Source: an uncultured Candidatus Saccharibacteria bacterium (GTDB lineage: Bacteria > Patescibacteriota > Minisyncoccia > UBA6257 > UBA9933). From it: a stretch of 64,000 nucleotides of DNA. Both the position numbers and the translations under genes were made by a program. The notes under the pieces are model-generated. The model was given only the letters and a program-made list of their open reading frames with translations, ran no database searches and was not told the DNA's origin. Location of the stretch: assembly GCA_964453135.1 (NCBI GenBank), contig CAYVOL010000001.1:88895-152894 (forward strand), read 5' to 3'. Of this stretch, positions 1 to 64,000 are shown piece after piece (position 1 is the stretch's first letter; every line of letters begins with the position of its first letter).

Positions 1-44
1 CTCCGATAATAGCCTGGAGCATAAGCGACAATGAAATTTATTAT

Positions 45-647
45 TTGGCGGCTTCCAGTTCTTCCGCCGCGCCGACGCTTTACTCTTTCGACTTGACTCG
101 TCAGTCCACTGCCGAGATAAAAGAGATAGGAGAACAAAAAAATATCGTCCCTCTAAAAATGGAAATTTCTCCCGACAAAAAATTACTGGGAGTTCTTGAC
201 GATGAAAATAATTTTTATCTATTAAGCCTATCAAGCCCGGAAAATAACTTCCTCAATAAAATTCCCGAGAAAATTTCTTTAACGCGCGATTTTGATTTTT
301 CTCCGGACGGCAAAAAACTGGCGGTGCTGAATAAAAATAATTCGCTGGATATTTTTTATTTAGAAGATTTTGACTGGGAAACGCGCAAAAAAGCGGGCGA
401 TATGAGCAAAATAAATTTAGAAGAAAAACGGGCTGTTGATAAAATTCTTTGGGACAACGATTCTTTGCATATCTTTTATGCGTCGGAAAAAGAAAACGGG
501 ACGATAATCAAAGTGGCGGAAATAAACGAAGGACGCCCGGTCAATATTTATAAAATCGCGGAAAATTTTTCCGACTGGTTTTACCAGAAAAATAGCGGTG
601 TGTTTTTTCTGCTCCAAAACAATGTTTTAAACAAGATAATATGGTAG
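45..647 (+). CDS. Hypothetical protein, probably 5'-partial. The frame is open to the window start and the TTG at 45 is only the ORF-track start. The repetitive SPD-K-L/FYL pattern suggests a beta-propeller or TolB-like repeat.
   Basis: ORF track; no stop codon in frame back to position 3; repeated '...SPDKKLL...FYLL' and '...SPDGKKLAVL...FYL' segments. Confidence 0.35.
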   Translation: MAASSSSAAPTLYSFDLTRQSTAEIKEIGEQKNIVPLKMEISPDKKLLGVLDDENNFYLLSLSSPENNFLNKIPEKISLTRDFDFSPDGKKLAVLNKNNSLDIFYLEDFDWETRKKAGDMSKINLEEKRAVDKILWDNDSLHIFYASEKENGTIIKVAEINEGRPVNIYKIAENFSDWFYQKNSGVFFLLQNNVLNKIIW

Positions 648-1453
648 CCAAATACGAAGTGCGCACGGAACAATTTGAGGGACCCTTGGAAAAACTGCTG
701 GAGCTGATTGAAGCGAAAAAAATGGAAATCACCCAACTGAATTTGGCAATGGTAACGGACGACTTTCTGCGATATTTGGAGAGTTTAAAAAAGCGCCGCT
801 CAAAGGTGGATGCCGGGGCGAATTCTGGGACGGATTCTAACGCGGCTCATAACGAAACAAGACCAGAGGGATTGGTTGAGCGAAAAGACGAGGCGGAGGT
901 AAAAATACTGGCGGATTTTTTGGTGGTGGCCTCGCGCCTGCTTTTGATAAAATCAAAAGCCCTTCTTCCGGAATTGGAACTTTCCGCCGAAGAAGAGGAG
1001 GATATCAAAGATTTGGAAAAGCGGCTGAAATTTTATTCTGAATTCAAACCAGCCGTCGTTTCTCTTAAAAAATTAAGCGAGGGAAAAACTGCTCTTTTTA
1101 GCCGGCCATTGCTCCTGGGAAGGCCGGCGATTTTTTATCCTTCCCCATCCGCCACGATAAACACGCTTCATCGGGCAATGGAAAATATTTTCCAGACGCT
1201 TCAGCAGATGTCTCTGGAATTTCAAACAATTGAGCCGGTTCTTATAAAACTGGAAGAGAAAATTGAGGAAATTGTCGGAAAAATTCAGCAAGGCATCAGA
1301 CATTTCGGGCATTTAATCAAAGAAAAATCCCGCCAGGAAATCGTGGTAATGTTTCTGGCTCTTCTCCACCTGCTGCGGGAGCAAAGCATTGAAGCGGAAC
1401 AAAAAGAAAAATTCTCGGAGATCGTGATAAGGAAAAAAGATATTCCGTCTTAG
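641..1453 (+). CDS. scpA: Segregation and condensation protein A (ScpA kleisin)
   Basis: N-terminal 'FEGPLEKLLELIEAKKMEITQLNLAMVTDDFLRYL' matches the ScpA signature, and a length of 270 aa is typical. Confidence 0.8.
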   Translation: MVAKYEVRTEQFEGPLEKLLELIEAKKMEITQLNLAMVTDDFLRYLESLKKRRSKVDAGANSGTDSNAAHNETRPEGLVERKDEAEVKILADFLVVASRLLLIKSKALLPELELSAEEEEDIKDLEKRLKFYSEFKPAVVSLKKLSEGKTALFSRPLLLGRPAIFYPSPSATINTLHRAMENIFQTLQQMSLEFQTIEPVLIKLEEKIEEIVGKIQQGIRHFGHLIKEKSRQEIVVMFLALLHLLREQSIEAEQKEKFSEIVIRKKDIPS

Positions 1454-1686
1454 TTATCTCTTGCTTTTTTTAGGCGCTCGATATGCGCCATAAGTTCTTT
1501 AATAGCGGGAGAGTCGGCCGGCAAAGACAATTTGTCGCGTTTGGCCTCCAGGCGCGCAATTTCTTTATCAATCGCGCCAAAATTTTTCCCGGAAAGCTTC
1601 GCCGCTTCTTCTTCATGCAGTATCGCCTCTTCTTCTATATCTTCTTTTTCAACATTAAAAAATTGCGAGGGAGATTCTATGCTCAT
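1453..1686 (-). CDS. Small coiled-coil hypothetical protein (about 78 aa, start MSIESPSQFF). It sits downstream of rplK, where rplA would normally be.
   Basis: In-frame ATG at 1684-1686 inside ORF-track entry 1450..1761; charged coiled-coil composition; same strand as and directly after rplK. Confidence 0.35.
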
Positions 1687-1699
1687 AAGTATCTTATTT

Positions 1700-2122
1700 C
1701 TAGACCACTTCAATACCCATACTGCGGGCCGTGCCTTCAATGATTTTCGCGGCAGATTCAATGTCGTTGGCGTTTAAGTCAACCATCTTTTTTTCGGCAA
1801 TTTCTTTAATCTGCGCCTTAGTTACTTTGCCGGCTTTTTTCTTAAGCGGGTCGCCCGAGCCCTTCCCTATTCCCGCGGCTTTCCGCAATAAATCGGAAGC
1901 AGGCGGAGTTTTTAATTTAAACTCAAAAGTGCGGTCCTCAAAAATAGTAATCTCGGCCGGAATAATGCTGCCGGTCATTGTTTTGGTGGCCTCGTTAAAC
2001 TGCTGGCAAAACTGGGCGATGTTGATGCCGTGCGGACCCAAAGCCGTGCCCACGGGAGGAGCCGGGTTGGCCGCTCCGGCCTGTAATTGAAGTTTTAAAA
2101 TTGTTTTGATTGGTTTAGCCAT
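1700..2122 (-). CDS. rplK: 50S ribosomal protein L11
   Basis: '[35 protein letters not shown]' is the canonical L11 N-terminus; 140 aa. Confidence 0.95.
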
Positions 2123-2129
2123 ATTATTT

Positions 2130-2771
2130 TTATATTTTTCTTACCTGCAATGAATCTAATTCTATTGATGTTTCCCGTCCGAAAATGGGGACCATTACTT
2201 TTATTTTTCCCTGTTCTTCGTCCACGGACGATATTTTTCCTTCGTAATCTTTGAACGGGCCGTCGGTGATTTTCACCAAATCTCCGGCGCGGTATTCTAT
2301 CTTGAATTTCTTGTCTTCTTCTCCCTTTATTCTGGAAAGCAATGTTTCCACCTCTTCCTTGGACAAAGGGGTGGGGTCGGTGGTGTCGGCTCCGACAAAT
2401 CCCATTACCCGCGGCGTATTTCTCACCACATACCAGGAATCTTCGTCCATCACCATGTCCACCAAAACATAGCCGTGATATATTTTTTCCTCCACTTCTT
2501 TCCGCTTGCCGTTTTTAATGACAATTTTCTTTTCTTTGGGAACAAGAATGCTGAAAATCTTGTTGTGCATTTCCAAGGATTCCACTCTCTGTTTCAGATA
2601 GCGGGACACCGCGTCCTCGTAGCCGGCGGAAGTATGCACCGCATACCAATGCCGCTCGCCTTTTTTGGAAAGTCCCCGACGGGGAGAACTTTTTTCTTTC
2701 GTACGCTCTGAAGAAATGCCTTTCGGTGAAGCCCCTTCTTTTTTATCCTGTTTTAACAAGTCGTCGCTCAT
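2130..2771 (-). CDS. nusG: Transcription termination/antitermination factor NusG (with an N-terminal basic extension)
   Basis: NGN motif '[14 protein letters not shown]', C-terminal KOW '[18 protein letters not shown]'; position between secE and rplK. Confidence 0.9.
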
Positions 2772-2781
2772 AAATAAAATG

Positions 2782-2967
2782 TTATAGCAAGAAATTGCCT
2801 ATCAAATAATGAAAGGCCGCGTCTAAAACTCCCAAAAACACCGCCAAACCCAAAGACAAGCCGATAACCATTAAGGTCATGTTTATCGTTTCCTTGCGGC
2901 TGGGCCAGTTTACTCTTTTCAATTCCGAGTAAGACTCTTGAAGATAAAATTTTAAACGTTGAATCAT
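2782..2967 (-). CDS. secE: Preprotein translocase subunit SecE
   Basis: 61 aa, a single C-terminal TM helix, 'LKRVNWPSRKE' motif; the conserved secE-nusG-rplK gene order. Confidence 0.8.
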   Translation of the reverse strand: MIQRLKFYLQESYSELKRVNWPSRKETINMTLMVIGLSLGLAVFLGVLDAAFHYLIGNFLL

Positions 2968-3033
2968 TTAGCGGTACTGCTGTCAAAAAATTGAAGACAG
3001 CGTTAAACAACGCCCATATTAACGATTTTGCCT

Positions 3034-5058
3034 TTATATGTCAAGATTTTTCACCAAAGAGGCCTTGGTTTGGATAAACTGCTTGCGCGGCTCCACCTGG
3101 TCGCTCATTAAAACTTCAAACAAGCGGTCGGCTTCTTCCGCGTCTTCCACGGTCACTAATTTCAAAACGCGGTTTTCGGGATTCATTGTTGTTTCCCATA
3201 ATTGTTCCGGATTCATCTCGCCTAAACCTTTATAGCGCTGGATGTTGACGCCTTTAATCGCCGTGTCGCCGGCTGCGGTTTCTTCAGCGCTGTTCTCTTC
3301 GCCTTTCTGACGTTTAATTTCGGTTTTCAGTTTCGCGTTTTGAGATTTAAGCTTCTGCCACTCCTCAATGGCGGAATTTTTCTCCTGGTCGTTATAAACG
3401 TATTTAATTTCTTTTCCTGATTGAAGACGATACAAAGGCGGTTGGGCGATATACAAATTGCCGCTTTCCACCACGGGACGGAAATAACGATAAAACAAGG
3501 TCAGAAGCAAAGTTCGGATATGCGCACCGTCGCTGTCGGCATCGGTCATTATAACGATTTTATGGTAGCGCAGTTTGGCAATATCAAAGCTGTCGCTAAT
3601 GGCCGTGCCCAAAGCGATAACCAAAGATTTTATTTCATTGTTGGCGAGCATTTTATCAATGCGGGCTTTTTCCACGTTCAAAATTTTTCCCCGCAAAGGA
3701 AGAATGGCTTGGAATTTTCGGTCGCGTCCGGATTTCGCCGAGCCGCCGGCGCTATCCCCTTCCACGATGAACAATTCAGACTCTTCCGCGCTTCGGCTGG
3801 AACAATCCGCAAGTTTGCCGGGTAAAGTCATTCCTTCCAAAGCGCCCTTGCGAAGAACCGTATCTTTGGCGGCTTTAGCGGCTTTTCTCGCTTTCTGCGC
3901 CAAAAGACATTTTTCAATAATGGCGCGCGCCTCGGATGAATATTTCTCCAAAAATTCTTTCAAAGATTCCGAGACCGCGGTTTCCACGGCATTGCGAGCC
4001 GCCGGCGTTCCCAAGCGAGCCTTGGTCTGGCCTTCAAACTGCGGCTCCCTTAATTTCACGGAAACAATGGCCGTAAGCCCTTCGCGCACGTCGTCGCCAG
4101 TCAAATTATCTTCGTTGGCTTTCAGATAATTGCCGCTTCTGGCGTAATCGTTTAACGCGCGGGTAAGAGCAGTGCGAAAACCAGTCAAGTGAGTGCCGCC
4201 GTCCGGCGTGTAAATATTATTGGCAAAGCTGTACTCTCGTATGTCCACGTCATCGTTAAAAACAAAGGCAACCTCCACTTCTATTTCATCCGCTGTCTTA
4301 TTCGTATAGAAAAATTCTTTTTGAATGGGCTGATGGGCTTCGTTGAGATGGCGGAGAAAAGAAGTAAGTCCGCCTTCAAAATAAAAAGTGTGGCTGAAAG
4401 GGGCTTTCTCGCGGCTGTCTAAAATATCAATGCGCACGCCTTTGGTTAAAAACGCCTGCTGTCTCAAATGGTCTAAAACTTTTTTGCGGTCAAAATCAAC
4501 TTTGCTGAAAATTTCTTCGTCCGGCTCAAAAATCACGCGCGTGCCGGTCTCGTCGCAACGGCCGCCTTTCTTTACGGCAAACTTCGGCTTCCCTTTTTCG
4601 TATTCCTGAAAATAAAGATTTCCGCCGCGGCACACTTCCACGCGCATCCATTTAGACAAAGCATTGACCACGGAAACGCCCACGCCGTGAAGCCCGCCGG
4701 AAACTTTATACGAATCCCCGCCGAATTTTCCGCCGGCGTGAAGCGTGCACATCACGGTTTCCAAAGCCGATTTTTTCGTCTGCGGATGAATGTCTACCGG
4801 AATGCCCCGGCCGTCGTCAGCCACAGCCATGCGGTTGTTTTCCAAAAATTCCACTTTGACATTTTTGGCAAAACCGGCCATGGCTTCATCCAAACTGTTG
4901 TCAACCACTTCCCAAATCAAGTGGTGCAATCCGTCCACGCCCGTGCCGCCGATATACATTCCCGGACGCTTCCTTACCGGCTCAAGCCCTTCCAAAACAT
5001 AAATATCTTTGGCTTCGTAAGAGCTGTTATTGTTGGAGTTGTTGGCAGTTTTATTCAT
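3034..5058 (-). CDS. gyrB: DNA gyrase subunit B (type IIA topoisomerase ATPase subunit)
   Basis: GHKL ATPase motifs 'GLHHLIWEVVDNSLDE', Toprim 'LFIVEGDSAGGSAK', 'PLRGKILNVE'; 674 aa. Confidence 0.9.
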   Translation of the reverse strand: MNKTANNSNNNSSYEAKDIYVLEGLEPVRKRPGMYIGGTGVDGLHHLIWEVVDNSLDEAMAGFAKNVKVEFLENNRMAVADDGRGIPVDIHPQTKKSALETVMCTLHAGGKFGGDSYKVSGGLHGVGVSVVNALSKWMRVEVCRGGNLYFQEYEKGKPKFAVKKGGRCDETGTRVIFEPDEEIFSKVDFDRKKVLDHLRQQAFLTKGVRIDILDSREKAPFSHTFYFEGGLTSFLRHLNEAHQPIQKEFFYTNKTADEIEVEVAFVFNDDVDIREYSFANNIYTPDGGTHLTGFRTALTRALNDYARSGNYLKANEDNLTGDDVREGLTAIVSVKLREPQFEGQTKARLGTPAARNAVETAVSESLKEFLEKYSSEARAIIEKCLLAQKARKAAKAAKDTVLRKGALEGMTLPGKLADCSSRSAEESELFIVEGDSAGGSAKSGRDRKFQAILPLRGKILNVEKARIDKMLANNEIKSLVIALGTAISDSFDIAKLRYHKIVIMTDADSDGAHIRTLLLTLFYRYFRPVVESGNLYIAQPPLYRLQSGKEIKYVYNDQEKNSAIEEWQKLKSQNAKLKTEIKRQKGEENSAEETAAGDTAIKGVNIQRYKGLGEMNPEQLWETTMNPENRVLKLVTVEDAEEADRLFEVLMSDQVEPRKQFIQTKASLVKNLDI

Positions 5059-5205
5059 TTAATTTTCTTATTATCCATAAAATTTTACCAAAAAAATTAA
5101 GAAATGACAATTTTTTGCCCGGGAAAAATGAACCAAACAAAAAAGGAGCTGGTCAGGCTCCCCTCGCGTCCGCCGGCTGGCGGAGGCGATTGTTTATAGA
5201 CCTCT

Positions 5206-7053
5206 TTAGAATAATGTTTCAGCGTCCGCATCCATTACCATATCATCAGATTTGTTTATCTGATGGCGGACCAGCCGCTGATATTCAGAACACTTGAGCA
5301 TCAACTCATCGTGCACGCCCTCTCCAACAACCCTGCCTTTATCAAACACAACAATCTTATCGGCATTCCTGATTGTCGAAAACCGATGAGCGATAATGAT
5401 CGTGGTGCGGCCCCTGGAGGCCTTCTCAATTGAGAGGCGAATAAACGCTTCATTCTGAGCATCCAAATTACTCGTCGCCTCATCAAAAATAAGAATATCA
5501 GGGTTTTTCACCAACGCCCGGGCAATCCCGACTCGTTGGCGCTCGCCGCCGGACAGTTTAACGCCTCTTTCGCCGATAAGCGTGTCATAACCCCGCTCCA
5601 GGCGATCAAAAAATCTATCTATGCACGCCATCTGGGCAATCTGGTCTAACTTCTTCTCGGTAATAGCGCTGGCTTGCCCATTGAGCGCGTAAGTGATGTT
5701 GTACCGCAAGGTCTCGTCAAATAACGGAACATGCTGCTCCACCAGACCCACGTGCTCGCGTAAATGGTTAAGGTCAAGAACTCGCAGATCATTACCGTCA
5801 ATCGTAATCTGCCCTTCCTTGACGTCTTCCGCGCGGAGCAAAGCGTGAACCGCCGTAGTTTTACCAGCGCCGGATTCTCCGACAAAGGCGACCGTCTGGC
5901 CGGATTCTATGGCAAAACTTACGCCTCTTAATGCCGGACCGGTTTGCTTTTCCGGCTTCGCCACCTCGGATGCGTCTTCGTCATCTTCGTCCGCTTGTTT
6001 GTCGCGACGAGGATATTCAAAAGTTACGTTCTTGAATTCTATCCTGCCGGCAAACTTAACGGGACGGACTGGATTGGGAATCACTTTTACGCTTGGCTCC
6101 AAATCCAGCAGTTCAAAATACTTTTTTACTGACGCATACATGCTTACGATGCGCCGCTGAAGCTGTCCGACTGTCCCGACTTGGGAAAGCGCATTACCCG
6201 CCCACGACCAGAAAATCACCAGATGCCCCGGCGTATAGACGCCGTTATACACGTAGTATATCCCGATGGCCATTACGGAAAATCTGGTCAGTCCAACGAT
6301 GATGTTGCGAGCAAATGCCCATTTTACAAAATTAAGCCAGATATCCTGAAACTGGGCGTGAATCTCGCGTAAATTGGCGTCGCTTTCGCGGACTGCCCGT
6401 TTTTCCTGGCTGTTAATTAGGACGAGTTCGGCGTTGCGGTAGATCTCTCCGCGAAAACGGGCATTTTCATGATAGGCCTTATCAACCCGTTTCAGCGGTT
6501 TCTGAACTTTCAGATTACCCGCGATGATAGCCGCTACAAACGACACCATTCCAACGACAACCACCAAGCCGAGCGGCCAGCTCAAATACAACAGAGCGCC
6601 CACCATAAAGATTATTTGAACAACTACCGGAAGCACCTCGTACATCAGCGTGTAAGCCAGGGACGTTAAAGAGTGCTGGCCCTTCGACACAATACTTTCC
6701 TTCATTCCGCTGTTCTGCGCTATGTGCTGTCCGACTGATAAACTCAGAACCTTCTCCATGGTCTTCTTGCTGATATATTCGGGAACCGCGAATTCAACAT
6801 TTTTGATTTCGAATACTTCGCGATAATACCCGACAACTACGTTCTGAAGAATGAATGCGACAAACGCCGCGCCCATAATCCAATACGTGAAACTCATCGG
6901 CCTTTTTTGAATAAGACAATCGATGAGCATCCCCTGAAAGTATGGGGCGGCAAGCGCCAAAATCTGCACGACAGCAATAAACACAAACACAATAACGACA
7001 CTGCTCCTGAACGGGGCGTAAATTTCCCATACTTTTTTTAAAAACTGTTTCAT
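5206..7053 (-). CDS. ABC transporter, fused permease/ATP-binding exporter (MsbA/ABCB-like), with an acidic insertion before the Walker A motif
   Basis: Six-TM N-terminal domain; Walker A 'GESGAGKTT', signature 'LSGGERQRV', Walker B 'ILIFDEATS'; insertion 'RRDKQADEDDEDASEVAKPEKQ'. Confidence 0.85.
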   Translation of the reverse strand: MKQFLKKVWEIYAPFRSSVVIVFVFIAVVQILALAAPYFQGMLIDCLIQKRPMSFTYWIMGAAFVAFILQNVVVGYYREVFEIKNVEFAVPEYISKKTMEKVLSLSVGQHIAQNSGMKESIVSKGQHSLTSLAYTLMYEVLPVVVQIIFMVGALLYLSWPLGLVVVVGMVSFVAAIIAGNLKVQKPLKRVDKAYHENARFRGEIYRNAELVLINSQEKRAVRESDANLREIHAQFQDIWLNFVKWAFARNIIVGLTRFSVMAIGIYYVYNGVYTPGHLVIFWSWAGNALSQVGTVGQLQRRIVSMYASVKKYFELLDLEPSVKVIPNPVRPVKFAGRIEFKNVTFEYPRRDKQADEDDEDASEVAKPEKQTGPALRGVSFAIESGQTVAFVGESGAGKTTAVHALLRAEDVKEGQITIDGNDLRVLDLNHLREHVGLVEQHVPLFDETLRYNITYALNGQASAITEKKLDQIAQMACIDRFFDRLERGYDTLIGERGVKLSGGERQRVGIARALVKNPDILIFDEATSNLDAQNEAFIRLSIEKASRGRTTIIIAHRFSTIRNADKIVVFDKGRVVGEGVHDELMLKCSEYQRLVRHQINKSDDMVMDADAETLF

Positions 7054-7231
7054 GCGTCATCCTCCTTTTCTGATAAGCTGGATGCTTTTCCTGTTTTTAG
7101 TTATAAAAGAGCGCGTCACTCTCATTGCAGAGAAAATACATTATACATTAAAATAAGCGCAAAGTCAATGACGATTTTGAAAACCAAATCCGCTTGCCCA
7201 ACCGTTAAAATCAAGATAATATAGGGGCAAG

Positions 7232-7516
7232 ATGCTGAATAATGACTACTTAGAAACCCTGCGAGAACGGGCAAAGGAATCGCGGGCGCATAAAAAGTTC
7301 CAGTTTATCGGCGTGGAAATCGCCAAAATTTTAGACGATCCGAAACATACCGCGCTTTATATTAAATTAGCCAAAGAGCGGGGCGAGGAAAGATTAATGC
7401 GCCTCGCCAAAGAAGTCGGCGAAAGAAAAAACATTAAAAATAAAGGCGCTTATTTTATGAGGATTTTAACCAAAGATGCCCCCAAGCCGTCGAAAAATAT
7501 AAACGCGAAAAAATAA
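7232..7516 (+). CDS. Hypothetical basic protein (94 aa); its stop overlaps the def start (TAATG)
   Basis: ORF track; coding-like composition; ATG of def at 7516 overlaps this stop codon. Confidence 0.4.
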   Translation: MLNNDYLETLRERAKESRAHKKFQFIGVEIAKILDDPKHTALYIKLAKERGEERLMRLAKEVGERKNIKNKGAYFMRILTKDAPKPSKNINAKK

Positions 7517-8073
7517 TGAAGCCGGATAATACTTTCAAAATCTTCACCATCGCCGACAAAGCCGAGGAAAAATTCCTGCGCGCCAAAACAGCTGATTTTG
7601 ATTTTTCCCGATTTTCCCGCCAGGACATAAAAGATTTGGTGGAAAAGTTAAAGAAAGCGATGGCGGAAAACCACGGCATCGGGCTGGCCGCCAATCAGAT
7701 TGGCCTAAATATAAAAGTTTTTATTGCCGTCATTCCGTCAATGCGGAACCGCGAAAAAAAATCCACCGAGGCGGCAATTGGCCAACCTCAAATTCCAAAC
7801 GGGAAATTTTACGCTATTTTCAATCCGGAAATCGCCGCTTATTCTCGAGAAACTGAAATCGCCGAAGAAGGGTGCTTGAGCGTGCCTGGAATTTACGGCG
7901 AAGTGGAGCGCGCGTCGGAAATCGCTTTAGTCGGCTTCAATAAAGACGGCCGCCGCGTGAGAATAAAAGCCCAAGGACTTGTTGCCCGCGTATTTCAGCA
8001 CGAAATTGACCATTTGAACGGAATCCTATTCATTGATAAGGCGAAGGAATTACATAAAGTCGCGGACAACTAA
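7516..8073 (+). CDS. def: Peptide deformylase
   Basis: Motifs 'GIGLAANQIG', 'EGCLSVPG', 'QHEIDHLNG'. Confidence 0.9.
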   Translation: MKPDNTFKIFTIADKAEEKFLRAKTADFDFSRFSRQDIKDLVEKLKKAMAENHGIGLAANQIGLNIKVFIAVIPSMRNREKKSTEAAIGQPQIPNGKFYAIFNPEIAAYSRETEIAEEGCLSVPGIYGEVERASEIALVGFNKDGRRVRIKAQGLVARVFQHEIDHLNGILFIDKAKELHKVADN

Positions 8074-8079
8074 CGATAT

Positions 8080-8937
8080 ATGAATTTTGTTTTTTTCGGC
8101 AGTCCAAATTTTGCCTCTATAATTTTGGAGAAATTAGTCAAAGCCGGTTTTATTCCCGCGGCAGTTGTCTGCAACCCCGACAAGCCCGTGGGAAGAAAAA
8201 AAATAATCACTCCGCCGGCAGTGAAATCGTTAATCTTAAAACATAGCTCATGGAACATGGATATCTTACAGCCGGAAAATCTTGATTCAGATTTCCAGTT
8301 TCAGGTTTCAGGTTTCAAGCCCGATGTATTCATCGTTGCCGCCTACGCCAAGATTTTGCCGAAAGAAATCATCGCAATTCCAAAAATGGGCGCTATCGGC
8401 GTTCATCCCTCGCTTCTTCCCAAACACCGCGGCTCCGCTCCCATTCAAAATCAAATCCTCCAAGGAGATAAAACAGGCGGCACGACGCTTTTTTTAATTG
8501 ATGAAAAAATGGACAACGGGCCGATTTTATCCCAAAAAGAAATTGCGATTGAAAACCAAAATTACGAGGAACTGGAAAAGGAGCTGGCGGACTTAAGCGC
8601 GGAACTTTTAATTGAAACTCTGCCGAAATTTTTAGAGAAGAAAATTACTCCTCAAAAACAAAACAGCTCGTTCGCCACCTACACCAAAAAATTTACCAGC
8701 CAAGACGGCTTTATAGAATTTGCCGATTTAGAAAAAGCGCAAAAAGGAGGAGAGATCGCCATTAAAATTGGCAGAAAAATCCGGGCTCTTAATCCCGAGC
8801 CGGGGGTATGGACAATTTATCAAAATAAAAGAGTAAAAATTCTAAAAGCAGAAATTTCGGCGGAGGGAAAATTAAAACTTATCACTATCCAATGGGAAGG
8901 AAAAAAACCGACGCCGGCAGAAAACTTGGCGGCTTAA
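8080..8937 (+). CDS. fmt: Methionyl-tRNA formyltransferase
   Basis: Formyltransferase core 'HPSLLPKHRGSAPIQNQILQGDKTGGTTLF'; directly downstream of def. Confidence 0.9.
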   Translation: MNFVFFGSPNFASIILEKLVKAGFIPAAVVCNPDKPVGRKKIITPPAVKSLILKHSSWNMDILQPENLDSDFQFQVSGFKPDVFIVAAYAKILPKEIIAIPKMGAIGVHPSLLPKHRGSAPIQNQILQGDKTGGTTLFLIDEKMDNGPILSQKEIAIENQNYEELEKELADLSAELLIETLPKFLEKKITPQKQNSSFATYTKKFTSQDGFIEFADLEKAQKGGEIAIKIGRKIRALNPEPGVWTIYQNKRVKILKAEISAEGKLKLITIQWEGKKPTPAENLAA

Positions 8938-8980
8938 AAATCTTGAAATATATCGGGTGAACGGGTAGAGTATAAAGATT

Positions 8981-9051
8981 GCCGGGTCGTCTAATGGTAG
9001 GACGTTTGGCTCTGAACCAAAAAATTGGGGTTCGACTCCCTGCCCGGCAGC
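8981..9051 (+). tRNA. tRNA-Gln (anticodon CTG)
   Basis: Manual cloverleaf: acceptor GCCGGGT/GCCCGGC, anticodon stem TTTGG/CCAAA with loop CTCTGAA, T-arm GGGGTTCGACTCCC; no encoded CCA. Confidence 0.7.
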
Positions 9052-9167
9052 TATCTTTCGCTAGAGCTACAGAATAGCATGTATTACACTTGTAGCAACT
9101 ATTCGTCGGGATTGGATTAGTAAAAAGTTCGGATTTTGTTTTCAGTAGACACAGCAGCGGTCAGCGC

Positions 9168-9196
9168 AATAAAAACCGCCTTTCAGCGGTTTTTCT
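9168..9196 (-). terminator. Rho-independent terminator downstream of copA (stem AAAACCGC/GCGGTTTT, U-tract on the minus strand)
   Basis: Hairpin 'aaaaccgcctttcagcggttttt' immediately 3' of the copA stop at 9202. Confidence 0.5.
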
Positions 9197-9201
9197 TCTG
9201 A

Positions 9202-11556
9202 TTAAGATTTTAGATTTTTCTCCACCCGCTTCAGAAGCACGGCATTCGTGGCCACCACGATCGAAGAAACAGACATGAGGAGCGCGGAAATTTCCGGTCG
9301 GAGCGAAAGGCCGTACGCTTTGTAGAACACTCCGGCGGCAACCGGAATCGCAAGTATGTTGTAAATCGCGGCCCAGAAGAGATTCTGTTTCATTTTCACG
9401 ACTGTCGCCTTGGAAAGGCGGATTGCCGCGACGATGTCGTAAGGATCGGATCTCATGAGCACGATATTGCCCGTTTCTATTGCGACGTCAGTCCCGGCGC
9501 CGATCGCGATGCCGATATCGGCTTGCGCCAAAGCCGGAGCATCATTAATGCCGTCGCCGACCATAGCGACAAATTTCTTCTCGTCTTGAAGCTGTTTTAC
9601 ATATTTCGCTTTCTCTTCCGGCAAAACTTCGGAAAATACGCGATCAATGCCAAGATCGCTTCCTACGACTTCGGCGACTTTTTTGTGATCGCCTGTGATC
9701 ATGACGACTTCGATGCCGAGTCCTTTGAGGCCAGCCACGGCTTTCTTTGCCGATGGTTTCACCATATCCGCGGCGGCAACGACGCCGGCAATATTTCCGC
9801 CGACGGCGAGCAAACTCAACGTTTTTCCTTCCCCAGCGAGGCGATCGAGCGTAGCACGCGCATCGCCGACGTTTACATTATTATTCGCCATCAACTTTTC
9901 TGTTCCAGCAAGCACGGTTTGCCCCTTAATCTCCGCTTTGAGGCCATACCCGGCAACCGACTCAAATTTCTCTATCGGTTCGAGCGGTACCGCACCTCGT
10001 TTCGTCGCTTCTTCCATGATTGCCTTTGCCAAGGGATGGTTAGATCCGAATTCAACACTTGCCTCATAGCGAAGAATTTCCTGCTCCGTGAAGCCGTTGA
10101 AAGCAGCGACATCGGTTACTTTCGGTTTGCCTTCGGTGAGCGTTCCAGTTTTGTCGAGCACGATCGCGTTGAGCCTTGATGTGTTCTCAAGCGTTGCAGC
10201 GTCTTTTATTAAGATACTGTGCTTCGCACCGACGCCGGTTCCGACGGCCACGGCTGTAGGCGTGGCAAGCCCTAAAGCGTCTGGACAAGCAATCACAACC
10301 GTGGAGACGGCAAACGTAAGCGCAGTTAAGAGCCCCGCGGCTGCGATAAAATACCAACCGAGAAATGCCGCAAGACCGGATCCGATCGCGACAATCACAA
10401 GCCAGCCAGCCGCCTTGTCCGCAATACGCTGGCCGGGCGCTTTGGAGTTTTGAGCCGTTTCTACCATCTTGATGATCTGCGCGAGCACCGTTTCGGAGCC
10501 GACCTGCATGGCCATGAACCTCACCGTGCCGTTCTGGTTCACCGAACCGCCGACGACTTTCGCGCCGATGGTTTTTGAAATCGGCATGGATTCGCCCGTT
10601 ACGAGAGATTCATCGATTGAAGTTTCTCCTTCGGTTATTTCGCCGTCAACCGGCACCTTGTCGCCCGGCCGCAGAACGACAATATCGTCGCGGACAATTT
10701 CCGCGCTCGGTATATTCATCTCGACACCACCGCGAATCACGTTCGCTTTCGGCGGCACGAGATCAAAAAGCGCGCGCAAAGCATCCGAGGTGCCGCGCCG
10801 CGATTTCATTTCCATCCAATGGCCGAAAAGCACGAAGGTTACCAGAAGCGCCGCCGCCTCATAAAAAGTTTCCGAATCCGGTTTGATAATCGTGAGAAGT
10901 ACGCTGAAAATATAGGCAGCCAATACGCCGGTGGCAATCAATACTGCCATATTGAGTTTTTTTGCTTTGAGCGAATAGTAGGTGCCGGTGATAAAAATGG
11001 AGCCGGTCCAGAAGACAATCGGCGTCGTGAGTACCAAGAGCGCCCAATTCAAAATCTGAGGCGATGCGATGTGAAGTTTTAGAAGATTCGCGCCGACCGG
11101 CGAGAAGAAGAAAATCGGAATGGACAAAATAAACGATATAAAAAATCTGCGCTTCATGTCGCGCTCCATCTGCTTTGCCATCGAGGGATCGGTCATTGCG
11201 GTCTCGTGATCCATGTGGCTCATCTTCGACATGTCATGCCCGGCGTGCTCGCCGCCCTTTCCGGCTTTTTTCTTCTCCGGAATCAGATCCATGCCGCACC
11301 CGGGGCATTTGCCCGGACCCGATTTGCGCACCTCCGGATGCATGGGACAGGTATAAATCGTTTCCCCACCGCTGTGACCGGCATGCTTCTTGTGCGCCAA
11401 TTTCTCGCCCATGCCGTACTCATATTGCTTCGCCTCCATGCCGCACCCGCAGGTGGCCGCGAGCTTTTCCGCGGCACAACCAAGGCACTCCTTGCCGCAC
11501 GCGCAATTAAGCTTTCTCTCTTTTTCCATATTCATATTGTGATGATCGTGATTCAT
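9202..11556 (-). CDS. copA: Copper-translocating P1B-type ATPase (CopA family). It has a His/Met-rich N-terminus with CxxC motifs and a 'CPMHP...CPGCGM' metal-binding motif. The TM6 motif reads CPD instead of CPC.
   Basis: 'DKTGTLT' phosphorylation site, 'GDGINDAPAL' hinge, 'TGES' actuator, 'IACPDALGLATP' in TM6, eight TM helices, 784 aa. Confidence 0.9.
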   Translation of the reverse strand: MNHDHHNMNMEKERKLNCACGKECLGCAAEKLAATCGCGMEAKQYEYGMGEKLAHKKHAGHSGGETIYTCPMHPEVRKSGPGKCPGCGMDLIPEKKKAGKGGEHAGHDMSKMSHMDHETAMTDPSMAKQMERDMKRRFFISFILSIPIFFFSPVGANLLKLHIASPQILNWALLVLTTPIVFWTGSIFITGTYYSLKAKKLNMAVLIATGVLAAYIFSVLLTIIKPDSETFYEAAALLVTFVLFGHWMEMKSRRGTSDALRALFDLVPPKANVIRGGVEMNIPSAEIVRDDIVVLRPGDKVPVDGEITEGETSIDESLVTGESMPISKTIGAKVVGGSVNQNGTVRFMAMQVGSETVLAQIIKMVETAQNSKAPGQRIADKAAGWLVIVAIGSGLAAFLGWYFIAAAGLLTALTFAVSTVVIACPDALGLATPTAVAVGTGVGAKHSILIKDAATLENTSRLNAIVLDKTGTLTEGKPKVTDVAAFNGFTEQEILRYEASVEFGSNHPLAKAIMEEATKRGAVPLEPIEKFESVAGYGLKAEIKGQTVLAGTEKLMANNNVNVGDARATLDRLAGEGKTLSLLAVGGNIAGVVAAADMVKPSAKKAVAGLKGLGIEVVMITGDHKKVAEVVGSDLGIDRVFSEVLPEEKAKYVKQLQDEKKFVAMVGDGINDAPALAQADIGIAIGAGTDVAIETGNIVLMRSDPYDIVAAIRLSKATVVKMKQNLFWAAIYNILAIPVAAGVFYKAYGLSLRPEISALLMSVSSIVVATNAVLLKRVEKNLKS

Positions 11557-11909
11557 TGGTTGGAAATGTTTTTATCTAAAAATAATGTCATGGCCATAGG
11601 CAGGAATCCAGCTTCCTCTAGAATTTCGAGCGGCGCTCCCCGCACTGCCATGACGCCGATGATCCAGATTGCAGCCCAGAGCGCCGTCCGCCGGATTCCG
11701 ATGTTGAGGAAAAGCAGCAGGGCGACGATCACGTCATTGATGCCGATCAGAACGACAAATGTGTTTGCGGCAACTGGTAGGATATTCGTTGCGAACGATC
11801 CATTGAGGAGCTCGATGAACTCCGCTGGCGCGAAGAATGCGGTCAATGCGTTTGCGAGGAACGCGAGCCCGAGGCCGATGCGGATGAGGAATCGATAGTT
11901 ATGGATCAT
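11553..11909 (-). CDS. Small four-TM membrane protein (DoxX-like); first gene of the copA operon. Start reassigned to MIHNYRF.
   Basis: Hydrophobic 118 aa. The ORF-track start at 11921 lies inside the predicted -10 box; the ATG at 11907-11909 follows the promoter. Its stop overlaps the copA start. Confidence 0.45.
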   Translation of the reverse strand: MIHNYRFLIRIGLGLAFLANALTAFFAPAEFIELLNGSFATNILPVAANTFVVLIGINDVIVALLLFLNIGIRRTALWAAIWIIGVMAVRGAPLEILEEAGFLPMAMTLFLDKNISNQ

Positions 11910-11911
11910 GG

Positions 11912-11949
11912 CTATTTCCATAATACCCCCATGGGGTATTTGCTGTCAA
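11912..11949 (-). promoter_or_regulatory. Sigma70-like promoter, TTGACA-N18-TATTAT, reading on the minus strand. The spacer holds a perfect palindrome ATACCCCCATGGGGTAT, a CsoR-type operator (copy 1). It drives the DoxX-like/copA operon.
   Basis: Minus-strand read: GTTGACAgcaaATACCCCATGGGGGTATTATggaaatagccATG. The arms ATACCCC/GGGGTAT match the G/C-tract inverted repeats bound by CsoR-family repressors. A second copy lies at 19525-19551. Confidence 0.55.
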
Positions 11950-12658
11950 CTGCGCGCCCTTTCCGCCATGCCAAATGCTCATATACGCTCGACCAGAGGA
12001 AACCCAAGCCGAAGGCGAACATCAGCTCCTCGAGCGGGATGCCGGCAAGGAGGATTCCCGAAATTGCGGGCAGATTCCAGACGCGCTCGACGTACCCCGG
12101 ATATACCGCAATGAGCGTAAGAAAATAAAGGAAATACAAACCTAGGAACAAGAATGCGCTTGTAATCATCTTCTTTTTGAGATCGGGGCGGCAGTACCAT
12201 GTGGCAAACCCTCCCGCGATCATGGCGATGAATGCGGAATAGATGGGATTGAGGCGAGTCGCGGCAAGAAACGCGGCGAAAATGATCGGGGCGGAAAGAA
12301 GCGACCAGAGGTGGTATTTGTGCCGAGGATCGTGCCGCTCCATGAAAGAGACCGGCTCGTGGCGCACCTTGAATATCCAGTCGTAGAGCGCCACCGCAAT
12401 GCCGCCCATTGCGAACGAGAAAATTATGCTTTCGATATCAAAGCCCGTTCGGTGCGCAAGATCAAAGAGCGAGGGCGGATTCCAGTACGCCGGAACGAAA
12501 AGCGGCTCGGTGAAACCGAGAAGCGATGTCCACAAACTCACGAGAAACATTTCTTTTCTTCCTTCTCTGCTCCGGAACGCGAAATAGATAAATGCCCAAA
12601 TCGCAAGAAGCAACAAACTCCAGAGCAGCCACGCGAATTGCGGTTCATGCGGACTCAT
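11912..12658 (-). CDS. Polytopic membrane protein (248 aa) with 'PLEEL' motifs reminiscent of lycopene-cyclase-domain (CrtYcd-like) proteins; function unknown
   Basis: ORF track; multiple TM helices; motifs 'EPLFVPAYW' and 'GIPLEELMFAFG'. The 5' end overlaps the promoter region by a few nucleotides, so the true start may be internal. Confidence 0.45.
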   Translation of the reverse strand: MSPHEPQFAWLLWSLLLLAIWAFIYFAFRSREGRKEMFLVSLWTSLLGFTEPLFVPAYWNPPSLFDLAHRTGFDIESIIFSFAMGGIAVALYDWIFKVRHEPVSFMERHDPRHKYHLWSLLSAPIIFAAFLAATRLNPIYSAFIAMIAGGFATWYCRPDLKKKMITSAFLFLGLYFLYFLTLIAVYPGYVERVWNLPAISGILLAGIPLEELMFAFGLGFLWSSVYEHLAWRKGRAVDSKYPMGVLWK

Positions 12659-12665
12659 GCTCTAA

Positions 12666-12851
12666 TTATATTCCTTCTTTTCTTTTTTTCGATGGACTGA
12701 CTCCCTCCGGAATATATTTGATCGGCGTTTTCTCGAATTCCTCCTTGCATGCTTTGCAGCAGAAGTAAAAGTTGTTGCCGCCGTATTTCAAGATCGCATA
12801 CTCCTGCTTTCGCCGAAGCTTCTTCCCACACACAGGATCAACGTTGAACAT
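12666..12851 (-). CDS. YHS-domain (TRASH-like) small metal-binding protein
   Basis: 'DPVCGKKL...YGGNNFYFCCKACKEEF' is the YHS-domain pattern; 61 aa. Confidence 0.7.
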   Translation of the reverse strand: MFNVDPVCGKKLRRKQEYAILKYGGNNFYFCCKACKEEFEKTPIKYIPEGVSPSKKRKEGI

Positions 12852-12863
12852 GATTTTGGTTGG

Positions 12864-13514
12864 TTAATTTTGTTTCGACCGCAATTTCGGAATAAACGAC
12901 GGCACGCGTGCCGCATAGGCGCCCCACGCGGGCCCGAATTCTTTCTGTGATTCTTTTTCTTCACTCCGTGCCAAACGAACGTACGCCACGATAAGAATCG
13001 GAAACATGGCGAGGGTGACGAGCGTCGGCCACTGAAGCAGAAACCCAAGCATGATGATGACGAAGGCGGCGTACTGCGGATGGCGGATGCGCGCATACGG
13101 GCCTATGGTTGCAAGCGCATGCTGTTTCTGCGCGGCATGCAAGACATCCCACGCCTTGGCGAGCAGTATGAAGCCGAAGCCGATCAGGATGTAGCTTGCG
13201 ATGTGGAAGGGTCCGAAATGCGGATCCCCGCCCCAGCCAAAAAGGTCTTCCAAGAGATGGCCGGAGTTATGTGCCAAAAGGTCAATGCCCGGCACGCGCT
13301 TCACTAGCCATCCCGAAACGAGATAGATCGTGAGCGGGAATCCGTACATCTCGGTGAAGAGCGCGACGATGAACGCCGAGAATCCGCCGAGCGATCGCCA
13401 GTCGCGGGCGGTTTTCGGCTTCACGAAACTGGTCGCAAACGCGATAAAGATCGCTGAGTTGATGATGACGAGCGGCCAGAGGCCGTAACCGTTTTCCATG
13501 GAAGTTAATGGCAA
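12864..13514 (-). CDS. Isoprenylcysteine carboxyl methyltransferase (ICMT/PEMT) family membrane methyltransferase
   Basis: 'GPYARIRHPQYAAFVIIMLG' signature plus multiple TM helices. Confidence 0.75.
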   Translation of the reverse strand: MPLTSMENGYGLWPLVIINSAIFIAFATSFVKPKTARDWRSLGGFSAFIVALFTEMYGFPLTIYLVSGWLVKRVPGIDLLAHNSGHLLEDLFGWGGDPHFGPFHIASYILIGFGFILLAKAWDVLHAAQKQHALATIGPYARIRHPQYAAFVIIMLGFLLQWPTLVTLAMFPILIVAYVRLARSEEKESQKEFGPAWGAYAARVPSFIPKLRSKQN

Positions 13515-13780
13515 CAGGAGTGTCCTCCGCCGTGCTTGATTGATTCGGCCTTTTTGGGATCAGCTGCCGCGTGGCTCGAATGATCTTCGGTATCTTGCGA
13601 TCCATGCCCGCGACGCATCATCCAAAGATGCGCAACAACCATCCCGCCGATAATGAGGATAAACGGCCATGATCTGACCCCTCCCCCGGCGGCGAAGATG
13701 ACGAAACCGAGGATAAGCAGGCATGGCAGCATCATCCATATCATGGATGAATTGTGCTTTTCGTTGTTGTTGTCGTTCAT
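13505..13780 (-). CDS. DUF2933-like small membrane protein with a His/Cys-rich C-terminus (start set at MNDNNNEKH)
   Basis: Single TM helix 'MIWMMLPCLLILGFVIFAAGG', 'HLWMMRRGHG...HGGGHSCCH'. The family is typical of metal-resistance loci. Family assignment is from recall. Confidence 0.5.
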   Translation of the reverse strand: MNDNNNEKHNSSMIWMMLPCLLILGFVIFAAGGGVRSWPFILIIGGMVVAHLWMMRRGHGSQDTEDHSSHAAADPKKAESIKHGGGHSCCH

Positions 13781-13929
13781 GTTTTTGAGATTTAATTTGT
13801 ATTCTACCTTTGCTATGCCGCATATTTTTCCGAATCTCCGTCGAAGTGCTCCTTGCAAGATTGCAAACAAAAGTAATTGAGCAGCCGTTAACCAGCGGAT
13901 TATCCGCGTAGCTGCAAACGCCCGTATTA

Positions 13930-14193
13930 CTACTTTTTCTCGATTAAGCTCGTGTTATGCATCCAGACGTAGTACCACGCGAAGATCCACGAGAAGGCAA
14001 ACGCGTAGAGCGCCATCAGGATGAAGCCGCCGAATGTACCCCACGTAACGCCGGGAAACGTTTCGAAAATCTGGTGGTGCAGCTGGATTCCCGCGTCAGA
14101 TCGAAGCGGCAAAAATCCTCCAAGCCAGCAGACGACAAGCACGATTTCCCCGCCCAAAACGCAAAGCCATCCGTATCGTTTGAGTGAAAGCAT
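13930..14193 (-). CDS. Small two-TM membrane protein, hypothetical
   Basis: ORF track; hydrophobic; same-strand packing within the island. Confidence 0.4.
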   Translation of the reverse strand: MLSLKRYGWLCVLGGEIVLVVCWLGGFLPLRSDAGIQLHHQIFETFPGVTWGTFGGFILMALYAFAFSWIFAWYYVWMHNTSLIEKK

Positions 14194-14202
14194 GTTGGTA
14201 AA

Positions 14203-14589
14203 TTATTTTATGTTATCGACGACCTTTTTTAATTTCTCTTCTACCTGCGCGGCGATATCGGCCAGGACGCGGTTTTTAACCATCCCCATCGCCGCAGTCG
14301 GCAGAATTGCAGATACATATGTTTTCTTGCCATCCTCGTAGACAATCACATTGCACGGCAGGAGGAGCCCAATATCCTTTTCCGTTTTCAATGCTTCGTA
14401 GGCGAGCGGCGGATTGCACGCGCCCAAGATGAGGTAATTTTCGTATTCAACATCAAGCTTCTTCTTGAGCGTCTCTTTCACGTCGATCTCCGTAAGTACG
14501 CCGAATCCTTCTTTTTGCAATTCGGATTTTATTTTCTCTACCGCTTCCTCGAACGGAAGTGAGATTTGTCTTTTATAGCCGTAGTTCAT
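14203..14589 (-). CDS. DUF302-domain protein
   Basis: 'GFGVLTEIDVKETLKKKL...YLILGACNPPLAYEAL' matches the DUF302 pattern; 128 aa. Confidence 0.7.
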   Translation of the reverse strand: MNYGYKRQISLPFEEAVEKIKSELQKEGFGVLTEIDVKETLKKKLDVEYENYLILGACNPPLAYEALKTEKDIGLLLPCNVIVYEDGKKTYVSAILPTAAMGMVKNRVLADIAAQVEEKLKKVVDNIK

Positions 14590-14619
14590 TTTATTTTTTC
14601 TATATTCTTGCTTCGGCCT

Positions 14620-15075
14620 TTAAAGCTGCCACGTAAATTTCCGCTCGCTTATCCCACCCACATCGCGGACGATGACCGTAATGGATGCGGGTTTGGGCGA
14701 AATCTGCGCAAAGACAAGCGTGCCGTTCCGGTGGTGCCCGCCGGGCGGTGGTCCTTCCCATCTGATCGGCGCAACTGTATCGCCCCGATCATCGGTGAGC
14801 GTCACGATTTTTGTCATGTCTTCATCAAGGCTTCCCGCGTGCGTATTAAGACCAACGCCGATGCTCCATTCGCCTGAAGAGAGATCTATCGGCTGGACTT
14901 GAACTTCTATTGTGCCCTGCGAATCGTATTTTGCTTCGTATACGGACGCTGAGGAATTTCCCTGCGGCAAAACAGCCGCTGGCGCCGGTTCTTTTCTTGA
15001 TCCAATGAGCGCCCAGAGAAAAAATCCGGCAGCGGCAATCACAAGAATAGTTATGATGAGATTTGATTTTTTCAT
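14620..15075 (-). CDS. Membrane-anchored or secreted hypothetical protein (151 aa)
   Basis: N-terminal signal anchor 'LIITILVIAAAGFFLWALIG'; no recognised domain. Confidence 0.45.
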   Translation of the reverse strand: MKKSNLIITILVIAAAGFFLWALIGSRKEPAPAAVLPQGNSSASVYEAKYDSQGTIEVQVQPIDLSSGEWSIGVGLNTHAGSLDEDMTKIVTLTDDRGDTVAPIRWEGPPPGGHHRNGTLVFAQISPKPASITVIVRDVGGISERKFTWQL

Positions 15076-15515
15076 TGGCTGTGTCGTTTAAATTTCATGA
15101 TTCGACTATACAGGAACGCAATGCCGCCAAGATTGAATGCGATGCCGACCCAGAAAAACTGCACTTGATAGACGCTGATGAACGACACGAAGGCCGAGAC
15201 GCCTAATACCGGCAGGATATTCACGAGATAATGGGCACAGCAGGAAATTATCGCTCCAGTCGAGGTGGCGCCAGTTACCGCAAGCAGCTTGCCGCTCGGA
15301 TCTTTGGCGCGCACCAATGCCTTGAGATAGCTATATAAGCCGACTTGGATTCCAAAACCAGACGCAAGACTTATAATGAAGTACCAAAACTGCGAGAACT
15401 GGCTCGCCGCAAATATTAGCCCCGATATCACAGACACAACCCCGAAATAAACCGCAAGGAGAATGGCTGCTGCTTCAAATCCTTTTATGATTGATGGGGC
15501 AATGATGCGATCCAT
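15072..15515 (-). CDS. Four-TM membrane protein, hypothetical (contains 'CCAHY')
   Basis: ORF track; hydrophobic; its stop overlaps the start of the upstream gene (15072/15075). Confidence 0.45.
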   Translation of the reverse strand: MDRIIAPSIIKGFEAAAILLAVYFGVVSVISGLIFAASQFSQFWYFIISLASGFGIQVGLYSYLKALVRAKDPSGKLLAVTGATSTGAIISCCAHYLVNILPVLGVSAFVSFISVYQVQFFWVGIAFNLGGIAFLYSRIMKFKRHSQ

Positions 15516-15517
15516 AG

Positions 15518-16141
15518 TTATTTCAACTTGGCGAGTTCTGTTGCGACCTTGTCGTTGTCAATCGCCATATTCGGATCGTCGAACGTATAGCGTACAATCC
15601 CCTGTTTGTCGACAAGAACGAAGCTGTGTCCAGGAAACGATCCGTAGTGCATCGAGGAAGGAACCGCGAGCATGCCGAATTTCCGCGAAACGGATTTGTC
15701 GGTATCGAAGAGCAGCGTCGCCTTTCCTAGTTCTGGCATTTTCTGCACCGCGCTCTGCCAGCTCGACGGCTGGTCTATTACCACCGAGAAGGCAACCGTG
15801 TCCGGTCCCGTAAACCGAGGATCGGTTGCAAGCGATACCATCTGGTTCCAGCACGCGGGGTAACACATGATGCCTTCGTTAAAGAATAACACCGCTTTTT
15901 TCCCTTTCAAGCTCTCATTTGAGTATTCGGTCCCGTTGCGGTCCCGGAGCGAAAATGCCGGAACAGCTTTTCCTATGAGATCGCCATAGGATCCCGAAGA
16001 GTCCGAACCGCCAGAGTGCATTGGATCGCCGGTTGTCCCTCCTGATTGCGAATTTCCGCGGCTCATGAAATAGAAGCCGCCAACGACGAATGCGATGATC
16101 GCGATGCCCGCGACAATTGTTGATGTGTTTTTATTTTTCAT
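15518..16141 (-). CDS. Thioredoxin-fold redoxin (TlpA/ResA/AhpC-TSA-like thiol-disulfide oxidoreductase), membrane-anchored
   Basis: N-terminal TM helix, 'KAVLFFNEGIMCYPACWNQ' CxxC active site, thioredoxin-fold length. Confidence 0.7.
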   Translation of the reverse strand: MKNKNTSTIVAGIAIIAFVVGGFYFMSRGNSQSGGTTGDPMHSGGSDSSGSYGDLIGKAVPAFSLRDRNGTEYSNESLKGKKAVLFFNEGIMCYPACWNQMVSLATDPRFTGPDTVAFSVVIDQPSSWQSAVQKMPELGKATLLFDTDKSVSRKFGMLAVPSSMHYGSFPGHSFVLVDKQGIVRYTFDDPNMAIDNDKVATELAKLK

Positions 16142-17043
16142 GGTTGTTGTTTTTCTTTTTTCCCGCCCGAGGCGGATCCGCCTTCGGCGGAAAGCTGGCG
16201 GATGCCGGTTGCCGCGAGCCAGGCGAAAATCACCACAATGAGAATCGCCCAGACGAACTGCGGCACGCCGCCGATGAATTGGTTAAGCCACATTTGGACT
16301 TTTGTAAGGAAGATGTTCACGTTGATCTGTAATTCGGAATGCATGGCGACATTGCCGGTCAATGCCCATATCAAGGTCAATACGCCCATAACCGCGAAGG
16401 TCGCTCCGGCGAGGAAATCCGATATCCGAAATGTTTTATCTTTTCCGAAGATGCGGACCGTGACTGGCTTCCGCGCACCAAAAAGCCGATCAGTCAAATG
16501 CGAGCGATCAAACATCAAAGAAAGAGCAAAGAGCGGCGCGACCATGCCGAGCACATATGCCAAAGTATAGACGATTCCCCAGAGGTACGACCCCGGGAGC
16601 ATAGAGAGCGCAAGCGCTCCCGCCAATACCGGCGCACAGCAGGTGGTCGCAATGCCGGAAAAAATGCCCAGCATATAAACGGACCCGATGCTTTCCTTTC
16701 CGGTAAGTTCCGGCTTCGGCCGAAACCGCTTCGGTAGCGCAAACCGGCGGCCAGTAAGAAGTGAGATGCCGAGCGCAAGTAGCACTAATCCGATGACAGT
16801 AAAGATTATCGAGTGGTAGCGGCTGAAAATCTGGCCGAGCGCCGAGATGCCAAGTCCGAGCGGCAGGAAAACCGTCATGATGCCGAGAAAGAAAATGAAT
16901 GTCATCAAAAACACCTTCCGACGCGTCCTAAAGATCGAACCGAGATACGACGGCAGAAGCACTGTAACACAACATGGGGCGAAAAGCGCCGCTACCCCTG
17001 CGATGAATGCCGCTATAAGCGATGTGCCAATGAGTATTTCCAT
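16138..17043 (-). CDS. ccdA: Cytochrome c biogenesis protein CcdA / DsbD-family transmembrane thiol-disulfide electron transporter
   Basis: 'FIAGVAALFAPCCVTVLLPSYLGS' and a second conserved Cys ('ATTCCAPVLAGAL') in a polytopic membrane protein. Confidence 0.8.
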   Translation of the reverse strand: MEILIGTSLIAAFIAGVAALFAPCCVTVLLPSYLGSIFRTRRKVFLMTFIFFLGIMTVFLPLGLGISALGQIFSRYHSIIFTVIGLVLLALGISLLTGRRFALPKRFRPKPELTGKESIGSVYMLGIFSGIATTCCAPVLAGALALSMLPGSYLWGIVYTLAYVLGMVAPLFALSLMFDRSHLTDRLFGARKPVTVRIFGKDKTFRISDFLAGATFAVMGVLTLIWALTGNVAMHSELQINVNIFLTKVQMWLNQFIGGVPQFVWAILIVVIFAWLAATGIRQLSAEGGSASGGKKEKQQP

Positions 17044-17047
17044 AGCG

Positions 17048-18079
17048 TTATACCCCGCAACCGCCTTGTTGCCTCTGCGGCTGAATTATTTGCGACTGTC
17101 CGCTGTCCACGCCGCATCCGCCTGGGCGTTGCGTCGGCGGTTCGGGAACGACAAGCGATTGAATTCTCGCGTATCCTTGTATGCTTGAGTACGAAGCTCC
17201 CAGTACTTCAGCCGGATTCACCGATGACCAATTCGTTCCTTTGCTTTGGAAGTATCGCGCAATAGTCCGGTAGGTGTCCGGAAACCAGTAGGAGTTCACG
17301 GCGAGCGCGGTTTTGTACATTTGATCTTCGCTCGCGCCCTGCGAAGCCATGAGCTCTAAGAGCCCAAGCATCGCCATGCCGTGGTTGCAATCCGGAAAGT
17401 ACGTCGAGTTACCGCAACAGGGGCGGTAGATTCCCTTGGCAACCTTTTCAACGAGCGCCTGCTGATCCTCTGTAAGCGCCACAAACTGATGCTTTGAGTA
17501 ATGACTCATGGCATTACCAACGGCAATCGTCCATCCGCCGGTTGATGCAAACCTGCCCGCTCCGCCATACTGCGGATCTTGCATTGGACCTTGCTCAAGA
17601 ATCCGGTTCTTATTGCCAAGACCGAACGCCCAAAGAAGATTCAATACCGCGCCGCTATTCTGCGGAGTAATTTTAAGGTTGCCGTTATCGGGCGAATCAA
17701 GCAACGCCTGCACATCAGAAGGCATTCCTCCGCGTTGCGCATAGAGAGCCTTGAATTGCGTTTCGTCAACTACGCCCGACTGCGCAAGTCGCTTGCCAAG
17801 ATCGCCCCAGCGCACCGGCAGCGCGACGCCTTCCTGCGGCGTAATCGCCTCGGTCAAGGCATCAGCCGATTGCGCGGAGCTCTGTTGCTGCTTCACTGCT
17901 TTGCTTCTTTCCGCCTTCAATCCGGTAGTATATATCCATGTTCCGGAAAACACGAGGACGGAAATAAGAATGCTCCACGCGAGGAAATGGTCTTTTTTCG
18001 GCTGCTCAGGATTGGAGCTTTCGTTATTTAATTCCGCGCGCTCTTCTATTATTTTATCATTGTCTTCCATGTTATTCAT
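17048..18079 (-). CDS. Hypothetical exported or membrane-anchored protein with conserved cysteines ('YRPCCGNSTYFPDCNHGMAM') and a C-terminal 'GGCGV' duplication
   Basis: ORF track; N-terminal TM segment; Cys motifs; no family recognised. Confidence 0.45.
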   Translation of the reverse strand: MNNMEDNDKIIEERAELNNESSNPEQPKKDHFLAWSILISVLVFSGTWIYTTGLKAERSKAVKQQQSSAQSADALTEAITPQEGVALPVRWGDLGKRLAQSGVVDETQFKALYAQRGGMPSDVQALLDSPDNGNLKITPQNSGAVLNLLWAFGLGNKNRILEQGPMQDPQYGGAGRFASTGGWTIAVGNAMSHYSKHQFVALTEDQQALVEKVAKGIYRPCCGNSTYFPDCNHGMAMLGLLELMASQGASEDQMYKTALAVNSYWFPDTYRTIARYFQSKGTNWSSVNPAEVLGASYSSIQGYARIQSLVVPEPPTQRPGGCGVDSGQSQIIQPQRQQGGCGV

Positions 18080-18563
18080 CGCAGCATTCGGCGAGCTTGG
18101 CCACGATGTCTTCGAGGCTCACACTGCCTTTTGCCGCCTTTTTTATAGTTTGGCCTTTGATAAGTTTTAATTTGAGTGCCCAAAAAATGGAGTACGCCTT
18201 GTAGGCGTTTTCGAATGTTTTCTTGGCTTTTTCCTTTTCTCCTTCAACATGCAATTTATTGCCGACTTCGATGAGGCGCATCGTGGCGGCCAAGAGATGC
18301 TTTGAGATACACCACGTTTCGCCCTCATGCTTCGGCATAAGCTGAGCCAAAAGTTCCTTGCGCAATTCCCGAATCTCTGCTGAAGTATCAAAGTATTCGT
18401 CTTGTTTTGTTTTAACGCCTGTAAAGAAAAAATGCTCTTCAAGGCTTATGAGATTCATAACCGCCAAGCTCAAATCCTCGGCAGTGGAAAGATCCACGCC
18501 TGCGTTTTCTTTTTGAGTTTCTATTTTTTTGAGAAATTCCTCAAGGGTCAATTTTGTTTCCAT
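18072..18563 (-). CDS. Hypothetical protein (163 aa) ending in 'LAECCDE'
   Basis: ORF track; coding-like periodicity; no domain recognised. Confidence 0.4.
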   Translation of the reverse strand: METKLTLEEFLKKIETQKENAGVDLSTAEDLSLAVMNLISLEEHFFFTGVKTKQDEYFDTSAEIRELRKELLAQLMPKHEGETWCISKHLLAATMRLIEVGNKLHVEGEKEKAKKTFENAYKAYSIFWALKLKLIKGQTIKKAAKGSVSLEDIVAKLAECCDE

Positions 18564-18581
18564 GTGAACGTTGTTGTTGAT

Positions 18582-18734
18582 TTAGTAGTTCCAGTAACCG
18601 CCCGTAACCACTTGTGCACCAGGTGCCGCTGGCGCTATTAGGCGATGTTGCATCATGCGGTAAGTCTGCCCTGCCATCAAGACAATCGCCACGATGACTG
18701 CTGGAATGATGGAGGTTGATTCTTTCTTGCTCAT
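18582..18734 (-). CDS. Possible unannotated small membrane peptide (50 aa, MSKKESTSIIPAVIVAIVLMAGQTYRMMQHRLIAPAAPGAQVVTGGYWNY)
   Basis: My own translation of the minus strand; it is below the ORF-track length cutoff. One TM helix; same strand and spacing as its neighbours. Confidence 0.3.
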   Translation of the reverse strand: MSKKESTSIIPAVIVAIVLMAGQTYRMMQHRLIAPAAPGAQVVTGGYWNY

Positions 18735-18831
18735 TATGACTTTTTGGCGCAGTAATAATTTCCATCTGAAGACGAAAAAACCGCATTGGAAATCGGTTTA
18801 TGCCGTGAATAAGCGCGTGAAAAGTTCGCTG

Positions 18832-19254
18832 CTAATTCATGGCGCAAATAATGAAAGGGTCCCGCTTCTCATGGAGCGAGAGCCAGCGTAGCATAAGCAC
18901 GCGGGAAGCAAACAATCTTTCTAGGAAATCTCGTATTGAAAACTGCGGATGCGAATCGCCGATATCTTTTGAGCGCATGCTGGAAAACAACACAAGTACG
19001 AACATGGCAAGCAGAAAGCCGATAAACGGAAACGGCCGGAGCGCAGCAATGAACAAGCCCTGAATAGCTCTAATGTGGTATTTTAGGTGTTCAAACGGCG
19101 TCACAGCCGTTGCACAATTGGTATTCTCAATGGCGCCGATGCAGGCAGGCGAATGACCTTGATTGCGAGTCATGGTGTAAGCCCCAAAAATTGCAGCTCC
19201 CACGAGAGCGATGAAGAGTGCGGCTGATATAATTGTTTTAAGCGTGATTCTCAT
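18832..19254 (-). CDS. Membrane protein, hypothetical (141 aa, start MRITLKTII), directly downstream of csoR
   Basis: TM helices; 'GHSPACIGAIENTNCATAV' Cys/His motif; one-nucleotide gap to the csoR stop. Confidence 0.45.
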   Translation of the reverse strand: MRITLKTIISAALFIALVGAAIFGAYTMTRNQGHSPACIGAIENTNCATAVTPFEHLKYHIRAIQGLFIAALRPFPFIGFLLAMFVLVLFSSMRSKDIGDSHPQFSIRDFLERLFASRVLMLRWLSLHEKRDPFIICAMN

Positions 19255-19255
19255 A

Positions 19256-19515
19256 TTATCTTCGCTGCGCCGAATGATAGACTTTGAGAATTTCATCGGT
19301 CGCTTTTTTCCCTTGACCCGACTTCATCTGCATCGCGACATGCGTTGACAAATGGTTTTGCAAAAGAAGTCCGTCAATGCCTGAAAGCGCCTGCTTAATC
19401 GCGGATGATTGTGTGATAACATCAATGCAGTATTTGTCTTCGCGGATCATCTTCTCAAGGCCGGCCAACTGGCCCTTCACGATCTGAAGGCGACGAAGAG
19501 CTTTTTTCTTCAAGA
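19256..19515 (-). CDS. csoR: CsoR/RcnR-family (DUF156) metal-sensing transcriptional repressor (start set at METVLKKK)
   Basis: 'LRRLQIVKGQLAGLEKMIREDKYCIDVITQSSAIKQALSGIDGLLLQNHL...H' matches the CsoR helix bundle with its Cys/His ligands. The ATG at 19513-19515 sits just after the promoter -10. Confidence 0.75.
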
Positions 19516-19518
19516 CTG

Positions 19519-19556
19519 TTTCCATGCTGGTAGTATACCCCCATAGGGTATTTGCT
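19519..19556 (-). promoter_or_regulatory. Sigma70-like promoter, TTGACA-N18-TATACT, with the CsoR-type palindrome ATACCCCCATAGGGTAT in its spacer (copy 2). It drives csoR, implying autoregulation.
   Basis: Minus-strand read: TTGACAgcaaATACCCTATGGGGGTATACTaccagcATG. It matches the block at 11923-11949 at 26 of 27 positions. Confidence 0.55.
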
Positions 19557-19606
19557 GTCAAGCACTCCCGTGGATAACCCAAAATCCAAAGTAAATATAT
19601 TTTTGT

Positions 19607-20272
19607 TCATAATTCTATAAAATCTTTTATCACTTGCTCATTAAAGGTAGTAAAAATTTTGATTCTGCCAAGTTTTGTGAGGATGATTTCGCCGTCGTAG
19701 TCGTTGGGGGCTAGATATACATTGTCAGGATACTTCTTTACGAGTGCGGTAAGCTGCTGGATCAAATTCGGATCACATTGATACTTCTTACAATTATATT
19801 GAATCAGCACGCCGGGCTTTCCTTTACCGTCGGCATGCTCAAGCATGTGCCGCTGAATTGCGTCCGGAAGCGACGTGGCGGAAATGTGAGCATTTGGCGA
19901 CTCTTCAATATGCCCCTGCACATCGGTGGGCGGCAAGTTCGGCCGGGTTGAAAGATACCAGATCCCGAACGCGGCGATGCCAGCGAAAATTGCGGTATAG
20001 CTGACGCGCTTTGCAAAACGAATAAATGCACGTCGACGCTCCTCTCCTACGTGTAGAATGTTCTTCGCTTTACGCGCGGATGATTTTTCTGAGTTCTTCG
20101 CGGCGGAAACGACGAACTGATCGATTGCATGCTTGATAATTTCGATATTGCAGGTCTTATGCTCCTTGCACCACGCTTCGCACTGCTCCGCAATCGCTTT
20201 TTTCGCGTAGATGAGCTTGCACTCGCCGCATTGATGGTAAGTGCCGCCGCTTTTTTGAATGACGTTGGTCAT
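19607..20272 (-). CDS. Hypothetical protein with an N-terminal Cys4 cluster, one TM helix and a C-terminal domain resembling DUF3105-type proteins
   Basis: 'YHQCGECK...CEAWCKEHKTC', TM helix 'YTAIFAGIAAFGIWYL', 'PGVLIQYNCKKYQCDPNL...YLAPND'. The DUF assignment is from recall only. Confidence 0.4.
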   Translation of the reverse strand: MTNVIQKSGGTYHQCGECKLIYAKKAIAEQCEAWCKEHKTCNIEIIKHAIDQFVVSAAKNSEKSSARKAKNILHVGEERRRAFIRFAKRVSYTAIFAGIAAFGIWYLSTRPNLPPTDVQGHIEESPNAHISATSLPDAIQRHMLEHADGKGKPGVLIQYNCKKYQCDPNLIQQLTALVKKYPDNVYLAPNDYDGEIILTKLGRIKIFTTFNEQVIKDFIEL

Positions 20273-20302
20273 ATAATTTTATTCGTGGCGATTTAATATG
20301 AA

Positions 20303-20860
20303 TTATGGCGCACACACTAACGGATCGGCAATTTTCTTCGCTATGGCCCCGATGGCAATAAACAACAAAATTATGCCAAGCAGTCCAAATTCTCCTCCTC
20401 GAAGAGGAAGGGTTGCGATTGCTCCTGATGCGCCGAGAAGCGAGAGCGCGCCAGTCGCAATGACCGATCCGCACGCAGCACAACCGATCCCCAATATGCC
20501 GCTTATCATGCCGCCCGCGCCGAAGACGACTCTGCTTTTGGCCACCTCGAATCTTCGTGAAAAATAGTAAGCGACCATCGCGGCATATATTCCGAAGAGC
20601 GCGGCAATCACAATCGTGTACGCCGCGGAGAATATTGAGAAGTTGGTGCTGATTCCGCCAAGAAGATTTATAGGCAGCTGAACGCGCAAGATCCATGGCG
20701 CATTTCCATCTTGAAGCGTATGGTAGATCAACCCGAAATTCGGAAGCCATACTGCGAATGTGAAAACTGAGACGCTCACCGCAAACGCAAGAACAATATA
20801 GCGGATTTTCGAGAAAACCTGCTTGAAAGCGAAAAAGGTTGTTTTTGCGTAACGTGCCAT
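20303..20860 (-). CDS. Polytopic membrane protein, hypothetical (185 aa)
   Basis: Hydrophobic, Gly/Ala-rich TM helices. Preferred over the overlapping ORF 20157..20867 in another frame. Confidence 0.45.
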   Translation of the reverse strand: MARYAKTTFFAFKQVFSKIRYIVLAFAVSVSVFTFAVWLPNFGLIYHTLQDGNAPWILRVQLPINLLGGISTNFSIFSAAYTIVIAALFGIYAAMVAYYFSRRFEVAKSRVVFGAGGMISGILGIGCAACGSVIATGALSLLGASGAIATLPLRGGEFGLLGIILLFIAIGAIAKKIADPLVCAP

Positions 20861-20867
20861 AATTCAA

Positions 20868-21635
20868 CTATTTTTTCTGAAGAGCGATATCAATGACCGA
20901 TTTGAATACCGAATACGGCTGAGCGCCTTGTACCAACTGGCCGTTGATATAACTGGTGGGCGTGGAATTCACTCCAATTGCGCTTGCTGCATCCCGATCT
21001 TTTTGAACTTGTGAAACATGTTTATTGCCGTCATAGCAGCTCGTAAATGCGTTCACATCGAGCCCTGCCTTTCCGGCCAAACTCACAAAGAGCGTGCGAT
21101 TAAGATTTCCGCTGTTTTCTTTCCCGTCAGCAATTTCGGCCTTATACAATTCATCGTGGTATGCCCAAAATTTTCCCTGGTCTTTGGCACATTCCGCGGC
21201 CGCTCCGGCATTTGTCGATTCCTGCCCGAGAAACTGGAAGTTGCGGAAGACCATTTTTACTTTGCCGATCTTGATATACTCGTCGCGAAGCTGCGGCTCG
21301 ACTTGACTAAACATGCGGCCGCAGAACGGACATTGATAGTCGCCGTATTCAATAAGCGTGACCGGCGCGTTTTGATCGCCCAAAATGACATCACGCCCGC
21401 CGATTTTAAGCGCCTCAGCGAGATTTGCAGATGGCGTCGGCTGATTATTGCCAACTGCCACTTGCTGCGGCGCGCTCCCGCCTGTTGATTTTCCTGCAGA
21501 GTAAATAACCGATCCGGCAATCAAAACGCCGGCGATGAGAATCGAGGCAGACAGCATAAAGCTGTTCGATTGTCTGGATTTTTCTTCTACGATTTGTTCT
21601 TCTTTTTGTTCGTGATGCTTGTGGTGTTCGTGCAT
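20868..21635 (-). CDS. DsbA-family thiol:disulfide oxidoreductase (thioredoxin fold), membrane-anchored
   Basis: 'LIEYGDYQCPFCGRMF' CPFC active site, N-terminal TM anchor, His-rich N-terminus. Confidence 0.8.
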   Translation of the reverse strand: MHEHHKHHEQKEEQIVEEKSRQSNSFMLSASILIAGVLIAGSVIYSAGKSTGGSAPQQVAVGNNQPTPSANLAEALKIGGRDVILGDQNAPVTLIEYGDYQCPFCGRMFSQVEPQLRDEYIKIGKVKMVFRNFQFLGQESTNAGAAAECAKDQGKFWAYHDELYKAEIADGKENSGNLNRTLFVSLAGKAGLDVNAFTSCYDGNKHVSQVQKDRDAASAIGVNSTPTSYINGQLVQGAQPYSVFKSVIDIALQKK

Positions 21636-21717
21636 GGTTTTGAATAATTAATGGTTGATGAATTCGTAAACAGCAGCCGCTTTGCGGTTGCCAAAACAAA
21701 ACGCAACCGATGGGCGG

Positions 21718-22137
21718 CTAAACAGAAAAGGCTACGCCGTAAATTTTAGGATGGATGATGCCCTGACTAAATGCCTTGGTTAGGTAATCAAAGATTTTTG
21801 GAATAAGCGCTCGAATTGAAAACGAACCTGATGGTGCAGCATTGTTTTTAACTGCTGATTTTGCAATCGATTGTGGATATGGAAAAACGAGCGATAAAAG
21901 GACGAAAGGTAAGAAGCTAAAAAATATCCAGTTTTGGTTCTGTAGCGGAAGCGCGCTCAAAAAATTCAACATGCTGCACCCCTGCGCTATGCGGTGCATG
22001 GGATCCACATTTGGCATGCCGCAAATCACGGCGGCCATCATCACAATAACGATTACCGGGTATACAATAATGCTGCTTCGGGGGGGTGACAAAAAAATCA
22101 TATTTATCAATATACCTGTAAATTTGTCACTAATCAA
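21718..22137 (-). CDS. Membrane protein, hypothetical (139 aa). Composition is back at the AT-rich host level.
   Basis: ORF track; TM helices. Confidence 0.35.
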   Translation of the reverse strand: MISDKFTGILINMIFLSPPRSSIIVYPVIVIVMMAAVICGMPNVDPMHRIAQGCSMLNFLSALPLQNQNWIFFSFLPFVLLSLVFPYPQSIAKSAVKNNAAPSGSFSIRALIPKIFDYLTKAFSQGIIHPKIYGVAFSV

Positions 22138-22347
22138 TTTCCCCTCTCATCACTTTTCTATCCCTTAAAATTAGATTGTCTTAGATAGATATTATCAGCT
22201 CCCTTTTCTCGCCTGATAATCCTTTGTCCTGCCAGAACCAGAATATATATAGTATTTGATGCCGAGACCAGAAAGCTTTTTTAGTCCAAGCTGACTCTCC
22301 AGAAACGTTTGTGGGGCTTGTATGGATTAGGTACCGTGGAGAATGCA

Positions 22348-22381
22348 GTAAATTATACAAAACCCCCGCAAGCGCGGGGGT
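22348..22381 (-). terminator. Rho-independent terminator for the 22415..22972 gene (stem CCCCCGC/GCGGGGG, then TTTTGTATAATTT on the minus strand)
   Basis: Hairpin at 22363-22380 followed by a U-rich tract on the minus strand. Confidence 0.55.
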
Positions 22382-22414
22382 TGAGAGCATGCTTGTCCTA
22401 TCCTATGTCCTATC

Positions 22415-22972
22415 CTATTGTCCTAATTGGGCCTGCAATCTTTTTATTAGATCTTGAAGCTCCTGGATCCGTTGCTGGATTTTAGCGGCATTGAACGCGC
22501 TGTCCTTTCTTTGTTTCGCGAAAATATCATTGACGCGCGAAATGGTAATTACCCTTGTCGTTTGGTTGAAATTACCGGAAAGCATAATCTTGTCGCCTGC
22601 TCTAATATCATTGACAGTTATATCGCCAAGGAAAGCCGCTCCGGCAAGGCTGACGTCTTTGCTGAATCCAAACAAACTCACGTTCAGCATATTGGTAGAC
22701 GTAGAGACAGAATTGACAACAACTCCATTCGCCTTAAAATCGCCTTTGAAATTCACGGACAACGATTCTCCGGCAACATTCCCTTCAATGACGCCGCGTC
22801 CTCCATCTTCAACTTTTTTCAATAAATTTCCGACACCCAGCATAACTCCTTGTCCATTGTTATTTTTGTTGTCTTCATCTCTGGCAGAAGCATTCCTTCC
22901 CGCTACGGAGAACGCCGCAGCCACCACAACAATCATCGCGGAAGCTAAAAAGATTTTAATGATTTTGCTCAT
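22415..22972 (-). CDS. Secreted hypothetical protein with a repetitive beta-strand-rich middle region (possibly beta-helical or bactofilin-like) and a C-terminal coiled coil
   Basis: Signal peptide 'IFLASAMIVVVAAAFSVAG'; V/N/S/G-rich repeats. Confidence 0.45.
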   Translation of the reverse strand: MSKIIKIFLASAMIVVVAAAFSVAGRNASARDEDNKNNNGQGVMLGVGNLLKKVEDGGRGVIEGNVAGESLSVNFKGDFKANGVVVNSVSTSTNMLNVSLFGFSKDVSLAGAAFLGDITVNDIRAGDKIMLSGNFNQTTRVITISRVNDIFAKQRKDSAFNAAKIQQRIQELQDLIKRLQAQLGQ

Positions 22973-23152
22973 ATTCTTGTTTTAGATTGGTTATTGCGTC
23001 GACCTTTGCTTAAATATACGGCAGACTGGCTTATGTTGTTACAGGTATGTCAGCATCGCCGATAAATCATATTGGCTCTAATGCTGTCAAAAGCGCGGAT
23101 CTATGCGGTCCACGATATACCCGCTGAATGTCTCATCCGACAAAAGAACTGC

Positions 23153-24994
23153 TCAAACAAATCCCTTTCTTGCTTTTTTTTCGTCGTTTTCTTTGAGCCA
23201 ATATTTTCGCAAGCGGATAGATTTGGGAGTTATTTCCACAAGCTCGTCGTCGTCAATGAACTCGATTGCTTCCTCAAGCGTCGGAGTGTGCATAGCTTTT
23301 AAAAATTCCATGGCGCCGTCGGACTTCGCTCGCATATTAGAAAGCTGTTTTTCTTTGCAGACATTCACGCGGATGTCATTTTCCCTGGCGTTCTCGCCGA
23401 CAATCTGCCCTTCGTAGACATTCACGCCGGGACCGAAAAAAAGTTCTCCCCTGCCTTCGGCTATAAGAAGCCCGTAGGTTCTTGTCGTGCCGGTCTCCGA
23501 TGCCACAAGCGAACCGCGCGGATTTGATTCAAAATCGCCCTTATATTCTTCGTATTTTTCAAAAAGAGAGTTGATGATTCCCTGCCCTTTCGTCCGCGTC
23601 AAAAATCTGTTGCGAAAACCTATTAACCCCCGCGTCGGAACCAGAAATTCCAAGAATGCCGTTCCTTTTTCCGTTCTCATTTCAACCATAATTCCCTTGC
23701 GCTGGCCAAGTTCGCTCACGACCGTTCCAGTAAATTGTTCGGGAACTTCTATGGAAGCGCGCTCAATCGGCTCGAGTTTTTTTCCGCCTCCTTCCGGCGG
23801 ATCGCGAAAAATGACCTGCGGGCGGGAAACCTGAAATTCGTATCCCTCGCGCCTCATTTTTTCAATAAGAATGGCGAGGTGCAGTTCGCCGCGCCCGGAA
23901 ACGACCCAAGCGTCCGCGGCTCCGGACACCGGCTCCACGCGCAAGGCCACATCCGTGTCAAGTTCGCGCATAAAACGCTCGTTCAAATTCCTTGATGTTC
24001 CCAGTTTTCCCTCCTGCCCCGAAAAAGGCGACGTGTTCACGGAAAAAACCATCTTGATCGTCGGCTTTTCAATATCTATCGTGGGCAGCGCAACCGGATT
24101 TTCCAGATCGGCGATAGTCTCGCCAATAGAGATATCCGGAATTCCCGCGACGGCAACAATATCTCCGGGCATGGCGGCCTCTGTTTCAATCCTTGTTAAT
24201 CCGTCGAAAGTCATAACGGAAGTAAGGGTCGCTTTTTTCGCAATGCCCGATCGATTTATATGCGCCACCTCCATTCCTTTTTTGAGTATTCCTGAATAAA
24301 GACGGCCTACGGCGATCTTTCCTTTGTAATTGTCGTAGGCAAGATTAACAGTCAGCATCTTGAGGGAACCGGCGCCTACTTCCGGATCTGGAATGTTGTT
24401 GACTATCGCATCAAATAAAGGAGTGATGTCTGTCATTCTGTTCAAGTCGCGATCATAACCGGCCTTGCCGGCAACGCCGGAAGCGTAAACAACTGGGAAG
24501 TCCGCCTGCTCCTCGGAGGCACCTAACTCCATGAAAAGATCCAACGTGCGGTCCAGCGCCCAAAGCGGCCGTACTTCCGGCTTGTCTATCTTATTGATGA
24601 CCACGATTATTTTGTGGCCGGCCTTGATGGCGTTTTTCAAAACGAATTTTGTCTGCGGCATAGGGCCCTCCTTGGCGTCAACCAAGAGCAAGGCGCCGTC
24701 AACCATGCGCATAATCCGCTCCACTTCGCCGCCGAAATCGGCGTGCCCGGGCGTATCCACAATATTTATCTTTGTTTCGCCGTACATTACGGAAGCGTTC
24801 TTGGAAAAAATAGTGATGCCGCGCTCTCGTTCAAGCTCGTTGGAATCCATTATCAACGTTTCATTTTGCAGTTTTCCGCCAAGGGCGGAGCCGCCCTTGG
24901 CGGAAAAACCGCGCGACTGCTTCAAAAGCGCGTCAACAAGAGTGGTCTTTCCGTGATCCACATGCGCAATGATGGCGATGTTTTTTAGTTTCAT
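23153..24994 (-). CDS. typA: Translational GTPase TypA/BipA
   Basis: 'NIAIIAHVDHGKTTLVDALL', 'DTPGHADFGGEVER', 'NKIDK'; a 613-aa EF-G-like architecture. Confidence 0.9.
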   Translation of the reverse strand: MKLKNIAIIAHVDHGKTTLVDALLKQSRGFSAKGGSALGGKLQNETLIMDSNELERERGITIFSKNASVMYGETKINIVDTPGHADFGGEVERIMRMVDGALLLVDAKEGPMPQTKFVLKNAIKAGHKIIVVINKIDKPEVRPLWALDRTLDLFMELGASEEQADFPVVYASGVAGKAGYDRDLNRMTDITPLFDAIVNNIPDPEVGAGSLKMLTVNLAYDNYKGKIAVGRLYSGILKKGMEVAHINRSGIAKKATLTSVMTFDGLTRIETEAAMPGDIVAVAGIPDISIGETIADLENPVALPTIDIEKPTIKMVFSVNTSPFSGQEGKLGTSRNLNERFMRELDTDVALRVEPVSGAADAWVVSGRGELHLAILIEKMRREGYEFQVSRPQVIFRDPPEGGGKKLEPIERASIEVPEQFTGTVVSELGQRKGIMVEMRTEKGTAFLEFLVPTRGLIGFRNRFLTRTKGQGIINSLFEKYEEYKGDFESNPRGSLVASETGTTRTYGLLIAEGRGELFFGPGVNVYEGQIVGENARENDIRVNVCKEKQLSNMRAKSDGAMEFLKAMHTPTLEEAIEFIDDDELVEITPKSIRLRKYWLKENDEKKARKGFV

Positions 24995-25232
24995 TTGAAA
25001 TAATAAAGACCCGCGCAGAGGGGTCAGAGAACTAATTTATACCACAACATTTTTTGCGGCGCAATATTTTATTCTTTAGATTCCGGTGAGCAAATTGTTA
25101 ATATTGTTTTTCAATATCAAAAAAGCCAAAAAGGCCTCTTAGTAAAAACGGAAAATACCCATCAGGCCATAGAATGCTTGGGTTTCGATTTAAAAAATAA
25201 ATTTTATCGGTCTCTGATTCCGATTGAAGACG

Positions 25233-25883
25233 CTATTTCTCCTGATAATCTTCCCTGAAAAATTTCTGGGCGATATGAAAAATTCCGTAAGTGATGAAGA
25301 AAGCGGAAAAAACGTCAATGGTGTAATGAAGATGGCCGAGAAGAACCGCTCCCGCGGCGACGAAAGAAGAAAGGAAAAAAATGTAGCGCAAAATTTTATT
25401 TTCCCAAAATATCAAAGCCATCAAAAACGGCATGCCGGTGTGGCCGGAAAAAAATAAATCAGTTCCTCCGGTGAAGTATTCAAAATGCAAAGAGCCGTCC
25501 AGCAATCGCGTTTTAATATGGTCGGGGTAGGGCGCGAGAGGCGTCATAATGACAAAAAGAGCGCGAACAGCGACAAACAAAGAAATGCTTTTAAGGGCAA
25601 AGGGGATTTTCTCCGGATATAAAACAGCGAGAACAAGCAGAAAAACAATAAACAAAATCGTTCCGCCGCTGAAAACAATATCGGTGTTAATCACAGGCAA
25701 ATTTTGAAGAATAATGTCAAAGGTCGTGCTCCCTTCCTCTCTGCTTAAATAATTGATAGCGCCGTAATTAATCAAAAAACTGGCGGCAAGAAAAACCAAC
25801 CCCAAAGCAGTAGATAAAACAAAACTTTTGTCCAGCCAAAGATTTCTGTGTTGGCTGATTATTTTTTTCGCGCGGTTGTGCAT
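25233..25883 (-). CDS. PAP2-superfamily (PAP2_C / sphingomyelin-synthase-like) membrane protein
   Basis: 'FFSGHTGMPF' and 'LGHLHYTIDVFSAFFI' motifs in a polytopic membrane protein. Confidence 0.55.
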   Translation of the reverse strand: MHNRAKKIISQHRNLWLDKSFVLSTALGLVFLAASFLINYGAINYLSREEGSTTFDIILQNLPVINTDIVFSGGTILFIVFLLVLAVLYPEKIPFALKSISLFVAVRALFVIMTPLAPYPDHIKTRLLDGSLHFEYFTGGTDLFFSGHTGMPFLMALIFWENKILRYIFFLSSFVAAGAVLLGHLHYTIDVFSAFFITYGIFHIAQKFFREDYQEK

Positions 25884-25971
25884 ATTTTATAAAAATAATT
25901 CAAAATGTAATAAATCTGAGCGTTATTTACATTTCAAAACATTGACCATTTGCGTTCTCGACGGCCTCCTC

Positions 25972-26102
25972 TGTCATTCTTCCCGACCTTCTGTCATTCT
26001 GAATCCGCCAGCCGGCGGAGAAGAATCTCCTTGATTCAACCGGAAAGCTTGCTACTTCGGAACGAGATCCTTCGTCCGCCAACTGGCGGACTCAGGATGA
26101 CG
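25972..26102. repeat. MITE/REP-like nested-palindrome element, copy A (GTCATTCTGA...AAGAATCTC // GAGATCCTTCG...CTCAGGATGAC)
   Basis: Core shared with the seven other copies; internal palindromes CCGCCAGCCGGCGG and CCGCCAACTGGCGG. Confidence 0.6.
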
Positions 26103-26164
26103 CAAACGATTATAATGACAATTAGAACGGGAGACAATATATATCCGCGGTTTCTAATCGCCGT

Positions 26165-27214
26165 CTATCGGCGCAGTTTCTGAAACGCCCGGTAAACTTC
26201 GTCAACCGTAATTCGGGAAATGAAACTATTTTGGGAAGAAAAAAATAATTGCCCCAATCCCCGGCCATTGGTTTTATCAATGGAAGCGCCCAAAGAATTG
26301 ATATGAAAATGAGGCCCGGCGCCGAAAATAGTTATTCCTTTCAATCCGGCAAGATACGCCAGATTGCTCGGCCCGCTGTCTACGCCGATAAAGTAATCGG
26401 CGTTTTTGAAAACAACAAGCAATTCGGGAATGTCTATCTTATTAATCAGAGAATGAACCACGAAGCTCAGCGAGGAATAAATGCGCTCGTAATTTTTTAA
26501 ATCTTTTTCTCCGCCGACAAAAATAAATTGAAAATTTCCCGACTGATTTATTTTTTCCAACAGCTCAATCCATTTTTTATTATCCCAGCGCTTCATCGGC
26601 CAATTTGCCCAAGTATGAATAATGATTTTCTTTTTCTTGCTTTTGAAAATCTCATGGAAAACCTCTTGGGATAAAACCTGGTAATCGCTTTTCTGAAACT
26701 GAAAAATGTCGTCAAGGGAAACACTGATATCTCTTTTAAGCAGAAATTCGCAGTTAAAAGTTCTTCAGGTTTTGGGCTGACTTCTAAATAATAAATTTTT
26801 TGTCAAATGAGCGACATATTTTAGCCCCGCGAACAAAGTAGTTTTAATCTCGCCCGCCGATATATTTCTTACTATTCTATACGCCCCTTTGTTCATTCTC
26901 ATTATAATTATTTTTTCGTACGGTTCAAAATTTTTCTTTTCATTTATTTTTTCCACGACAAACACTTCATTGACCCCTTTTAATCTTTCTGCCAGAGATT
27001 TCAACGCGGGCGAAACTAAAAGATCAACTTTTTTGTCTTTATTTTCAGCGATGAAAAAAGAAAGCGCCGCGGCAGCCGACGCGAATTCGCCGATAAGGCA
27101 AGGAATGACGATTAAAATTTTGTTGTTTTTATAATCGCGCGTTCTTTTTGTCAGCTCAATGATGCCGCCCAGGGCCGCCTCCTGCCAGATGTTAAAATAC
27201 TCGCGATTGAACAT
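26165..27214 (-). pseudogene. Glycosyltransferase family 9 (heptosyltransferase-like) gene split into two ORFs (26165..26596 and 26765..27214); likely a frameshift/pseudogene, or a sequencing error
   Basis: The N-terminal ORF has the GT9 N-domain. The C-terminal ORF carries 'FIGVDSGPSNLAYLAGLKGITIFG'. The two ORFs are 143 and 149 aa; a typical GT9 is about 340 aa. Confidence 0.45.
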
Positions 27215-27215
27215 T

Positions 27216-28553
27216 TTACTTAACTAATAATCTTCTCATTCTAATCCCCTGGCTAATAAACTCTCCCAAGGATATGGTTTTAAAAATATCGCGCCACATT
27301 AAAATTTCTCCTTTTAGGCCGCTCCGAAATCCGTTTTTCTTCACCTTGCGATTATTGTACACTTTTTCCATTATAACGCTTCTGATGCGCAATCTATTTC
27401 CTATTATTATCTTGTTGAGAAAAACTTCTAATCCGAAACTTTTTAATTTTTTCATTTCTTCCAGCCGCGCCGCCACTATTGATTTCGGAAATACTCTTTC
27501 GCCGCTCATAAAATCTATCCCGATTATCTTTTTCATCCAGCGCGGGGTATTTTCTCTTATGCTTATTGCCGCGTCCGCTTGTCCGGACGCCACCGGCTCT
27601 ATCAAGGAAACAATGTTTTCGGATTTCAAACCAAGAAGGTCCGCGTCCAGCATTACAATGTGCTCACCCGAAGATTCCGCTATTCCTCGGGCAATACTCG
27701 CGCTTTTTCCCAGATTTTTCTCATTCGTCAATAATTTTACTTCCGGAAATTTTCTTGCCGTTTCTCCGGTTTTATCCGCAGAGCAATCGTCTATCACGAT
27801 TATTTCGCGCAAAAAACCAGATGCGCCAATTGCCGCCTGAAGAGTATTGCTGATTGTTTGCTCTTCGTTGTAAGCGGGAATAACGCAGGAAAAATTTTTC
27901 TTGTTTTCTCTTAATTTTTCGGATGCGGGAATGATTTCTTTTCTTTTTTCCAAAATTTTTTCTTCTTTTTCCTCTAAAAACAAGACTTCTTTCTGCGAAC
28001 GACGGGCCAAATTATACAGCGCGGCGAAAACAATCGCCAGCGCCGTAGCGATAAAATATGCTTCTCCAAAATATCTGCTGATAACCGAGTAAAAACTTCC
28101 CGCGGCGTAGCCAGCTCCCATCAAAACGCTGTACTGAATGGCGCTGATAGGGACAGTGTAAGAAACAAATTTTTTATAAGATATTTTCGCCATTCCGGCG
28201 CTGGTTAAAAATATCGCCGCCATGCCGTAAGCCAGCTTGCCAAAAAACATCATTCGGAAAGGATAGTCGTTCCACAATCCTTCAACTATTGGAAAATGTT
28301 TCTGGAATTTTTTGGACTGGAAAATATACTTTTCAATAACTTTAATACTGTCCGCAAAATAGCCGAGAAGATACAAAAAAGAGTCCGGAATAAAATCGCC
28401 GAGCAGCAAGATAAAAAAGGCGGGCAGGAAGAGCAGAAAATTTGACCGGATTAAATAGCCGGCAAGCAAAGACACCACAGGGCCTTCGGAAGCGGCCAAA
28501 ATAAAAAGCGCGACATATTTGTAATGAAGCAAAGTTTGCAAGATGGGAATCAT
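27216..28553 (-). CDS. Fusion protein: N-terminal DedA/VTT-domain membrane module plus C-terminal GT2 glycosyltransferase (dolichyl-phosphate sugar transferase-like)
   Basis: N-terminal 200 aa hydrophobic with a DedA-like pattern; the C-terminus has 'FSCVIPAYNEEQTI', 'VIDDCSADKT', 'IVMLDADL'. Confidence 0.65.
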   Translation of the reverse strand: MIPILQTLLHYKYVALFILAASEGPVVSLLAGYLIRSNFLLFLPAFFILLLGDFIPDSFLYLLGYFADSIKVIEKYIFQSKKFQKHFPIVEGLWNDYPFRMMFFGKLAYGMAAIFLTSAGMAKISYKKFVSYTVPISAIQYSVLMGAGYAAGSFYSVISRYFGEAYFIATALAIVFAALYNLARRSQKEVLFLEEKEEKILEKRKEIIPASEKLRENKKNFSCVIPAYNEEQTISNTLQAAIGASGFLREIIVIDDCSADKTGETARKFPEVKLLTNEKNLGKSASIARGIAESSGEHIVMLDADLLGLKSENIVSLIEPVASGQADAAISIRENTPRWMKKIIGIDFMSGERVFPKSIVAARLEEMKKLKSFGLEVFLNKIIIGNRLRIRSVIMEKVYNNRKVKKNGFRSGLKGEILMWRDIFKTISLGEFISQGIRMRRLLVK

Positions 28554-29347
28554 AAAAAGTTTAGGCCGAAAACTTTCCGCGCGTTTTCGGTTGTTTGACT
28601 ACAGACAATTTCTAAAGAAACATTTTTTATTTCCGCCAATTTTTTGGCAATTTCTTCCAAATAAAACGGCTCATTTCTTTGTCCCCTGCGGGGCGCGGGC
28701 GCCGCGAAAGGCGCGTCGGTTTCCAGCAGAATTTTCTCCCATGGCAGACGTTTGATATCTTTAATATGAGAATAATTGGGAAAAGTAATCACGCCGGAAA
28801 AAGAAATGTAAAATCCCAAGTCAAGATAATCCCCGATATTTTCCCAAGCATCTTCACCGCTGAAAAAATGCATGACGCCCGCGCGTTCTTTTAAGAGTAA
28901 ATCGCGGTTGTCTTGTAAAATTTTCAGCATGTCGCCGTGGGCTTCGCGGCAATGGACAACCAGCGGCTTTTTTACTCCATGCGCCAATTGAATGTGCTTC
29001 AAAAAGGCTTCCTTTTGCTTTTCTTTATTATTCGCCGCATGGTGATAATCAAGGCCGCATTCGCCGATTACCGCAACTGCCGGCTCTTTGGCTAATTCTT
29101 GAAAAAAATGCGTGTCGTTGTCGGAAAAAAAATCTTTTTCAATATCGCCCGGATGGCAACCAACCGCCGCCCACATTTTGCCTTTATATTTTCCCGCCAA
29201 CTCCACTGCTTGCTCTGAACTTTTTTTATCCACGCCCACGTTAATCATCCCTATTCCGTTTTTCAAAGCGCGCTCAATAACCAATTCCCGGTCTTGGGCA
29301 AATCGGGGAAACTGCAGATGGGTATGTGTGTCAATTAATTTTAGCAT
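28550..29347 (-). CDS. tatD: TatD-family metal-dependent hydrolase (DNase)
   Basis: 'LIDTHTHLQFPRF', 'ECGLDYHH', 'LVVHCREAH'; 265 aa. Confidence 0.85.
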   Translation of the reverse strand: MLKLIDTHTHLQFPRFAQDRELVIERALKNGIGMINVGVDKKSSEQAVELAGKYKGKMWAAVGCHPGDIEKDFFSDNDTHFFQELAKEPAVAVIGECGLDYHHAANNKEKQKEAFLKHIQLAHGVKKPLVVHCREAHGDMLKILQDNRDLLLKERAGVMHFFSGEDAWENIGDYLDLGFYISFSGVITFPNYSHIKDIKRLPWEKILLETDAPFAAPAPRRGQRNEPFYLEEIAKKLAEIKNVSLEIVCSQTTENARKVFGLNFL

Positions 29348-29358
29348 AAATTGGAGTT

Positions 29359-29447
29359 GTCATTCCGAGTTCTCATTGTAGGAATCTTAACCAACAAGTC
29401 ATTCCTCGCCTCCGCCACCGCCGTGGCGGGGCGGAGGCGAGGAATCT
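29359..29447. repeat. MITE/REP-like element, copy B (GTCATTCCGAG...GAATCT / ATTCCTCGCCTCCGCC-accgccgtggcgg-GGCGGAGGCGAGGAAT)
   Basis: Same core family, with a long perfect inverted repeat. Confidence 0.5.
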
Positions 29448-29454
29448 ATAATTT

Positions 29455-30804
29455 CTAATCCCTCGTAATCTCGCGCAAAACTTTCAAGGTTCTGCCTAAT
29501 TCTTCTTTTTGGGTGAATTTTCCGAAGCTGAAACGCAAACTGGAATTTATTCTTTTCTCCGGGAATCCCAGAGACTGCAAAACATAAGACGGCTTGGCGG
29601 AAAAAGAAACGCAGGCCGAACCGCGGGAAACCGCGATGCCTCTTAAGTCAAGTTTAATGAGTAATTCCTCGGCGCTATGGCGGGGAAAATAGATATTAAG
29701 GATGTTAGGCAAAGCATTATGGTGCCGCAATCCAACAGCTTCAAATTTTTCGGGCGTAAATCCGTTAATCGCGGCGTTAGGATATATTATTTTTAATTTT
29801 TCCCAAAAATAATTTTTCAATTCCATTATTCTTTTGGTTTCTTTCGCGCGATTTTCTTCCGCCAATTCAATTGCCTTGGCGAATCCAACAATAGCCGGGA
29901 CATTTTCCGTGCCCGAACGCCAACCGAATTCTTGTCCGCCGCCGGTTGTCGCGGGCATTAAATAAGAAGTGTTAGATTTTATATCGCGGAAATAAAGCGC
30001 GCCAATGCCTTTGGGCCCGTAAATTTTATGAGCCGACAAAGTCATTAAATCAACATTCAATTCATCAACGCGACAATTAAGAAATTGAAAAGCCTGCGCC
30101 GCGTCAGTATGAAAAATAGGGTACAAAGAAAAATTTTGAGAAATTTTGAATTCCTTAATGACTTGGGAAATTTTCACAACATCTTGAATGGTCCCGATTT
30201 CGTTATTAACGCGCATTACGGAAACCAAAGCAGTTTGCTCGTTCAGCGCTTCTTTTAATTTTTTCAAATCAATTTTTCCTTGCCTGCTAACCGGCAAATA
30301 AACGACTTCCACTCCGTCGCTTTCCAAATCCCTCGCGGTTTCCAGAACTGATTCGTGTTCAATCGCCGAAACTATGATACGGACGCCGTCCGACTTCCCG
30401 TTTCTTTTCCTAAATCCTTTAACAACTCCGCGCAAGGCAAGATTGTTGGCTTCGGTCGCCGAGCCGGTAAAAATAATTTCGCGGAAACCAACGCCGAGCG
30501 TTTGGGCGATTTTTTCCCGCGATTCGTCAACCGCCCCCCTGGCGATTTGCCCGAAAGAATGGAGGGAATTCGGATTACCGAATTTAGCCGAGGGCAACCC
30601 AAAATACGGCTTCATTGCTTTTTCCACATCGGGATCAATCGGCGTTGTCGCCGCGTAATCAAAATAAACCCTCACACCCTTAAAATTACTCCGGATTTTT
30701 TTTGCGAAGATACGACGTGTTTTAAAACTCTTAATGTTCTTTGTGTGAAATCCAACACTGCGCATAAAGGTGTGAGGGTAAATTCTAGAATAATTTCTCT
30801 TCAA
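29455..30804 (-). CDS. Cysteine desulfurase (IscS/NifS family; class V aminotransferase). The true start is probably internal, near 'VYFDYAATTP'.
   Basis: 'YFDYAATTPIDP', 'SAIEHESV', 'DLMTLSAHKIYGPKGIGALY' PLP-lysine region, C-terminal 'RFSFGKF'. Confidence 0.85.
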   Translation of the reverse strand: MKRNYSRIYPHTFMRSVGFHTKNIKSFKTRRIFAKKIRSNFKGVRVYFDYAATTPIDPDVEKAMKPYFGLPSAKFGNPNSLHSFGQIARGAVDESREKIAQTLGVGFREIIFTGSATEANNLALRGVVKGFRKRNGKSDGVRIIVSAIEHESVLETARDLESDGVEVVYLPVSRQGKIDLKKLKEALNEQTALVSVMRVNNEIGTIQDVVKISQVIKEFKISQNFSLYPIFHTDAAQAFQFLNCRVDELNVDLMTLSAHKIYGPKGIGALYFRDIKSNTSYLMPATTGGGQEFGWRSGTENVPAIVGFAKAIELAEENRAKETKRIMELKNYFWEKLKIIYPNAAINGFTPEKFEAVGLRHHNALPNILNIYFPRHSAEELLIKLDLRGIAVSRGSACVSFSAKPSYVLQSLGFPEKRINSSLRFSFGKFTQKEELGRTLKVLREITRD

Positions 30805-30852
30805 AAATTAAATTTCAAATTTTATATTCACGACAGGTTCCCCGCGGAATTC

Positions 30853-31647
30853 TTAATAAAATTTCCGGTTATAAATATCAAGAGCCAATCTTCCGTCTTT
30901 TCCTTGATCAGACCCCCCTTGATAAACGGTCACTCCGCAATTAATCGGCTTTTCCTCTTTGTCTACCGAAATAAACCGCTCTCTGTCCCAGCGCTCCAAG
31001 TTAGCCCTCAAACATAAAAGAGTCAAATGGTGAGAAATAACCAGGACATTCTGTTGAAAATTTTCCCTGATAAGCGTCGTCAAAAAGCTTCTTACCCGAT
31101 CTTTGACGTCCGCTTTGTTTTCTCCATTCAAGAACCGATACTCATATTCTCCTTCCAGTTTGAATAAAAGCCCCTGCAAGGGATTAAGCGCGTAATAAAT
31201 GCGCCAATCGTTGAAAATAGTCGCAATCCCGTGTTCCTGTTCGCGGATTCTTTCTTCGTAAACTTTTTTCACATTATCCAGCTCCGGCCATCCTTCTTTC
31301 AGGGAACCCAGCGTTTGTCTTGTTCTTAAATAAGGCGAAATATAAACGATATCGGGTAAAAGTATTTTATTTTTCAATTCCAGTCCGGTTTTTTTAGCCT
31401 GACTTATCCCTTCTTCCGTCAACGGAGTATCATAATCACTTACTCCCAATTTAAATGTTCGCCAGATATTTTTTGCCAAAACTTTTAATTCTTCACTCGG
31501 CCAATTTTCGTCTTCCGCCTTAGAAAAATCACGCTCAAAAATATCACAAAATTTTTCATAATCCGGATTATCCCGCTTCAAAATCCTCAGATAATTATAA
31601 GCGGATTCTCCGTGCCTTATAAAAGTTAAACTATTGGGCCATTTCAT
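30853..31647 (-). CDS. Histidine phosphatase family protein (phosphoglycerate-mutase-like)
   Basis: 'LTFIRHGESAYN' RHG catalytic motif; 264 aa. Confidence 0.7.
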   Translation of the reverse strand: MKWPNSLTFIRHGESAYNYLRILKRDNPDYEKFCDIFERDFSKAEDENWPSEELKVLAKNIWRTFKLGVSDYDTPLTEEGISQAKKTGLELKNKILLPDIVYISPYLRTRQTLGSLKEGWPELDNVKKVYEERIREQEHGIATIFNDWRIYYALNPLQGLLFKLEGEYEYRFLNGENKADVKDRVRSFLTTLIRENFQQNVLVISHHLTLLCLRANLERWDRERFISVDKEEKPINCGVTVYQGGSDQGKDGRLALDIYNRKFY

Positions 31648-31700
31648 AATTTTATTAACCGCAAGATAAACACTGCCAATTGTTCCAACGAAATCTTTTC

Positions 31701-31790
31701 TGGCGGAGGCGGAAGGATTCGAACCTTCGATGCCATTTCTGGCATACCTGTTTTCAAGACAGGCCGTTTCAACCGCTCGCGCACGCCTCC
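31701..31790 (-). tRNA. tRNA-Ser (anticodon TGA), type II with a long variable arm, CCA encoded
   Basis: Reverse complement GGAGGCGTGCGCGAGCGGTTGAAACGGCCTGTCTTGAAAACAGG...GAAGGTTCGAATCCTTCCGCCTCCGCCA. Confidence 0.8.
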
Positions 31791-31834
31791 AATATAATTC
31801 TTAATTTTTCCGACGAAGCGGTGGGATATTCTTG

Positions 31835-31905
31835 TGGACTCGAGGGGAATCGAACCCCTATCTTCCGGATGCAAACCGGATGCTCTGCCACTAAGCTACG
31901 AGCCC
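31835..31905 (-). tRNA. tRNA-Ala (anticodon TGC); G3:U70 present, CCA not encoded
   Basis: Reverse complement GGGCTCGTAGCTTAGTGGCAGAGCATCCGGTTTGCATCCGGAAGATAGGGGTTCGATTCCCCTCGAGTCCA. Confidence 0.8.
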
Positions 31906-32014
31906 GACTAAAATTTTATAACATAATTTTTTGGTTTTCTCAAAAACAATAGGGGTCGTTCCTGTTTCGCTTGGCGAAACAGGAACGACCCCTGTAGAAA
32001 TTATTAATAAAAGA

Positions 32015-32674
32015 TCACGCCGCTCTCTTGCAAATATATTCTTTCACCTCGCGATACTGCTCCTGGCTGATAAACTGCTTATCCCGATAGAATTCAAGCA
32101 ATTCCGAGAGGCGCCACAGCGCGTGGAGTCTCAAGCCCGCCGAAGCAAGCGCTTCCTTTCCGCCCTGCTCGCGGTCAATGAAAACAGCCACATCTTCCAC
32201 TTTAAAACCCAGACTCCGAAGCGCCTCTGCGGCTTCAATTTTAGAATGCGCTCCGGTAACGACATCATCAACGAGAAGAACTATCATGCCTCGATAAACT
32301 CTTCCCGATGTCTTAACAATATGAGGAAGAACTCGCCGTTCGAATTTGTCTTCACCTTTTTTCAACTGCAAAAAGGAACATGCCGAGATCTTCGCAAAAG
32401 CGAGGGCAAAAGGATTGCCAGCAACAGGCACGCCGCAAACGGCATTGTAGGACAGCAATGTTTCAAAAGCACAACAATCCAGGCATCTACTTAACTGAAC
32501 AATGATATCATCATTAAGCGGATTAAGCGGTCCCTTGGGCGGTTTCCTGAAATTGAAGTAAATCGGAGACGGCGGGTCATTTGAACTTTTCTCGTGAATC
32601 TTCAATTGAGCCGCTCCTAATTCAACGACTCCAATTCGGAAAATTTCTTCCGCCAAAGATGGATTTTTAATCAT
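32015..32674 (-). CDS. Type I phosphoribosyltransferase (orotate phosphoribosyltransferase-like)
   Basis: PRPP-binding loop 'MIVLLVDDVVTGAHSKIEA'; 219 aa. Confidence 0.65.
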   Translation of the reverse strand: MIKNPSLAEEIFRIGVVELGAAQLKIHEKSSNDPPSPIYFNFRKPPKGPLNPLNDDIIVQLSRCLDCCAFETLLSYNAVCGVPVAGNPFALAFAKISACSFLQLKKGEDKFERRVLPHIVKTSGRVYRGMIVLLVDDVVTGAHSKIEAAEALRSLGFKVEDVAVFIDREQGGKEALASAGLRLHALWRLSELLEFYRDKQFISQEQYREVKEYICKRAA

Positions 32675-32782
32675 CTCTTCACCTCCCTAGCAGTTATTGC
32701 CGCATCAATCGCGCCTTAAAGATTCGCTGATTCTCCAACATCTGTCGAAAATTCCGCTCGCTCATTTTCGTTCCTCCTGTTG

Positions 32783-33658
32783 TTAGCGAATCGCCGCCCG
32801 CGCCAAATCATGAAGCGCGGCAAGCGACGCAAGAAGCGTTAATTGCTGAATTGGCTGATCAACATTATGACATGAAAATCTATAGCCCCTATCTAGCCGA
32901 CAATCAACCGGATAAAGTCCGCAACGATCGCCGGGACAACTTATGTTAAGCCAACCATTGTTGCCTTGAGTGTATGCCTGAAAATCGCGGTTATCGTAAA
33001 AAGAGATTTTGCCCTCCATTCGTTCATGAATGATACGCATTGCATCAATCATCTCGGAAATCGCGTCAACTGGCCGCGACCGCAGATACGCCGCAAGTTC
33101 GCAACCGTATTCGCCGTAAAGCGACCCGCCATGACTCGCCCTGATTGTCGTAGCCTCAACAATCATAAGCTGCGGGATTTTTGCCGTAGTCTCATATTCT
33201 GGAAACCGCATCGAATGAAGAAGAAGACTGATGGTTGCCGAAACAGCGAATGCCACTTCCCAATCATAATATGGGATCTTGCCGTTTTCACACAACAAGC
33301 AGTTCGCGTCCATTACTTCATCATATCCACTACTGTTACAACGTATGCAGATTTCATCCTTAAATTTCCTGACCAGCGGCGTAGGAATTTCGTACTCTAA
33401 AAATCCATCTTTCATACCGCGATAAATCAGAGAATTCTCAAAACCAAAGTCCTCGCCGAGTCTTCCATTGAATTTTTTGAATTGGAAGCTCTCTTTGAGA
33501 CCGATTACCAACGGCGCATTTGCCGGTATTTCTTTTGCACTATTCACAAAATCGGAATGAATGCGCAACAGAATCCCCGGTTTGTTATTCGTACCCCTAA
33601 ATGAAAGTTCGTACCAACAGGGTATTGTCTCACGCGTTAACATCTTAATGTCTTTCAT
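32783..33658 (-). CDS. Cysteine-rich hypothetical protein (291 aa); no recognised family
   Basis: ORF track; 'CIRCNSSGYDEVMDANCLLCENG' and 'CPGDRCGLYPVDCRLDRGYRFSCH' clusters; composition more GC-rich than neighbouring genes. Confidence 0.45.
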   Translation of the reverse strand: MKDIKMLTRETIPCWYELSFRGTNNKPGILLRIHSDFVNSAKEIPANAPLVIGLKESFQFKKFNGRLGEDFGFENSLIYRGMKDGFLEYEIPTPLVRKFKDEICIRCNSSGYDEVMDANCLLCENGKIPYYDWEVAFAVSATISLLLHSMRFPEYETTAKIPQLMIVEATTIRASHGGSLYGEYGCELAAYLRSRPVDAISEMIDAMRIIHERMEGKISFYDNRDFQAYTQGNNGWLNISCPGDRCGLYPVDCRLDRGYRFSCHNVDQPIQQLTLLASLAALHDLARAAIR

Positions 33659-33764
33659 TTAATACCTCTCTTTCTATCTTATTAAGTTAATAATGTACAA
33701 AATAACCCAACAATTAGGTCATCAAAAAACCATACAGAAAATATCGAAAAGTGTCAAACAAAGT

Positions 33765-34163
33765 TCATTCCGTTGTCGCGCCGTCAAATTCGGCTTCGTT
33801 GGCTTCCGCCTCTTCTTTGGTCGCGCGCGCGATGCCGTCTTTATGGTGCGCGGGAGAATAAATGGTGTAGAGTTTTAATGCTTCGGTAGAAGAAGTATTG
33901 ATGACATTGTGCCGCGCTCCGGCCGGAACAATAATCGCCACGCCGTCTTCAAGCGCGTATTCATTGCCGTCAATAATGCATTTGCCTTCTCCTTTTTCTA
34001 TGCGAAAAAACTGGTCATTCTCGGGATGAACTTCCATTCCGATTTCTTCCATGGGCCTCAAGCTCATCAAAACCAGCTGGCTGTGTTTGCCAGTATAGAG
34101 CACTTTGCGGTAATGATTATTTCCCAAAGTGTCTTTTTCGATGTTAGTGTTAAATCCTTTCAT
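33765..34163 (-). CDS. Cupin-domain protein (start moved to MKGFNTNIEK so that it does not run through the tRNA)
   Basis: 'GMEVHPENDQFFRIEKGEGKCIIDGNEYALEDGVAIIVPAGARHNVIN' two-motif cupin core. Confidence 0.6.
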   Translation of the reverse strand: MKGFNTNIEKDTLGNNHYRKVLYTGKHSQLVLMSLRPMEEIGMEVHPENDQFFRIEKGEGKCIIDGNEYALEDGVAIIVPAGARHNVINTSSTEALKLYTIYSPAHHKDGIARATKEEAEANEAEFDGATTE

Positions 34164-34243
34164 AGTGTGAACCCCGTTAGAGATAATTGGAACCAATGAT
34201 ATAACGAGGTTTATTTGAAAAATTACGTAAATTTCTAACGGGG

Positions 34244-34316
34244 TGGACCATGCCGGATTCGAACCGGCTACCTCTTCTATGCCATAGAAGCGCTCTGCCA
34301 AGTGAGCTAATGGCCC
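34244..34316 (-). tRNA. tRNA-Ala (anticodon GGC); G3:U70 present, CCA not encoded
   Basis: Reverse complement GGGCCATTAGCTCACTTGGCAGAGCGCTTCTATGGCATAGAAGAGGTAGCCGGTTCGAATCCGGCATGGTCCA. Confidence 0.75.
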
Positions 34317-34332
34317 TGTTGGATTTTCCGCC

Positions 34333-34572
34333 TTATTTCTTTTCCCTCTCGCTAAAATAGTAAATGTAAAGAATTTCCAAAATCCCGAGCGTATTCACCA
34401 CAAGCAATGCCGCAAACCACCACAACTCTTCTTTTCTGGCCGACTTCCACAACGCCCTTCCTTTCCAATAGATAGTCCAAACCAAAACAATGACCAATAT
34501 GAACCAGGGCACAGTCGCCAAAGCGTTAAAACCGAGATAACCGCCGGACATTGCCAAAATATTGTTCGTCAT
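34333..34572 (-). CDS. Small two-TM membrane protein of the 'WKG-ALW...NTLGILEI' type, common in Patescibacteria (DUF5652-like); start set at MTNNIL
   Basis: 'WTIYWKGRALWKSARKEELWWFAALLVVNTLGILEILYIYYF'. The DUF number is from recall only. Confidence 0.5.
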   Translation of the reverse strand: MTNNILAMSGGYLGFNALATVPWFILVIVLVWTIYWKGRALWKSARKEELWWFAALLVVNTLGILEILYIYYFSEREKK

Positions 34573-34695
34573 TAAAATTAGACGAGAATTGCGGCCGCGA
34601 ATTTTCAATGCAAAATTGAAAATTATTGCTACTTGCCCAATTCTTAGCTATGTTTATAGTGTATCTAAACTATCTTTATTTATCAATATAATAAA

Positions 34696-34767
34696 GCCCT
34701 CGTAGTTCAATGGACAGAACAAATCCGTCCTAAGGATGAAATGGGAGTTCGATTCTTCCCGAGGGCA
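34696..34767 (+). tRNA. tRNA-Arg (anticodon CCT, tentative)
   Basis: GCCCTCGTAGTTCAATGGACAGAACAAATCCGTCCTAAGGATGAAATGGGAGTTCGATTCTTCCCGAGGGCA. The anticodon stem has one mismatch, so the anticodon call is tentative. Confidence 0.65.
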
Positions 34768-34780
34768 CTGGAAATAAAAT

Positions 34781-34872
34781 GGTGAGGTGGCTGAGTCCGG
34801 TTGAAGGCGCCACACTCGAAATGTGGTGTGCTCGAAAGGGCACCGTGGGTTCGAATCCCACCCTCACCGCCA
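34781..34872 (+). tRNA. tRNA-Ser (anticodon CGA), type II, CCA encoded
   Basis: GGTGAGGTGGCTGAGTCCGGTTGAAGGCGCCACACTCGAAATGTGGTG...GTGGGTTCGAATCCCACCCTCACCGCCA. Confidence 0.8.
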
Positions 34873-34930
34873 GTAGTTTTAGGGCTTAGATAAAGGTGTT
34901 TTAAAATAGAGAGGCAAAGGGATTTGAACT

Positions 34931-35524
34931 ATGGACGAAAAAACGATACAAACCTATAACCAGATGGCCAAAGAATACGATGATGAAACCATCGATTTTT
35001 GGGAGCGATTTCCTCGAACTTTTTTCGATAAGTTTGCTGAATCAACGAAAGGTACAGTCCTCGATGTTGGCAGCGGCCCAGGGAGAGATGGATTGTTATT
35101 GAAAGAAAAAGGACTTGAAGTTGTTTGCCTTGATGCTTCCGAATCCATGATCAAACTATGCAGAGAGAAAGGATTGGAATCTGTGCTCGGTGATTTCACC
35201 ACCATGCCGTTCGAAAACAATTCTTTTGATGGTGCATGGGCATATACTTCGCTTCTCCATATTCAAAAAGCAGATGTATCAAAAGCCTTTAACGAGATAC
35301 ACAGAGTATTGAAGGGCGACGGAATTCTCGGACTAGGTTTGATAGAAGGAGAAGCAGGGGAGTATCGCGAAAGCTCTGGGGTAAACATGTCCCGCTGGTT
35401 CAGCTTCTACTCAAAAAAAGAAATAGAAAATCTATTGGATAATCACGGTTTCAAGGTCTTGTATTTTGAACAGTTCAAACCTAGATCTAAGAATTACCTG
35501 AACTTTATTGCCCAAAAGAAATAA
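34931..35524 (+). CDS. Class I SAM-dependent methyltransferase
   Basis: Motif I 'VLDVGSGPGRDG', motif II 'FDGAWAYTSLLHI'. Confidence 0.8.
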   Translation: MDEKTIQTYNQMAKEYDDETIDFWERFPRTFFDKFAESTKGTVLDVGSGPGRDGLLLKEKGLEVVCLDASESMIKLCREKGLESVLGDFTTMPFENNSFDGAWAYTSLLHIQKADVSKAFNEIHRVLKGDGILGLGLIEGEAGEYRESSGVNMSRWFSFYSKKEIENLLDNHGFKVLYFEQFKPRSKNYLNFIAQKK

Positions 35525-35737
35525 CCGTTATATCAAATATAGCTGATTGTGACTGATTATGGCGGCAAATTTAGTAAACTTTTTGCGCAAATTCTGGGAT
35601 TTCGAAATGAGTAGGGTTTTCTTTGTAAATATACCTCAGTTTTTGTATAGTTTTATCAATTATTCTGAAATTCAGCCGCTTCGGTTCTAACTTCGGGACA
35701 TCGTCACCGCCAGGAATATTTTTTAATTCAGCAACTG

Positions 35738-36655
35738 CTACTTTTCAATTCTTGACTCAATAAAGCTTTTTATCTCGCGATAATCGTTTTGTCCCTTTCT
35801 GGGAACAAGAATATAAGCGGAAGTGGAACTGGCGGAGCTGGAAGCGTCAGCCAAAGAAACGGAAGTAGTCGCGCTTTCCAATAAGCCGGTGGAAAAATCC
35901 AAAGTAATGGTGTTAAAACGGACGACTTTTAATTTGTCAAACAAGGGTAAAAGTTCCTGAAAATTTACATTGCTTTCCAAGCGGCCAAGCTCGGGAGTCA
36001 ATTTTATCACCAAAGCGGTTTTCTGCATAAAATTTAATTCTTTGTATTTTTTGAAAACAGCGCGGATGATTTCCTGCTGATTTTTTTCCCTCAAAAAATC
36101 CCCTTCCGGCGCGAAACGATTTCTCGCCACCCACAAAGCGCGCTCGCCGTTCAAATGCTGTTGGCCGGCTTCCATTTTATAGCCGCTAACCCAGTCAACC
36201 AAAGGAGATGGGAGACTGATGTCAACCCCACCCAACTCATCAACCACTTGCTTGAAAATTCTCATATCTATAACCGCGTATTTATCGGTAGACAAACCGG
36301 TTATTTCCGGCAATTTCTCCAACAGCTCTTTAGTTTTTCCCCGCTCCAGCACTTCGTTGAGCTTAAATTGTTCGTCGCTTAAATCCACATACAAATCGCG
36401 AGGCAAAGATATTATATTGGCTACCCCAATCTGGGGGTGATAGTCAAAAATGAAAATCGCGTCCGCCAAATCCGGAGCGTTGTTAAACCCGACCACCTCT
36501 CCCATTTTTCCAAAAACCACAAAAGTGATGCTGTCTTTTTGAGCAATATCGCTATCTTTCGAAAAAACAAAAATCTTCTTTTGATAAGTCAGCATGGCGA
36601 AAATGGCCATTGCCAATGTCAAAGATAAGAAAATAATCAGTAGTTTTTTACGCAT
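35738..36655 (-). CDS. LytR-CpsA-Psr (LCP) family cell-envelope phosphotransferase
   Basis: N-terminal TM anchor; 'ANIISLPRDLYVDL', 'KLNEVLERG'; length typical of LCP. Confidence 0.65.
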   Translation of the reverse strand: MRKKLLIIFLSLTLAMAIFAMLTYQKKIFVFSKDSDIAQKDSITFVVFGKMGEVVGFNNAPDLADAIFIFDYHPQIGVANIISLPRDLYVDLSDEQFKLNEVLERGKTKELLEKLPEITGLSTDKYAVIDMRIFKQVVDELGGVDISLPSPLVDWVSGYKMEAGQQHLNGERALWVARNRFAPEGDFLREKNQQEIIRAVFKKYKELNFMQKTALVIKLTPELGRLESNVNFQELLPLFDKLKVVRFNTITLDFSTGLLESATTSVSLADASSSASSTSAYILVPRKGQNDYREIKSFIESRIEK

Positions 36656-36795
36656 AAATGCCGTTTAATAATGCTCGCGCTTGAACGCCGTAACGAACGA
36701 TTTCACGCTTGCTTATAAAATACTGGGATTTTTTAAGGCCGTCAACTAATTTTTCTTGTCCCTGTCTGTAATACGTGATATTATTGTCGGTAAAA

Positions 36796-36866
36796 CGGGC
36801 TGTAGTATAACGGCAGTATACACCCTTGGGGTGGGTGCGACCCGGGTTCAATTCCCGGCAGCCCGA
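36796..36866 (+). tRNA. tRNA-Pro (anticodon GGG); C1:G72 present, CCA not encoded
   Basis: CGGGCTGTAGTATAACGGCAGTATACACCCTTGGGGTGGGTGCGACCCGGGTTCAATTCCCGGCAGCCCGA. Confidence 0.75.
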
Positions 36867-36885
36867 CAATAATATAATAATTGTT

Positions 36886-37584
36886 ATGCGCACCAAAGAC
36901 GGCTTATGGAAATTGAGTCCCAGCGGGCTTTACGGCTTTCATAAATGCAAAGCTTGTTTTTGGCTGGAAAATCATCACGGCAAGCCCCCCTCTTTGCCCT
37001 GGCTCCTCAACAGCGCCATGGACAGCGTCTTAAAGGCGCGCTACGATTTTTACCGCGAAAAAAATGAATTTCCTCCGGAAATCGCGGCCTTAAAAAAAGA
37101 GGGAATAAAATTTTTCAACGACTCTGATATTTTGAACAAGTGGCGTGGCCATTCTTCGCATCTGAAAATCGTTAATAAAGAAATTGGGTATGAATTGGCC
37201 GGCAAAATAGACGATGTTTTGACGGAAACCGACGACCGCTTAATTCCGGTTGATTTCAAGTCGTCGGGCTACGCTCCAAAAGAGGACAAGAAAAAATATT
37301 ATCTTGACCAGCTCAACGCTTACGCTTTGATGTTTCGCGAACACGGCTATCCGCCATCGGACCGCGCCTTTCTTTTTCATTATTTTGTCAAAAATACAAA
37401 AAATCCCTCTCTTAACGTGGAGTTTGAAAGCCATATTGATTTGGTAAAAATTGAAATTCCTGCTTTGGAAAAGATGTTGGCTGATATCGTAAATCTATTA
37501 AACGGGCATTACCCGGGCGATGATATTGGATGCGAAGCGTGCGTTTATTTTGAAGGAAGAGGCGGGATGAAAAACAAAAAATAA
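36886..37584 (+). CDS. PD-(D/E)XK nuclease-superfamily protein (Cas4/RecB-like, with N- and C-terminal Cys pairs). Start moved to the ATG at 36886, downstream of the tRNA.
   Basis: 'FHKCKAC' N-terminal Cys pair, 'IDDV...LIPVDFKSS', 'YLDQLNAYALMF' QxxxY motif, C-terminal 'CEAC'. Confidence 0.6.
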   Translation: MRTKDGLWKLSPSGLYGFHKCKACFWLENHHGKPPSLPWLLNSAMDSVLKARYDFYREKNEFPPEIAALKKEGIKFFNDSDILNKWRGHSSHLKIVNKEIGYELAGKIDDVLTETDDRLIPVDFKSSGYAPKEDKKKYYLDQLNAYALMFREHGYPPSDRAFLFHYFVKNTKNPSLNVEFESHIDLVKIEIPALEKMLADIVNLLNGHYPGDDIGCEACVYFEGRGGMKNKK

Positions 37585-37599
37585 ACCCGCTTATGCGTC

Positions 37600-37633
37600 C
37601 CCCGCCCTTTTGGCCGTAGCCAAAAGGGCGGGG
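37600..37633. repeat. 15-bp perfect-stem palindrome, CCCCGCCCTTTTGGC-cgta-GCCAAAAGGGCGGGG, between the nuclease gene and the xer gene; no U-tract
   Basis: Read directly from the sequence. It is GC-rich in AT-rich surroundings. Confidence 0.6.
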
Positions 37634-37671
37634 CGGAAGACGAAAAAATCCGTGATAAGAAAAATGGTTAA

Positions 37672-38583
37672 ATGGACATTAATGTTCTCTTAAAAGAATA
37701 TCTTGATTACCTGGAAATTGAAAAAAACCGCTCGCCGAAAACCCGGGCGAATTACGAGCGTTATTTGAAAAAATTTTTTTCTTTCGCCAATATTAAAAAC
37801 GAAAAAGAAATTACCGCTGACGCAGTAAAAGAATTCCGTCTCCATCTTGCCCGCGCGACTCTGGCAAAAAACGATGAAAAAGAATATGAGAAAACAACGC
37901 AAAGTTATTACATTATTGCCCTAAGAAATTTTTTGAAATACCTGATTAAAAATAATTATCTCGTTTTATCGCCTGACAAAATTGAACTGCCGAAAATACC
38001 TCCGCGCCAGATAGAGCCGTTAAGATACGCCGATTTGGAACGATTGCTCTCCTCTCCCCAGGGCGCGGATATAAAATCTTTAAGAGACAAAGCAATTTTG
38101 GAAACATTGTTTTCTACGGGATTGCGCATTTCCGAACTTTGCGCCTTGAACCGCTATCTTGACTTAAAAAGAGGAGAATTGAGCGTACGGGGGAAAGGAG
38201 GAAAACTGCGCGTTGTTTTTCTTTCGGAAAGCGCCCGGGAAGCGATAGCAACTTATCTTGACAAAAGAAGCGACGCGGAGGAAGCGCTTTTTGTCAGTTT
38301 AACCAAAGCAAAAAATCCGAAAATTATTGGCCGGATTATCCCGCGCGCGGTTCAGCGCACTGTTGATTTTTATTCCCGCAAAGCCGGCATTGCCCAGAAA
38401 GTTCATCCGCATCTTTTGCGCCACGGATTTGCCACGGATCTTTTAATAAACGGCGCGGACTTGCGGGCGGTGCAGGAGCTTTTAGGCCACGCCAATATAT
38501 CCACCACCCAAATTTACACGCACCTTACCAACAAAGAACTAAAAGAGGTGCACAAAACTTTTCACGCCCGAAGGAGAAAATAA
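37672..38583 (+). CDS. Tyrosine site-specific recombinase, XerC/XerD family
   Basis: 'RISELCAL', 'HPHLLRHGFATDLLINGADLRAVQELLGHANISTTQIYTHL' with the R...HxxR...Y catalytic residues; N-terminal SAM-like core-binding domain. Confidence 0.8.
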   Translation: MDINVLLKEYLDYLEIEKNRSPKTRANYERYLKKFFSFANIKNEKEITADAVKEFRLHLARATLAKNDEKEYEKTTQSYYIIALRNFLKYLIKNNYLVLSPDKIELPKIPPRQIEPLRYADLERLLSSPQGADIKSLRDKAILETLFSTGLRISELCALNRYLDLKRGELSVRGKGGKLRVVFLSESAREAIATYLDKRSDAEEALFVSLTKAKNPKIIGRIIPRAVQRTVDFYSRKAGIAQKVHPHLLRHGFATDLLINGADLRAVQELLGHANISTTQIYTHLTNKELKEVHKTFHARRRK

Positions 38584-38593
38584 AAAATGCTGT

Positions 38594-39472
38594 TCACGAG
38601 AGCATGTAATAACTGCCCGGGCCGGGGTTGCCTATTCTTTTTATCAAGCCGCTGTCGGTTAATTTTTGGAGATAAAATCTGACGGTTCTTTCGCTGATTT
38701 GAGGAAGGGCGGCAATTAATTCGCGGGCGGATATTTTTTCCACTTCTTTTATTTTATTAAATATAACGCTTTGCCAGGAATCGGCGGTGTCTAATGGAAA
38801 CACATCGCTGTTTTGCCGAATGGCCGCGGAATTTTCCATTAGCGCGGATTTCCTTTTATTGATGAGGGTTTTAATATCCAAACCGGCGGCGACCGCTACC
38901 GCACCGCTGCTCGGCCTTCTGACGGATTTGGAATTTTTCGTTTCCTTGTTGCCGCTAAAATAGTTGTCGTCAATCCAATCTTTTTCATCAACGGCGAGCG
39001 GCGTTTGACGGAGAAATTTTTCTTCGTTTATTTCGACGATTTCTTTTGTTTCCTCCGGCAATTTATTGGCGGAGGTTTCTTTGGATTTTTGACGGGAAGA
39101 GCTGAAAATACTCTCAATGTCGGGATGCTCCGGCTTAATCTGAAGAGACTGCTTAATTTCCGAAAGGGCGTTTTGAACAGCCCATGTTAAATTGTTGATT
39201 TCCCGAAAAAGCACCTGCGCGTTAATAATGTTTATTTCCTCCAAAACTTCCGCCAGTTTGACAAGAATTTCCAATTGGGACAAAACATTAAGCTGTTCTT
39301 TGGCGTCTTCCTCTCTTTTTTGAAAATTATGGCTCAGCGCCACCAAATCAACGGCGATGTTTTCTGTTTTCATTTTAAGATTTTCCTGCTTAAACAAAGC
39401 GGCGCAGCGAAAAACTGCCCAGGCGATTTCCAGAGAACGATTTTTAATAAAATTGTGATTGACGGGATTCAT
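38594..39472 (-). CDS. Hypothetical protein with a C-terminal winged-helix DNA-binding domain
   Basis: C-terminal 'ISARELIAALPQISERTVRFYLQKLTDSGLIKRIG' is an HTH/wHTH pattern. The N-terminal 200 aa are unassigned. Confidence 0.45.
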   Translation of the reverse strand: MNPVNHNFIKNRSLEIAWAVFRCAALFKQENLKMKTENIAVDLVALSHNFQKREEDAKEQLNVLSQLEILVKLAEVLEEINIINAQVLFREINNLTWAVQNALSEIKQSLQIKPEHPDIESIFSSSRQKSKETSANKLPEETKEIVEINEEKFLRQTPLAVDEKDWIDDNYFSGNKETKNSKSVRRPSSGAVAVAAGLDIKTLINKRKSALMENSAAIRQNSDVFPLDTADSWQSVIFNKIKEVEKISARELIAALPQISERTVRFYLQKLTDSGLIKRIGNPGPGSYYMLS

Positions 39473-39649
39473 TTTTATGTTTTAAGCGCATCTTCCTTCG
39501 CGCCTCCGCCGAAGCGGCTATGAAGGCCAAGCAATACTGCGAAAGGATATATAAATCCGAATTGATATACTTTTACAATAGAAATAATTTTTTTACAAGA
39601 GCCGAAAAGCACTACTCGATTATGGTATAAAGAGTGGCCAACTAGAAAG

Positions 39650-40156
39650 TTAATGGCCTTCATCAATTAGTTTCTGAATGTGAAGAGAGAAATAGCCCTT
39701 ATATTTTTCTTGTAAATCTTTCCGCTTCCAATCCTCGCCGGTGATAATTTTTCGGCAGTTTTCCGCTCCGCACAAGCAATCCATTTTGACATCGCACGTG
39801 TCTGTCATTGCGTAATCAAAAGTGATTTCCTCGCCCGGGTTTATGTCCCGCAAGGCGACCAGCGTTATTTGTCCTTTGATGCCGCAAGTAGGGGCGCAGG
39901 AATGGTTAGTTAAAAAAATAGCGTCAAGATTCTGAAAATCAAAAGGACAAATCACAAAATCTTTTTCTACTTGAAAACAATGATATTGAACCGGTAAAAA
40001 AGCGGGGTTATTGTCTAACTCATCAAGGCTGATTATTTTCCCTCCGGTAATAGCGACGATTTCGTCTTTCTTGATTTTCTCTCGCGCAAAAAGCCCCCGG
40101 CCTTTTTGACCGGCGTTTCTAATTTCTATTTTCGGACTGACGTAGGAATAAAACAT
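39650..40156 (-). CDS. SET-domain protein (putative protein lysine methyltransferase) with a post-SET Cys cluster
   Basis: 'NHSCAPTCG', 'EEITFDY', post-SET 'CLCGAENC'; 168 aa. Confidence 0.7.
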   Translation of the reverse strand: MFYSYVSPKIEIRNAGQKGRGLFAREKIKKDEIVAITGGKIISLDELDNNPAFLPVQYHCFQVEKDFVICPFDFQNLDAIFLTNHSCAPTCGIKGQITLVALRDINPGEEITFDYAMTDTCDVKMDCLCGAENCRKIITGEDWKRKDLQEKYKGYFSLHIQKLIDEGH

Positions 40157-40440
40157 GACAAGGTTCCTGAAAGTTTAATATCGGTGCTGTATTCTTAAAA
40201 TAGTTCGAACGCATTTTTCCAAAAAAATCCCCCCGCGAAAATCCGGAAAGGCGGCAGAGCCACACCGCTGACAATTTCCTGCCTCCGCTAAAGCTACGGA
40301 CGGGCAGGCAAGTTTTTCTTTGGCGGCATTCGATCCAAAAATCCGCGAAGTGAATACAAATGTATTTTATGAAAAAATTAGAAAAAATCCAAAAGAGAAA
40401 GAGGCCGTACCCGTAGGTCGTGCCTCTGTTGCGTGCGAGT

Positions 40441-41028
40441 TCATTTGCTCGCGGCTCTGCGTTTTTGCGTGGCTCGCCACGCATCTGTGATAAACACGAG
40501 CGAGACCAACTGCTGGAGAAAGAGCCACGGGTACCCCTGAATCCACATGAGCCACCCGCAGGTGACGTGCATGAGGACATACCAGAGATAACCGCTTGCT
40601 CGTTCCTTCGCAAGCAGGTAAGTCCCGACCAAGTATCCCACTACGAGACCGACCTCGAGCCACTGATTAATGGTGGTAATGCCACCAAAATCGTAGAAGC
40701 TGCAGCCGAACCCAAGTGGGATGCAGACGAGCGCAAGACGGTCAAGCCAACGCGGCGGACTGCTGATTGTGCCGCGGAGAGCGAGAGCGAGTCCCAGAAA
40801 CATTGCCGGGGCACCGCTCGCTTCCACCGAAGCCGCAATCCAGTTCCGTCGCATTACGAAGATAATTACCCATGGGGGCAGACCGAACATGTACACCACC
40901 CACGAGGCAATCCTCCACTTGCGCGCGTTGGCATTCTTGCCGCCGTTTAGCGTATACTCGGAGAACCAGAGAAAAATCTTGTTGAGGAGGTAGCCGATAC
41001 CTCCCCACACTTGCAGGAAGATATCCAT
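40441..41028 (-). CDS. pnuC: Nicotinamide riboside/NMN transporter PnuC family; coding sequence visibly GC-rich
   Basis: Seven-TM architecture with 'YLWYVLMHVTCGWLMW' and 'RWLDRLA' PnuC-like motifs; 195 aa. Confidence 0.65.
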   Translation of the reverse strand: MDIFLQVWGGIGYLLNKIFLWFSEYTLNGGKNANARKWRIASWVVYMFGLPPWVIIFVMRRNWIAASVEASGAPAMFLGLALALRGTISSPPRWLDRLALVCIPLGFGCSFYDFGGITTINQWLEVGLVVGYLVGTYLLAKERASGYLWYVLMHVTCGWLMWIQGYPWLFLQQLVSLVFITDAWRATQKRRAASK

Positions 41029-41308
41029 TCTGACCTCCTTCGAGTTTTTGAATGTGCATTACCACGTCCTCTCGCGTAGCCGAGTTCGCGGAATTACGTA
41101 TTTTCCACAATACTTAAGATTAGCATTTTATACCATAAAAGTCAAACTGCGGCAAGTCGCCGTCTCTCGGGTTCAAATTTGTATTGGATTAAAAAATTTT
41201 CTTTTCTGCTGTTAATGGAATCGGGAATTTCTTTTTGCCCCTAAAACTCCGTGCGATTTAGTCGCCGAGCGCGGGCTTTGCCCGCGCGAGGCATTGACTT
41301 TTCCAACG

Positions 41309-41392
41309 TGGTGCCCGGGGTGGGAGTCGAACCCACATGCCTTGCGGCACTCGATTTTAAGTCGAGCGCGTATACCATTCCGCCACCCGGGC
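41309..41392 (-). tRNA. tRNA-Leu (anticodon TAA), type II, CCA encoded
   Basis: Reverse complement GCCCGGGTGGCGGAATGGTATACGCGCTCGACTTAAAATCGAGTGCCGCAAGGCATGTGGGTTCGACTCCCACCCCGGGCACCA. Confidence 0.8.
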
Positions 41393-41398
41393 AAACGA

Positions 41399-41838
41399 TT
41401 ATTCAATTGTTCTTAAAAATTTTTCAATTATTTCCTTGTATCCTTCAACAAAAACATACTTATTGACATCTTTCAGCTCAATCCATGCGAAATTCATATG
41501 TTCGTCGCTGAGTTTGATTTCCCCTCCTTTGTAAATACAGCTGAAGCCGACTAAGAATACGGGCGAGTCGGGATGAGTATACCGCCTCCATGCCGCCGCC
41601 ACGCCTCCTATTTCCAGTTTTATATCATCGCCCAGTTCTTCCGAAATTTCCCGCTGTAAAATTTCTTCAAGCGGCAATTTCGTCTCGCTTTCTAAAATCC
41701 TTCCGCCAGGCAGTTCCCATTGCCCGCCGTTTTTATAGGCGGCTGATTCCTGCAAAATCAAAACCTTTTTCCCGCTTTCATCACTGCGGCAGATAAAGGC
41801 TTTCAGCCCCACCATAAATTTTTGGTTGTTGTCGTCCA
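41399..41838 (-). CDS. NUDIX hydrolase (start moved to MDDNNQKF, downstream of tRNA-Cys)
   Basis: Nudix box 'GGRILESETKLPLEEILQREISEELG'. Confidence 0.75.
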
Positions 41839-41849
41839 TATTACCGCGG

Positions 41850-41921
41850 AGGCCAGGGAGGGATTCGAACCCTCGCATAGCGGTTTTGCAGACCGCCGCG
41901 TTGCCTCTTCGCCACCTGGCC
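41850..41921 (-). tRNA. tRNA-Cys (anticodon GCA) with U73 discriminator; CCA not encoded
   Basis: Reverse complement GGCCAGGTGGCGAAGAGGCAACGCGGCGGTCTGCAAAACCGCTATGCGAGGGTTCGAATCCCTCCCTGGCCT. Confidence 0.75.
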
Positions 41922-41950
41922 GTATCTAAAACAAAATACATCTGCCGGAC

Positions 41951-42289
41951 TTATTCTCCGATTTTATCATCTAAAAGAATCTTTTCAACTTTGGCGGCTT
42001 CCTCCGCTCCTTCGTCTATTTTGAAATAAATCTGCGGAAAATACTGCGTCCTCGCTTTTTTCATCAAAATGCGGCGCAAGTAATTACGGCTTTTATTCAA
42101 AATTTTAAGAACATTTTCTTTTTGCGAAGAAGGAATAACGGAAAATTTTACCGCGGCGCCGGTTAAATCTCCCGATGTTTCCGCTTGGGTTAAAGTTATC
42201 AGAGCGCCGTCAAACTCCATCTCGCGCGCGATAATTTGGGAAAGTTCTTTGAGGATTAAATTATCCAAACGTTCCTGGCGATAGCGCAT
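41951..42289 (-). CDS. rbfA: Ribosome-binding factor A
   Basis: 'RQERLDNLILKELSQII' KH-like N-terminus; 112 aa; downstream of infB. Confidence 0.8.
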   Translation of the reverse strand: MRYRQERLDNLILKELSQIIAREMEFDGALITLTQAETSGDLTGAAVKFSVIPSSQKENVLKILNKSRNYLRRILMKKARTQYFPQIYFKIDEGAEEAAKVEKILLDDKIGE

Positions 42290-42292
42290 AAG

Positions 42293-43777
42293 CTAATTTT
42301 TGAAATACACCAGCTTGTCTTTAACGGCAATGGCGATGCTTGATTCAACCATGACTCCGAATTCATTGGGCGCTTCCACTTGAGTCATTTGTTTTTTCTG
42401 CGACTGCAAACTGACAATTCGGCCGTTTCCCAAATCTGTTCCCTCCCTTTGGATTTTCACCAAGGTATTGTTTTTGATAAAACCGGTTAAAACCTTCCCT
42501 CCGAGCAACTGCTGTTTTCCTTTTTGGCTGAAGAGCGCCAAAATTTCCGCTTCTCCCAAGGGCAAAGGATTTTCAATAAATTTCATTTCCTCTTCTGTTG
42601 ATTTTACCAGTTCGTAAATAATGGGGCTGGTGATGATTTTTATCTTTTGCGCTTTGGCTAAAGTATCCGCCGCCCGGCTGACTTTAACGTTAAAACCGAT
42701 GATGACCGCGCCGGAAATTTCCGCGCTTCTTACATTGCTGTCGCTGATTTCCCCCACTTCTTCCGACAAAATGCTGATGCCGACTTTCTCTTGCGGCAAG
42801 GCGCGGATGATTCCGCCGAGCGCCTCCAAGGAACCGCCGACATCGGCTTTCAAAATTAAATTAAGCATCGGCTTTTTTGCATCCGCCGCAATAACTTCCG
42901 CCGGCGCTTTCTTTTTTACTTCCGGCAAGCGCGCTCCGGCAATATCCAAAGTTTCCAGCTCTACATCGCCGGCAATAAATTCTTCTCCGATTAACGGGAG
43001 AGATTCGAACCCCAAAACTAAAAACGGCGAGGAGGGCTCTAATTGCTCCGCTTTATTTCCCTGAAAATCCTCCAGAATTTTTATTTTTCCGCTGGCGGCG
43101 GAAGTGGCGATTTTGTCTCCTGATTTAAGAACGCCGTTTTTTATTATACCCGTGACGGTAATGCCGCGGCGGCTGTCCATTTTGGCCTCAATAATAACTC
43201 CCCGCGGAGCGGCTTCGGAATTGTAAGTTAAATTTTCTATTTCCGCGGCAAGCAGTATCAAATCAAGCAGTTCATTTATTCCCTCGCCTTTCTTGGCGGA
43301 AATTTCCTGCCAGCTGACGCTGCCTCCGTATCCTTCCAGATATACACCGCTGGCCGACAAGCTGTTTTTTGTTTTTTCAACATCAGCGTTTGACTTATCA
43401 ATTTTATTGATTGCCGCAATAAAAGGCGTGCTGGTTTTTTGAAGAATATCAATGCATTCTTTGGTTTGCGGCTGGACGCCGTCGTCAGCCGCCACCACCA
43501 AAATCGCTACGTCAGCCGCCTGCGCTCCCCGCTCTCTCATTTTGAAAAAAGCTTCGTGCCCGGGAGTGTCGATGAAAGTGATTTTTTTATCATTGTGTTT
43601 TATTTCGTAAGCGCCGATTGACTGCGTAATTCCTCCGGCTTCACGCGCCGCCATATTTGTTCTCCTGATGTAATCAAGCAAGCTGGTTTTTCCGTGATCA
43701 ACATGCCCCATTACCGCGACAATGGGCGGACGAGGCAATAATTTTTCTTCTTTTTTCTTCAAAGTCGCATTTGTCAT
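42293..43777 (-). CDS. infB: Translation initiation factor IF-2 (short form lacking the long N-terminal region)
   Basis: G-domain '[16 protein letters not shown]', 'DTPGHEAF', 'NKIDK'; C-terminal domains; 494 aa. Confidence 0.9.
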
Positions 43778-43852
43778 TAGTAAAAACTAACAGAGAAAGA
43801 GCGGGAAAGCAAGAATCGCGGGCAATAAATTTACAAGAATGTCCCAAGACCG

Positions 43853-44398
43853 CTAAACGAATCTTTTCACCATTACCACGTCATAATAAGATTTGGGCAA
43901 AATATCCAAATAGTGCTCCACTACGCCTTGAAGTATTGGGTTAATTTCTTTGTTGTCCGCGGCGTGAATGATGTTTCCATTGCCGGTATAAATTGCCAAA
44001 TGACCGATGTAAATTTTTTTTCCGTTAAACCGAGAATGCCAGTAGTGCCCTTTGGTGCCTTCAAAAAATAAAACATCGCCCGCTTCCATTTGAGATACGG
44101 GGATTTCTTCCCCCATATCAGAAGCGGCCTGCAAAATAGAAGAGCGCGGCAAGCCAACGCCGACTTGCCGGAAAACATATTGACTAAAAGAAGAACAATC
44201 AAAACCGCGCGGCGCTTCTTCGCTGTTTTCCACAAGATAAGCGCCGTATTGATAAGGCACGCCGACAAAACTGCGCGCCAATTTTATTAATTTTTTTATT
44301 TTTTCTTCGCGGGTCATTGTCATGCAACGCCCAGCCTGAAACTTGTATCCTGAAATAGCGAGGCAGGAAACTAATTGCGAGATTCGGGCTGTTTTCAC
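43853..44398 (-). CDS. NlpC/P60 (C40) family peptidoglycan endopeptidase
   Basis: Catalytic Cys 'FDCSSFSQYVF', His 'GHLAIYTGNGNIIHA'. Confidence 0.8.
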   Translation of the reverse strand: MKTARISQLVSCLAISGYKFQAGRCMTMTREEKIKKLIKLARSFVGVPYQYGAYLVENSEEAPRGFDCSSFSQYVFRQVGVGLPRSSILQAASDMGEEIPVSQMEAGDVLFFEGTKGHYWHSRFNGKKIYIGHLAIYTGNGNIIHAADNKEINPILQGVVEHYLDILPKSYYDVVMVKRFV

Positions 44399-45148
44399 TT
44401 AATTCCTAAAATGCCAGTGCCAAGGTTCAAACGCCATTCCTATTTTATTATTTTTTGGATAAGAAAGGAAAAAATCAAACTGGCGCGCGTTATGAGTAAG
44501 CCAGCCATATTCTTTTGTCTTATAAAAATTTTTTAAATCGGCAATCCCCCGGCAAGGCGCCACGTCAATGCCCTGAATTTTAACACTGCAATGTTCGCTG
44601 TAAGCAGGCAAGCAAGCCAACCGCAATGTTTTTTTCAAGTCAAAGTCATTGCCAACAAATTTAGAAATAAAAAGCATCACCTGAAACGCCGGAGAACGGT
44701 ACCCGGAATAAACATTGATTTCGCGATTGATGTCGCTCTTCATTTTTTTATTAAGCTCGCGGAAGGCAAGGAAATTGTTTTTTGGCAGGAAGTGGGTGAA
44801 TTCCATTATCTTAATTTCCTTCTTGATGATATAACGCTGTCCTTTAATCGACACTAAATTTTTCGGCACCGGTTCAACGCCTAAAAATCGCGCTTTTATG
44901 CCGTAATTTTTCGGATTAATAAGCAAAACAGCGTCTATCAATTTTTTTTCGTCTTTTGCTAAAAAAGAAAAGAGTCGGTCAAAGGTTATCACCCGAAAAT
45001 CATGATTTTTAACAGCTCCCCTTTCTCCCCGCTCGCAGCGAAACTTTTGGGATATTTTTTCCGCGATTAGGCGATTTTCTTTGTCTAAATTTTCAAAATT
45101 AATCATTTCAATATAAAGATAGGTAATGACTATGCTCGTGTCAATCAA
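44399..45148 (-). CDS. M15-family D-alanyl-D-alanine carboxypeptidase (VanY/LAS-like)
   Basis: 'SGYRSPAFQ', 'PAYSEHCSVKIQGIDV', 'EPWHWHF' Zn-binding motifs. Confidence 0.7.
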   Translation of the reverse strand: MIDTSIVITYLYIEMINFENLDKENRLIAEKISQKFRCERGERGAVKNHDFRVITFDRLFSFLAKDEKKLIDAVLLINPKNYGIKARFLGVEPVPKNLVSIKGQRYIIKKEIKIMEFTHFLPKNNFLAFRELNKKMKSDINREINVYSGYRSPAFQVMLFISKFVGNDFDLKKTLRLACLPAYSEHCSVKIQGIDVAPCRGIADLKNFYKTKEYGWLTHNARQFDFFLSYPKNNKIGMAFEPWHWHFRN

Positions 45149-45323
45149 CGAATTTCATCAACCGAAAGATAAAAGCCCAAAGAAGCCGGAAGATGAAATC
45201 TGGATTAAAAAGTTGCGAGAAAAAAGGGCGTGTTGTAACATAAAACCAGTTCATAGGGACAAATCGTCTTTAACTTACTAAAGCCGCGGCTATACAAAAA
45301 TAGCTCGGCAAGGAGGAAGCGCA

Positions 45324-45665
45324 ATGGGATCCAATGCGGAATTAGAAGAAGCGGGAGGGTCGGCGACGGCGCAAGTGGAGATGTTCGGGCTGTGCGGAGA
45401 AATACTCAACCAACTTCCCCAAGAGACGCAGAAGGACATTCATATCACCATTCACAGGGACTTGATCGCGGAGGTCTTCGTCAGAGAAGGAATGGACAGG
45501 GCAAAAATGACGAAGATAGCCGACATCCAGAAGGTAGTCGGCGATAATAATAACAACGCGGTGGCGGTCAGAGACACATCGGGAAGGATGTACAGATGTC
45601 TCTGCCTGAAAGCCACGGCAGAGACCATCCAGGAGATAGCGACGGCTTTCCTCGCTATCAGATGA
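45324..45665 (+). CDS. Small GC-rich hypothetical protein (113 aa) with a strong Shine-Dalgarno site (AAGGAGGAAGCGCAATG)
   Basis: ORF track; SD spacing; composition differs from the neighbouring genes. Confidence 0.4.
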   Translation: MGSNAELEEAGGSATAQVEMFGLCGEILNQLPQETQKDIHITIHRDLIAEVFVREGMDRAKMTKIADIQKVVGDNNNNAVAVRDTSGRMYRCLCLKATAETIQEIATAFLAIR

Positions 45666-45682
45666 ATTGCCCCTCGCAACAC

Positions 45683-45714
45683 GTCCAGCGTCCCGCCACA
45701 GCGGGACGCTGGAC
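45683..45714. repeat. 14-bp perfect-stem hairpin, GTCCAGCGTCCCGC-caca-GCGGGACGCTGGAC, directly 3' of the 45324..45665 ORF; no U-tract
   Basis: Read directly from the sequence. Confidence 0.55.
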
Positions 45715-45780
45715 AAAACTTCCTCAAAAATATTTTCAAAAAACAAATAGCGGAATTTGACGTCTTATTTCCATTAATGA

Positions 45781-46533
45781 ATGAAATTAATCATTCAAAA
45801 CATCGCAACAGAATATCATGATGAAGGGAAGGGGCAAACTTTATTGTTTCTGCACGGATGGCAGGACAACTCTAATGCTTTTGATTCTTTGATTCCTTTT
45901 CTAAATTCCCGCTTCAAAATAATCAGGGTTGATTTACCGGGATTCGGCAAAAGCGAAGCGCCTCCCGCGATTTGGGAGCTTAATGATTACATCATTTTTG
46001 TAAAAAATTTTATTTCCAAATTAAACCTTGATATTTACGCTTTGGTCGGCCATTCTTTCGGCGGGAGGATTATCATCAAGGGTGCGGCGGAAAAAATTTT
46101 AGATACGGAGAAAATTATTTTGATTTCTTCCGCCGGCATTTCCCAAAACAGCATTCTCCGCAATTTACTGTTTAAAATCTTGGCCAAAGCCGGCGCCTTA
46201 ATCACTTTTATCCCTCCCTTGATTTTTTGGAGGAAAAAATTTCGCGAAACTATGTACCGCGCATTAGGCAGTGATTATTTAGAGGCCGGCGACTTGAAAG
46301 AAACTTATCTAAAAATTATCAAAGAGGATTTGAGTTCCAGCGCCCAAAAAATAACAACGCCCGCGCTTTTAATCTGGGGCGCGGATGACAGAACAACGTC
46401 GCTGAAAGACGGAAAACGTTTGTCGCAGTTAATCCCGAACGCGAAACTGGAAATAATTGACCAAGCCGGACATTTTGTCTGCAAAGAAAAACCGCAAGAG
46501 GTCGCGGAGTTAATTTCTGAATTTCTATCATGA
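45781..46533 (+). CDS. Alpha/beta-fold hydrolase
   Basis: 'LLFLHGWQDNSNAF', nucleophile elbow 'GHSFGG'; 250 aa. Confidence 0.8.
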   Translation: MKLIIQNIATEYHDEGKGQTLLFLHGWQDNSNAFDSLIPFLNSRFKIIRVDLPGFGKSEAPPAIWELNDYIIFVKNFISKLNLDIYALVGHSFGGRIIIKGAAEKILDTEKIILISSAGISQNSILRNLLFKILAKAGALITFIPPLIFWRKKFRETMYRALGSDYLEAGDLKETYLKIIKEDLSSSAQKITTPALLIWGADDRTTSLKDGKRLSQLIPNAKLEIIDQAGHFVCKEKPQEVAELISEFLS

Positions 46534-47954
46534 AAACATGGCTCTCCCGCTATCACCCGCGCTATCCGCGCTCGCTTATCTATATGCTTCAGGCAACCGA
46601 ATACGACATCGCCGATTATTTGCGCTGGTACAAAAGAGTAAAAGATTTTAGATACGTTGAACAAAGGGGCCAACTGAAAAAAACTTCCAAGGCTCTCGCG
46701 CTTTGGGCCGCCGCATGGATGATGCTTCTTGTTTTTTATGCGGTTGCTTTGGAATTTTTGTTGTCTGGCAACGGCGCTGTTAAATATCTGTTTCTTTTTA
46801 TTCTATTGCTCGCGCCGTATTTTCTGGCTTACGCCTTAATTATTCCGCTTTTTGTCATTAGAATTTTTCAATGGCCGATTGAATATTTAATCATAAAAAA
46901 AGCGGCGCGGCGGCTCCATAAAATTAAAGCCGTAAAAATCGCCATAGCGGGAAGTTTTGGCAAAACAAGCATGCGCGAAATTATTAAAGTTGTCTTATCG
47001 GAAAAGAAAAAGGTTGCCGCTCCCCCTCACAGCTACAATACGCCGCTAGGCATAAGCAAATTTGTCCAAGAATTAAAAGGCGACGAGGAGGTTTTAATTT
47101 TTGAATTAGGAGAATATTACCCGGGCGATGTCAGAAGATTATGCGAGATTGTTAATCCCGACATCGGTATTATCACCGGCGTCAACGAAGCGCATTTATC
47201 AAAATTTAAAAGTTTGGAGAAAACCGCTCAAACGATTTTTGAACTGGCACGGTATTCCAAAGCCAAACCGATTTACGTAAATGGAGAAAACGAACTCGGC
47301 CGGAAAAACGCCTTGCCTGAGCATATTTTATACAGCCGGAAAGACGCGGGGAAATGGAAAGTAGAAAATCCGCAAACTGATTTGGAAGGAACTTCATTTG
47401 TTCTCAAAAAAGAGGATTTAGAATTAGCGGTCCAATCAAAACTTTTAGGCCTGCATCAGGTTGGGCCGTTAGCTGTTAGCGCTGACATTGCTTTGACTCT
47501 TGGACTTTCGCCTCAAGAAATCAAAAGCGGCATTGCCAAAACCAAAGCCTTTGACCATCGCTTGGAGCCGAAAATAGACAGCGGCGGAGTGATTACTCTG
47601 GACGACAGCTACAACGGCAATCCGGACGGCGTCAAAGCGGTGATTGAATTTTTGGGGTCGCTGAAAAATCACCGCAGATTTTACGTAACCCCGGGCTTGG
47701 TGGAGATGGGCGCGCGGACAGAAGAAATTCACAAAGAAATCGGCAAAGAACTGGCTCAAGCCGGCATTGAAAAAATTGTTTTAATCAAAAATTCCGTCAC
47801 GCCTTCCATCGCCGATGGACTGCGAGAAGCAAACTACGGAGGAGAAATTTTATGGTTTGACGACGCGCTCTCCGCTTTCGCCGCCCTGCCGCATCTTACA
47901 ATAAAAGACGACGTGGTTCTTCTCCAAAACGACTGGCCGGATCAATATCAATAG
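46530..47954 (+). CDS. murF: Mur ligase family protein (MurF-like UDP-MurNAc-peptide D-Ala-D-Ala adding enzyme) with an unusual N-terminal segment of two TM helices
   Basis: 'IAIAGSFGKTSMREI' P-loop, Mur ligase central and C-terminal domains; N-terminal TM helices 'ALALWAAAWMMLLVFYAVAL' and 'YLFLFILLLAPYFLAYALIIPLFVI'. Confidence 0.75.
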   Translation: MKTWLSRYHPRYPRSLIYMLQATEYDIADYLRWYKRVKDFRYVEQRGQLKKTSKALALWAAAWMMLLVFYAVALEFLLSGNGAVKYLFLFILLLAPYFLAYALIIPLFVIRIFQWPIEYLIIKKAARRLHKIKAVKIAIAGSFGKTSMREIIKVVLSEKKKVAAPPHSYNTPLGISKFVQELKGDEEVLIFELGEYYPGDVRRLCEIVNPDIGIITGVNEAHLSKFKSLEKTAQTIFELARYSKAKPIYVNGENELGRKNALPEHILYSRKDAGKWKVENPQTDLEGTSFVLKKEDLELAVQSKLLGLHQVGPLAVSADIALTLGLSPQEIKSGIAKTKAFDHRLEPKIDSGGVITLDDSYNGNPDGVKAVIEFLGSLKNHRRFYVTPGLVEMGARTEEIHKEIGKELAQAGIEKIVLIKNSVTPSIADGLREANYGGEILWFDDALSAFAALPHLTIKDDVVLLQNDWPDQYQ

Positions 47955-48040
47955 GCTTGACTTAAACTCTCGTTTATAGTATTTCATAATCAGCACTGAC
48001 ACAACGTTTACAGCAACTTCTCACATAAGGAGGAAATGAA

Positions 48041-48343
48041 ATGAAATTCCAACTGACGGGGAAAATTATCTGGTCTGTAGGATCCTGCCATGAGGACAGG
48101 AGAATGACAATCCGGGAGGAATTTGAAGCGCCAAATATAAAGATGGCCATTGAGAAGGCCAAGAACATTGTTCAAACACATCACGAGAAATTTTGTCATT
48201 CAACTGACTATGGGCTTACCGCTGAGCTTCGCACAATCTCTCCCGTATGGATAACATTTTTCTGCGGCGACCAGCCCGCTATTCCCGCGCAGCCAGCGCG
48301 CTCCGCTATAGCGGCGCACTTCCAAGAAGAACGGCTGGCATAG
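48041..48343 (+). CDS. Small hypothetical protein (100 aa) with a strong SD (AAGGAGGAAATGAAATG)
   Basis: ORF track; SD; followed by a canonical terminator. Confidence 0.4.
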   Translation: MKFQLTGKIIWSVGSCHEDRRMTIREEFEAPNIKMAIEKAKNIVQTHHEKFCHSTDYGLTAELRTISPVWITFFCGDQPAIPAQPARSAIAAHFQEERLA

Positions 48344-48371
48344 AAAGGGGGCAAAATAATAAATGATATAC

Positions 48372-48411
48372 AGCCGGGCAGGTTAATTCCTCGACCCGGC
48401 TCTTGTTTTTT
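48372..48411 (+). terminator. Rho-independent terminator (stem AGCCGGG/CCCGGCT followed by CTTGTTTTTT)
   Basis: Hairpin plus U-tract read from the sequence. Confidence 0.6.
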
Positions 48412-48452
48412 ATATTGTAGTTATCCGACAAGTATTTTAGAATAAAATCAAT

Positions 48453-49601
48453 ATGAAAAAGACCATCGCGGTTATTTTCGGCGGCAGGAGCGTGGAACAC
48501 GACATTTCCATCATCACCGCGCATATTCCAATCATTCAATCGCTTTTAGCCGGCGGGCAATTTGACGTCTGGCCAGTTTACATTGCCAAAAATGATTCAT
48601 GGTACTGCGACAAGGCAATGAACGATTTGGAATTTTTCAAACAAAACGATTTTGCGGAAAAACTAAAAAAGCAAAAAAAAATCCTGATTCTGTTTGATGA
48701 CGGACTAAAAATTATCTGGCCGGGACTTGTGCCGAAAACATTAAAAATAGATGCTGTCTTTCCGGCCATGCACGGCACTTTCGGAGAAGACGGCAGTTTG
48801 ATGGGATTATTGAGGATGGCGAACGCGCCTTTTGTTGGATGCGACTTATCCGCTTCCGCGGTGGCGATGGATAAAGTTTTAACCAAACAAGTGTTGGAAG
48901 CGGAAAAAATTCCGGTCGTGCCTTATGTTTGGCTTGCCAAAACCGATTGGGAAAATAATAAAGAAGAGCTGAAAGAAAAAATAGGGAAATTAACTTGGCC
49001 GCTGTTTGTAAAACCGGCGCATCTTGGCTCCAGCATTGCCATTGCCAAAGTAAAAAACGAGCAAGAGCTGGAAAACGCGGTGGAAGTCGCCTTTCATTAT
49101 GACGACAAAGTCCTCGCGGAGGAAAGCGTGGAAAATTTGATTGAAATAACGCTTCCCATTATGGGAAACGACGAACTGCGCTTCGGCGGGCTGGAAAGGC
49201 CGCTCAATAAAACAGAATTTTTTAATTTTGACGACAAATATTTATCAGGAAAGAAAAAAACCGGCGGAGTGAATTCGCAGTACAGCGAAATTCCGGCAAA
49301 AATCGGCGAGGAGTTGGCGCAACAGGCAAAAGATTTGGGCGAAAAAGTTTACCGCGTTTTAGGATGTTCGGGCATAGCGCGCGTTGATTTTTTAATTGAC
49401 AGATCCATTGACAACGGCTCGGGGAAAATTTACGTCAACGAAGTTAATACTTTGCCGGGAAGTTTGTATCACCACAACTGGCGGAAAATGGGGGTTTCCA
49501 ATGTAGAGCTGGTGAACAAATTAGTCGCATTAGCGGAAGAACGTTTTGCGGAGAAAAAAAAGATAACCTATAGCTTTAAGTCAAAGCTGCTGGGATTATA
49601 A
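48453..49601 (+). CDS. ddl: D-alanine--D-alanine ligase
   Basis: 'IAVIFGGRSVEHDIS', 'HGTFGEDGSLMGLL', ATP-grasp 'GSSIAIAKV'; C-terminal 'NEVNTLPG'. Confidence 0.9.
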   Translation: MKKTIAVIFGGRSVEHDISIITAHIPIIQSLLAGGQFDVWPVYIAKNDSWYCDKAMNDLEFFKQNDFAEKLKKQKKILILFDDGLKIIWPGLVPKTLKIDAVFPAMHGTFGEDGSLMGLLRMANAPFVGCDLSASAVAMDKVLTKQVLEAEKIPVVPYVWLAKTDWENNKEELKEKIGKLTWPLFVKPAHLGSSIAIAKVKNEQELENAVEVAFHYDDKVLAEESVENLIEITLPIMGNDELRFGGLERPLNKTEFFNFDDKYLSGKKKTGGVNSQYSEIPAKIGEELAQQAKDLGEKVYRVLGCSGIARVDFLIDRSIDNGSGKIYVNEVNTLPGSLYHHNWRKMGVSNVELVNKLVALAEERFAEKKKITYSFKSKLLGL

Positions 49602-49724
49602 TTTACCTCGCCGTCTGCCATTGCGGGCACCCATTAGCGGCGCGCGGCAATCTGACGAAATCTGACTCGGCGCGAGCCATCGCCAAAATTTGACGAACGG
49701 GCTAAATTGCCTTAAATTTTTTCT

Positions 49725-51011
49725 ATGAACACCTTTGATAAAAAAATAATCCTCCTGATAGTTTTGGCGGCAATAAGCGGAGGAATTATCGGTTCTTTAG
49801 TCTCCGCTTCGCCAGCAAGCGCCAGCATCTGGGATGACTTACAGAACAGTCTTAATAACCTTTTCAATCCTTCTGCAAACCAGCCGAGTTCGCAATCCAA
49901 TTCCCCTGCTGCCAATTTGAAAACAGAAAAAGCAGCGCCCTATAGCCCCACTATTGATTACGAAGAGGCGGTAGTGGGAGCAGTGGAAAAATCATCGCCT
50001 TCCGTGGTTTCCATTATTATTTCCAAAAATGTTCCTGTTTTGGAACAATGCCCTTACAATCCTTTTTCTAATCTGCCGCCGGAGTTCCAGCAGTTTTTCG
50101 GCGGCGGGAGCGTTCAATTTTACCAGCCCTGTCAGAAAGGAACAAAAAAACAGGAAATCGGCGGCGGTTCAGGATTTATAATTTCCTCTGATGGAATGAT
50201 TTTAACCAATAAGCACGTGGTATTTGACAAAGACGCCGACTACACCGTTTTGACCAATGACGGGAAAAAATATCCGGCAAAAGTTCTGGCGCAAGACGCG
50301 GCGCTTGACTTGGCTATTGTGAAAATAAACGCCGGCGGATTACCCACTCTTACTTTGGGCAATTCTGATTCAGTGCGGCTGGGACAAACCGCCATTGCTA
50401 TTGGCAACGCCTTGGGAGAATTCCGCAACACGGTTTCCGCGGGCGTTATTTCCGGTCTTGCCCGCAACATTACCGCCAGCGGCGGAGGCGTGATGGAAAA
50501 AATAGAGGGCGTGCTTCAGACGGACGCGGCCATTAACGAAGGAAATTCCGGCGGGCCTCTGCTTAACCTCAAAGGAGAAGTTATCGGCATAAATGTAGCA
50601 ATGGTTTCCGGAGCGCAAAATATCGGCTTTGCCATTCCCATAAACCAAGCCAAGCGGGCCATTGAATCGGTGAAAAAAACCGGCAAAATAAGTTCCCCCT
50701 TTCTCGGAGTGCGCTACTTGGATATTTCCTCTGATCTGGCGGAAAAAGAAAAGCTGCCCATTGATTACGGCGCATTGGTAAGAGGCGGAGAAGACGGCCC
50801 GGCAGTGGTGAGAGATTCGCCGGCTTATTCCGCGGGAATAAAAGCGGAAGATATTATTCTGGAAGTGAACGGCGGAAAAATAGACCAAAGCCGTTCATTA
50901 AGTTTCTATCTCCAAAAGTACAACTCCGGCGATTCCGTTGTTTTAAAAATTTTGCGTGACGGGAAAAAAATGGAACTTAAAGTAAAATTGGGAGAAAGGC
51001 CGCAGCAGTAA
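49725..51011 (+). CDS. htrA: Trypsin-like serine protease of the HtrA/DegP (S1C) family with a C-terminal PDZ domain
   Basis: 'GSGFIISSDGMILTNKHVV', 'DLAIVKI', 'GNSGGPLLN'; a PDZ-like C-terminus. Confidence 0.85.
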   Translation: MNTFDKKIILLIVLAAISGGIIGSLVSASPASASIWDDLQNSLNNLFNPSANQPSSQSNSPAANLKTEKAAPYSPTIDYEEAVVGAVEKSSPSVVSIIISKNVPVLEQCPYNPFSNLPPEFQQFFGGGSVQFYQPCQKGTKKQEIGGGSGFIISSDGMILTNKHVVFDKDADYTVLTNDGKKYPAKVLAQDAALDLAIVKINAGGLPTLTLGNSDSVRLGQTAIAIGNALGEFRNTVSAGVISGLARNITASGGGVMEKIEGVLQTDAAINEGNSGGPLLNLKGEVIGINVAMVSGAQNIGFAIPINQAKRAIESVKKTGKISSPFLGVRYLDISSDLAEKEKLPIDYGALVRGGEDGPAVVRDSPAYSAGIKAEDIILEVNGGKIDQSRSLSFYLQKYNSGDSVVLKILRDGKKMELKVKLGERPQQ

Positions 51012-51019
51012 AATAAATC

Positions 51020-51095
51020 GTATATCTTGTAACTTGTAGCGCGTGACGCGAGAAATATTTATCGCGCCACACGATACACGTTGCGCCACACGTTT
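51020..51095 (+). promoter_or_regulatory. Candidate regulatory region upstream of clpB: tandem CTTGTA-A-CTTGTA, the palindrome CGCGTGACGCG, and the direct repeat GCGCCACACG twice (51064-51073 and 51083-51092)
   Basis: Repeats read directly from the sequence. No CIRCE or CtsR consensus is present. Confidence 0.3.
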
Positions 51096-51104
51096 TACGA
51101 ACCT

Positions 51105-53777
51105 ATGAACAACTTCAATAAATTCACAATCAAAGCGCAGGAGGCCCTGCATAACGCGCAGGAACTGGCGGCGCGGGAAAATCACGGCGAGCTTAAAACA
51201 CTTCATCTTTTGTTTACCCTGTTAGGCGACAGCGCTACTCTCGTTAAACCGGTAATAGCCAAAGCCGGCATAGCGGCGGAAGCATTAAAGGAAGCGGTCT
51301 TGGAAGAATTGAAAAAAGAACCGAAGCTTCTTTCCGGCTCCATGCCCCAGCTTTATCTTTCCCAGGAACTGATGATGACTTTGGATCGCTCCGCTCACAT
51401 CGCCCAACAGCAGAAAGACGAATTTATTTCCTGCGAACACATGCTCTTGGCAATGCTGGAACTGGAAAATTCGCGAGCCGGACAACTCTTGAAACAATTT
51501 GGATTGCAAAGAGAAGCGGCGGTGAGAATTTTAGCGCAGCTGCGAGGCTCAACGCGCATCACCGACGAATCGCCGGAAACCAAATTCCAGGTTTTAGAAA
51601 AATACGCCATTAACTTAACGGAACAAGCGCGGCAAGGAAAATTGGACCCGGTCATCGGCCGCGAAGAAGAACTGCGCCGCTTGATGCAAGTTTTAAGCCG
51701 GCGCACGAAAAATAATCCGGTTCTTATCGGCGAGCCGGGCGTGGGCAAAACAGCAGTAGTGGAAGGACTGGCTCAGAAAATTATTTCCGGAGACGTGCCG
51801 GAAACATTAAAAGGAAAAGAGATCGTGATGCTTGATTTAGGTTCGCTCATCGCCGGCGCGAGATTCCGTGGAGAATTTGAGGACCGCTTAAAAGCGTTCA
51901 TTAAAGAAATTCAAAATTCGCAAGGCAAAATCATTCTTTTCATTGACGAAATTCATATGATCGTGGGGGCGGGAGCGGCTGAGGGAGCGGTGGACGCTTC
52001 CAATATGTTGAAGCCCCCATTGGCTCGCGGCGAGCTTCGGGCCATTGGCGCCACCACCATCGCGGAATACCAGAGATACATTGAAAAAGATATGGCTCTG
52101 GAAAGAAGATTCCAGCCGATCATGGTGGAAGAGCCGAATTTAGAAGACAGCGTCGCTATTTTAAGAGGACTGAAAGAAAAATACGAAATTCATCACGGAG
52201 TTCACATCGGAGACGAAGCGATTGTGGCGGCGGTTAATTTGTCCGCCCGGTATTTAACCAGCCGTTTTTTACCGGACAAAGCTATTGACTTGGTGGACGA
52301 AGCGGCCGCGGCGCGCCATTTAGAATCGGAAAGTCTGCCCAAAGAAATAGATAAAATCCGCCAGGAAATTATCCGCAAGGAAATAGAAAAGTCCGCTTTA
52401 GCGAACGAGAAAGCAGATAAGGTTAAAAGCCGCCTTAAAACTTTGGAAAAAGAAATCACCCAGCTGAAAGAAAAAAACGACGAGTTAAGTTCGCGCTGGC
52501 ACGCGGAAAAACTCACTTTTGAAGATTATCATAATTTGAAAAAGAAAATTGAGGATTTGAAACGGCAGTCGGAACTAGCGGAAAGAGATGGCAACTTGGA
52601 AAAGGTGGCGCGGATTTTATACGGCGAGCTTCCGCAGGCGGAGAAAGATTTGAAAATTTTTGAAAAGAAATTTGTCGGAAGAAAAACCAAGACAATGGCG
52701 AAAAAAGAGAAGGGCGATAAAGAAACTTTCGTTCAGCCGCGCTTTATCAAAGAAGTGGTGGACGAAGAAGACATCGCCGAAGTGGTTTCCCGCTGGACCG
52801 GCATTCCGGTGTCTAAAATGCTGGAAAGCGAAGCGCAAAAATTAATCCACATTGAAGATGTTTTGAGCGGACGCGTCATCGGCCAGGAAGAAGCCATTAA
52901 AGCAGTGGGCTATGCTTTAAGGCGGGCGCGCACCGGACTAACTGACGAAAACCGGCCCATGGCTTCGTTTATGTTTTTAGGCCCCACGGGCGTGGGCAAA
53001 ACCGAATTAGCCAAGGCATTGGCGGAATTTATGTTCAACGACGAAAAATCCCTTATCCGCATTGATATGTCGGAATATATGGAGAAACATTCGGTGGCGC
53101 GCTTAATCGGCGCTCCCCCGGGATACGTGGGATACGAAGAAGGCGGCAAACTGACGGAAACAGTGCGGCATCGTCCGTATAGTTTGGTTTTGTTTGACGA
53201 AATTGAAAAGGCTCATCCGGAAGTTTTCAATATCCTGCTTCAAGTCTTGGACAACGGGCGCTTAACCGACGGCAAGGGTAAAACCGTCAATTTCAGAAAC
53301 TCCGTCATTATTCTAACTTCCAATGTGGGCAGCCATTATTTCCGGGAAATGTCCCGCATCGGCCTCGTAGGCTCGGAAAAATACGAGGAAACCACCGAGG
53401 ATTTCAAAGACAAAGTGAGGGAATCTCTGCGGGAAACTTTCCGTCCGGAATTTTTAAATCGCCTTGACGAAATTATTATTTTCAATCCACTTACCAAAAA
53501 AGAAATTGAAAAAATAGTGGACAGCCAGCTGGAAGAATTCAAGGAGAAATTAAAAGAGCGCCGTTTAAGCATCATGATTGACCCGTCGGTCAAAAATTAC
53601 ATCGTAGAAAACGGCTTTGATCCGGACTACGGCGCCCGTCCCATTAGAAGAATGATCCAAAAAACCATTCTCAATCCTCTGGCGGACAAAATCATCAAGG
53701 GCGAATTCAACAATGCTAAAAAAATTAAAATCTCTCTTAAGAATTCAGACGTTAACATTGTGGCCGTTAATTCTTAA
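51105..53777 (+). CDS. clpB: ATP-dependent chaperone ClpB (start placed at the [11 protein letters not shown] rather than the upstream TTG)
   Basis: Two AAA+ modules ('GEPGVGKT', 'GPTGVGKT'), a long coiled-coil middle domain, and a ClpB-type N-terminal domain. Confidence 0.9.
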
Positions 53778-54519
53778 GAGTTTTTTGTGGGGGATTCTCT
53801 TGGGTTTGTTTTCCTGGCAGGGAGGAATTTTCTGGCTCTCGCTGTTTTTAGCAACCTCTTTTTATCTTTACTTCATTAAGCCGGTAGAGCGAGGCAAGTT
53901 TTTGTATTCTTTTTTAATTTTGGTTTTTTACGCTCCGATAGTGATTAAATTTTTGGGCGATTTTTACCCCCGCGTCATTCCGAACGCTCCGCAGGAAGGA
54001 GCGGGAATTTATTTATCGGCTATAGCCGTTGCCGGCTTTTCCCTGCTGTGGTTTTTTCTCTTGGGGAGCAAAGAACTTCTGTTTATCCGCCGAGGAGAAA
54101 TTTTTAATTTCATCAGCGGCTTGCTTTATTTTTTAATTGCCGCGGTTTACTTCGCGGCCGTCGCCAATCCGCCGTCTTCCGCTATTTTTCTTTTTTATTT
54201 TCTGGCGACAGCGCTGGCTTTTTATTTTCTTTCCCGGGAAATTTTCCGGTTCTATTTTCCCGATTTATCTCCCGCAAGAAACGTTCTCTTTGCTTCGGTT
54301 CTATCTTTTCTGATTTCAGAGATTCTGATACTGACGCCTTTTTTGCCCATCGGGTTTCTTAATTCAGCCATTTTAATTATTCTGGCGATTTTTATTCTGG
54401 AAGATTTAATTTTTTACCATTTGCGCGGCAAATTAGACTTCCGCATTATTGCCAATAATGTTATCATTTTAATTGCGGGGATTTTCTTCATATTTTTAAC
54501 TTTGAACCGCAGTTTGTAA
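53713..54519 (+). CDS. Polytopic membrane protein, hypothetical. It overlaps the clpB 3' end by 64 nt, so the true start is probably a downstream TTG/GTG.
   Basis: ORF track; eight or more hydrophobic helices. Confidence 0.4.
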   Translation: MLKKLKSLLRIQTLTLWPLILKSFLWGILLGLFSWQGGIFWLSLFLATSFYLYFIKPVERGKFLYSFLILVFYAPIVIKFLGDFYPRVIPNAPQEGAGIYLSAIAVAGFSLLWFFLLGSKELLFIRRGEIFNFISGLLYFLIAAVYFAAVANPPSSAIFLFYFLATALAFYFLSREIFRFYFPDLSPARNVLFASVLSFLISEILILTPFLPIGFLNSAILIILAIFILEDLIFYHLRGKLDFRIIANNVIILIAGIFFIFLTLNRSL

Positions 54520-54567
54520 ATCATCGCGGAGCGCGCGATAACGCAAAACTTAAATTTATAACGCACC

Positions 54568-55956
54568 ATGCTGAAACTAACTTTTTACGGAGGAGTGGAA
54601 GGGGAAGTAACCGGCTCCAATTACGTTTTGGAATACCAATCTCCCGATTCTAAAAAAATCAGCCGCCTTATGATTGACTGCGGCTTGACCCAGGGAGGAA
54701 GCCAGACGGATAAGCGCAATTTTGAGCCGTTTCCTTATGATATTACTTCCATTGACGCGGTGCTTATCACCCACGCCCATATTGACCACATCGGCCGCCT
54801 TCCCAAATTAGCGAAAGACGGCTACAAAAAACCGATATACTCCACCGGCCCCACCAAAGACACGGCGGAACAGCTTTTAATTGACGCGGAACATCTCTTG
54901 CGAAAAGAAGCGGAAGAAAAAAACATAGCCCCTCTTTTCGGCCTTGATGACATCAACAACTGCCTAAAATTGTGGAGAAAGATCGGTTACCACGAAAAGT
55001 TTTCCATCAACGATTTCACGATAGAATTTTTTGACGCCGGCCATATTTTGGGCTCGGCTTTTATAAAAGTTTCCGCGCCGGAGCCGGAAAACAAAACGAT
55101 TGTTTTTTCCGGCGATCTGGGAAACACGCCTGTTCCTTTGGTGAAAGACACGGAAAAACTCCCTTCGACCGATTATCTGGTAATTGAGTCAACTTACGGC
55201 AACCGCGTTCACGAAAATCCGCTGGAACGGAAAAACAGACTGGAAGACATCATTGAAAACGCGGTGGAAGCCAACGGGACGCTTCTTATTCCCGCTTTCG
55301 CCATGGAAAGAACACAAGAAATTTTGTACGAATTAAACGATCTGGCGGAGCATAAACGGATTCCGCCTATTTCCATTTTCGTGGACAGCCCTTTAGCCAT
55401 TAAATTGACTGGCATTTACCAAAAATATTACCAGGACCCCGATTATATGGATGGCGAAACAATCGCTTTGGCGAAAAAAGGAAATGAAATTTTCAATTTC
55501 CCCCGCTTGAAATTTACCCTAACCACCGAGGCGTCAAAAGAAATAAACGGGGCGCCTCCGCCTAAAATCATCATTGCCGGCTCGGGAATGTCCCACGGCG
55601 GCCGCATCCTTCACCATGAGCTCCGCTATTTGCCTGACCAGAGAAATACGCTTTTGTTCATCGGCTATCAGTCAGCGGGAACTTTGGGAAGAAAAATTTT
55701 AGATGGCGCCCAGTCTGTCAGAATTTTTGGAGAGACAATTCCGGTGCGTTGCCGCATTGAAAGAATTTCCGGCTATTCCGCTCACGCAGACCAGCCCCTG
55801 CTTTTAAAATGGGTGGCGGGCGCCAAAGATTCCTTGAAAAACGTTTTTGTCGTACAGGGCGAGCGCGAGGAAGCCGCGTCTTTGGCGGGAAAAATCAGCG
55901 ACGAGTTTGCTGTTAAAACAACGCTCCCCCGCCAAAAAGAAAGTTTTGTGTTATAA
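54568..55956 (+). CDS. Beta-CASP family MBL-fold ribonuclease (RNase J / CPSF-like)
   Basis: 'LITHAHIDHIGRLP' MBL motif 2, 'FDAGHILGSA', beta-CASP region, C-terminal 'SGHADQ'. Confidence 0.75.
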   Translation: MLKLTFYGGVEGEVTGSNYVLEYQSPDSKKISRLMIDCGLTQGGSQTDKRNFEPFPYDITSIDAVLITHAHIDHIGRLPKLAKDGYKKPIYSTGPTKDTAEQLLIDAEHLLRKEAEEKNIAPLFGLDDINNCLKLWRKIGYHEKFSINDFTIEFFDAGHILGSAFIKVSAPEPENKTIVFSGDLGNTPVPLVKDTEKLPSTDYLVIESTYGNRVHENPLERKNRLEDIIENAVEANGTLLIPAFAMERTQEILYELNDLAEHKRIPPISIFVDSPLAIKLTGIYQKYYQDPDYMDGETIALAKKGNEIFNFPRLKFTLTTEASKEINGAPPPKIIIAGSGMSHGGRILHHELRYLPDQRNTLLFIGYQSAGTLGRKILDGAQSVRIFGETIPVRCRIERISGYSAHADQPLLLKWVAGAKDSLKNVFVVQGEREEAASLAGKISDEFAVKTTLPRQKESFVL

Positions 55957-55993
55957 TTAAGTTTCAAGTTCTAGGTTTCAAGATTCAAGTAAT

Positions 55994-56998
55994 ATGTTAA
56001 ACAAAGACCTCCATCTTTCGCCGAAAATTTTTGAAAACAACATTGAGCAAAAACCTCTGCGCGACGGCTACGGCGAGGGTTTGATAACGGCCGGAGAAAA
56101 AAATTCCAATGTCGTTGTTTTATGCGCGGATTTAAAAGAATCCACCCGCTGCCACTGGTTTGCGGAAAAATTTCCGGAAAGATTTTTTGAGGTTGGCGTG
56201 GCGGAGCAAAATATGGCCACTATTGCCGCGGGATTGGGAGTTTCGGGAAAAATTCCCTTCATAGCCTCTTACGCGACATTTTCTCCGGGAAGAAACTGGG
56301 AACAAATCCGCACCACAGCCGCTTACAATAATTCCAATGTCAAAATCGCCGGACATCACGCCGGAATATCCACGGGCCCGGACGGCGCCACTCACCAGGC
56401 TATTGAAGACATTGCCATAATGCGGGCCATTCCCGATATAAAAGTAATAGTCCCCTGCGACGCAATAGAAGCGAGAAAAGCCACTATCGCGGCCGCGCAA
56501 ATCTGGGGACCGGTTTATTTAAGATTCGCCCGAGAAAAAACTCCGCTCATTACAACCGAAGAAACGCCTTTTACTCCGGGCAAGGCGGAAATTTTCTGGG
56601 AGTCAACAAATGGACGAAAAGCCCAAGTGGCTATTATCGCCGCTGGCCCAATTTTATACCAGACCCTATTGGCCGCCAAAGAATTGGAAAAAGAAAAAAT
56701 CGGCGCTGTTGTTATAAACTGCCACACCATAAAACCACTGGACGTTCAAAAAATAATCGAGGTAGCAAAAAAGTGCGGCGCTGTTGTGACAGCGGAAGAG
56801 CATAATGTCATCGGCGGATTGGGCGGCGCGGTGGCGGAAACGTTGGCAAAAAATTATCCCGTGCCCATGGAATTTATCGGGATGCAAGATTGCTTCGGCG
56901 AAAGCGGCCAGCCCGAAGAATTGGCAAAAAAATACGAGCTAACCAGCAATGATATTGTTAAAGCGGCGCAAAGAGCGATAAGAAGAAAAAAATTGTAG
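55994..56998 (+). CDS. Transketolase, C-terminal subunit (pyrimidine-binding plus C-terminal domains) of a split transketolase
   Basis: 'FEVGVAEQNMATIAAGL', 'GHHAGISTGPDGATHQAIEDIAIMRAIP'; 334 aa. Confidence 0.8.
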   Translation: MLNKDLHLSPKIFENNIEQKPLRDGYGEGLITAGEKNSNVVVLCADLKESTRCHWFAEKFPERFFEVGVAEQNMATIAAGLGVSGKIPFIASYATFSPGRNWEQIRTTAAYNNSNVKIAGHHAGISTGPDGATHQAIEDIAIMRAIPDIKVIVPCDAIEARKATIAAAQIWGPVYLRFAREKTPLITTEETPFTPGKAEIFWESTNGRKAQVAIIAAGPILYQTLLAAKELEKEKIGAVVINCHTIKPLDVQKIIEVAKKCGAVVTAEEHNVIGGLGGAVAETLAKNYPVPMEFIGMQDCFGESGQPEELAKKYELTSNDIVKAAQRAIRRKKL

Positions 56999-57080
56999 AA
57001 CTTTTCTATTGTTGGCCTTATTGGCCAACGCATAAATTCGCTTGGCGAATTTATGCGTTGGGGCACACTGTTCGGAAAGT

Positions 57081-57206
57081 GTCATTCTAAGTCCCGTCTT
57101 TCCATTCCTCTGTCATTCTGAGTCCCGCTAAGCGGGACGAAGAATCTCATACCGCGGTAATTTCCGGGATGCTGAGCCCCCGCCGTGGCGGGAGCTCAGC
57201 ATGACC
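57081..57206. repeat. MITE/REP-like element, copy C
   Basis: GTCATTCTAAGTCCCG...GTCATTCTGAGTCCCGCTAAGCGGGACGAAGAATCTC...GATGCTGAGCCCCCGCCGTGGCGGGAGCTCAGCATGAC. Confidence 0.6.
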
Positions 57207-57365
57207 GGCATTATAAATCAGCGTTGTTAAACGACACATGACAGGTTGACTTTTACGGTAAAATCTTGTTGACTTATATTAGAACAGGGCACTGGAGATT
57301 CTTTCGGAATCCTCCACTTTATTAGCTCTTAAACCCAAACACACTCGCAGAAAGGAGAAAGCGGC

Positions 57366-57947
57366 ATGAAAAGAGACGTGAAGGAAGGACTGCTGGGAGC
57401 AGTAGTGGGAGCGGCGGCGGTTTTGATAGGAGAACAGCTCCTGAAAAAAGCCGGCGCGGCAAGCGCGTCCGGCAACGAGTTTTCCGCGGATATAGCCCGC
57501 GCGAAACTTCAAGACGCCCTTCGACGTCTTGAGGCAAAGAACAAAACCGCGTACCAACGACTGCAAGAAAGGCAAAGGCAGTCGGAGGATCCAGGAAAGT
57601 TCGCCGGTTCACTGAGCAAACTCGTCGTCGCCTTTGACGACAACCCCGAAACGCTTCTAGAAATGCTGGAATGGGCAGGGATGATGGAAGAGCAGGAGTT
57701 CAGCGCTTTTCTTGAAGGCCTAAGCTACGAGCCTTTCGTCTATGTTCTCAAGCGCGCCGGCGTCTATGCCAAAGTCATCTGGGAGAAACTTTATTCCAAT
57801 AGCCCAGATGCGCCGGGGATTCTGCAGAAGATGGATAGGGGGCTCAATCAGCAACTTGGCCCTTTCCTGGAAAGATGGGGAGCAAGCGTCCAGGTGAGAC
57901 AAGACGCCCGAAGGCAAAGGATGGATTCCAGAAGATTCGTCTGGTAA
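57366..57947 (+). CDS. Hypothetical protein, paralog A of the RRQRMDxRRFVW-tail pair (193 aa); SD AAAGGAGAAAGCGGCATG
   Basis: ORF track; strong SD; visibly GC-rich; shares 'IRAKLQD', 'AYQRL', 'LEWAGxM...EFxAFLExL', 'VLKR' and 'RRQRMDxRRFVW' with 59126..59752. Confidence 0.55.
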   Translation: MKRDVKEGLLGAVVGAAAVLIGEQLLKKAGAASASGNEFSADIARAKLQDALRRLEAKNKTAYQRLQERQRQSEDPGKFAGSLSKLVVAFDDNPETLLEMLEWAGMMEEQEFSAFLEGLSYEPFVYVLKRAGVYAKVIWEKLYSNSPDAPGILQKMDRGLNQQLGPFLERWGASVQVRQDARRQRMDSRRFVW

Positions 57948-58145
57948 TTATCGGATTTGCCGAATATTCATAAAAGGCATATAGCACTTATAATATTATA
58001 TCTTAATCATATTGTGGGAGTTTCTTACTCTTTCAGGCTTTAAAATAGCGAGCCCGCCGCTATTATCTGAAGGAGTTTTTTGTTTGTCTTGATTTTATAC
58101 CTGACACTTGTTGCTTGCTTATAGAAGATGACGCGATTCGGAAGT

Positions 58146-58277
58146 GTCATCCTGAGCCCCGTCTTTCTAATTCTTCTGTCATTCTGAGCCCGCCAACTGG
58201 CGGACGAAGAATCTCGTACTGCGACAGAACCAGGGGATTCTTCGTCCCCCGCGCCATGGCGGGGGACTCAGAATGAC
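58146..58277. repeat. MITE/REP-like element, copy D
   Basis: GTCATCCTGAGCCCCG...GTCATTCTGAGCCCGCCAACTGGCGGACGAAGAATCTC...GATTCTTCGTCCCCCGCGCCATGGCGGGGGACTCAGAATGAC. Confidence 0.6.
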
Positions 58278-58464
58278 TTTCCAAACGACGCATGCGGAAA
58301 AAGTCAACCCCGTATATAGCAAATCTGCGCAGATTTGCTATGTGTAAGGTTGACTTTTTCATTAAAATATGCTTTTATAATAGCACGTTCTTCACAATAA
58401 AATATTGGATGATTGCGAACGAATAAGAATATAGATGACAACAACCAACAATGAAAGGAGGGTG

Positions 58465-59115
58465 GCCATGGCCGACAAGCGACAACAGAGAGGACAAAGG
58501 AAGGAATTTCCGGTAAGGATTTTCCTGAAAACCTTATCCCCGCGAAAAGCGGGCGACGTCTATGAGGTGACCGCGGTGGCAACCGTGGTCAAAGGTAAGT
58601 TTCCTCAAGACGGCGTTGCTGTCCAGTTTTTCGTGGACGGCTCGCCGAAAGATTCTGTTGTCGCCGCCGAAAATGGCGGCCGGGCCCTCAAACGGCTTTT
58701 CTTTGAGAAGGAGGGGTTGTACCTGGTTGAAGCCAGAGTAAGCGACCCCAACCTTCCTGGCAACTATGTTGCCAGCGCTGAGGTCAATATCACGGCGGAG
58801 AAGAAAGATCCGCCAAAGCCGGTGGCAGATCTTCTTGTCCGGACATACCAGCTGTCTGCTGGAAAGTTCCGGTTTGAGATTCAGCCGCTGACTGAAAGCG
58901 GCAAGGTGGCTATTGGCGCGGTGGTAGAGATTTTTGACCCCGCGCTTCCTGAGCCGACACGGCAGGCGCTTGAGAAACCCACGGATACGATTTTGTATAC
59001 AGCTGAGGTTTCTCAAAAGGAGAAGTCCAAGACTATCCATTTCTGGGTGATCGGGACCAAGATTGTCAAAAACAAAACAATCTACAACGCCAATGCCGTG
59101 AAGCGTCAGGCGTAA
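58465..59115 (+). CDS. Hypothetical protein (start reassigned to MADKRQQRG after the SD GAAAGGAGGGTGGCCATG); basic N-terminus, beta-rich body
   Basis: The ORF-track frame 58435..59115 has a strong SD 7 nt before the internal ATG at 58465; GC-rich. Confidence 0.5.
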   Translation, partial: AMADKRQQRGQRKEFPVRIFLKTLSPRKAGDVYEVTAVATVVKGKFPQDGVAVQFFVDGSPKDSVVAAENGGRALKRLFFEKEGLYLVEARVSDPNLPGNYVASAEVNITAEKKDPPKPVADLLVRTYQLSAGKFRFEIQPLTESGKVAIGAVVEIFDPALPEPTRQALEKPTDTILYTAEVSQKEKSKTIHFWVIGTKIVKNKTIYNANAVKRQA

Positions 59116-59125
59116 GGAGAGAAAG

Positions 59126-59752
59126 ATGCCACTGGCGAATATTTGGGAATTCCTGGTAAGTGATATTGGCGGGGCTGTGGTGTGGGATGAAGTTCTGAAA
59201 CCCATCCTGAAAGGAGCCGTTGAAAAACACGGCGACAAGATGGGTCAAGTAGTCTACGACAAGTTTTTCACGGACAAAATCCGCGCAAAACTGCAAGACT
59301 ACTTCCGCCTCCTCAGCGAAAGAGGAGAAAGCGGAAGGGCCGCCTACCAGCGGCTAAGGGCCCGCCAGGAAAGGCATCAACGCGACAACACGGAAAATTT
59401 CTTCGTCGAAATGTTGGGGAAAGTTGTCTTGACTTTCGACGGAGAGGATCCCGAGGCCGCCCTGGACATTTTGGAATGGGCTGGAGCGATGAGCGACGAC
59501 GAGTTCAACGCCTTTCTTGAGGCGTTAAACCATGACGCGTTCTTGCAAGTCCTGAAGCGCCTCGGGGGGCACATTAGGTTTGTCTGGAGTAGAATTTACT
59601 CCAGCGACCTGAACGCGCCGGGACTCTGGCAACGCACGAATCAAAGCGTTGACCAGTGGGCAAACCCCTTCCTGAATAGGTGGGAAGGTAATTTACGCGC
59701 GCGACAACAGGAACGCCGACAGCGAATGGACGCCAGACGATTTGTCTGGTAA
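59126..59752 (+). CDS. Hypothetical protein, paralog B of the RRQRMDxRRFVW-tail pair (208 aa); SD AAGGAGAGAAAGATG; 10-nt gap to the upstream gene
   Basis: Shares the same conserved blocks as 57366..57947. Confidence 0.55.
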   Translation: MPLANIWEFLVSDIGGAVVWDEVLKPILKGAVEKHGDKMGQVVYDKFFTDKIRAKLQDYFRLLSERGESGRAAYQRLRARQERHQRDNTENFFVEMLGKVVLTFDGEDPEAALDILEWAGAMSDDEFNAFLEALNHDAFLQVLKRLGGHIRFVWSRIYSSDLNAPGLWQRTNQSVDQWANPFLNRWEGNLRARQQERRQRMDARRFVW

Positions 59753-59778
59753 ACCGATATCAAGCAAGGGAGGAAGTC

Positions 59779-60738
59779 ATGCATAGCATACTGCAAGCGT
59801 TGTGGTTTTTAGTTCAAGAAGTATGGGAGATAGCCGGCGCAGGCGTGGAGTTCACCCAGGTTATTACGAGGGTGAACAGCCACGGCCTCAGCGACCGGCA
59901 GATTTACCTCGCTGGCTTGAGACGCCTGGCGATTCTCGTTATCGTATTGCCCATCCCGCTCTTGGGAGCCAGCATTTGGCTCGGCGGGAGCTGGGCGGCA
60001 TCCGCGGGGATGATCTGGGCAGTCGCTTTTCTCTTGTTGTCTTTGGTCGCCGCCCCGATCGGGATGATTGTGGCGGCCCTGGGCAGTACAACGAGGGAGA
60101 GCGGGGAAAAATATGTGCGGGTTGTGCTATCAGTAGTATTTTCAGAACTGCTGGTAGCATTCTTCCTAGCTGTAGTGCCGATCAGAAATAATATATCGGC
60201 GCTACCCCTGCTAGCGTTGTGCGCGTTTATCATCATCCTTGCCGGAATGAAATTCCTCCGGAAAGGTTTGGTGATTGCGGCAGTGGCGGCATTTGCCCTG
60301 CTGGTGTTTTCGTTCTTCTTCCCAAGGACGTTTGAGCAGAAGATTGCTCCGTCCTTTGAGCGGTTAGATACCCAGATGGCGGCGGCGCCACCCGTGGCGA
60401 CTTCTGCGCCAGCGCAGCAACCCGTTACCGCGGCGCTTCCATCTCCGGCAAGGATTTATCCTAACTACAAGTTCGACCTTGTGGATAGGATTGAAGTTCC
60501 CCTATTGCCGGCTGGGCAAGTGCTTCCGCATGAGGCCGGGGGGTGGGTTATCCTCCCGATGGGAGCGCGCTACCGAGTAGACTACGATACGCCGGTCGTC
60601 ATTGAGTATAATGACGGCCGGAGATTCATACGCCGGCCCAATGAACCCGCGTTTGACGGGGTTCAGCCGGGCAACGGCATTTTCCGTCTTTACGGAGAAA
60701 ACGGCCAAAAAGCCGTTGTAACCATCCGCAAGGACTAG
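59779..60738 (+). CDS. Membrane protein, hypothetical: about six TM helices, a Pro/Ala-rich linker, and a C-terminal soluble domain of about 110 aa; SD GGGAGGAAGTCATG
   Basis: ORF track; hydrophobicity pattern; last gene before a canonical terminator. Confidence 0.5.
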   Translation: MHSILQALWFLVQEVWEIAGAGVEFTQVITRVNSHGLSDRQIYLAGLRRLAILVIVLPIPLLGASIWLGGSWAASAGMIWAVAFLLLSLVAAPIGMIVAALGSTTRESGEKYVRVVLSVVFSELLVAFFLAVVPIRNNISALPLLALCAFIIILAGMKFLRKGLVIAAVAAFALLVFSFFFPRTFEQKIAPSFERLDTQMAAAPPVATSAPAQQPVTAALPSPARIYPNYKFDLVDRIEVPLLPAGQVLPHEAGGWVILPMGARYRVDYDTPVVIEYNDGRRFIRRPNEPAFDGVQPGNGIFRLYGENGQKAVVTIRKD

Positions 60739-60769
60739 TTCTTTTTATCGGAAAGGAGGTGATTAATAA

Positions 60770-60810
60770 CCCCCATTGTTCGCGAGAGCAATGGGGGCGT
60801 TTTTATTTTA
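60770..60810 (+). terminator. Rho-independent terminator (stem CCCCCATTG/CAATGGGGG, then CGTTTTTATTTT)
   Basis: Read from the sequence, 32 nt after the stop at 60738. Confidence 0.65.
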
Positions 60811-60837
60811 AGCCAGACAAGTTTTGTTTATTTAAAA

Positions 60838-60882
60838 AGATTCATCGCCCCCCGCCATGGCGGGGCGGGGCTCGGAATGACG
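60838..60882. repeat. MITE/REP-like element, single half-module (copy E)
   Basis: GATTCATCGCCCCCCGCCATGGCGGGGCGGGGCTCGGAATGAC. Confidence 0.5.
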
Positions 60883-60938
60883 ACAAAATTTCAGAGAACT
60901 ACGCGCCACTTAATCGCAATGCGAAAAGCGTTAAAGAA

Positions 60939-61334
60939 TTACACGCCTCTTAAAACGCTATCAACAAAATCAGGCAAACCGTAAGCCACGAGTCCTATGG
61001 CTATGGCAATCACTGCCCAAAGCAAGGCCTGCTTCGCCTTATCATAATTTTTAGGGTCTGTCGCGCCAAACAAAAAAAGATAGGCGGCGTAAAAAACAAA
61101 ACCAATGGCGAAAATCCAGAAAGCGGTGGCAAACCATTTTAAAAGATTGCGAAAAAGACCCAAAACGCTTCCGCTTCCCCCTTCAACTTGAATAATAGGG
61201 CTATTTCCGGGGCCGGGAGGGCTCACTTGAGTAACACTAACATTATCAGCAAAAGAATGGCGCGGCGCTACTATGAAATACGCGGCTGTAATAACGATAG
61301 AAAAAATGAAAAACAAAGAAATAAGATTTTTCAT
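60939..61334 (-). CDS. TrbC/VirB2-like small two-TM 'pilin' family protein, paralog 1 (131 aa)
   Basis: Signal/TM helix, then 'LKWFATAFWIFAIGFVFYAAYLFLFGATDPKNYDKAKQALLWAVIAIAIGLVAYGLP', the pattern of the type IV secretion pilin family that is frequent in Patescibacteria (family assignment from recall). Confidence 0.5.
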   Translation of the reverse strand: MKNLISLFFIFSIVITAAYFIVAPRHSFADNVSVTQVSPPGPGNSPIIQVEGGSGSVLGLFRNLLKWFATAFWIFAIGFVFYAAYLFLFGATDPKNYDKAKQALLWAVIAIAIGLVAYGLPDFVDSVLRGV

Positions 61335-61351
61335 AAAGATTCTCTTTATCG

Positions 61352-61462
61352 GTCATTCCGAGCCTAGCCACGGCGGGGTGAGGAATCTTGACAGATTCTT
61401 CGCCCGCCTCCGCCCAGCCACAACGGGGTCATAGTGGGGGCGGAGGCGGAACTCAGAATGAC
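61352..61462. repeat. MITE/REP-like element, copy F
   Basis: GTCATTCCGAGCCTAGCCACGGCGGGGTGAGGAATCTTGACAGATTCTTCGCCCGCCTCCGCCCAGCCACAACGGGGTCATAGTGGGGGCGGAGGCGGAACTCAGAATGAC. Confidence 0.6.
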
Positions 61463-61476
61463 AATTTACCTTAATA

Positions 61477-61791
61477 TTATGGATTAAGAATGCTCTGAAT
61501 AAGCGCTGGCAAGCCGTAAACTAAAATTCCAACTGCCATTGCGATAATGGTGTAAAGCAATGCCCTTTTTGCCTCATCGTATTTTTTCGCATCCTGAGCG
61601 CTGAACAAAAAAAGATAGGCGGCGTAAAAAGCAAAGCCGATGGCAAAAATCCAAAAAGCGGTGGCAAACCATTTTTGGAATCGGTCTAAAATCGTAATGA
61701 CCTGCTGCAAATTTTGCGGCCCTCCGCCATCGGCTAAGGCGACAGAAAAAGGAATTATTAAAAGTGATACGGCAACAAAAAATTGAGACAT
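61477..61791 (-). CDS. TrbC/VirB2-like pilin family protein, paralog 2 (104 aa)
   Basis: 'FQKWFATAFWIFAIGFAFYAAYLFLFSAQDAKKYDEAKRALLYTIIAMAVGILVYGLP'. It shares a roughly 70-nt near-identical DNA stretch with paralog 1. Confidence 0.5.
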   Translation of the reverse strand: MSQFFVAVSLLIIPFSVALADGGGPQNLQQVITILDRFQKWFATAFWIFAIGFAFYAAYLFLFSAQDAKKYDEAKRALLYTIIAMAVGILVYGLPALIQSILNP

Positions 61792-61919
61792 AATTTAAAA
61801 ATTTAAAAGTATCGCGGAATGATTATTGAAATGCGCCAAACAATATCGTTATCGTTGCCGACTCCGTTTGCGGGTGAAATAACCGGCGCAAAAGCGGAGA
61901 CGGCAACAATTTTTTAAGT

Positions 61920-62297
61920 TTATTGCCCTTTAAGAAACTGATCCACCAAGAAAGGCAACCCGTAAGCCATTAAACCTATGATTATGGCGATAACGGCGTA
62001 AATCAAAGCGGTCTTTCCTTTCTGATGGCCGTCTTTGGAATGCGAAGCGAACAAAAACAGGTAAGCGGCGTAGAAGATATACCCCACGGCAAAAATCCAG
62101 AAAACAGTGGCAATCCATTTCAGAATAGTTCTGAGAAGTTCTAATGTGCTATTCACACTGCCTATTTTATATCCGGGATTTGTTAGTGGAGCCGTTACCG
62201 GATTTCCTATATTAGCCGTTTCAGCCGCGGCTCCCAAAGGAAAAACCGAAACCGCCGTTAAAGCCAGCAGCAAAACAAAAAATATCTTATTTCTCAT
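61920..62297 (-). CDS. TrbC/VirB2-like pilin family protein, paralog 3 (125 aa)
   Basis: 'LKWIATVFWIFAVGYIFYAAYLFLFASHSKDGHQKGKTALIYAVIAIIIGLMAYGLP'. Confidence 0.5.
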   Translation of the reverse strand: MRNKIFFVLLLALTAVSVFPLGAAAETANIGNPVTAPLTNPGYKIGSVNSTLELLRTILKWIATVFWIFAVGYIFYAAYLFLFASHSKDGHQKGKTALIYAVIAIIIGLMAYGLPFLVDQFLKGQ

Positions 62298-62366
62298 ACA
62301 ATTTATCTCAGTTAACGTTTTCTCAATTAACGACCTTTGAATTGTTTCCAGTATAACACATCATCC

Positions 62367-62678
62367 TTAAACTGTCAGCAATTCTCTGATAATTGCCACG
62401 ATTCCGTAAGCGCACCAGATAGCGGCGTAGCCGATAATCGCCCATTTCAGAGCGTTTGTTCCCTTTTTATATTCTTCGGGTTTGCCTCGGGAAAGAAGCA
62501 TCTGAAAAGCCGCGTAAATAACCATTATAACAAACACAAGAGTAAAAAGACCCATACCGGTGCTGATTACTTTCTGCAAGATATCATTCAAATCATTCCT
62601 GCCAAGAGGATTATAAATTCCGCTGCCCGTGCCGCCTTCCGTTTGAGCTAAAACTTTTTGAATGAGAAGATTTAACAT
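62367..62678 (-). CDS. TrbC/VirB2-like pilin family protein, divergent paralog 4 (103 aa)
   Basis: 'GMGLFTLVFVIMVIYAAFQMLLSRGKPEEYKKGTNALKWAIIGYAAIWCAYGIVAII' shows the same architecture of two TM helices with a short charged loop. Confidence 0.4.
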   Translation of the reverse strand: MLNLLIQKVLAQTEGGTGSGIYNPLGRNDLNDILQKVISTGMGLFTLVFVIMVIYAAFQMLLSRGKPEEYKKGTNALKWAIIGYAAIWCAYGIVAIIRELLTV

Positions 62679-62735
62679 TTTAAGTGAGAGTTATGGCGCT
62701 GTTTGAAAACTTCGACAGAATCAGCTTCTGTTTTT

Positions 62736-62863
62736 GTCATTCTGAGCCCTCCGCCGTGGCGGGGGCGAAGAATCTCTTGATTTTACATTAGCACGAGATC
62801 CTTCGCTTCGCTCAGGATGACATGATGGATTCTTCTCCGCCGGCTGACGAATTCAGGATGACG
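62736..62863. repeat. MITE/REP-like element, copy G
   Basis: GTCATTCTGAGCCCTCCGCCGTGGCGGGGGCGAAGAATCTC...GAGATCCTTCGCTTCGCTCAGGATGAC...GATTCTTCTCCGCCGGCTGACGAATTCAGGATGAC. Confidence 0.6.
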
Positions 62864-62884
62864 GTTTTCGAACAACGCCGAGAA

Positions 62885-63298
62885 TCATTGACAATTAATA
62901 CTGTTCCATGGTCCTAATCCTGGCCCGAGAACAGCCGGACCGCCGCCCAATGACGCGCCCATTAAAATTTTAATCGTAGTATCAATTATGAGCCAAGCGG
63001 CTAAAATAATTACAAAGCCGACAAGCGCCGTGCGAATGGTTTTTAACCCGCTTTGATATAAGGGCGGGTTGGCTCCGGCCACCAACATTTTAATTCCTCC
63101 CCAGACCATAAACGCCACAGCCAAAGAAGCGGCGATTCCTAAAACAAAATTATAAACATTTTGAAACAGCTTAAAAAAATTACAGAAGGTGCACATCGCT
63201 CCGCTTCCTCCGGGCCCGCAAGGCACCAAGGCGGCGCTGGCGGCGTTGACTGTTAAAAAGAAAAATAAAATTGCGGCGACAGTAAAAACGAAATTCAT
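62885..63298 (-). CDS. TrbC/VirB2-like pilin family protein, divergent paralog 5 (start moved to MNFVFTVAAILFF so that it does not run through the MITE); Cys-containing N-terminal region
   Basis: 'LAVAFMVWGGIKMLVAGANPPLYQSGLKTIRTALVGFVIILAAWLIIDTTIKIL'. The N-terminal 79 codons in the ORF track are the translated MITE copy H. Confidence 0.45.
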   Translation of the reverse strand: MNFVFTVAAILFFFLTVNAASAALVPCGPGGSGAMCTFCNFFKLFQNVYNFVLGIAASLAVAFMVWGGIKMLVAGANPPLYQSGLKTIRTALVGFVIILAAWLIIDTTIKILMGASLGGGPAVLGPGLGPWNSINCQ

Positions 63299-63359
63299 TA
63301 TGTAATTTAGTTGTAAGATTCCGTAGCGTTGTTTACGCTTTTCATCGTTGTTTTTGATT

Positions 63360-63489
63360 GTCATTCTGAACGTTTTCGTCATCCTTCGCCCCCCGCCATG
63401 GCGGGGGGCGAAGGATCTCGCAAGATTCTTCGCTACGTTTAGAATGGCAAATGGATTCTTCGTCCGCCAGTTGGCGGACTCAGAATGAC
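63360..63489. repeat. MITE/REP-like element, copy H
   Basis: GTCATTCTGAACGTTTTCGTCATCCTTCGCCCCCCGCCATGGCGGGGGGCGAAGGATCTC...GATTCTTCGTCCGCCAGTTGGCGGACTCAGAATGAC. Confidence 0.6.
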
Positions 63490-63672
63490 AACGGGGCGTC
63501 AGAAATGTAATGGTCAATGTTTGAAATACAAACAACACTCTGATTTCTTACAAATTTAGTTTATCATTTTGCGCGCAATAGGGCAATCCCTTAGTTGACT
63601 TTTAGCTTCTGGCTTTTAGCTTTTAGTTTTAATTCTACATTCTAAATCCTATATTCTATCCAATCTAGTGAT

Positions 63673-64000
63673 TTATCCGTTCTTCAACATTTTCAGCATT
63701 TTCTCCAGCGGCCAAGCATTAATTATATCCGCTTTCTTCGCCCAGCCGCGCCGAGCTTGGCTTATGCCCCACTTCAAATAATTCATATGGGAAACAGAGT
63801 GGGCGTCGGAGTCAATGGACAATTTTACTTTCGCCTCTACGCACTTTCTGATATGAGAATCTTTGAAATCAAGGCGGTCCGGATATGCGTCTATTTCCAA
63901 AACTGTTCCGGTTCTTCTGGCGGTTTTGATAATTTCCTCCATATCCACATCAATAGCCGGCCGCTTATTGATTATCCGGCAAGTAGGGTGAAAAATAATG
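63673..64000 (-). CDS. PHP-domain protein (histidinol-phosphatase/PolX-type), C-terminal part only; the gene continues beyond the window end
   Basis: 'VLEIDAYPDRLDFKDSHIRKCVEAKVKLSIDSDAHS' is the PHP C-terminal motif. The frame is open to position 64000. Confidence 0.5.
   Translation of the reverse strand, partial: IIFHPTCRIINKRPAIDVDMEEIIKTARRTGTVLEIDAYPDRLDFKDSHIRKCVEAKVKLSIDSDAHSVSHMNYLKWGISQARRGWAKKADIINAWPLEKMLKMLKNG

Follow-up and report, generated by a model that had tools for sequence, protein, structure and literature searches.

Genes and features between tRNA-Gln(CTG) and typA

Positions 9,202-21,635 of the window (the whole 64-kb stretch of DNA analysed) form a 12.4-kb block of 19 genes that is compositionally foreign. 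On the left it is preceded by def (7516-8073), fmt (8080-8937) and tRNA-Gln(CTG), while on the right three small host-like ORFs, which gave no match in family searches, separate it from typA/bipA (Table 1). The TypA of the window is 74% identical to TypA from a Candidatus Wolfebacteria MAG. The terminator-like hairpin in the tRNA-copA spacer lies between an A-run and a T-run and would therefore serve both strands. A sequence-only reading had described every island gene as minus-strand and tightly packed, and this is true (overlaps or gaps of ≤60 nt, with one 268-nt exception), but the minus-strand run reaches ~34.6 kb and is not island-specific. Regarding its cargo list, the P1B ATPase, YHS, ICMT, DUF302, Redoxin/AhpC-TSA, DsbD_TM (CcdA-like), Trns_repr_metal (CsoR) and DsbA/Thioredoxin_4 families scored above curated cut-offs, whereas the DoxX/MauE-like (DoxX 21.8 bits, cut-off 23.6) and DUF2933-like (14.8 bits, cut-off 21) assignments, for the proteins at 11553..11909 and 13505..13870, stayed below threshold; the lycopene-cyclase-domain protein had been omitted.

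TABLE 1. Features of the island and its flanks (positions in the window).
Feature	Position	Strand	Details
tRNA-Gln(CTG)	8980..9051	+	ARAGORN; left backbone landmark
Terminator-like hairpin	9171..9194		In tRNA-copA-stop spacer; A-run and T-run on its flanks
P1B-type heavy-metal ATPase (copA), 784 aa, CPD subtype	9202..11556	-	Pfam E1-E2_ATPase, Hydrolase, HMBD
Small membrane protein, 118 aa (ATG 11909)	11553..11909	-	First gene of predicted ATPase transcription unit
Predicted promoter-operator P2	11920..11949	-	TTGACA, 18 nt, TATTAT; CsoR box ATACCCCATGGGGGTAT at 11923-11939
Membrane protein, lycopene-cyclase domain, 248 aa	11912..12658	-	PF18916, 66.5 bits; 10/80 CopA loci
YHS-domain protein, 61 aa, Cys-rich FCCKAC	12666..12851	-	PF04945, 51.8 bits
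ICMT/PEMT-family membrane methyltransferase-like protein, 216 aa	12864..13514	-	PF04140, 30.9 bits
Small membrane protein, His-rich tail to GGGHSCCH	13505..13870	-	11/80 CopA loci
Two-TM protein, 87 aa, unannotated family	13930..14193	-	16/80 CopA loci
DUF302 protein, 128 aa	14203..14589	-	PF03625, 89 bits; equal position in L170
Membrane-anchored extracytoplasmic Ig-like beta-sandwich, 151 aa	14620..15075	-	Invariant H79, W106, H114-H115
Four-TM protein, 147 aa, unannotated family	15072..15515	-	Invariant SCCAHY (alignment A2)
Membrane-anchored thioredoxin-fold protein, 207 aa	15518..16141	-	Redoxin, AhpC-TSA; conserved C-Y-P-A-C (CxxxC)
CcdA/DsbD-type membrane protein, 301 aa	16138..17043	-	PF02683, 37.2 bits; vicinal Cys pairs APCC, TCCAP
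Membrane-anchored extracytoplasmic protein g17048, 343 aa, unannotated family	17048..18079	-	CcmH-like helical domain
Cytoplasmic helical protein, 163 aa	18072..18563	-	Invariant SLEEH, ETWCxxKH, C-terminal CC (alignment A8)
Membrane protein, 154 aa (140 aa from ATG 19254)	18832..19296	-	Directly after csoR
CsoR-family repressor, 89 aa (ATG 19525)	19256..19525	-	PF02583, 79.3 bits
Predicted promoter-operator P1	19532..19561	-	TTGACA, 18 nt, TATACT; CsoR box ATACCCTATGGGGGTAT at 19535-19551
DUF7128-like Cys-rich ribbon (N-terminal), TM helix and extracytoplasmic DUF3105-like domain, 221 aa	19607..20272	-	Sub-threshold Pfam
Membrane protein, 185 aa	20303..20860	-	Invariant GCxxCG in TM helix, C-terminal Cys (alignment A5)
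Membrane-anchored DsbA/BdbD-like thiol oxidase, 255 aa, CPFC	20868..21635	-	Thioredoxin_4, 116.7 bits; cassette right-hand end
Three small ORFs	21718..22972	-	43% G+C, host-like; flank, outside cassette
typA/bipA	23153..24994	-	Right backbone landmark

The accessory genes co-occur with copA and their motifs are conserved. Orthologues of the ICMT/PEMT-like protein (66-77% identical) occur in four other loci (L168, L169, L170 and L084), and a 61% identical orthologue of the 118-aa membrane protein precedes copA in L169. The start of the His-rich protein is probably internal, at about 13780. The two-TM protein had no significant match in Pfam, NCBIfam or PHROGs. The beta-sandwich gene is invariably paired with the gene of the four-TM protein, which was detected in 27 of 80 CopA loci, mostly directly ahead of copA, and matched nothing in PDB and Pfam. 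PDB sequence matches of the thioredoxin-fold protein were TlpA-like or peroxiredoxin-like. Protein g17048 bears the invariant motifs YRPCCGNSxxFPDCNHGMAMLG and, C-terminally, GGCG. Fold matches among the accessory proteins were to CcmH and CrdA-like sandwiches. The cytoplasmic helical protein, without match in family searches, might serve as a buffer or chaperone for metal. The gene directly after csoR is poorly conserved (26-30% identity), yet its position is always gene-occupied. Several cassette proteins represent unstudied families: at least five co-travelling families are without a Pfam model, and one of these, with the CcmH-like domain, comprises 734 clusters.

At the right-hand end, the DUF3105-like protein has a 59% identical orthologue in L169 and resembles the DUF3105 gene of L166, while the GCxxCG membrane-protein gene always follows dsbA, a position held by VKOR in L087. 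The periplasmic-disulfide module that had been proposed was not supported as a whole and agrees with the findings only in part. DsbA (PDB matches: BdbD 6e-22, ScsC 1e-7) is a normal BdbD-like CxxC oxidase, but the vicinal CC of the CcdA-like protein and the conserved CxxxC of the "redoxin" point to metal binding no less than to disulfide chemistry. The cassette is uncommon in three respects, namely the CPD ATPase, the x-C-H-H CsoR and these Cys-Cys or CxxxC motifs of its "thiol-redox" genes.

Predicted CsoR regulon and its metal

The cassette is a predicted CsoR regulon, with a shared putative operator, TTGACA plus ATACCC(C/T)-N3-GGGGTAT, ahead of both csoR and the ATPase unit. Among the promoter-like sites of the region, P1 and P2 rank highest (11/12 promoter match for P2); they share a 27-nt repeat (D5, at 11923 and 19535) with 26/27 positions identical (96%). 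The P2 box covers the spacer and the -10 element, and P2 itself lies within the 3' end of the upstream lycopene-cyclase-domain gene. The -10 element of P1 ends only 6 nt ahead of the csoR ATG, which would imply a leaderless csoR mRNA; the P1 layout recurs in L084, L166, L168, L169 and L170. A motif scan of related loci placed the box ahead of csoR in 18 of its 25 occurrences, and it also precedes copA (L084, L103, L166, L169, L170) and a multicopper oxidase gene (L169). The box of the window fits the type-2 operator TAC-N9-GTA (PMC3902906).

The inducing metal would most likely be copper. The ATPase, with a His/Cys-rich N-terminus carrying the HMBD domain and the motifs DKTGT, CPD (TM4), YN(x)4P and MSVSS, scored 564.6 bits against the copper-subfamily model TIGR01511 (cut-off 397). 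On the other hand, the window cassette has no CopZ/HMA chaperone and lacks the multicopper oxidase gene carried by three relatives. It is unlikely that the cassette, though acquired, deals mainly with something other than Cu(I), namely another or broader set of metals (Cu(II), Zn, Ni, Co, Cd, or thiophilic Ag, Hg). CPD replaces CPC/CPH in TM4 of all 83 ATPase orthologues, and 31 of 35 sensor homologues share the C-H-H fingerprint (x-C33-H58-H62), while C-H-C sensors at these loci pair with CPC pumps. The Cys-to-Asp change in the pump and the Cys-to-His change in the sensor both exchange soft ligands for harder ones, so the metal range could be other or broader than Cu(I). The CsoR of Thermus thermophilus shares the x-C-H-H set and counts as a Cu(I) sensor (PMC11672702). 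With His at that position, several metals elicit a response from it in vitro, and how specific it is for Cu(I) is "not yet unequivocally evaluated" (PMC5057107; PMC11672702). The closest plasmid-borne CPD pump adjoins an alkylmercury-lyase gene. Mercury transporters of the MerT/MerF type carry vicinal Cys pairs in membrane helices, and those of the cassette are reminiscent of them. Against this reading, the pump exceeds the copper cut-off and has the Cu-type motifs YN(x)4P and MxxSS; three of the collinear cassettes (L166, L168, L169) contain a multicopper oxidase, in one case behind its own CsoR box; family searches of the cassette found no MerR, MerA, CzcD or RcnA-type genes; and the operator is identical to the box of a proven copper CsoR, that of Corynebacterium glutamicum (ATACCCCnnnGGGGTAT; PMC5057107).

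Composition and origin of the island

The GC-rich island that had been noticed beside tRNA-Gln was borne out. G+C is 46.2% in the whole window, 52.1% in 9052-18100, 47.1% in 18101-21700 and 45.0% in the remainder, so that the background is higher than the ~40% first estimated. Other patches of 50-55% G+C are located at 4-6.5, 23-25, 40-41.5 and 57-61 kb. The 9-kb and the 12.65-kb segment with the highest G+C within the 64 kb both begin at 9001, and cumulative G+C turns upward at 9219 and reaches its maximum at 21555. The switch is not exactly at the tRNA 3' end, as the sequence-only reading had it, but at the copA stop codon (9202), beyond a 150-nt AT-rich spacer (40.7% G+C); the return near 21.7 kb agrees with an end at ~21.6 kb, although the excess falls in two steps, the first at 18.1 kb. 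GC3 is 0.588 in the 19 island genes vs. 0.492 in the other 48 genes of the window (Mann-Whitney p = 1e-6), with 0.614 in the core (9202-18079) and 0.531 in the distal part (18072-21635; p = 0.015). Synonymous-codon distance to the remaining window came to 5.45 (core) and 4.34 (distal part), against 2.22 ± 0.37 (maximum 3.59) for random gene sets. Tetranucleotide usage across 9-22 kb deviated by z = +3 to +5.7, and by +2.6 to +5.1 after normalization for base composition, lower-GC distal part included; codon and tetranucleotide usage are thus beyond the window's own range.

In the relatives L161 and L163 the order g9x-def-fmt-tRNA-Gln(CTG) is kept, convergent with typA, and the interval from fmt-tRNA-Gln to typA measures 5.3 and 2.8 kb, respectively, vs. 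14.1 kb in the window. The copper genes are absent from that interval of both relatives, where other genes are found, and the cassette here seems to occupy a variable interval. These relatives are distant (Fmt 61-62% and TypA 58% identical), and cassette loss there, rather than gain here, is a less probable account of the difference. Collinear copies were located in five unrelated contexts (L169, L166, L168, L170, L084), flanked by enolase and glutamate dehydrogenase in L166, by an adjoining large serine recombinase, Thoeris TIR proteins and a methyltransferase in L168, and by NUDIX, PfkB and a restriction enzyme in L170; in these three, cassette G+C is 50-57% and that of the flanks 43-49%. 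CopA is 80% (L087) and 72% (L126) identical to that of the window, vs. only 46-47% for the adjacent TypA. The top non-self relatives are closer for CopA (84%, JGI metagenomes), g17048 (77%) and the beta-sandwich protein g14620 (73%) than for Fmt (64%), but these identities stem from searches of different collections, and the proteins differ in evolutionary rate. Close homologues all apparently lie on Patescibacteria-like contigs, and the donors would be other Patescibacteria-like organisms, with no distant phylum among them.

The island is real, and its horizontal acquisition with copper-efflux cargo is supported by the foreign composition, the cassette-free locus of L161 and L163, the five contexts and the contrast between CopA and TypA. 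We consider it probable that the window carries one copy of a metal-stress cassette of ~10-12 kb, with a predicted regulon and pump and with copper as the likeliest metal, and that this cassette circulates horizontally among groundwater Patescibacteria. The tRNA as integration site was not upheld: the tRNA-Gln(CTG) 3' end has no second copy, as direct repeat or otherwise, anywhere in the window, and of the other cassette copies most lack an adjacent tRNA and none adjoins the same one. Searches of 8.9-23.2 kb found no integrase, transposase or att repeat, in agreement with the reported lack of an integrase, and the sole mobility gene seen beside any copy is the serine recombinase of L168, which is not a tRNA-type tyrosine integrase.

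A native, vertically inherited cluster is an unlikely explanation. Its G+C excess would reflect gene-specific constraints (Ala/Gly/Leu/Val-rich membrane proteins, or expression level) and its differing contexts elsewhere a general synteny loss in Patescibacteria. Indeed, synteny around typA and fmt is weakly kept in many relatives, the close homologues are apparently Patescibacteria-like, and in 42 loci cluster G+C follows that of the host contig (33-64%), with a mean excess of just +2.1 points that is positive in 36 of 42, so part of the excess is intrinsic. However, the window copy stands +7 points above its background, and the difference extends to third codon positions and the choice of synonymous codons, for which amino-acid composition cannot account; GC-normalized tetranucleotide usage is foreign, L161 and L163 have both flanks as neighbours without the cluster, CopA is far closer than the TypA beside it, and a recombinase adjoins one copy. 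A contrast among the largest seen for the cluster also argues against long residence, and hence against the old or decayed insertion suggested previously.

Proposed mechanism

Operon boundaries and the roles of unannotated proteins are predicted in what follows. When metal is absent, the x-Cys-His-His repressor would occupy both near-identical promoter-operators, and as the box overlaps spacer and -10 element, P1 and P2 would be repressed. Metal binding would free the repressor, allowing transcription of csoR and the genes behind it from P1, and of the small membrane protein and the ATPase from P2. The CPD-type pump would then move metal out of the cytoplasm, while the membrane-anchored or -embedded Cys/His/Met-rich proteins encoded between csoR and P2 would bind, relay or buffer it outside the membrane and hold the participating thiols reduced. 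This set would include the CcmH-like protein (CC...C-H-M-M), the CcdA-like protein with two Cys-Cys pairs, the CxxxC thioredoxin-fold protein, the four-TM SCCAHY protein with its His-His beta-sandwich partner, and the cytoplasmic CC-tailed helical protein. The upstream block of dsbA, GCxxCG-membrane-protein and DUF3105-like genes may help to fold secreted proteins oxidatively or to repair them.

Sco-type assembly factors carry a CxxxC motif, as the thioredoxin-fold protein does, and the order CcdA, thioredoxin-fold, CcmH-like resembles a maturation relay. Accordingly, the Sco-like, CcmH-like and CcdA-like proteins could form an assembly line fed by the pump for maturing extracytoplasmic cuproenzymes (e.g., multicopper oxidases, NirK-like), and the oxidases in the cassettes of three relatives fit such copper supply; but a metal-released repressor follows stress-response logic, the window copy has no cuproenzyme gene and the SCO1-SenC Pfam model did not match, making supply instead of detoxification very improbable. 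Finally, an assembly or binning chimera that joined foreign DNA into a Patescibacteria contig has a negligible probability: composition changes sharply at both island ends of this metagenome-derived contig, and the records of identical proteins are limited to a 181-kb NCBI contig and to short Logan contigs not crossing the island junctions, but both flanks form one conserved neighbourhood (def-fmt-tRNA-Gln, typA) in L161 and L163, which a random mis-join would not restore, and the cassette relatives sit within long contigs of 48-693 kb with similarly low-GC flanks.

Composition, borders and flanks of the cassette

The 19 genes that run on the minus strand from the end of dsbA to copA form a block of foreign composition. 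G+C content reaches 52.1% at 9052-18100 and 47.1% at 18101-21700 against 45.0% in the remaining window, so that the island exceeds its background by +7 points, and position 9001 is the start of the GC-richest stretch of the 64 kb at lengths of both 9 kb and 12.65 kb. The cumulative G+C curve turns upward at 9219 and downward at 21555. Mean GC3 is 0.588 for the 19 island genes and 0.492 for the 48 others (Mann-Whitney p = 1e-6). In synonymous codon usage the core lies at a distance of 5.45, and the distal part at 4.34, from the rest of the window (null of random gene sets: 2.22 +/- 0.37, maximum 3.59). On the strength of GC3 and synonymous codon usage, an explanation of the G+C excess by amino-acid composition was rejected. 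Tetranucleotide usage is foreign throughout 9-22 kb (z of +3 to +5.7), and this deviation persists once base composition is normalised, the lower-GC distal part included. The GC-rich island proposed by the sequence-only reading is therefore confirmed by the checks that it had itself suggested, as measured by G+C, GC3, codon and tetranucleotide usage.

Several details of that reading had to be corrected. The background is 45% G+C rather than about 40%, and the composition switches at the copA stop codon, 150 nt past the tRNA-Gln(CTG) 3' end at which the switch had been placed exactly; the spacer between the two has 40.7% G+C. The excess falls off in two steps. Orientation on a single strand was rejected as a hallmark of the island, since the minus-strand run goes on to about 34.6 kb. 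Among the gene families that had been named, DoxX and DUF2933 are sub-threshold best hits only, and the other assignments stand above curated cut-offs. A second atypical patch of 53-55% G+C (tetranucleotide z about +3) lies further along the window and holds four ORFs, the first and third of which are paralogues that both end in ...RRQRMD(S/A)RRFVW. Three patch ORFs were scanned against Pfam and PHROGs (the first, the fourth and the antisense one) and gave no match. One more atypical ORF, at about 40 kb, has a GC3 of 0.69 and is without a family match.

Coordinates of the features discussed, in the window and in the loci of relatives
Feature	Locus	Coordinates	Strand	Remark
def	window	7516-8073
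fmt	window	8080-8937
tRNA-Gln(CTG)	window	8980-9051	+	directly after def and fmt
Cassette, copA to dsbA end	window	9202-21635	-	19 genes
Core	window	9202-18079	-
Distal part	window	18072-21635	-
Direct repeat, copy at P2	window	11923-11949
Beta-sandwich protein	window	14620-15075	-
Four-TM SCCAHY protein	window	15072-15515	-
CcmH-like protein	window	17048-18079	-	343 aa, unannotated
Direct repeat, copy at P1	window	19535-19561
Region from the cassette end through typA	window	21635-24994
Cupin_2 protein	window	33765-34301
Atypical ORF	window	40441-41028
Second atypical patch	window	57300-60800
Patch ORF, first	window	57366-57947	+
Patch ORF, second	window	58435-59115	+
Patch ORF, antisense	window	58534-59238	antisense
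Patch ORF, third	window	59126-59752	+
Patch ORF, fourth	window	59779-60738	+
CPD-pump cluster	L087	8083-12121		directly downstream of typA
Cupin_2 homologue	L087	12310-12765
CPD-pump cluster	L126	3856-9408		directly downstream of typA
ORF between fmt and tRNA-Gln(CTG)	L161	11283-11990		faint LAGLIDADG_3 match
Cupin_2 homologue	L166	1940-2314
Region beside the cassette	L168	1-9129
ATPase region	L173	5602-8605

The TypA of the window shares 74% identity with its counterpart in a Candidatus Wolfebacteria MAG and 57-64% with those in other Paceibacteria-type MAGs, and the source names of the Fmt homologues are Patescibacteria, Wolfebacteria or Jorgensenbacteria; by these sequence affinities the DNA is assigned to a Patescibacteria genome. 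No close sibling genome was found (the next-best Fmt is just 64% identical among 5.8 billion proteins), and backbone synteny was therefore compared instead. Two distant relatives, the loci L161 and L163 (Fmt 61-62%, TypA 58% identical to those of the window), share a backbone in which a small ORF is followed by def, fmt and tRNA-Gln(CTG), and this row of genes converges with typA. Between the tRNA and the 3' end of typA lie 5.3 kb in L161, 2.8 kb in L163 and 14.1 kb in the window. In both relatives this interval holds no copper gene and its genes are unrelated, so that the cassette is absent from the same site there while being present in five collinear copies elsewhere. We read the tRNA-Gln/typA interval as variable and the cassette as a probable additional occupant of it. 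Mis-assembly is argued against because both flanks belong to one conserved neighbourhood. The other two of the four relatives examined (L164 and L165) are without backbone synteny, and a TypA scan of species genomes showed little of it, the exception being L062, with def-fmt near typA in a different orientation. When the DNA downstream of tRNA-Gln was aligned in the relatives, homology stopped at the tRNA. An ORF that lies between fmt and tRNA-Gln(CTG) in L161 is further evidence of a variable junction.

Integration targeted to the tRNA, as had been suggested from the adjacency of the two, is not supported. The 22-nt tRNA 3' end, searched with up to 3 mismatches, has no second match anywhere in the window, which disposes of the direct repeat that the sequence-only reading had proposed to look for. 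Flanking direct or inverted repeats are lacking in 8-26 kb, integrase and recombinase families are lacking among the ORFs of 8.9-23.2 kb, and no homologue of the serine recombinase of L168, one of the collinear copies, was found in the window. Other copies of the cassette have no consistent tRNA neighbour, and tRNA adjacency was rejected as a general property. Concerning typA, two deeply divergent lineages (L087 and L126) carry a CPD-pump cluster directly downstream of this gene and in the same orientation, and the window has its own cluster nearly directly downstream of it; in L087, tRNA-Gln(CTG) lies 3 kb upstream of typA. Judging by these arrangements, the site downstream of typA may be an insertion hot spot or an exchange anchor.

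Copies in other genomes and probable horizontal spread

A CopA scan of metagenome contigs gave 80 loci of 59-84% identity, mostly from aquifer samples, among which the accessory families recur in shuffled order. Five collinear copies were found by searching with the 343-aa CcmH-like protein. The copy on L169, a 12.8-kb contig of 52.6% G+C, has the gene order of the window and about 71% nucleotide identity with it over about 9 kb. The flanks differ from copy to copy: enolase and glutamate dehydrogenase in L166/L167; NUDIX, PfkB and a restriction enzyme in L170; and, in L168, a large serine recombinase gene immediately upstream of csoR and, further out, genes for Thoeris TIR, S24 peptidase and methyltransferase. 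The L084 copy is on an 18-kb contig, with csoR some 0.8 kb from one of its ends. The cassette has 50-57% G+C in L166, L168 and L170, with flanks of 43-49%. Across 42 looser relatives the G+C of the cluster tracks that of the host, with a mean excess of just +2.1 points; the +7 points of the window therefore mark a poorly ameliorated copy, and the suggestion of an old or decayed insertion is left unsupported.

Protein identities point the same way. The CopA proteins of L087 and L126 are 80% and 72% identical to that of the window, while the adjacent TypA proteins are only 46-47% identical to its TypA, 48% identical to each other and about 50% identical to everything else. The combined results support horizontal spread inside a Patescibacteria-dominated gene pool. 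Accordingly, the horizontal acquisition of a copper island that had been proposed is upheld by the foreign composition, the backbone comparison, the copies elsewhere and the disparity between CopA and TypA identity.

Two further observations concern the surroundings of these loci. The region beside the cassette in L168 codes for a large serine recombinase with Resolvase, Recombinase and Zn_ribbon_recom domains, a pair of ThsB-TIR (Thoeris-like) proteins, an S24 peptidase and an N6/N4 methyltransferase; its gene content resembles that of a mobile or defence island, here on a Patescibacteria-like contig. The window also encodes, at 12 kb from the cassette, a Cupin_2 protein with homologues of 41-69% identity beside the copper cluster in five loci (L087, L124, L126, L150 and L166); this protein may belong loosely to the functional set of the cassette.

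Transferred copper loci are known from other bacteria, and include S. aureus copXL and copB-mco, carried on SCCmec or plasmids, and the enterobacterial copper homeostasis and resistance island (PMC5947656, PMC6191537, PMC4824010). There, as here, an accessory pump is transferred together with copper-binding proteins of the cell exterior, and the block supplements the core homeostasis. The cassette differs from those islands in its uncultivated Patescibacteria hosts, in its accessory families and in having no recognisable mobile-element backbone in the window copy. In the literature searched, no copper cassette had been described from Patescibacteria.

The regulator, its operators and the pump

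The repressor belongs to the CsoR/RcnR fold family (PF02583, 79.3 bits vs a cut-off of 22.8); its best NCBIfam match is RicR, under the cut-off of that model. In place of the x-C-H-C fingerprint it has the ligands C33-H58-H62 (x-C-H-H), as do 31 of 35 homologues, and the remaining four are C-H-C and adjoin canonical CPC pumps in the same loci. This strict pairing of CPD pump with C-H-H sensor vs CPC pump with C-H-C sensor is a natural experiment on the co-evolution of pump and sensor ligands. The x-C-H-H set is shared with the T. thermophilus CsoR, which defines this subgroup, with a His in place of the second Cu-ligand Cys (PMC11672702), and is considered a probable Cu(I) sensor of relaxed specificity (PMC11672702, PMC5057107). 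Unlike that protein, the window CsoR is without a His near the N-terminus (Thr3), and its neighbours are a CPD pump without CopZ, whereas T. thermophilus csoR lies beside a P1B-1 CopA and CopZ.

A 27-nt direct repeat, identical at 26 of 27 positions, stands before csoR (P1) and, inside the 3' end of a lycopene-cyclase-domain gene, before a small membrane protein and the ATPase (P2). Both copies read TTGACA-GCAA-ATACCC(C/T)ATGGGGGTAT on the coding strand, are followed by a -10 hexamer (TATTAT or TATACT) that overlaps the CsoR box, and are the top two sigma-70-like matches of the region (11/12 each). The palindrome is identical to the CsoR box of C. glutamicum, ATACCCCnnnGGGGTAT (PMC5057107), and the box fits, as a G-tract pseudopalindrome, the type-2 operator TAC-N9-GTA established with S. 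lividans CsoR (PMC3902906). Operators are thus predicted at csoR's own promoter and at the pump promoter, the pattern typical of CsoR. Of 25 boxes in related loci, 18 stand before csoR; the box is also found ahead of copA in L084, L103, L166, L169 and L170, and ahead of a multicopper oxidase in L169. The -10 hexamer ends exactly 6 nt before the csoR ATG in the window (19523-19537) and in L084, L166, L168, L169 and L170, and this spacing, kept in five relatives, implies that the csoR mRNA, as it appears from the promoter position, is leaderless.

The ATPase bears the P-type core motifs DKTGT and GDGxND and scores above cut-off with TIGR01525 (582.7 bits) and with the copper subfamily TIGR01511 (564.6 bits). 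Its TM4 reads ACPDALG (CPD) in the window and in 83 of 83 orthologues, not the CPC of P1B-1 CopA, while paralogues read CPC or SPC. The segments YNILAIP and MSVSS agree with the YN(x)4P and M(x)2SS signatures of TM5 and TM6. No N-terminal HMA domain with CxxC was found by Pfam, HMBD (PF19335) being the only domain there, and the N-terminus is rich in His and Cys. A His-rich N-terminus is a likeness to P1B-3 CopB, from which CPD and MSVSS set the pump apart (CPH in TM4 and MSxST), and the HMBD and Cys-rich N-terminal motifs differ from P1B-3 and CPD relatives alike. A single report (PMC5552934) mentions a CPD variant from three Rhizobiales and calls it a novel subtype; the cassette pump agrees with it in the TM4 motif. 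The closest plasmid-borne relatives, from Rhodococcus (51% identity or less), are also CPD/MSGSS, so that CPD in TM4 with YN(x)4P and MS(G/V)SS is common to both. The searches made here yielded no experimentally characterised member of the CPD subtype. On one such plasmid, the conjugative pC of Rhodococcus pyridinivorans (NZ_CP113801.1; L173), the CPD/MSGSS ATPase adjoins a short 'alkylmercury lyase' gene and an HMA-domain gene.

In its regulatory logic the cassette resembles the Gram-positive CsoR operons (M. tuberculosis cso, B. subtilis copZA, S. lividans csoR/copZA and C. glutamicum), with which it has in common a PF02583 repressor and operators before csoR and the P1B ATPase. It differs from them in its x-C-H-H rather than C-H-C ligands, its CPD rather than CPC pump, the lack of a CopZ/HMA chaperone, the apparently leaderless csoR mRNA and the addition of about 15 membrane or extracytoplasmic genes under or beside the same control.

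Accessory proteins and a proposed working

For nine ORFs, searches of Pfam, NCBIfam and PHROGs found nothing significant. The family of the CcmH-like protein counts over 6,300 members when clustered at 90% and 734 clusters at 50%; it is named only 'hypothetical', and neither Pfam nor NCBIfam has a model for it. The protein is anchored at its N-terminus and carries an invariant segment, YRPCCGNSxxFPDCNHGMAMLG, as well as GGCG at the C-terminal side. The core of its AlphaFold model is confident, and the protein contains a CcmH-like three-helix periplasmic domain; Foldseek against the PDB returned nothing significant, and Pfam CcmH did not match even at E up to 10, the motif PCCGNSxxFPDCNHG standing in place of LRCxxC. 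Canonical CcdA/DsbD_TM proteins have one essential Cys per half. The CcdA-like protein of the cassette (PF02683, 37.2 bits), encoded next after the CcmH-like one, carries a vicinal Cys pair in each half (APCC and TCCAP), conserved in 19-20 homologues. The thioredoxin-fold protein that comes after it has a conserved MCYPACW (CxxxC) and not the WCxxC of TlpA/ResA/CcmG; a cytoplasmic helical protein has the motifs SLEEH, WCxxKH and a C-terminal CC; and among the small cassette proteins there are ones with SCCH at the end or FCCKAC within. This repeated vicinal Cys-Cys theme suggests, at the level of motifs, metal ligation or relay rather than plain disulfide exchange. Two alignments (A1 and A2, the latter of the four-TM SCCAHY family) were run as profiles against PDB sequences and had no match. 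The 'disulfide module' of the sequence-only reading is consequently not borne out, CC pairs and CxxxC being suggestive of ligation or relay.

DsbA, with Thioredoxin_4 (116.7 bits), DSBA (62.9 bits) and a CPFC motif, matches BdbD and actinobacterial DsbA at 6e-22 and ScsC at 1e-7, and is predicted to be an ordinary BdbD-like CPFC oxidase, of thioredoxin fold with a helical insertion. The cassette has no match to DsbB/VKOR families. The constant neighbour of DsbA is an unannotated GCxxCG membrane protein, at the position that VKOR occupies in L087. A comparison of the SCCAHY and GCxxCG families by hhalign gave a probability of just 35%. Like the Scs system and the CcdA/DsbD-ResA/CcmG-CcmH relay, the cassette holds DsbD_TM, thioredoxin-fold and CcmH-like genes side by side, and it shares with Scs a copper-related context and a DsbA of detectable ScsC similarity. 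However, this DsbA is closer to BdbD and actinobacterial DsbA than to ScsC, the motifs differ (CC pairs; CxxxC not CxxC; CC...C-x-H not LRCxxC) and, unlike in the CcdA-ResA-CcmH relay, no cytochrome c maturation genes lie near the cassette. The cassette lacks defining features of each of the following groups, and is therefore not counted a member of them: C-H-C ligands for CsoR, CPC or CPH in TM4 for CopA/CopB, N-terminal HMA for CopA, CxxC for TlpA/ResA/CcmG, LRCxxC for CcmH, and att repeat and integrase for tRNA-associated islands.

The anatomy, conservation, motifs and foreign origin are shown here; from them we infer as follows which metal induces the cassette, how far its transcripts extend and what its proteins do. 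Metal-free CsoR would occupy P1 and P2 until copper reaching the cytoplasm would release it, upon which the CPD pump would export the metal. Outside the membrane, anchored Cys/His/Met proteins would capture or relay it, the CcdA-like protein would supply reducing power or a path, and the DsbA block would repair or fold exported proteins; in relatives, the multicopper oxidase would oxidise Cu(I). Tentatively, and as a possible rather than a probable reading, the cassette may represent an undescribed, Patescibacteria-typical pathway for handling copper or thiophilic metals outside the cytoplasm, made of a CPD P1B pump, an x-C-H-H CsoR and a relay of unannotated Cys-Cys/CxxxC/His-His proteins, which would be passed as one block among lineages that have diverged deeply, perhaps with a preference for the site downstream of typA. 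The relay so conceived would hold the CcdA-fold protein with two CC pairs, the CcmH-like CC...C-H-M-M protein of the 734-cluster family, the four-TM SCCAHY protein with its beta-sandwich partner and the CC-tailed cytoplasmic protein.

Patescibacteria have small genomes and are thought to be host-dependent. An imported, tightly regulated block of 19 metal-stress genes takes up about 12 kb of such a genome, which implies that metal stress is a real selective force in the aquifer habitat and that Patescibacteria exchange sizeable adaptive cassettes among themselves. Through the cassette, several large unannotated families (one of over 6,300 members) also become connected with a defined regulator, operator and pump, which makes their function directly testable in a heterologous host.

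Proteins identical to the beta-sandwich protein occur on two short Logan contigs (L171 and L172, from SRA runs SRR5161805 and SRR5161795), the former of which also carries a DUF302 gene and an 87-aa ORF equal in size to the next two genes of the window. The population sampled by these two runs is probably the one from which the source genome came.

Follow-up and report, generated by a model that had tools for sequence, protein, structure and literature searches.

Gene content of the locus

Between about 22.9 and 9.2 kb of the window (the whole stretch of DNA that was analyzed, 64 kb in length), every gene lies on the minus strand with short gaps. This run holds a putative metal regulator, a P1B ATPase, and a series of membrane and thiol- or metal-related genes, including one for a DsbA-like protein, together with two promoter-like modules that we call site 1 and site 2 (Table 1). 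The host belongs to the Patescibacteria/CPR, and among named relatives 'Candidatus Liptonbacteria' and Paceibacterota stand closest to it.

Table 1. Features of the locus, with coordinates given in the window
Feature	Position	Strand	Remarks
Terminator-like hairpin, 9-bp stem between A and T runs	9171..9194	.	Directly past the ATPase stop codon
CopA-like P1B ATPase, 784 aa	9202..11556	-	His-rich N-terminus, HMBD, CPD for CPC
DoxX/MauE-like membrane protein, 118 aa	11553..11909	-	First gene after site 1; ATG 10 nt past the -10
Lycopene-cyclase-domain membrane protein gene	11912..12658	-	Last ~12 codons encoded by site 1
Site 1 promoter-operator	11920..11949	-	-35 TTGACA (11949-11944), spacer 18 nt, -10 TATTAT (11925-11920)
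Site 1 operator	11923..11939	.	ATACCCC-ATG-GGGGTAT, perfect palindrome, arms 7 nt, center 3 nt, 0 mismatches
Genes between csoR and site 1	12666..18563	-	YHS, ICMT-like, DUF302, Redoxin, DsbD_TM, and several unknowns
Membrane protein gene, 140 aa	18832..19254	-	Begins 1 nt past the csoR stop codon (predicted co-transcription); from gene calls on contigs with an identical CsoR and the ORF list
csoR homolog, 89 aa, C33/H58/H62	19256..19525	-	PF02583; ATG 6 nt past the -10
Site 2 promoter-operator	19532..19561	-	-35 TTGACA (19561-19556), spacer 18 nt, -10 TATACT (19537-19532)
Site 2 operator	19535..19551	.	ATACCCT-ATG-GGGGTAT, 1 mismatch between arms

The gene that follows site 2 had been named csoR in an earlier note on this DNA, and the name is well founded. 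Specifically, its 89-aa product matches PF02583 (Trns_repr_metal) with E=1.6e-22 and 80.1 bits (cut-off 22.8), and its best PDB matches are the CsoR structures 2hh7, 4m1p, 4adz, and 3aai, the nearest solved relatives being sensors of Cu(I). The genes at 12666-18563 possibly form one long operon headed by csoR.

The unit that follows site 1 opens with the DoxX-like gene. Its product scores 21.8 bits against Pfam DoxX, under the cut-off of 23.6, and a tblastn search with it against the 80 genome loci described below gives no matches, its homologs coming only from the protein database. The start codon of the ATPase overlaps the stop codon of this gene (ATGA), and the hairpin past the ATPase (9171-9194) is likely the end of the transcription unit. 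The ATPase itself scores 564.6 bits against the NCBIfam copper-translocating model TIGR01511 (cut-off 397), contains Pfam matches to E1-E2_ATPase, Hydrolase, and HMBD, and has L. pneumophila CopA (3rfu) as its nearest solved structure.

CopA-type P1B-1 Cu(I) ATPases carry three motifs, namely CPC in TM4, N-x6-YN-x4-P, and M-x2-SS-x5-N. Direct reading of the ATPase finds the latter two (NLFWAAIYNILAIP and MSVSSIVVATN), while the CPC position is occupied by CPD (VVIACPDALGLATP, residues ~424-426). The identification of this gene as copA, made in the earlier note, is thus borne out by the copper P1B model and not by the TM4 motif, and because the second Cys of CPC is missing the substrate of the enzyme is not certain. 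The CPD form recurs beside csoR in five of the related loci (L001, L009, L018, L025, and L045), and it has been noted only as an atypical, uncharacterized Cu-ATPase subtype in three Rhizobiales (PMC5552934).

Site 1 overlaps the 3' end of the lycopene-cyclase-domain gene, and the C-terminus of that protein, DSKYPMGVLWK before the stop codon, is encoded by the regulatory DNA. The ortholog in L002 has the same tail; the one in L083, where there is no site at this position, stops ~14 codons earlier. The gene also has a promoter-like site of its own at 12665-12692 (minus strand), which reads TCGAAA-N16-TATAAT, lacks an operator, and is separated by 6 nt from ATG 12658, the same spacing as that found at csoR.

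Two near-identical promoter-operator modules

Read on the minus strand, both sites have the form TTGACA-N18-TAnnnT, and the palindrome ATACCC(C/T)-ATG-GGGGTAT fills the spacer and extends into the -10, so that at site 1 the first 3 nt of the -10 come from the right arm of the operator. The full reading is TTGACA-GCAAATACCCCATGGGGG-TATTAT-GGAAATAGCC-ATG(11909) for site 1 and TTGACA-GCAAATACCCTATGGGGG-TATACT-ACCAGC-ATG(19525) for site 2. Within them lies a 27-mer, TTGACAGCAAATACCC[C/T]ATGGGGGTAT (minus-strand copy at site 1: TTGACAGCAAATACCCCATGGGGGTAT), whose two copies are identical at 26 of 27 positions and stand ~7.6 kb apart.

The earlier note had described this module as a 27-bp block with 26/27 identity that combines TTGACA, an 18-nt spacer with an inverted repeat, and a -10, and each of these elements is read at both sites. 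Its location of the first copy at 11923-11949 is exact, with the copy on the minus strand. The second copy had been put at 19525-19551, and its true span is 19535-19561, a shift of 10 nt. The start codons do fall 6-10 nt downstream, as proposed, with MIHNYRF beginning 10 nt after the -10 of site 1 (ATG 11909) and METVL 6 nt after that of site 2 (ATG 19525).

Such modules are rare in the window. With at most 2 mismatches, the palindrome ATACCCCNNNGGGGTAT is present at only 2 places in the 64 kb, which are sites 1 and 2, against an expectation of 0.08, and the expected number of occurrences of the 27-mer with at most 3 mismatches in the same 64 kb is 0. When the looser pattern TACCC-N5-GGGTA is allowed up to 2 mismatches, the 64 kb contains 7 matches versus 10.7 expected, and only sites 1 and 2 match perfectly. 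A sigma-70 consensus scan of the region from 9 to 21 kb ranks the two sites as its top two, each with 11/12 consensus positions and an 18-nt spacer.

The inverted repeat had also been proposed to be a G/C-tract operator of the CsoR/RcnR kind. Type-2 CsoR operators are interrupted G/C tracts with a 5'-TAC/GTA-3' dyad 9 bp apart; the dyad is essential to binding, and each type-2 site takes two tetramers (PMC3902906). Both sites follow this rule, as TAC-CCCATGGGG-GTA and TAC-CCTATGGGG-GTA. They also correspond to the Corynebacterium glutamicum CsoR box, 5'-ATACCCCnnnGGGGTAT-3' in the form cited in PMC5057107, to which site 1 agrees at 14/14 specified bases and site 2 at 13/14, and the proposal is upheld on both counts, as far as the box is given in that source.

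Conservation of the modules among relatives

An alignment of the relatives of the regulator was scanned against 185,579 species genomes, yielding 80 loci (designated here by L numbers), in most of which a P1B ATPase adjoins csoR. Of the 30 closest loci, all of them from Patescibacteria, about 28 have an operator lying within a promoter upstream of csoR, and TACCC-N5-GGGTA is found 25-27 nt ahead of the csoR ATG in most of these ~30. Promoter spacing was counted in those 22 loci whose alignment extends to the first residue of the regulator. All 22 have a -35, a spacer of 16-18 nt (mostly 17), and a -10 that starts at the 'TA' of the right operator arm, and the distance from this -10 to the csoR ATG is 6 nt in 16 loci, 7 in 2, 8 in 3, and 9 in 1. 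A promoter score of at least 10 is reached by 14 of the 22 csoR starts versus 4 of 246 random ATGs from the same loci. More distant relatives, from Chloroflexota, have Shine-Dalgarno sequences and longer, different palindromes.

Modules nearly identical to site 2 precede csoR in L001 and in L083, the closest syntenic relative, and the P1B ATPase is preceded by an added module in L001, L002, and L083. Specifically, the second site of L002 is orthologous to site 1 and shares with it the gene junction, the lycopene-cyclase tail, and TTGACA-N18-TATTAT. The position of the second module varies: in the window it precedes the DoxX-like gene, in L083 it follows that gene, and L001 and L002 have it immediately ahead of the ATPase. 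In some relatives, e.g. L024, only the csoR site is present and the ATPase is in the same operon. L083 also has a third module (TTGACATTATACCCCTATAGGGTATATTCT, positions 1060-1115), located before a gene for a three-domain multicopper oxidase and just upstream of csoR. The placement of modules before csoR, ATPase, and multicopper oxidase genes speaks for a motif that belongs to a small regulon connected with metals, and against a generic repeat. This conservation also supports the compact, autoregulated CsoR regulon that had been predicted from the window.

The YHS, ICMT-like, DUF302, Redoxin, and DsbD_TM genes are linked to csoR in L083-L086 as well. The gene order csoR...YHS/DUF302/DsbD_TM/Redoxin/ICMT...Lycopene_cyc-DoxX-ATPase recurs in these CPR contigs, with the DoxX-like gene sitting between the Lycopene_cyc gene and the ATPase. 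The more distant syntenic clusters, L084-L086, show no clean operator. Two such CPR contigs are flanked by recombinase, AbiEii, RadC, or SMODS genes, which suggests a mobile island. In the window, the metal/thiol cluster (~10000-18000) has a GC content of 0.50-0.54, versus ~0.40-0.49, and mostly 0.42-0.46, in the rest. We take the combination of DsbD-like, thioredoxin-fold, and DsbA-like proteins to recall the Scs copper-sensitivity-suppressor loci.

The sensor site of the regulator

When the regulator is aligned to Mtb CsoR (2hh7, offset +3), the residues C36, H61, Y35, and E81 correspond to C33, H58, Y32, and E78, respectively, and C65 corresponds to H62, a position where T. thermophilus CsoR (3aai) also has His. 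The canonical Cu(I) triad Cys-His-Cys (Mtb C36/H61/C65) is therefore replaced here by Cys-His-His, and C33, H58, and H62 are invariant across the Patescibacteria clade in the alignment of relatives. In Mtb CsoR, the second-shell pair Tyr35/Glu81 couples Cu(I) binding to DNA release. Its counterparts Y32/E78 are kept in nearly all of the ~80 loci, the Glu position deviating only in the distant L070, L078, and L080.

We considered other members of the family, and RcnR, CstR, and FrmR identities are ruled out by the ligand residues. Residue 3 among the relatives is T, Q, P, S, E, or K and never His, so the regulator has no RcnR-like H-C-H-H site, and its single Cys (C33) excludes a CstR-type dithiol sensor. 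A Ni/Co sensor of the RcnR/InrS type was likewise rejected, given that His3 is absent and that the operator is an interrupted tract with a TAC/GTA dyad, not a type-1 TACT-G6-N-AGTA site. The class to which the regulator belongs, i.e. x-C-H-H proteins of Patescibacteria (loci L001-L027) without the N-terminal His of Thermus CsoR and RcnR, appears to be uncharacterized.

The ATPases linked to C-H-H regulators are of the CPC (14), CPH (11), and CPD (4) types, and those linked to C-H-C regulators are mostly CPC (28). Copper is favored as the signal because C-H-H regulators are linked both to ATPases of the canonical CopA and CopB types and to a multicopper oxidase. Strict specificity for Cu(I) would go one step further, and it is put forward only conditionally because the regulator is Cys-His-His and the ATPase CPD.

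Start codons and predicted leaderless transcripts

Almost all csoR homologs are 88-90 aa long and have a common first Met. As 6 nt separate the -10 from the ATG, the A of ATG 19525 is the 7th nucleotide past the -10 and falls at the usual start position of transcription, and a leaderless csoR mRNA is therefore predicted. In Bradyrhizobium liaoningense, the csoR transcription start has been mapped by RACE to the A of the ATG, with the CsoR box lying over the -10 (PMC5057107).

For the DoxX-like gene, the NCBI call for an identical protein (P0121) is 118 aa long, and the homolog P0123 starts at the same residue. We discarded ATG 11921 (MEIAM...) as a start because it overlaps with the -10, because translation from the corresponding ATG of L002 meets a stop codon, and because MIHNYRF and MIRNYQF are the first residues of the NCBI call and of P0123. 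With this candidate excluded, and given the starts of the homolog and of the NCBI call, ATG 11909 is the start of the gene. The idea that the two sites fix the true starts of the genes behind them is accordingly in agreement with both sets of homologs.

A DoxX-like transcript from site 1 is predicted to have a leader of ~4 nt and no Shine-Dalgarno sequence. Only 12 of the 68 long ORFs of the window have an SD-like motif 4-18 nt ahead of their first ATG, and most upstream regions are A/T-rich, which indicates that SD-independent initiation is normal in the window. Across the window, TAnnnT located 4-12 nt before start codons shows no clear enrichment over the expectation for AT-rich upstream regions, and we therefore make no claim of general leaderless genes in this genome.

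Origin of the two copies

The module had been called duplicated, and two near-identical copies are indeed present; the recent origin that the word implies is contradicted by -10 variants that are conserved by gene context. The csoR sites of the window, L001, and L083 all have TATACT, and the ATPase-side sites there have TATTAT or TATCAT. Because the variant tracks the gene context across genomes, both sites must predate these lineages. We accordingly reject recent duplication as the main cause of the 26/27 identity, each -10 being closer to the orthologous site elsewhere than to its partner in the window, and attribute most of the identity to constraint, because the 27-mer is made up of a consensus -35, the operator, and the first bases of the -10.

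Downstream of the 27-mer, ATGGAAATAGCCATGA (site 1) and ATGGAAACAGTCTTGA (the first csoR codons) agree at 13/16 positions with an 8-nt offset (11894-11922 versus 19510-19525, minus strand), and such a similarity is reached by 8 of 2000 shuffles. Judged from the sequences, it may be the relic of an old copying of the csoR promoter together with its first codons, or it may be due to chance.

A predicted metal-released switch and its alternatives

The analysis establishes the sequence anatomy of the modules, the family membership of the regulator, the identity of the operators to CsoR boxes, and the conservation of the layout in relatives. On these grounds, we find it highly probable that sites 1 and 2 are CsoR operator-promoters, through which a metal-released repressor encoded at 19256-19525 controls both units. 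In the model that we infer for binding, metal response, transcription starts, and operon extents, apo tetramers of the CsoR-family repressor would bind the TAC-N9-GTA G/C-tract palindrome at both promoters. Since the palindrome fills the spacer between -35 and -10 and overlaps the -10, the bound repressor should exclude RNA polymerase. A rising level of cytoplasmic metal, most likely Cu(I) and perhaps with broader selectivity, would then occupy Cys33/His58/His62, and the metal-loaded repressor would leave the DNA and allow two units to be transcribed. In one, a leaderless mRNA starting at the A of ATG 19525 would carry csoR together with the genes behind it, which amounts to autoregulation; the other would comprise the DoxX-like gene and the CopA-like efflux ATPase, with transcription starting ~4 nt ahead of ATG 11909. 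As the 3' end of the lycopene-cyclase-domain gene contains site 1, the bound repressor could, speculatively, also act as a roadblock to read-through.

The same switch might respond to an effector other than Cu(I) specifically, i.e. the regulator could be a broad sensor or a sensor of Zn, Cd, Ni, Ag, or Cu(II), and the CPD ATPase could export another ion. We consider this unlikely. It draws on the C-H-H ligands in place of C-H-C and on the CPD metal site of the ATPase, a subtype that is uncharacterized (PMC5552934), and also on T. thermophilus CsoR, the only characterized C-H-H protein in the account cited in PMC5057107, which is reported to answer to Cu(I), Cu(II), Zn, and Cd. However, the N-terminal His that is blamed, along with His70, for the low selectivity of the Thermus protein, and that RcnR needs, is absent here. 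Moreover, 25 loci link the C-H-H clade to an ATPase of the CPC CopA or CPH CopB type, and L083 links it to a multicopper oxidase; the second-shell Tyr/Glu of the Cu(I) CsoRs is conserved in nearly all ~80 loci, and the best matches of the ATPase are copper ATPases. All of this favors copper.

Two further alternatives would do away with the CsoR switch itself, and both fare poorly. If the 27-mer were a dispersed repeat of a generic kind (REP- or MITE-like), or the product of a local duplication of recent date, and had no regulatory role, this would explain why two copies with 26/27 identity are found inside 7.6 kb and why a weaker 13/16 similarity follows them at an 8-nt offset (8/2000 shuffles). 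Yet the 64 kb holds only two copies, and their upstream flanks show no similarity; in ~450 kb of related loci, the motif keeps a constant distance to the gene behind it, and this gene is nearly always csoR or one for an ATPase or a multicopper oxidase; and the -10 variants are common to the orthologous sites in L001 and L083, so the copies are old and separately conserved. The earlier note had reasoned that occurrence at many unrelated loci would speak for a generic repeat, and with two copies in the window and a gene-specific distribution outside it, we hold this explanation to be highly improbable. MerR-type activation, in which a CueR-like activator binds the palindrome in an over-long spacer and realigns the -35 and -10, would fit a palindrome within the spacer and a spacer that, with 18 nt, is slightly above the 17-nt optimum. 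MerR-family promoters have spacers of 19-20 bp. The spacers of the relatives, by contrast, are 16-18 nt and mostly 17; the gene found with the motif is csoR, and not one of the MerR type, at almost all loci; and the motif is identical to CsoR boxes that were defined by experiment, as these are described in PMC3902906 and PMC5057107. We find such activation scarcely credible.

A wider reading of the locus would extend the CsoR switch beyond copper efflux. The Patescibacteria x-C-H-H clade could be a distinct sensor class that, via leaderless operator-promoters, controls a large envelope thiol/metal-defense island (DsbD-like, redoxin, YHS, DUF302, ICMT-like, lycopene-cyclase-domain, and DoxX-like proteins) together with a CPD-motif P1B ATPase whose ion or transport chemistry differs from that of the classical Cu(I) CopA. 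We offer this reading as conjecture and think it quite unlikely as a whole.

Comparison with known systems

The CsoR switch itself is known, and what we describe is another case of it in the understudied phylum Patescibacteria; our literature searches returned no paper on CsoR in CPR or on leaderless mRNAs in Patescibacteria. According to the description cited in PMC5057107, C. glutamicum CsoR controls a copper P-type ATPase and csoR, as proposed here, and has an identical operator consensus. That protein is reported there to be C-H-C, whereas the window has a C-H-H regulator, a CPD ATPase, and a Patescibacteria/CPR host. The csoR-cueA system of B. liaoningense shares the box over the -10, a leaderless autoregulated csoR (predicted in our case), and the control of a Cu ATPase (PMC5057107). 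It differs in having one box in a bidirectional promoter (PMC5057107); here, two co-directional modules lie 7.6 kb apart, and one of them forms part of the 3' end of the preceding coding sequence.

Similarly, S. lividans CsoR has a small regulon with near-identical TAC-N9-GTA operators at the csoR and ATPase operons. Specifically, there are three type-2 operators (csoR, copZA1, and copZA2), modeled with two tetramers per operator (PMC3902906). The Streptomyces consensus differs from the window sites in its 5-nt non-conserved center and extra TA flanks (PMC3902906), and unlike the copZA operons of S. lividans, the cluster in the window shows no gene for a CopZ chaperone.

T. thermophilus CsoR (TTHA1719, 3aai) resembles the regulator in having His for the second Cys, with C-H-H at the aligned positions, but has an extra N-terminal His (H-C-H-H), blamed for its low selectivity, which the Patescibacteria proteins lack. 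E. coli RcnR and Synechocystis InrS belong to the same fold family and have G/C-tract operators flanked by AT-rich dyads. In contrast to the present case, with no His3 and a type-2 operator, RcnR needs His3 and the N-terminal amine and uses type-1 TACT-G6-N-AGTA sites, and the genes linked to RcnR and InrS are rcnA or nrsD, not copper ATPases.

For Patescibacteria/CPR, where regulation has hardly been studied, these results provide a testable regulatory annotation that covers promoter, operator, start codons, and a small regulon. They suggest that the canonical CsoR operator code and the consensus sigma-70 elements carry over unchanged to CPR bacteria, and the conserved 6-nt gap between -10 and ATG offers clean comparative evidence of leaderless transcripts in Patescibacteria. 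CsoR biology gains nothing conceptually new from the locus. More unusual leads come from the Cys-His-His sensor, from the ATPase with its CPD motif, and from the large conserved cluster of accessory genes.

Other observations

In L067, a Ktedonobacteraceae contig, a perfect operator (ATACCCCCAGGGGGTAT) is repeated in tandem at positions 1470-1530, the two copies being 33 nt apart, and the pair precedes a C-H-C csoR that is linked to a CPH ATPase.

Of 43 operator-promoter modules, 10 have a DnaA-box-like motif, TTATCCAC(A), between 0 and 30 nt upstream of the -35, e.g. at 19569-19577 of the window (minus strand) and also in L001, L083, L011, L022, L025, and L007. At the ATPase sites of L083 and L001, TTATCCAC is the coding tail of the DoxX-like gene (KKLST and the stop codon) or a remnant of it, and at the csoR sites it is intergenic. 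Allowing one mismatch, TTATCCAC has 22 matches in the window versus 10.9 expected, a ~2-fold excess.

Follow-up and report, generated by a model that had tools for sequence, protein, structure and literature searches.

Results

Hairpin modules at eight intergenic loci

The stretch of DNA analyzed here (the window, 64 kb of an ultra-small Patescibacteria (CPR) genome) carries at least 16 small hairpin modules at eight intergenic loci, plus two further modules that are decayed or uncertain. All copies are intergenic and cluster around pilin and membrane-protein genes; those bracketed at 57–63.5 kb encode five T4SS-type pilin paralogs and four small membrane or unknown proteins. Elements also occupy tight gaps between same-strand genes (29348–29454 and 61335–61476), and a tyrosine recombinase gene lies at 37672–38583, beside a tRNA gene. 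Module density is about 1 per 4 kb, with six loci packed into 6.5 kb. The motif GTCATYCTGAG, allowing at most one mismatch, occurs 18 times in the window against 0.87 expected, and 100 shuffles reach at most 4. The eight intergenic loci of the original prediction are all present where it had placed them.

Each module has the form GTC-AT(Y)C(T)-GA-[GC-rich stem-loop]-GA-(A)G(R)AT-C(TC) and spans 27–71 nt in the window, with a stem of 12–21 bp that contains an internal loop. An unpaired 5′ GTC tag precedes a stem beginning AT(T/C)C; a tandem G.A/A.G mismatch usually follows, then a variable, GC-rich inner stem-loop, and an unpaired C stands directly 3′ of the hairpin. The CTGAG/CGAAG parts lie inside the hairpin as a U-A pair, the tandem G.A/A.G mismatch, and a G-C pair. 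The tags and the stem base (G1 T2 C3 A4 T5 C7 ... G16 A18 T19 C20) are invariant in 16 of 16 window modules, and the conserved unit is GTC, a hairpin, and C. Tail-to-tail inverted pairs predominate, and a duplicated "half head" stands 5′ of four modules. Each element had been described as two inverted modules, which is correct for most loci; those at 25973, 57081, 58146, and 63360 are not full modules but partial copies consisting of the head only.

At locus 1, a half head (25973–25992, +; GTCATTCT plus a pyrimidine-rich spacer) precedes a module at 25993–26029 (+; GTCATTCTGAATCCGCCAGCCGGCGGAGAAGAATCTC; DNA fold −8.7 kcal/mol, z −3.3), whose tail-to-tail partner (26064–26101, −; z −4.7) has a compensated outer stem, ATCCT/AGGAT. 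Locus 2 (29359–29448) departs from the inverted build and holds two modules in direct orientation. The first is decayed, with only its outer stem (29359–29388, +; z −0.5), and the second, with an almost perfect 20-bp stem (29398–29448, +; −26.3 kcal/mol, z −8.3), occupies the 107-nt gap separating a TatD gene from an aminotransferase gene. One of loci 3 and 4 was recently copied from the other (∼75–80% identity); they form near-identical composites at 57081–57205 and 58146–58277. Locus 3 consists of a half head (57081–57111, +), a module at 57112–57148 (+; z −4.2), and another at 57166–57205 (−; −17.2 kcal/mol, z −6.1) with the outer stem ATGCT/AGCAT and Watson–Crick pairs in place of the G.A loop. 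Locus 4 has a half head homologous to that of locus 3 (58146–58177, +), followed by modules at 58178–58215 (+; z −2.0) and 58234–58277 (−; z −4.0). The suggestion that the elements drove the local gene duplications gains neither support nor refutation here: the two composites stand 5′ of non-paralogous genes, and the paralog of the first of these genes (59126–59752; 39% identity) has no element upstream.

Locus 5 is a lone module amid convergent genes (60837–60881, −), adjoining a separate intrinsic terminator at 60770–60810. At locus 6, a weakened module (61352–61389, +) that retains the outer stem ATTCC/GGAAT is followed by a long, 71-nt module (61392–61462, −; −21.3 kcal/mol, z −5.3), which separates pilin paralogs 1 and 2. 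Locus 7, predicted as a two-module element at 62736–62863, instead contains three modules (+, −, −) at 62736–62862: one separating pilin paralogs 4 and 5 (62736–62776, +; z −3.0), a minimal one (62795–62821, −; GTCATCCTGAGCGAAGCGAAGGATCTC), and a decayed one with a mismatch in the outer stem (62826–62862, −; z +0.6). Locus 8 (63360–63489), likewise predicted to have two modules, comprises a half head (63360–63377, +), a module with a perfect 18-bp stem (63378–63419, +; −22.2 kcal/mol, z −8.1) and a head altered to TTCG that pairs with CGAA, a decayed module (63423–63451, −; GCCATTCTAAACGTAGCGAAGAATC), and a module at 63452–63489 (−) whose core is identical in six unrelated metagenome contigs. 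A possible extra hairpin of this kind at 53974–54010 (+; GTCATTCCGAA..GGGAAT; z −2.9) has no 3′ C, and a T-rich stretch comes after it; its membership is therefore uncertain. The reported position among paralogs holds for several copies, which separate pilin genes, and the ORFs at 25950–26183 and 58147–58362 and the N-terminal extension of 62885–63538 are spurious, as had been suspected; one spurious ORF is annotated as a gene in a public assembly (L001 3382–3597).

The hairpin-gene(s)-hairpin layout recurs over 6.5 kb, and with a tyrosine recombinase gene in the window this might suggest integron-like attC sites, or another recombinase target, delimiting gene cassettes at 57–63.5 kb. We find this hardly credible, because the modules lack RYYYAAC/GTTRRRY cores, the recombinase gene, 19 kb distant, has a tRNA gene as its neighbor, the setting expected of Xer or an integrase, and the same modules stand singly between housekeeping genes.

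Selection on hairpin structure

Folded as single-stranded DNA, 12 of the 16 listed modules reach z-scores of −2.0 to −8.3, and the folds of the other four (29359+, 61352+, 62795–62821−, and 62826−) are not better than those of shuffles. Except for 60838–60881, the folding modules consist of GTC, a 5-bp outer stem, a 2×2 internal loop, and a GC stem. In the outer stem of the window modules, 93.6% of cells are paired and two pairs show double compensatory changes, a pairing and compensation score attained by 0 of 500 shuffles. Among copies from many phyla, two unconstrained stem positions are Watson–Crick complementary in 270 of 277 modules; without the TT/AA combination forced by the scan, 73 of 80 are complementary versus 33 expected, in five different Watson–Crick combinations. 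The window modules and the copies across phyla are hairpins selected for structure, in agreement with the original prediction of REP-like intergenic hairpins under such selection.

Selection of this kind could act on RNA, with the modules serving as 3′-end stabilizers, processing sites, or attenuators/insulators among adjacent genes. Tandem sheared G.A pairs are widespread as a motif in RNA, and in this reading they would form a protein-binding site. Every copy lies between genes, several in very tight same-strand gaps, and RNA roles have been proposed for tagged REPs (Di Nocera et al. 2013, PMC3733652). Nonetheless, we consider an RNA-level role improbable. No module is followed by a T-run, which also speaks against the suggestion that the elements are classic intrinsic terminators, the true terminator beside locus 5 being separate; Rfam gave no match even at E ≤ 1, so that no known structured RNA was found; and the G.A loop is dispensable, with Watson–Crick pairs replacing it at 57166–57205, 29398–29448, and 63378–63419. 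In addition, every transcript of an inverted pair contains both orientations; that the asymmetric GTC...C tags are nonetheless preserved without exception is consistent with a reader that acts on DNA and is strand-specific. One such reader, the Neisseria nuclease SsnA considered below, does not bind the RNA version of its hairpin (PMC11893778).

Association with ssn genes

The elements had also been proposed to be MITEs, with IS200/IS605 TnpA as a possible partner. They are not MITEs in the strict sense, as they lack transposon-type terminal inverted repeats, and target-site duplications in the 64-kb window are not above chance. Nor was a Y1_Tnp domain, as an IS200/IS605 TnpA or RAYT partner would carry, detected when 62 distinct window ORFs were compared with Pfam (10 ORFs of >380 aa were left out). 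Like REPs and REPINs with their RAYT (Nunvar 2010; Bertels & Rainey 2011), the modules are small, tagged, intergenic, and non-autonomous palindromes in inverted doublets, and both families presumably rely on one nuclease gene, present as a single copy and itself flanked by the repeats. The ∼35-nt imperfect palindrome, unpaired tag, 20–50-nt spacers, and lack of target-site duplications would also suit REPINs mobilized by an IS200/IS605-like Y1 transposase. This origin is nevertheless very improbable: the tag is (C/T)GTC rather than GTAG, CGTC-type REPs have no dedicated transposase (Di Nocera et al. 2013, PMC3733652), and the modules go with genes for GIY-YIG nucleases instead of Y1 HUH transposases, the neighbor gene being GIY-YIG, not Y1, in all six loci examined elsewhere.

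A partner gene of the Ssn family had not been considered in the original prediction. At six independent loci in other genomes, a ∼95-aa single-domain GIY-YIG gene (Pfam PF01541) with full-length identity of 48–52% to Neisseria SsnA is bracketed by the same module type. A pattern scan found GTCAyyCTGAG..CGAAGrrTC modules on both sides of the genes at L064, L069, and L075, and flanking modules on both sides recurred in 4 of 4 further genes, selected only on the length of their contigs and representing three independent loci (L123/124, L125, and L127/128). In N. gonorrhoeae, the ssnA locus has 16 copies of the NTS repeat (CGTCATTCCCGCG..GCGGGAATC) around a 94-aa GIY-YIG ORF, and this repeat has three features in common with the window modules: the tag GTC, a stem base of ATTC/GAAT, and the 3′ C.

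The exact motif is present in at least 120 genome stretches from more than 15 phyla (among the matches listed, Chloroflexota, Acidobacteriota, Nitrospirota, Bacteroidota, Clostridia, Proteobacteria, Omnitrophota, CPR, and others), so the family is not unique to the window; this distribution fits a widely transferred protein/site pair, not a lineage-specific MITE. Among the matches listed, ssn lies within the fetched DNA in 3 of 120 motif-bearing genome stretches and 0 of 120 IMG/VR stretches, a rarity that is expected for dispersed repeats and supports no individual genome. At a conserved hsdM-ssn locus, the adjoining SRM arrays vary in copy number among relatives of 88–96% identity, indicating that they turn over. 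Within the 64-kb window, a search of every six-frame ORF of ≥25 aa with a profile of 120 homologs found no ssn/GIY-YIG ORF or remnant (best E 3.9).

Discussion

Our results support a model in which the elements are probably Ssn-related motifs (SRMs), members of the CGTC/TGTC-tagged REP superfamily that includes Neisseria dRS3/NTS. Ssn binds its hairpin only as ssDNA and in a single orientation, and it cuts upstream of the hairpin; cleavage requires three bases 5′ of the palindrome, binding requires the C after it, and transformation by NTS-flanked DNA is reduced (Chenal et al. 2025, Nat Commun 16:2388, PMC11893778). The positions found to matter for cleavage (the 3 nt upstream) and for binding (PMC11893778) are those that are invariant in the window.

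As in the SRM/NTS–SsnA system, the window modules are oriented 20–50-nt hairpins with an unpaired 5′ GTC, an ATTC...GAAT stem, and a 3′ C, they are intergenic and near membrane- or surface-protein genes, and their type brackets SsnA homologs in other genomes. They differ in being longer (27–71 nt) and two-tiered, with a 5-bp outer stem, a G.A/A.G loop, and a GC-rich inner stem, in lacking an ssn gene in the window, and in residing in a CPR host, a group whose names are absent from the main text of Chenal et al. (2025). The published SRM pattern, HGTCWYN(0-2)YYVSBRHN(0-5)WNVSBRGN(0-2)RNCYNB, matches 9 sites in the Neisseria control but none in either the window or the ssn-flanking loci, which places the modules beyond the present working definition of the family. 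The CGTC-tagged REP superfamily (CGTC-1 to -4, including Neisseria dRS3 and Rickettsia RPE-4/RPE-6; PMC3733652) likewise has a terminal CGTC/TGTC tag, A-T pairs at the first two stem positions, a short unpaired tail, often CCA (CTC, CCC, or CCA in the window), frequent dimers with 20–100-nt spacers, and no dedicated transposase. Its members, however, are reported mainly from Alphaproteobacteria and have 8–9-bp stems, 4–5-nt loops, and mostly head-to-head dimers, compared with 12–21 bp and tail-to-tail pairs here. The composite blocks, with oriented small hairpins, variable spacers, and alternating orientation, also resemble the Neisseria intergenic mosaic elements (NIMEs), in which dRS3 delimits the repeat units. 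NIME spacers, however, belong to repeat families of their own (RS elements), and in the window a spacer is common to loci 3 and 4 only. The modules form a distinct sub-family of the already described Ssn/SRM or CGTC-tagged REP class.

The modules could instead be orphan or fossil SRMs, left by a past ssn cassette or by foreign recombination and now neutral or slightly selfish, in a genome with no active Ssn and with a role limited to occasional recombination or slippage. There is no ssn in the 64 kb, four of the 16 listed modules fold like shuffles and the extra copy at 63423–63451 is decayed, an ssn homolog is missing from ∼19% of SRM-rich genomes (PMC11893778), and identical 38-nt modules in unrelated contigs also have no ssn nearby. 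We think this unlikely, since most modules have perfect tags and compensated stems, which argue for recent activity or continuing constraint, and since the modules are dense and loci 3 and 4 are recent mutual copies.

Because neither ssn, a Y1 transposase, nor a target-site duplication was found in the 64 kb, dependence on Ssn in this Patescibacteria genome is something that we infer: the genome presumably has, or had, an ssn gene, whose product would accept the long-stem modules and whose effect on recombination would extend to this host. As to origin, the most likely course is that the repeats travel and are replaced along with ssn-SRM cassettes and also through local duplication, which left the half heads as its trace. 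Competence genes are enriched in Patescibacteria, and natural transformation has been demonstrated (PMC11665869), making ssDNA uptake relevant to the SRM reading. The hairpin would form on single-stranded DNA, whether incoming transforming DNA, the lagging-strand template, or recombination intermediates, and the ∼95-aa nuclease would bind it and nick the strand a few nucleotides 5′ of GTC. With tail-to-tail inverted pairs at most loci, either strand offers one correctly oriented site per locus, so that the bracketed pilin and membrane-protein genes would be excised from long homology when ssDNA is taken up. Such excision would make replacement of these genes by homologous recombination less frequent or alter its pattern.

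Inventory and placement of the modules

All eight loci that the original prediction had described as nested-palindrome elements of MITE or REP type were recovered in the window. The head GTCATYCTGAG, with at most one mismatch, occurs at 18 sites in the 64 kb, where 0.87 would be expected by chance and 100 dinucleotide shuffles reach at most 4. Reading every GTCAT-headed site individually gave 16 hairpin modules, each oriented from a GTC head to a C tail. Five loci are tail-to-tail inverted pairs: locus 1 (25993+ and 26101−), locus 3 (57112+ and 57205−), locus 4 (58178+ and 58277−), locus 6 (61352+ and 61462−) and locus 8 (63378+ and 63489−). Locus 2 is a direct pair (29359+ and 29398+), locus 5 a single module (60881−) and locus 7 a triplet (62736+, 62821− and 62862−). 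Beyond the 16 lie a decayed minus-orientation copy at 63423–63451 and a look-alike at 53974–54010 without the C directly 3' of the palindrome.

Every module copy in the window is intergenic. One site lies in the gap separating a truncated GT9 gene from a PAP2 gene, and one separates the TatD and aminotransferase genes; the nearest homologs of this TatD come from Candidatus Wolfebacteria and other Patescibacteria, at no more than 54% identity. The GT9 glycosyltransferase ORF (26165–26596), which adjoins locus 1, spans only profile positions 119–223 of 247, and the ORF upstream of it (26765–27214) has no Pfam match; the gene at 26165–27214 looks truncated or split. Between 57 and 63.5 kb, the modules surround four unknown or membrane proteins and five T4SS_pilin (PF18895) paralogs, the latter consecutive on the minus strand (60939–63301). 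The same module-dense 6.5 kb holds two unknown paralogs (57366–57947 and 59126–59752) that are 39% identical, share the C-terminus RRQRMD(S/A)RRFVW and have no Pfam match. It also contains a perfect 26-nt palindrome, ATAGCAAATCTGCGCAGATTTGCTAT, at 58314–58339, between locus 4 and the gene at 58435, and two more palindromes follow the transketolase gene (57012–57058); all three have no relation to the module family and may serve as operators or terminators. Elsewhere, the cumulative GC skew is lowest at about 44000–46000 and gene orientation changes from mostly minus to mostly plus at about 45.7 kb; a replication origin or terminus may lie here.

The modules yield spurious ORFs and N-terminal extensions (58147–58362 and 62885–63538 are examples), so repeat masking is advisable in annotation. 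The ORFs flagged earlier as spurious are genuine artefacts, and one is annotated as a gene in a public assembly. Logan short-read assemblies of the host organism (SRR5161805 and SRR5161795; L256, L257 and L258) are very fragmented, with contigs of 1–4.5 kb versus 181 kb for the NCBI contig, and the modules may contribute to the breaking up of such assemblies.

Architecture and structural selection

Each module reads GTC, ATTCT, GA, a GC-rich stem-loop bounded by G and C, GA, AGAAT and C(TC). The outer stem pairs ATTCT with AGAAT and leaves GTC and the terminal C unpaired, and the two opposed GA dinucleotides form a tandem G.A/A.G mismatch in the context 5'-Y-GA-R-3', which favours sheared pairs in DNA and RNA alike. 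Positions G1, T2, C3, A4, T5, C7, G16, A18, T19 and C20 are invariant in 16/16 modules, with no variation in the A4–T19 and T5–A18 stem pairs, whereas the base 5' of GTC is T in eight modules, C in four, A in two and G in two, and the 3' tails read CTC, CCC, CCA or CTT.

When folded as single-stranded DNA, 12 of the 16 modules gave z-scores of −2.0 to −8.3, all with the typical shape except 60838–60881. Those at 29359+, 61352+, 62795–62821− and 62826−, as well as the extra copy at 63423−, fold no better than shuffled sequences. In some modules the mismatch is closed: an altered tail at 57166–57205 pairs with CTGAG, and altered heads at 29398–29448 and 63378–63419 pair with CGA(A/G)G. Change on either side gives a perfect stem of 15–20 bp, and the internal G.A loop is dispensable.

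Outer-stem cells are paired in 93.6% of cases, falling to 18–55% in slid registers. Two outer-stem pairs show double compensatory changes (UA to CG or GC), and none of 500 shuffles matched the covariation score. Across all comparison DNA collected, two stem positions left unconstrained by the scan are Watson–Crick complementary in 270 of 277 modules; once the scan-forced TT/AA combination is set aside, 73 of 80 are complementary versus 33 expected, in five different combinations. This complementarity, together with the covariation within the window, shows that the earlier claim of selection on structure was correct.

Relation to known repeat classes

The closest match is to repeats associated with SsnA, a small single-domain GIY-YIG nuclease. 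In Neisseria, dRS3 belongs to a larger hairpin of defined orientation, the NTS (CGTCATTCCCGCGMAVGCGGGAATCYRG), and NTS-like "Ssn-related motifs" (SRMs) adjoin 71% of homologs of the 94-aa SsnA (Chenal et al. 2025, PMC11893778). Only the single-stranded DNA form of the hairpin is bound by SsnA, on one strand only, and the cut falls a few nucleotides upstream; cleavage requires three bases 5' of the palindrome, and the C directly 3' of it is the most critical base for binding (PMC11893778). The same work found that SsnA lowers transformation by NTS-flanked DNA, and that NTS are intergenic and clustered near membrane and surface-protein genes (PMC11893778). All 16 window modules have GTC 5' and C 3' of the palindrome, and they are structurally constrained inverted repeats in the 20–50-nt range of SRM hairpins, with one module longer at 71 nt. 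Judged by sequence comparison, the positions critical for SsnA are those invariant in the window modules.

The modules also show every feature of the "CGTC-tagged REPs", a group comprising dRS3, Rickettsia RPE-4/6 and many alphaproteobacterial repeats (Di Nocera et al. 2013, PMC3733652). That class has a CGTC, TGTC or CCTC tag, two A–T pairs opening the stem and a short unpaired tail; it frequently forms dimers and has no dedicated transposase (PMC3733652). Here GTC is most often preceded by T or C, stem positions 1–2 are A–T pairs and the tail is unpaired. The published degenerate SRM pattern, HGTCWYN(0-2)YYVSBRHN(0-5)WNVSBRGN(0-2)RNCYNB, an operational search string from 29 genomes rather than a biological definition, matched nothing in the window or in six ssn-flanking loci of other genomes and nine sites in a Neisseria control. 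The window family is thus a distinct long-stem, G.A-loop sub-family.

Other identities fared less well. Origin as a MITE derived from a DDE transposon is not supported: the longest k-mers that flanks have in common measure 0–5 nt, as in random sequence, with no target-site duplications, and no transposase was seen among the Pfam-scanned window ORFs. Nor could the suggested Y1/TnpA partner be upheld, with neither Y1_Tnp nor any other transposase found by Pfam in the 62 distinct window ORFs of up to 380 aa; 10 window ORFs are longer. We rejected REP/REPIN–RAYT assignment because the tag is GTC, not GTAG, and the neighbouring gene elsewhere is GIY-YIG, not Y1; as an explanation of the family, REPIN/RAYT elements are very improbable, their defining features being absent, and attC-like sites, which fail in the same way, more improbable still. 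An Xer-like tyrosine recombinase and a PD-(D/E)XK nuclease, 19 kb away, are the only such enzymes in the Pfam-scanned ORFs. They follow a tRNA-Pro gene (36796–36867; nuclease ORF, 36826–37584; recombinase, 37672–38583), and this region could be an integrated element or encode an Xer-type recombinase.

The conserved hairpins might instead act in RNA, which we consider quite improbable. The earlier suggestion of terminators is not supported for the intrinsic type, as a scan found no module in register with a T-run; a terminator at 60770–60810 is a separate feature. Identity with a known structured RNA likewise lacks support, with Rfam 15 at gathering thresholds matching only tRNAs and a search of 56.9–63.7 kb at E ≤ 1 giving no match on modules. 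A hammerhead-like reading of CUGAG..CGAAG was rejected because required core bases are missing and there is no Rfam match. Against an RNA-level role also stand the asymmetric tags strictly kept within inverted pairs, the dispensable G.A loop and the indifference of SsnA to RNA. Searching the literature with the raw sequences turned up nothing but primers and plasmids.

Module type at ssn genes in other genomes

Among the comparison stretches, an ORF of about 100 aa with a GIY-YIG domain (Pfam PF01541) sits between two modules in L075, and GIY-YIG ORFs are similarly placed in L064 and L069. In a profile search, single-domain proteins of this type numbered in the thousands. Four of these genes, representing three independent loci, were chosen solely for their location on long contigs, and all four are flanked on both sides by alternating-orientation GTCAyyCTGAG..CGAAGrrTC module arrays. 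Overall, modules of the window type flank ssn-type genes at six independent loci in other genomes, and again in relatives of an hsdM–ssn locus.

The proteins from module-flanked loci are 48–52% identical to Neisseria SsnA. In tblastn, the L064 protein found a single site in two N. gonorrhoeae chromosomes, at 52% identity with 94% coverage (E = 6e-22). The site encodes a 94-aa GIY-YIG ORF, with 16 NTS copies around it within 2.7 kb, and this SsnA and the L075 protein share 48% identity. These 2.17-Mb chromosomes, NZ_CP119140.1 (L259: 1881087–1883756) and NZ_CP119142.1, are filed as PLSDB 'plasmids' and almost unannotated. An NCBIfam search left the GIY-YIG proteins without a name, and a PDB search returned only distant UPF0213 structures.

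At L125 (1888–2468), ssn and SRM arrays lie between hsdM and downstream genes of a type I restriction–modification locus. Three close relatives (L260, L261 and L262; HsdM 87–96% identity) all carry the ssn cassette in the hsdM/hsdS gap, with no empty site among them. The ssn ORF is interrupted in L262, the upstream array is expanded in L261, and array copy number at this conserved locus varies among relatives with 88–96% identity.

Ssn is encoded by 81% of SRM-rich genomes (PMC11893778). Within the 64-kb window, jackhmmer and a 120-sequence ssn profile found no ssn gene or remnant, the best E-value of the profile against all six-frame ORFs of at least 25 aa being 3.9. This result and the decay of some copies would fit orphan or fossil SRMs left without an active Ssn, an explanation that we regard as unlikely given that the majority of modules are intact and compensated.

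Distribution, half heads and turnover

When one genome for each GTDB species was scanned, at least 120 genome stretches carried the exact pattern GTCATTCTGAG-N8-30-CGAAGAATC, so the elements are not unique to the window. The matches listed include Chloroflexota, Acidobacteriota, Nitrospirota, Cloacimonadota, Desulfobacterota, Ignavibacteria, Bacteroidales, Flavobacterium, Omnitrophota, Verrucomicrobiota, Melainabacteria, Clostridia, Gamma- and Betaproteobacteria, Campylobacteraceae and Nitrospinota, with two MAGs (Gribaldobacteria and Parcubacteria) from the CPR. At least 120 IMG/VR contigs classed as viral carry the same pattern, and no ssn gene was found in the DNA collected from these stretches (L135–L254); one of them, L202 (8546–8927), has five direct-orientation copies spaced by about 86 nt. 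The window's most specific core, CTGAGYCCGCCAACTGGCGGACGAAG, is present in six unrelated metagenome contigs, which have nothing but the module in common with the window; this, together with the broad distribution, excludes a lineage-specific MITE. A sequence reader that is widely shared must be responsible for the conservation of the modules.

Half heads, head-only partial copies consisting of GTCATTCT(GAG) and a pyrimidine-rich stretch of 10–20 nt, are tandemly repeated upstream of full modules. In the window they occur at four of the eight loci (25973–25992 at locus 1, 57081–57111 at locus 3, 58146–58177 at locus 4 and 63360–63377 at locus 8), each 18–32 nt upstream of a full module and in identical orientation. 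Elsewhere, they precede 39 of 650 modules, versus 9 of 650 in a downstream control, and recur across phyla (for example, L133 7942–7993 and L134 1306–1378), with long arrays in L074 (1–1700). One composite, complete with half head and 5' flank, is present as two copies at loci 3 and 4. Module origin and turnover are probably tied to ssn–SRM cassettes and local duplication; for the half heads, our guess is that the strand is nicked upstream of GTC and then repaired with slippage or template switching.

Discussion

CGTC-tagged REPs have been known since 2013 (PMC3733652) and Ssn as their partner since 2025 (PMC11893778), and the present work adds modestly to this: a family of the kind in a Patescibacteria genome, a sub-family whose architecture escapes the published search pattern though it demonstrably flanks ssn genes, dense bracketing of pilin paralogs, and recurrent half-head arrays.

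By analogy with Neisseria, a module on single-stranded DNA would fold into a hairpin, and an Ssn-family nuclease would bind it with its GTC and C flanks and nick upstream. The tail-to-tail pairs would then offer one cleavable site per strand at each locus. On incoming single-stranded DNA, such nicking could separate the bracketed 57–63.5-kb genes from flanking homology and so reduce or pattern their replacement by recombination. A mechanism based on ssDNA uptake is pertinent to this group: competence genes are enriched in Patescibacteria, in which natural transformation has also been shown to occur (PMC11665869).

More speculatively, Ssn and its hairpins could represent a new mechanistic class of mobile system that propagates itself, a proposal to which we give a small though appreciable chance. 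The GIY-YIG ssDNA nickase would act as the 'transposase' of REP-like elements, and the half-head arrays would be its footprints, traces left by a nick-and-copy reaction. A competent, host-attached Patescibacterium would have co-opted the system as a fence around pilin and surface-protein cassettes, either hindering or favouring their replacement by incoming ssDNA.

With these results, the Ssn/SRM system reaches into ultra-small Patescibacteria genomes and takes in a very common sub-family with long stems and a G.A loop. Current censuses undercount SRMs, because the published pattern detects no member of this sub-family. The bracketing of T4SS-type pilin paralogs parallels the placement of Neisseria NTS around surface-antigen genes, and it leads to a testable idea, that a competent episymbiont may control recombination at its host-interaction genes.
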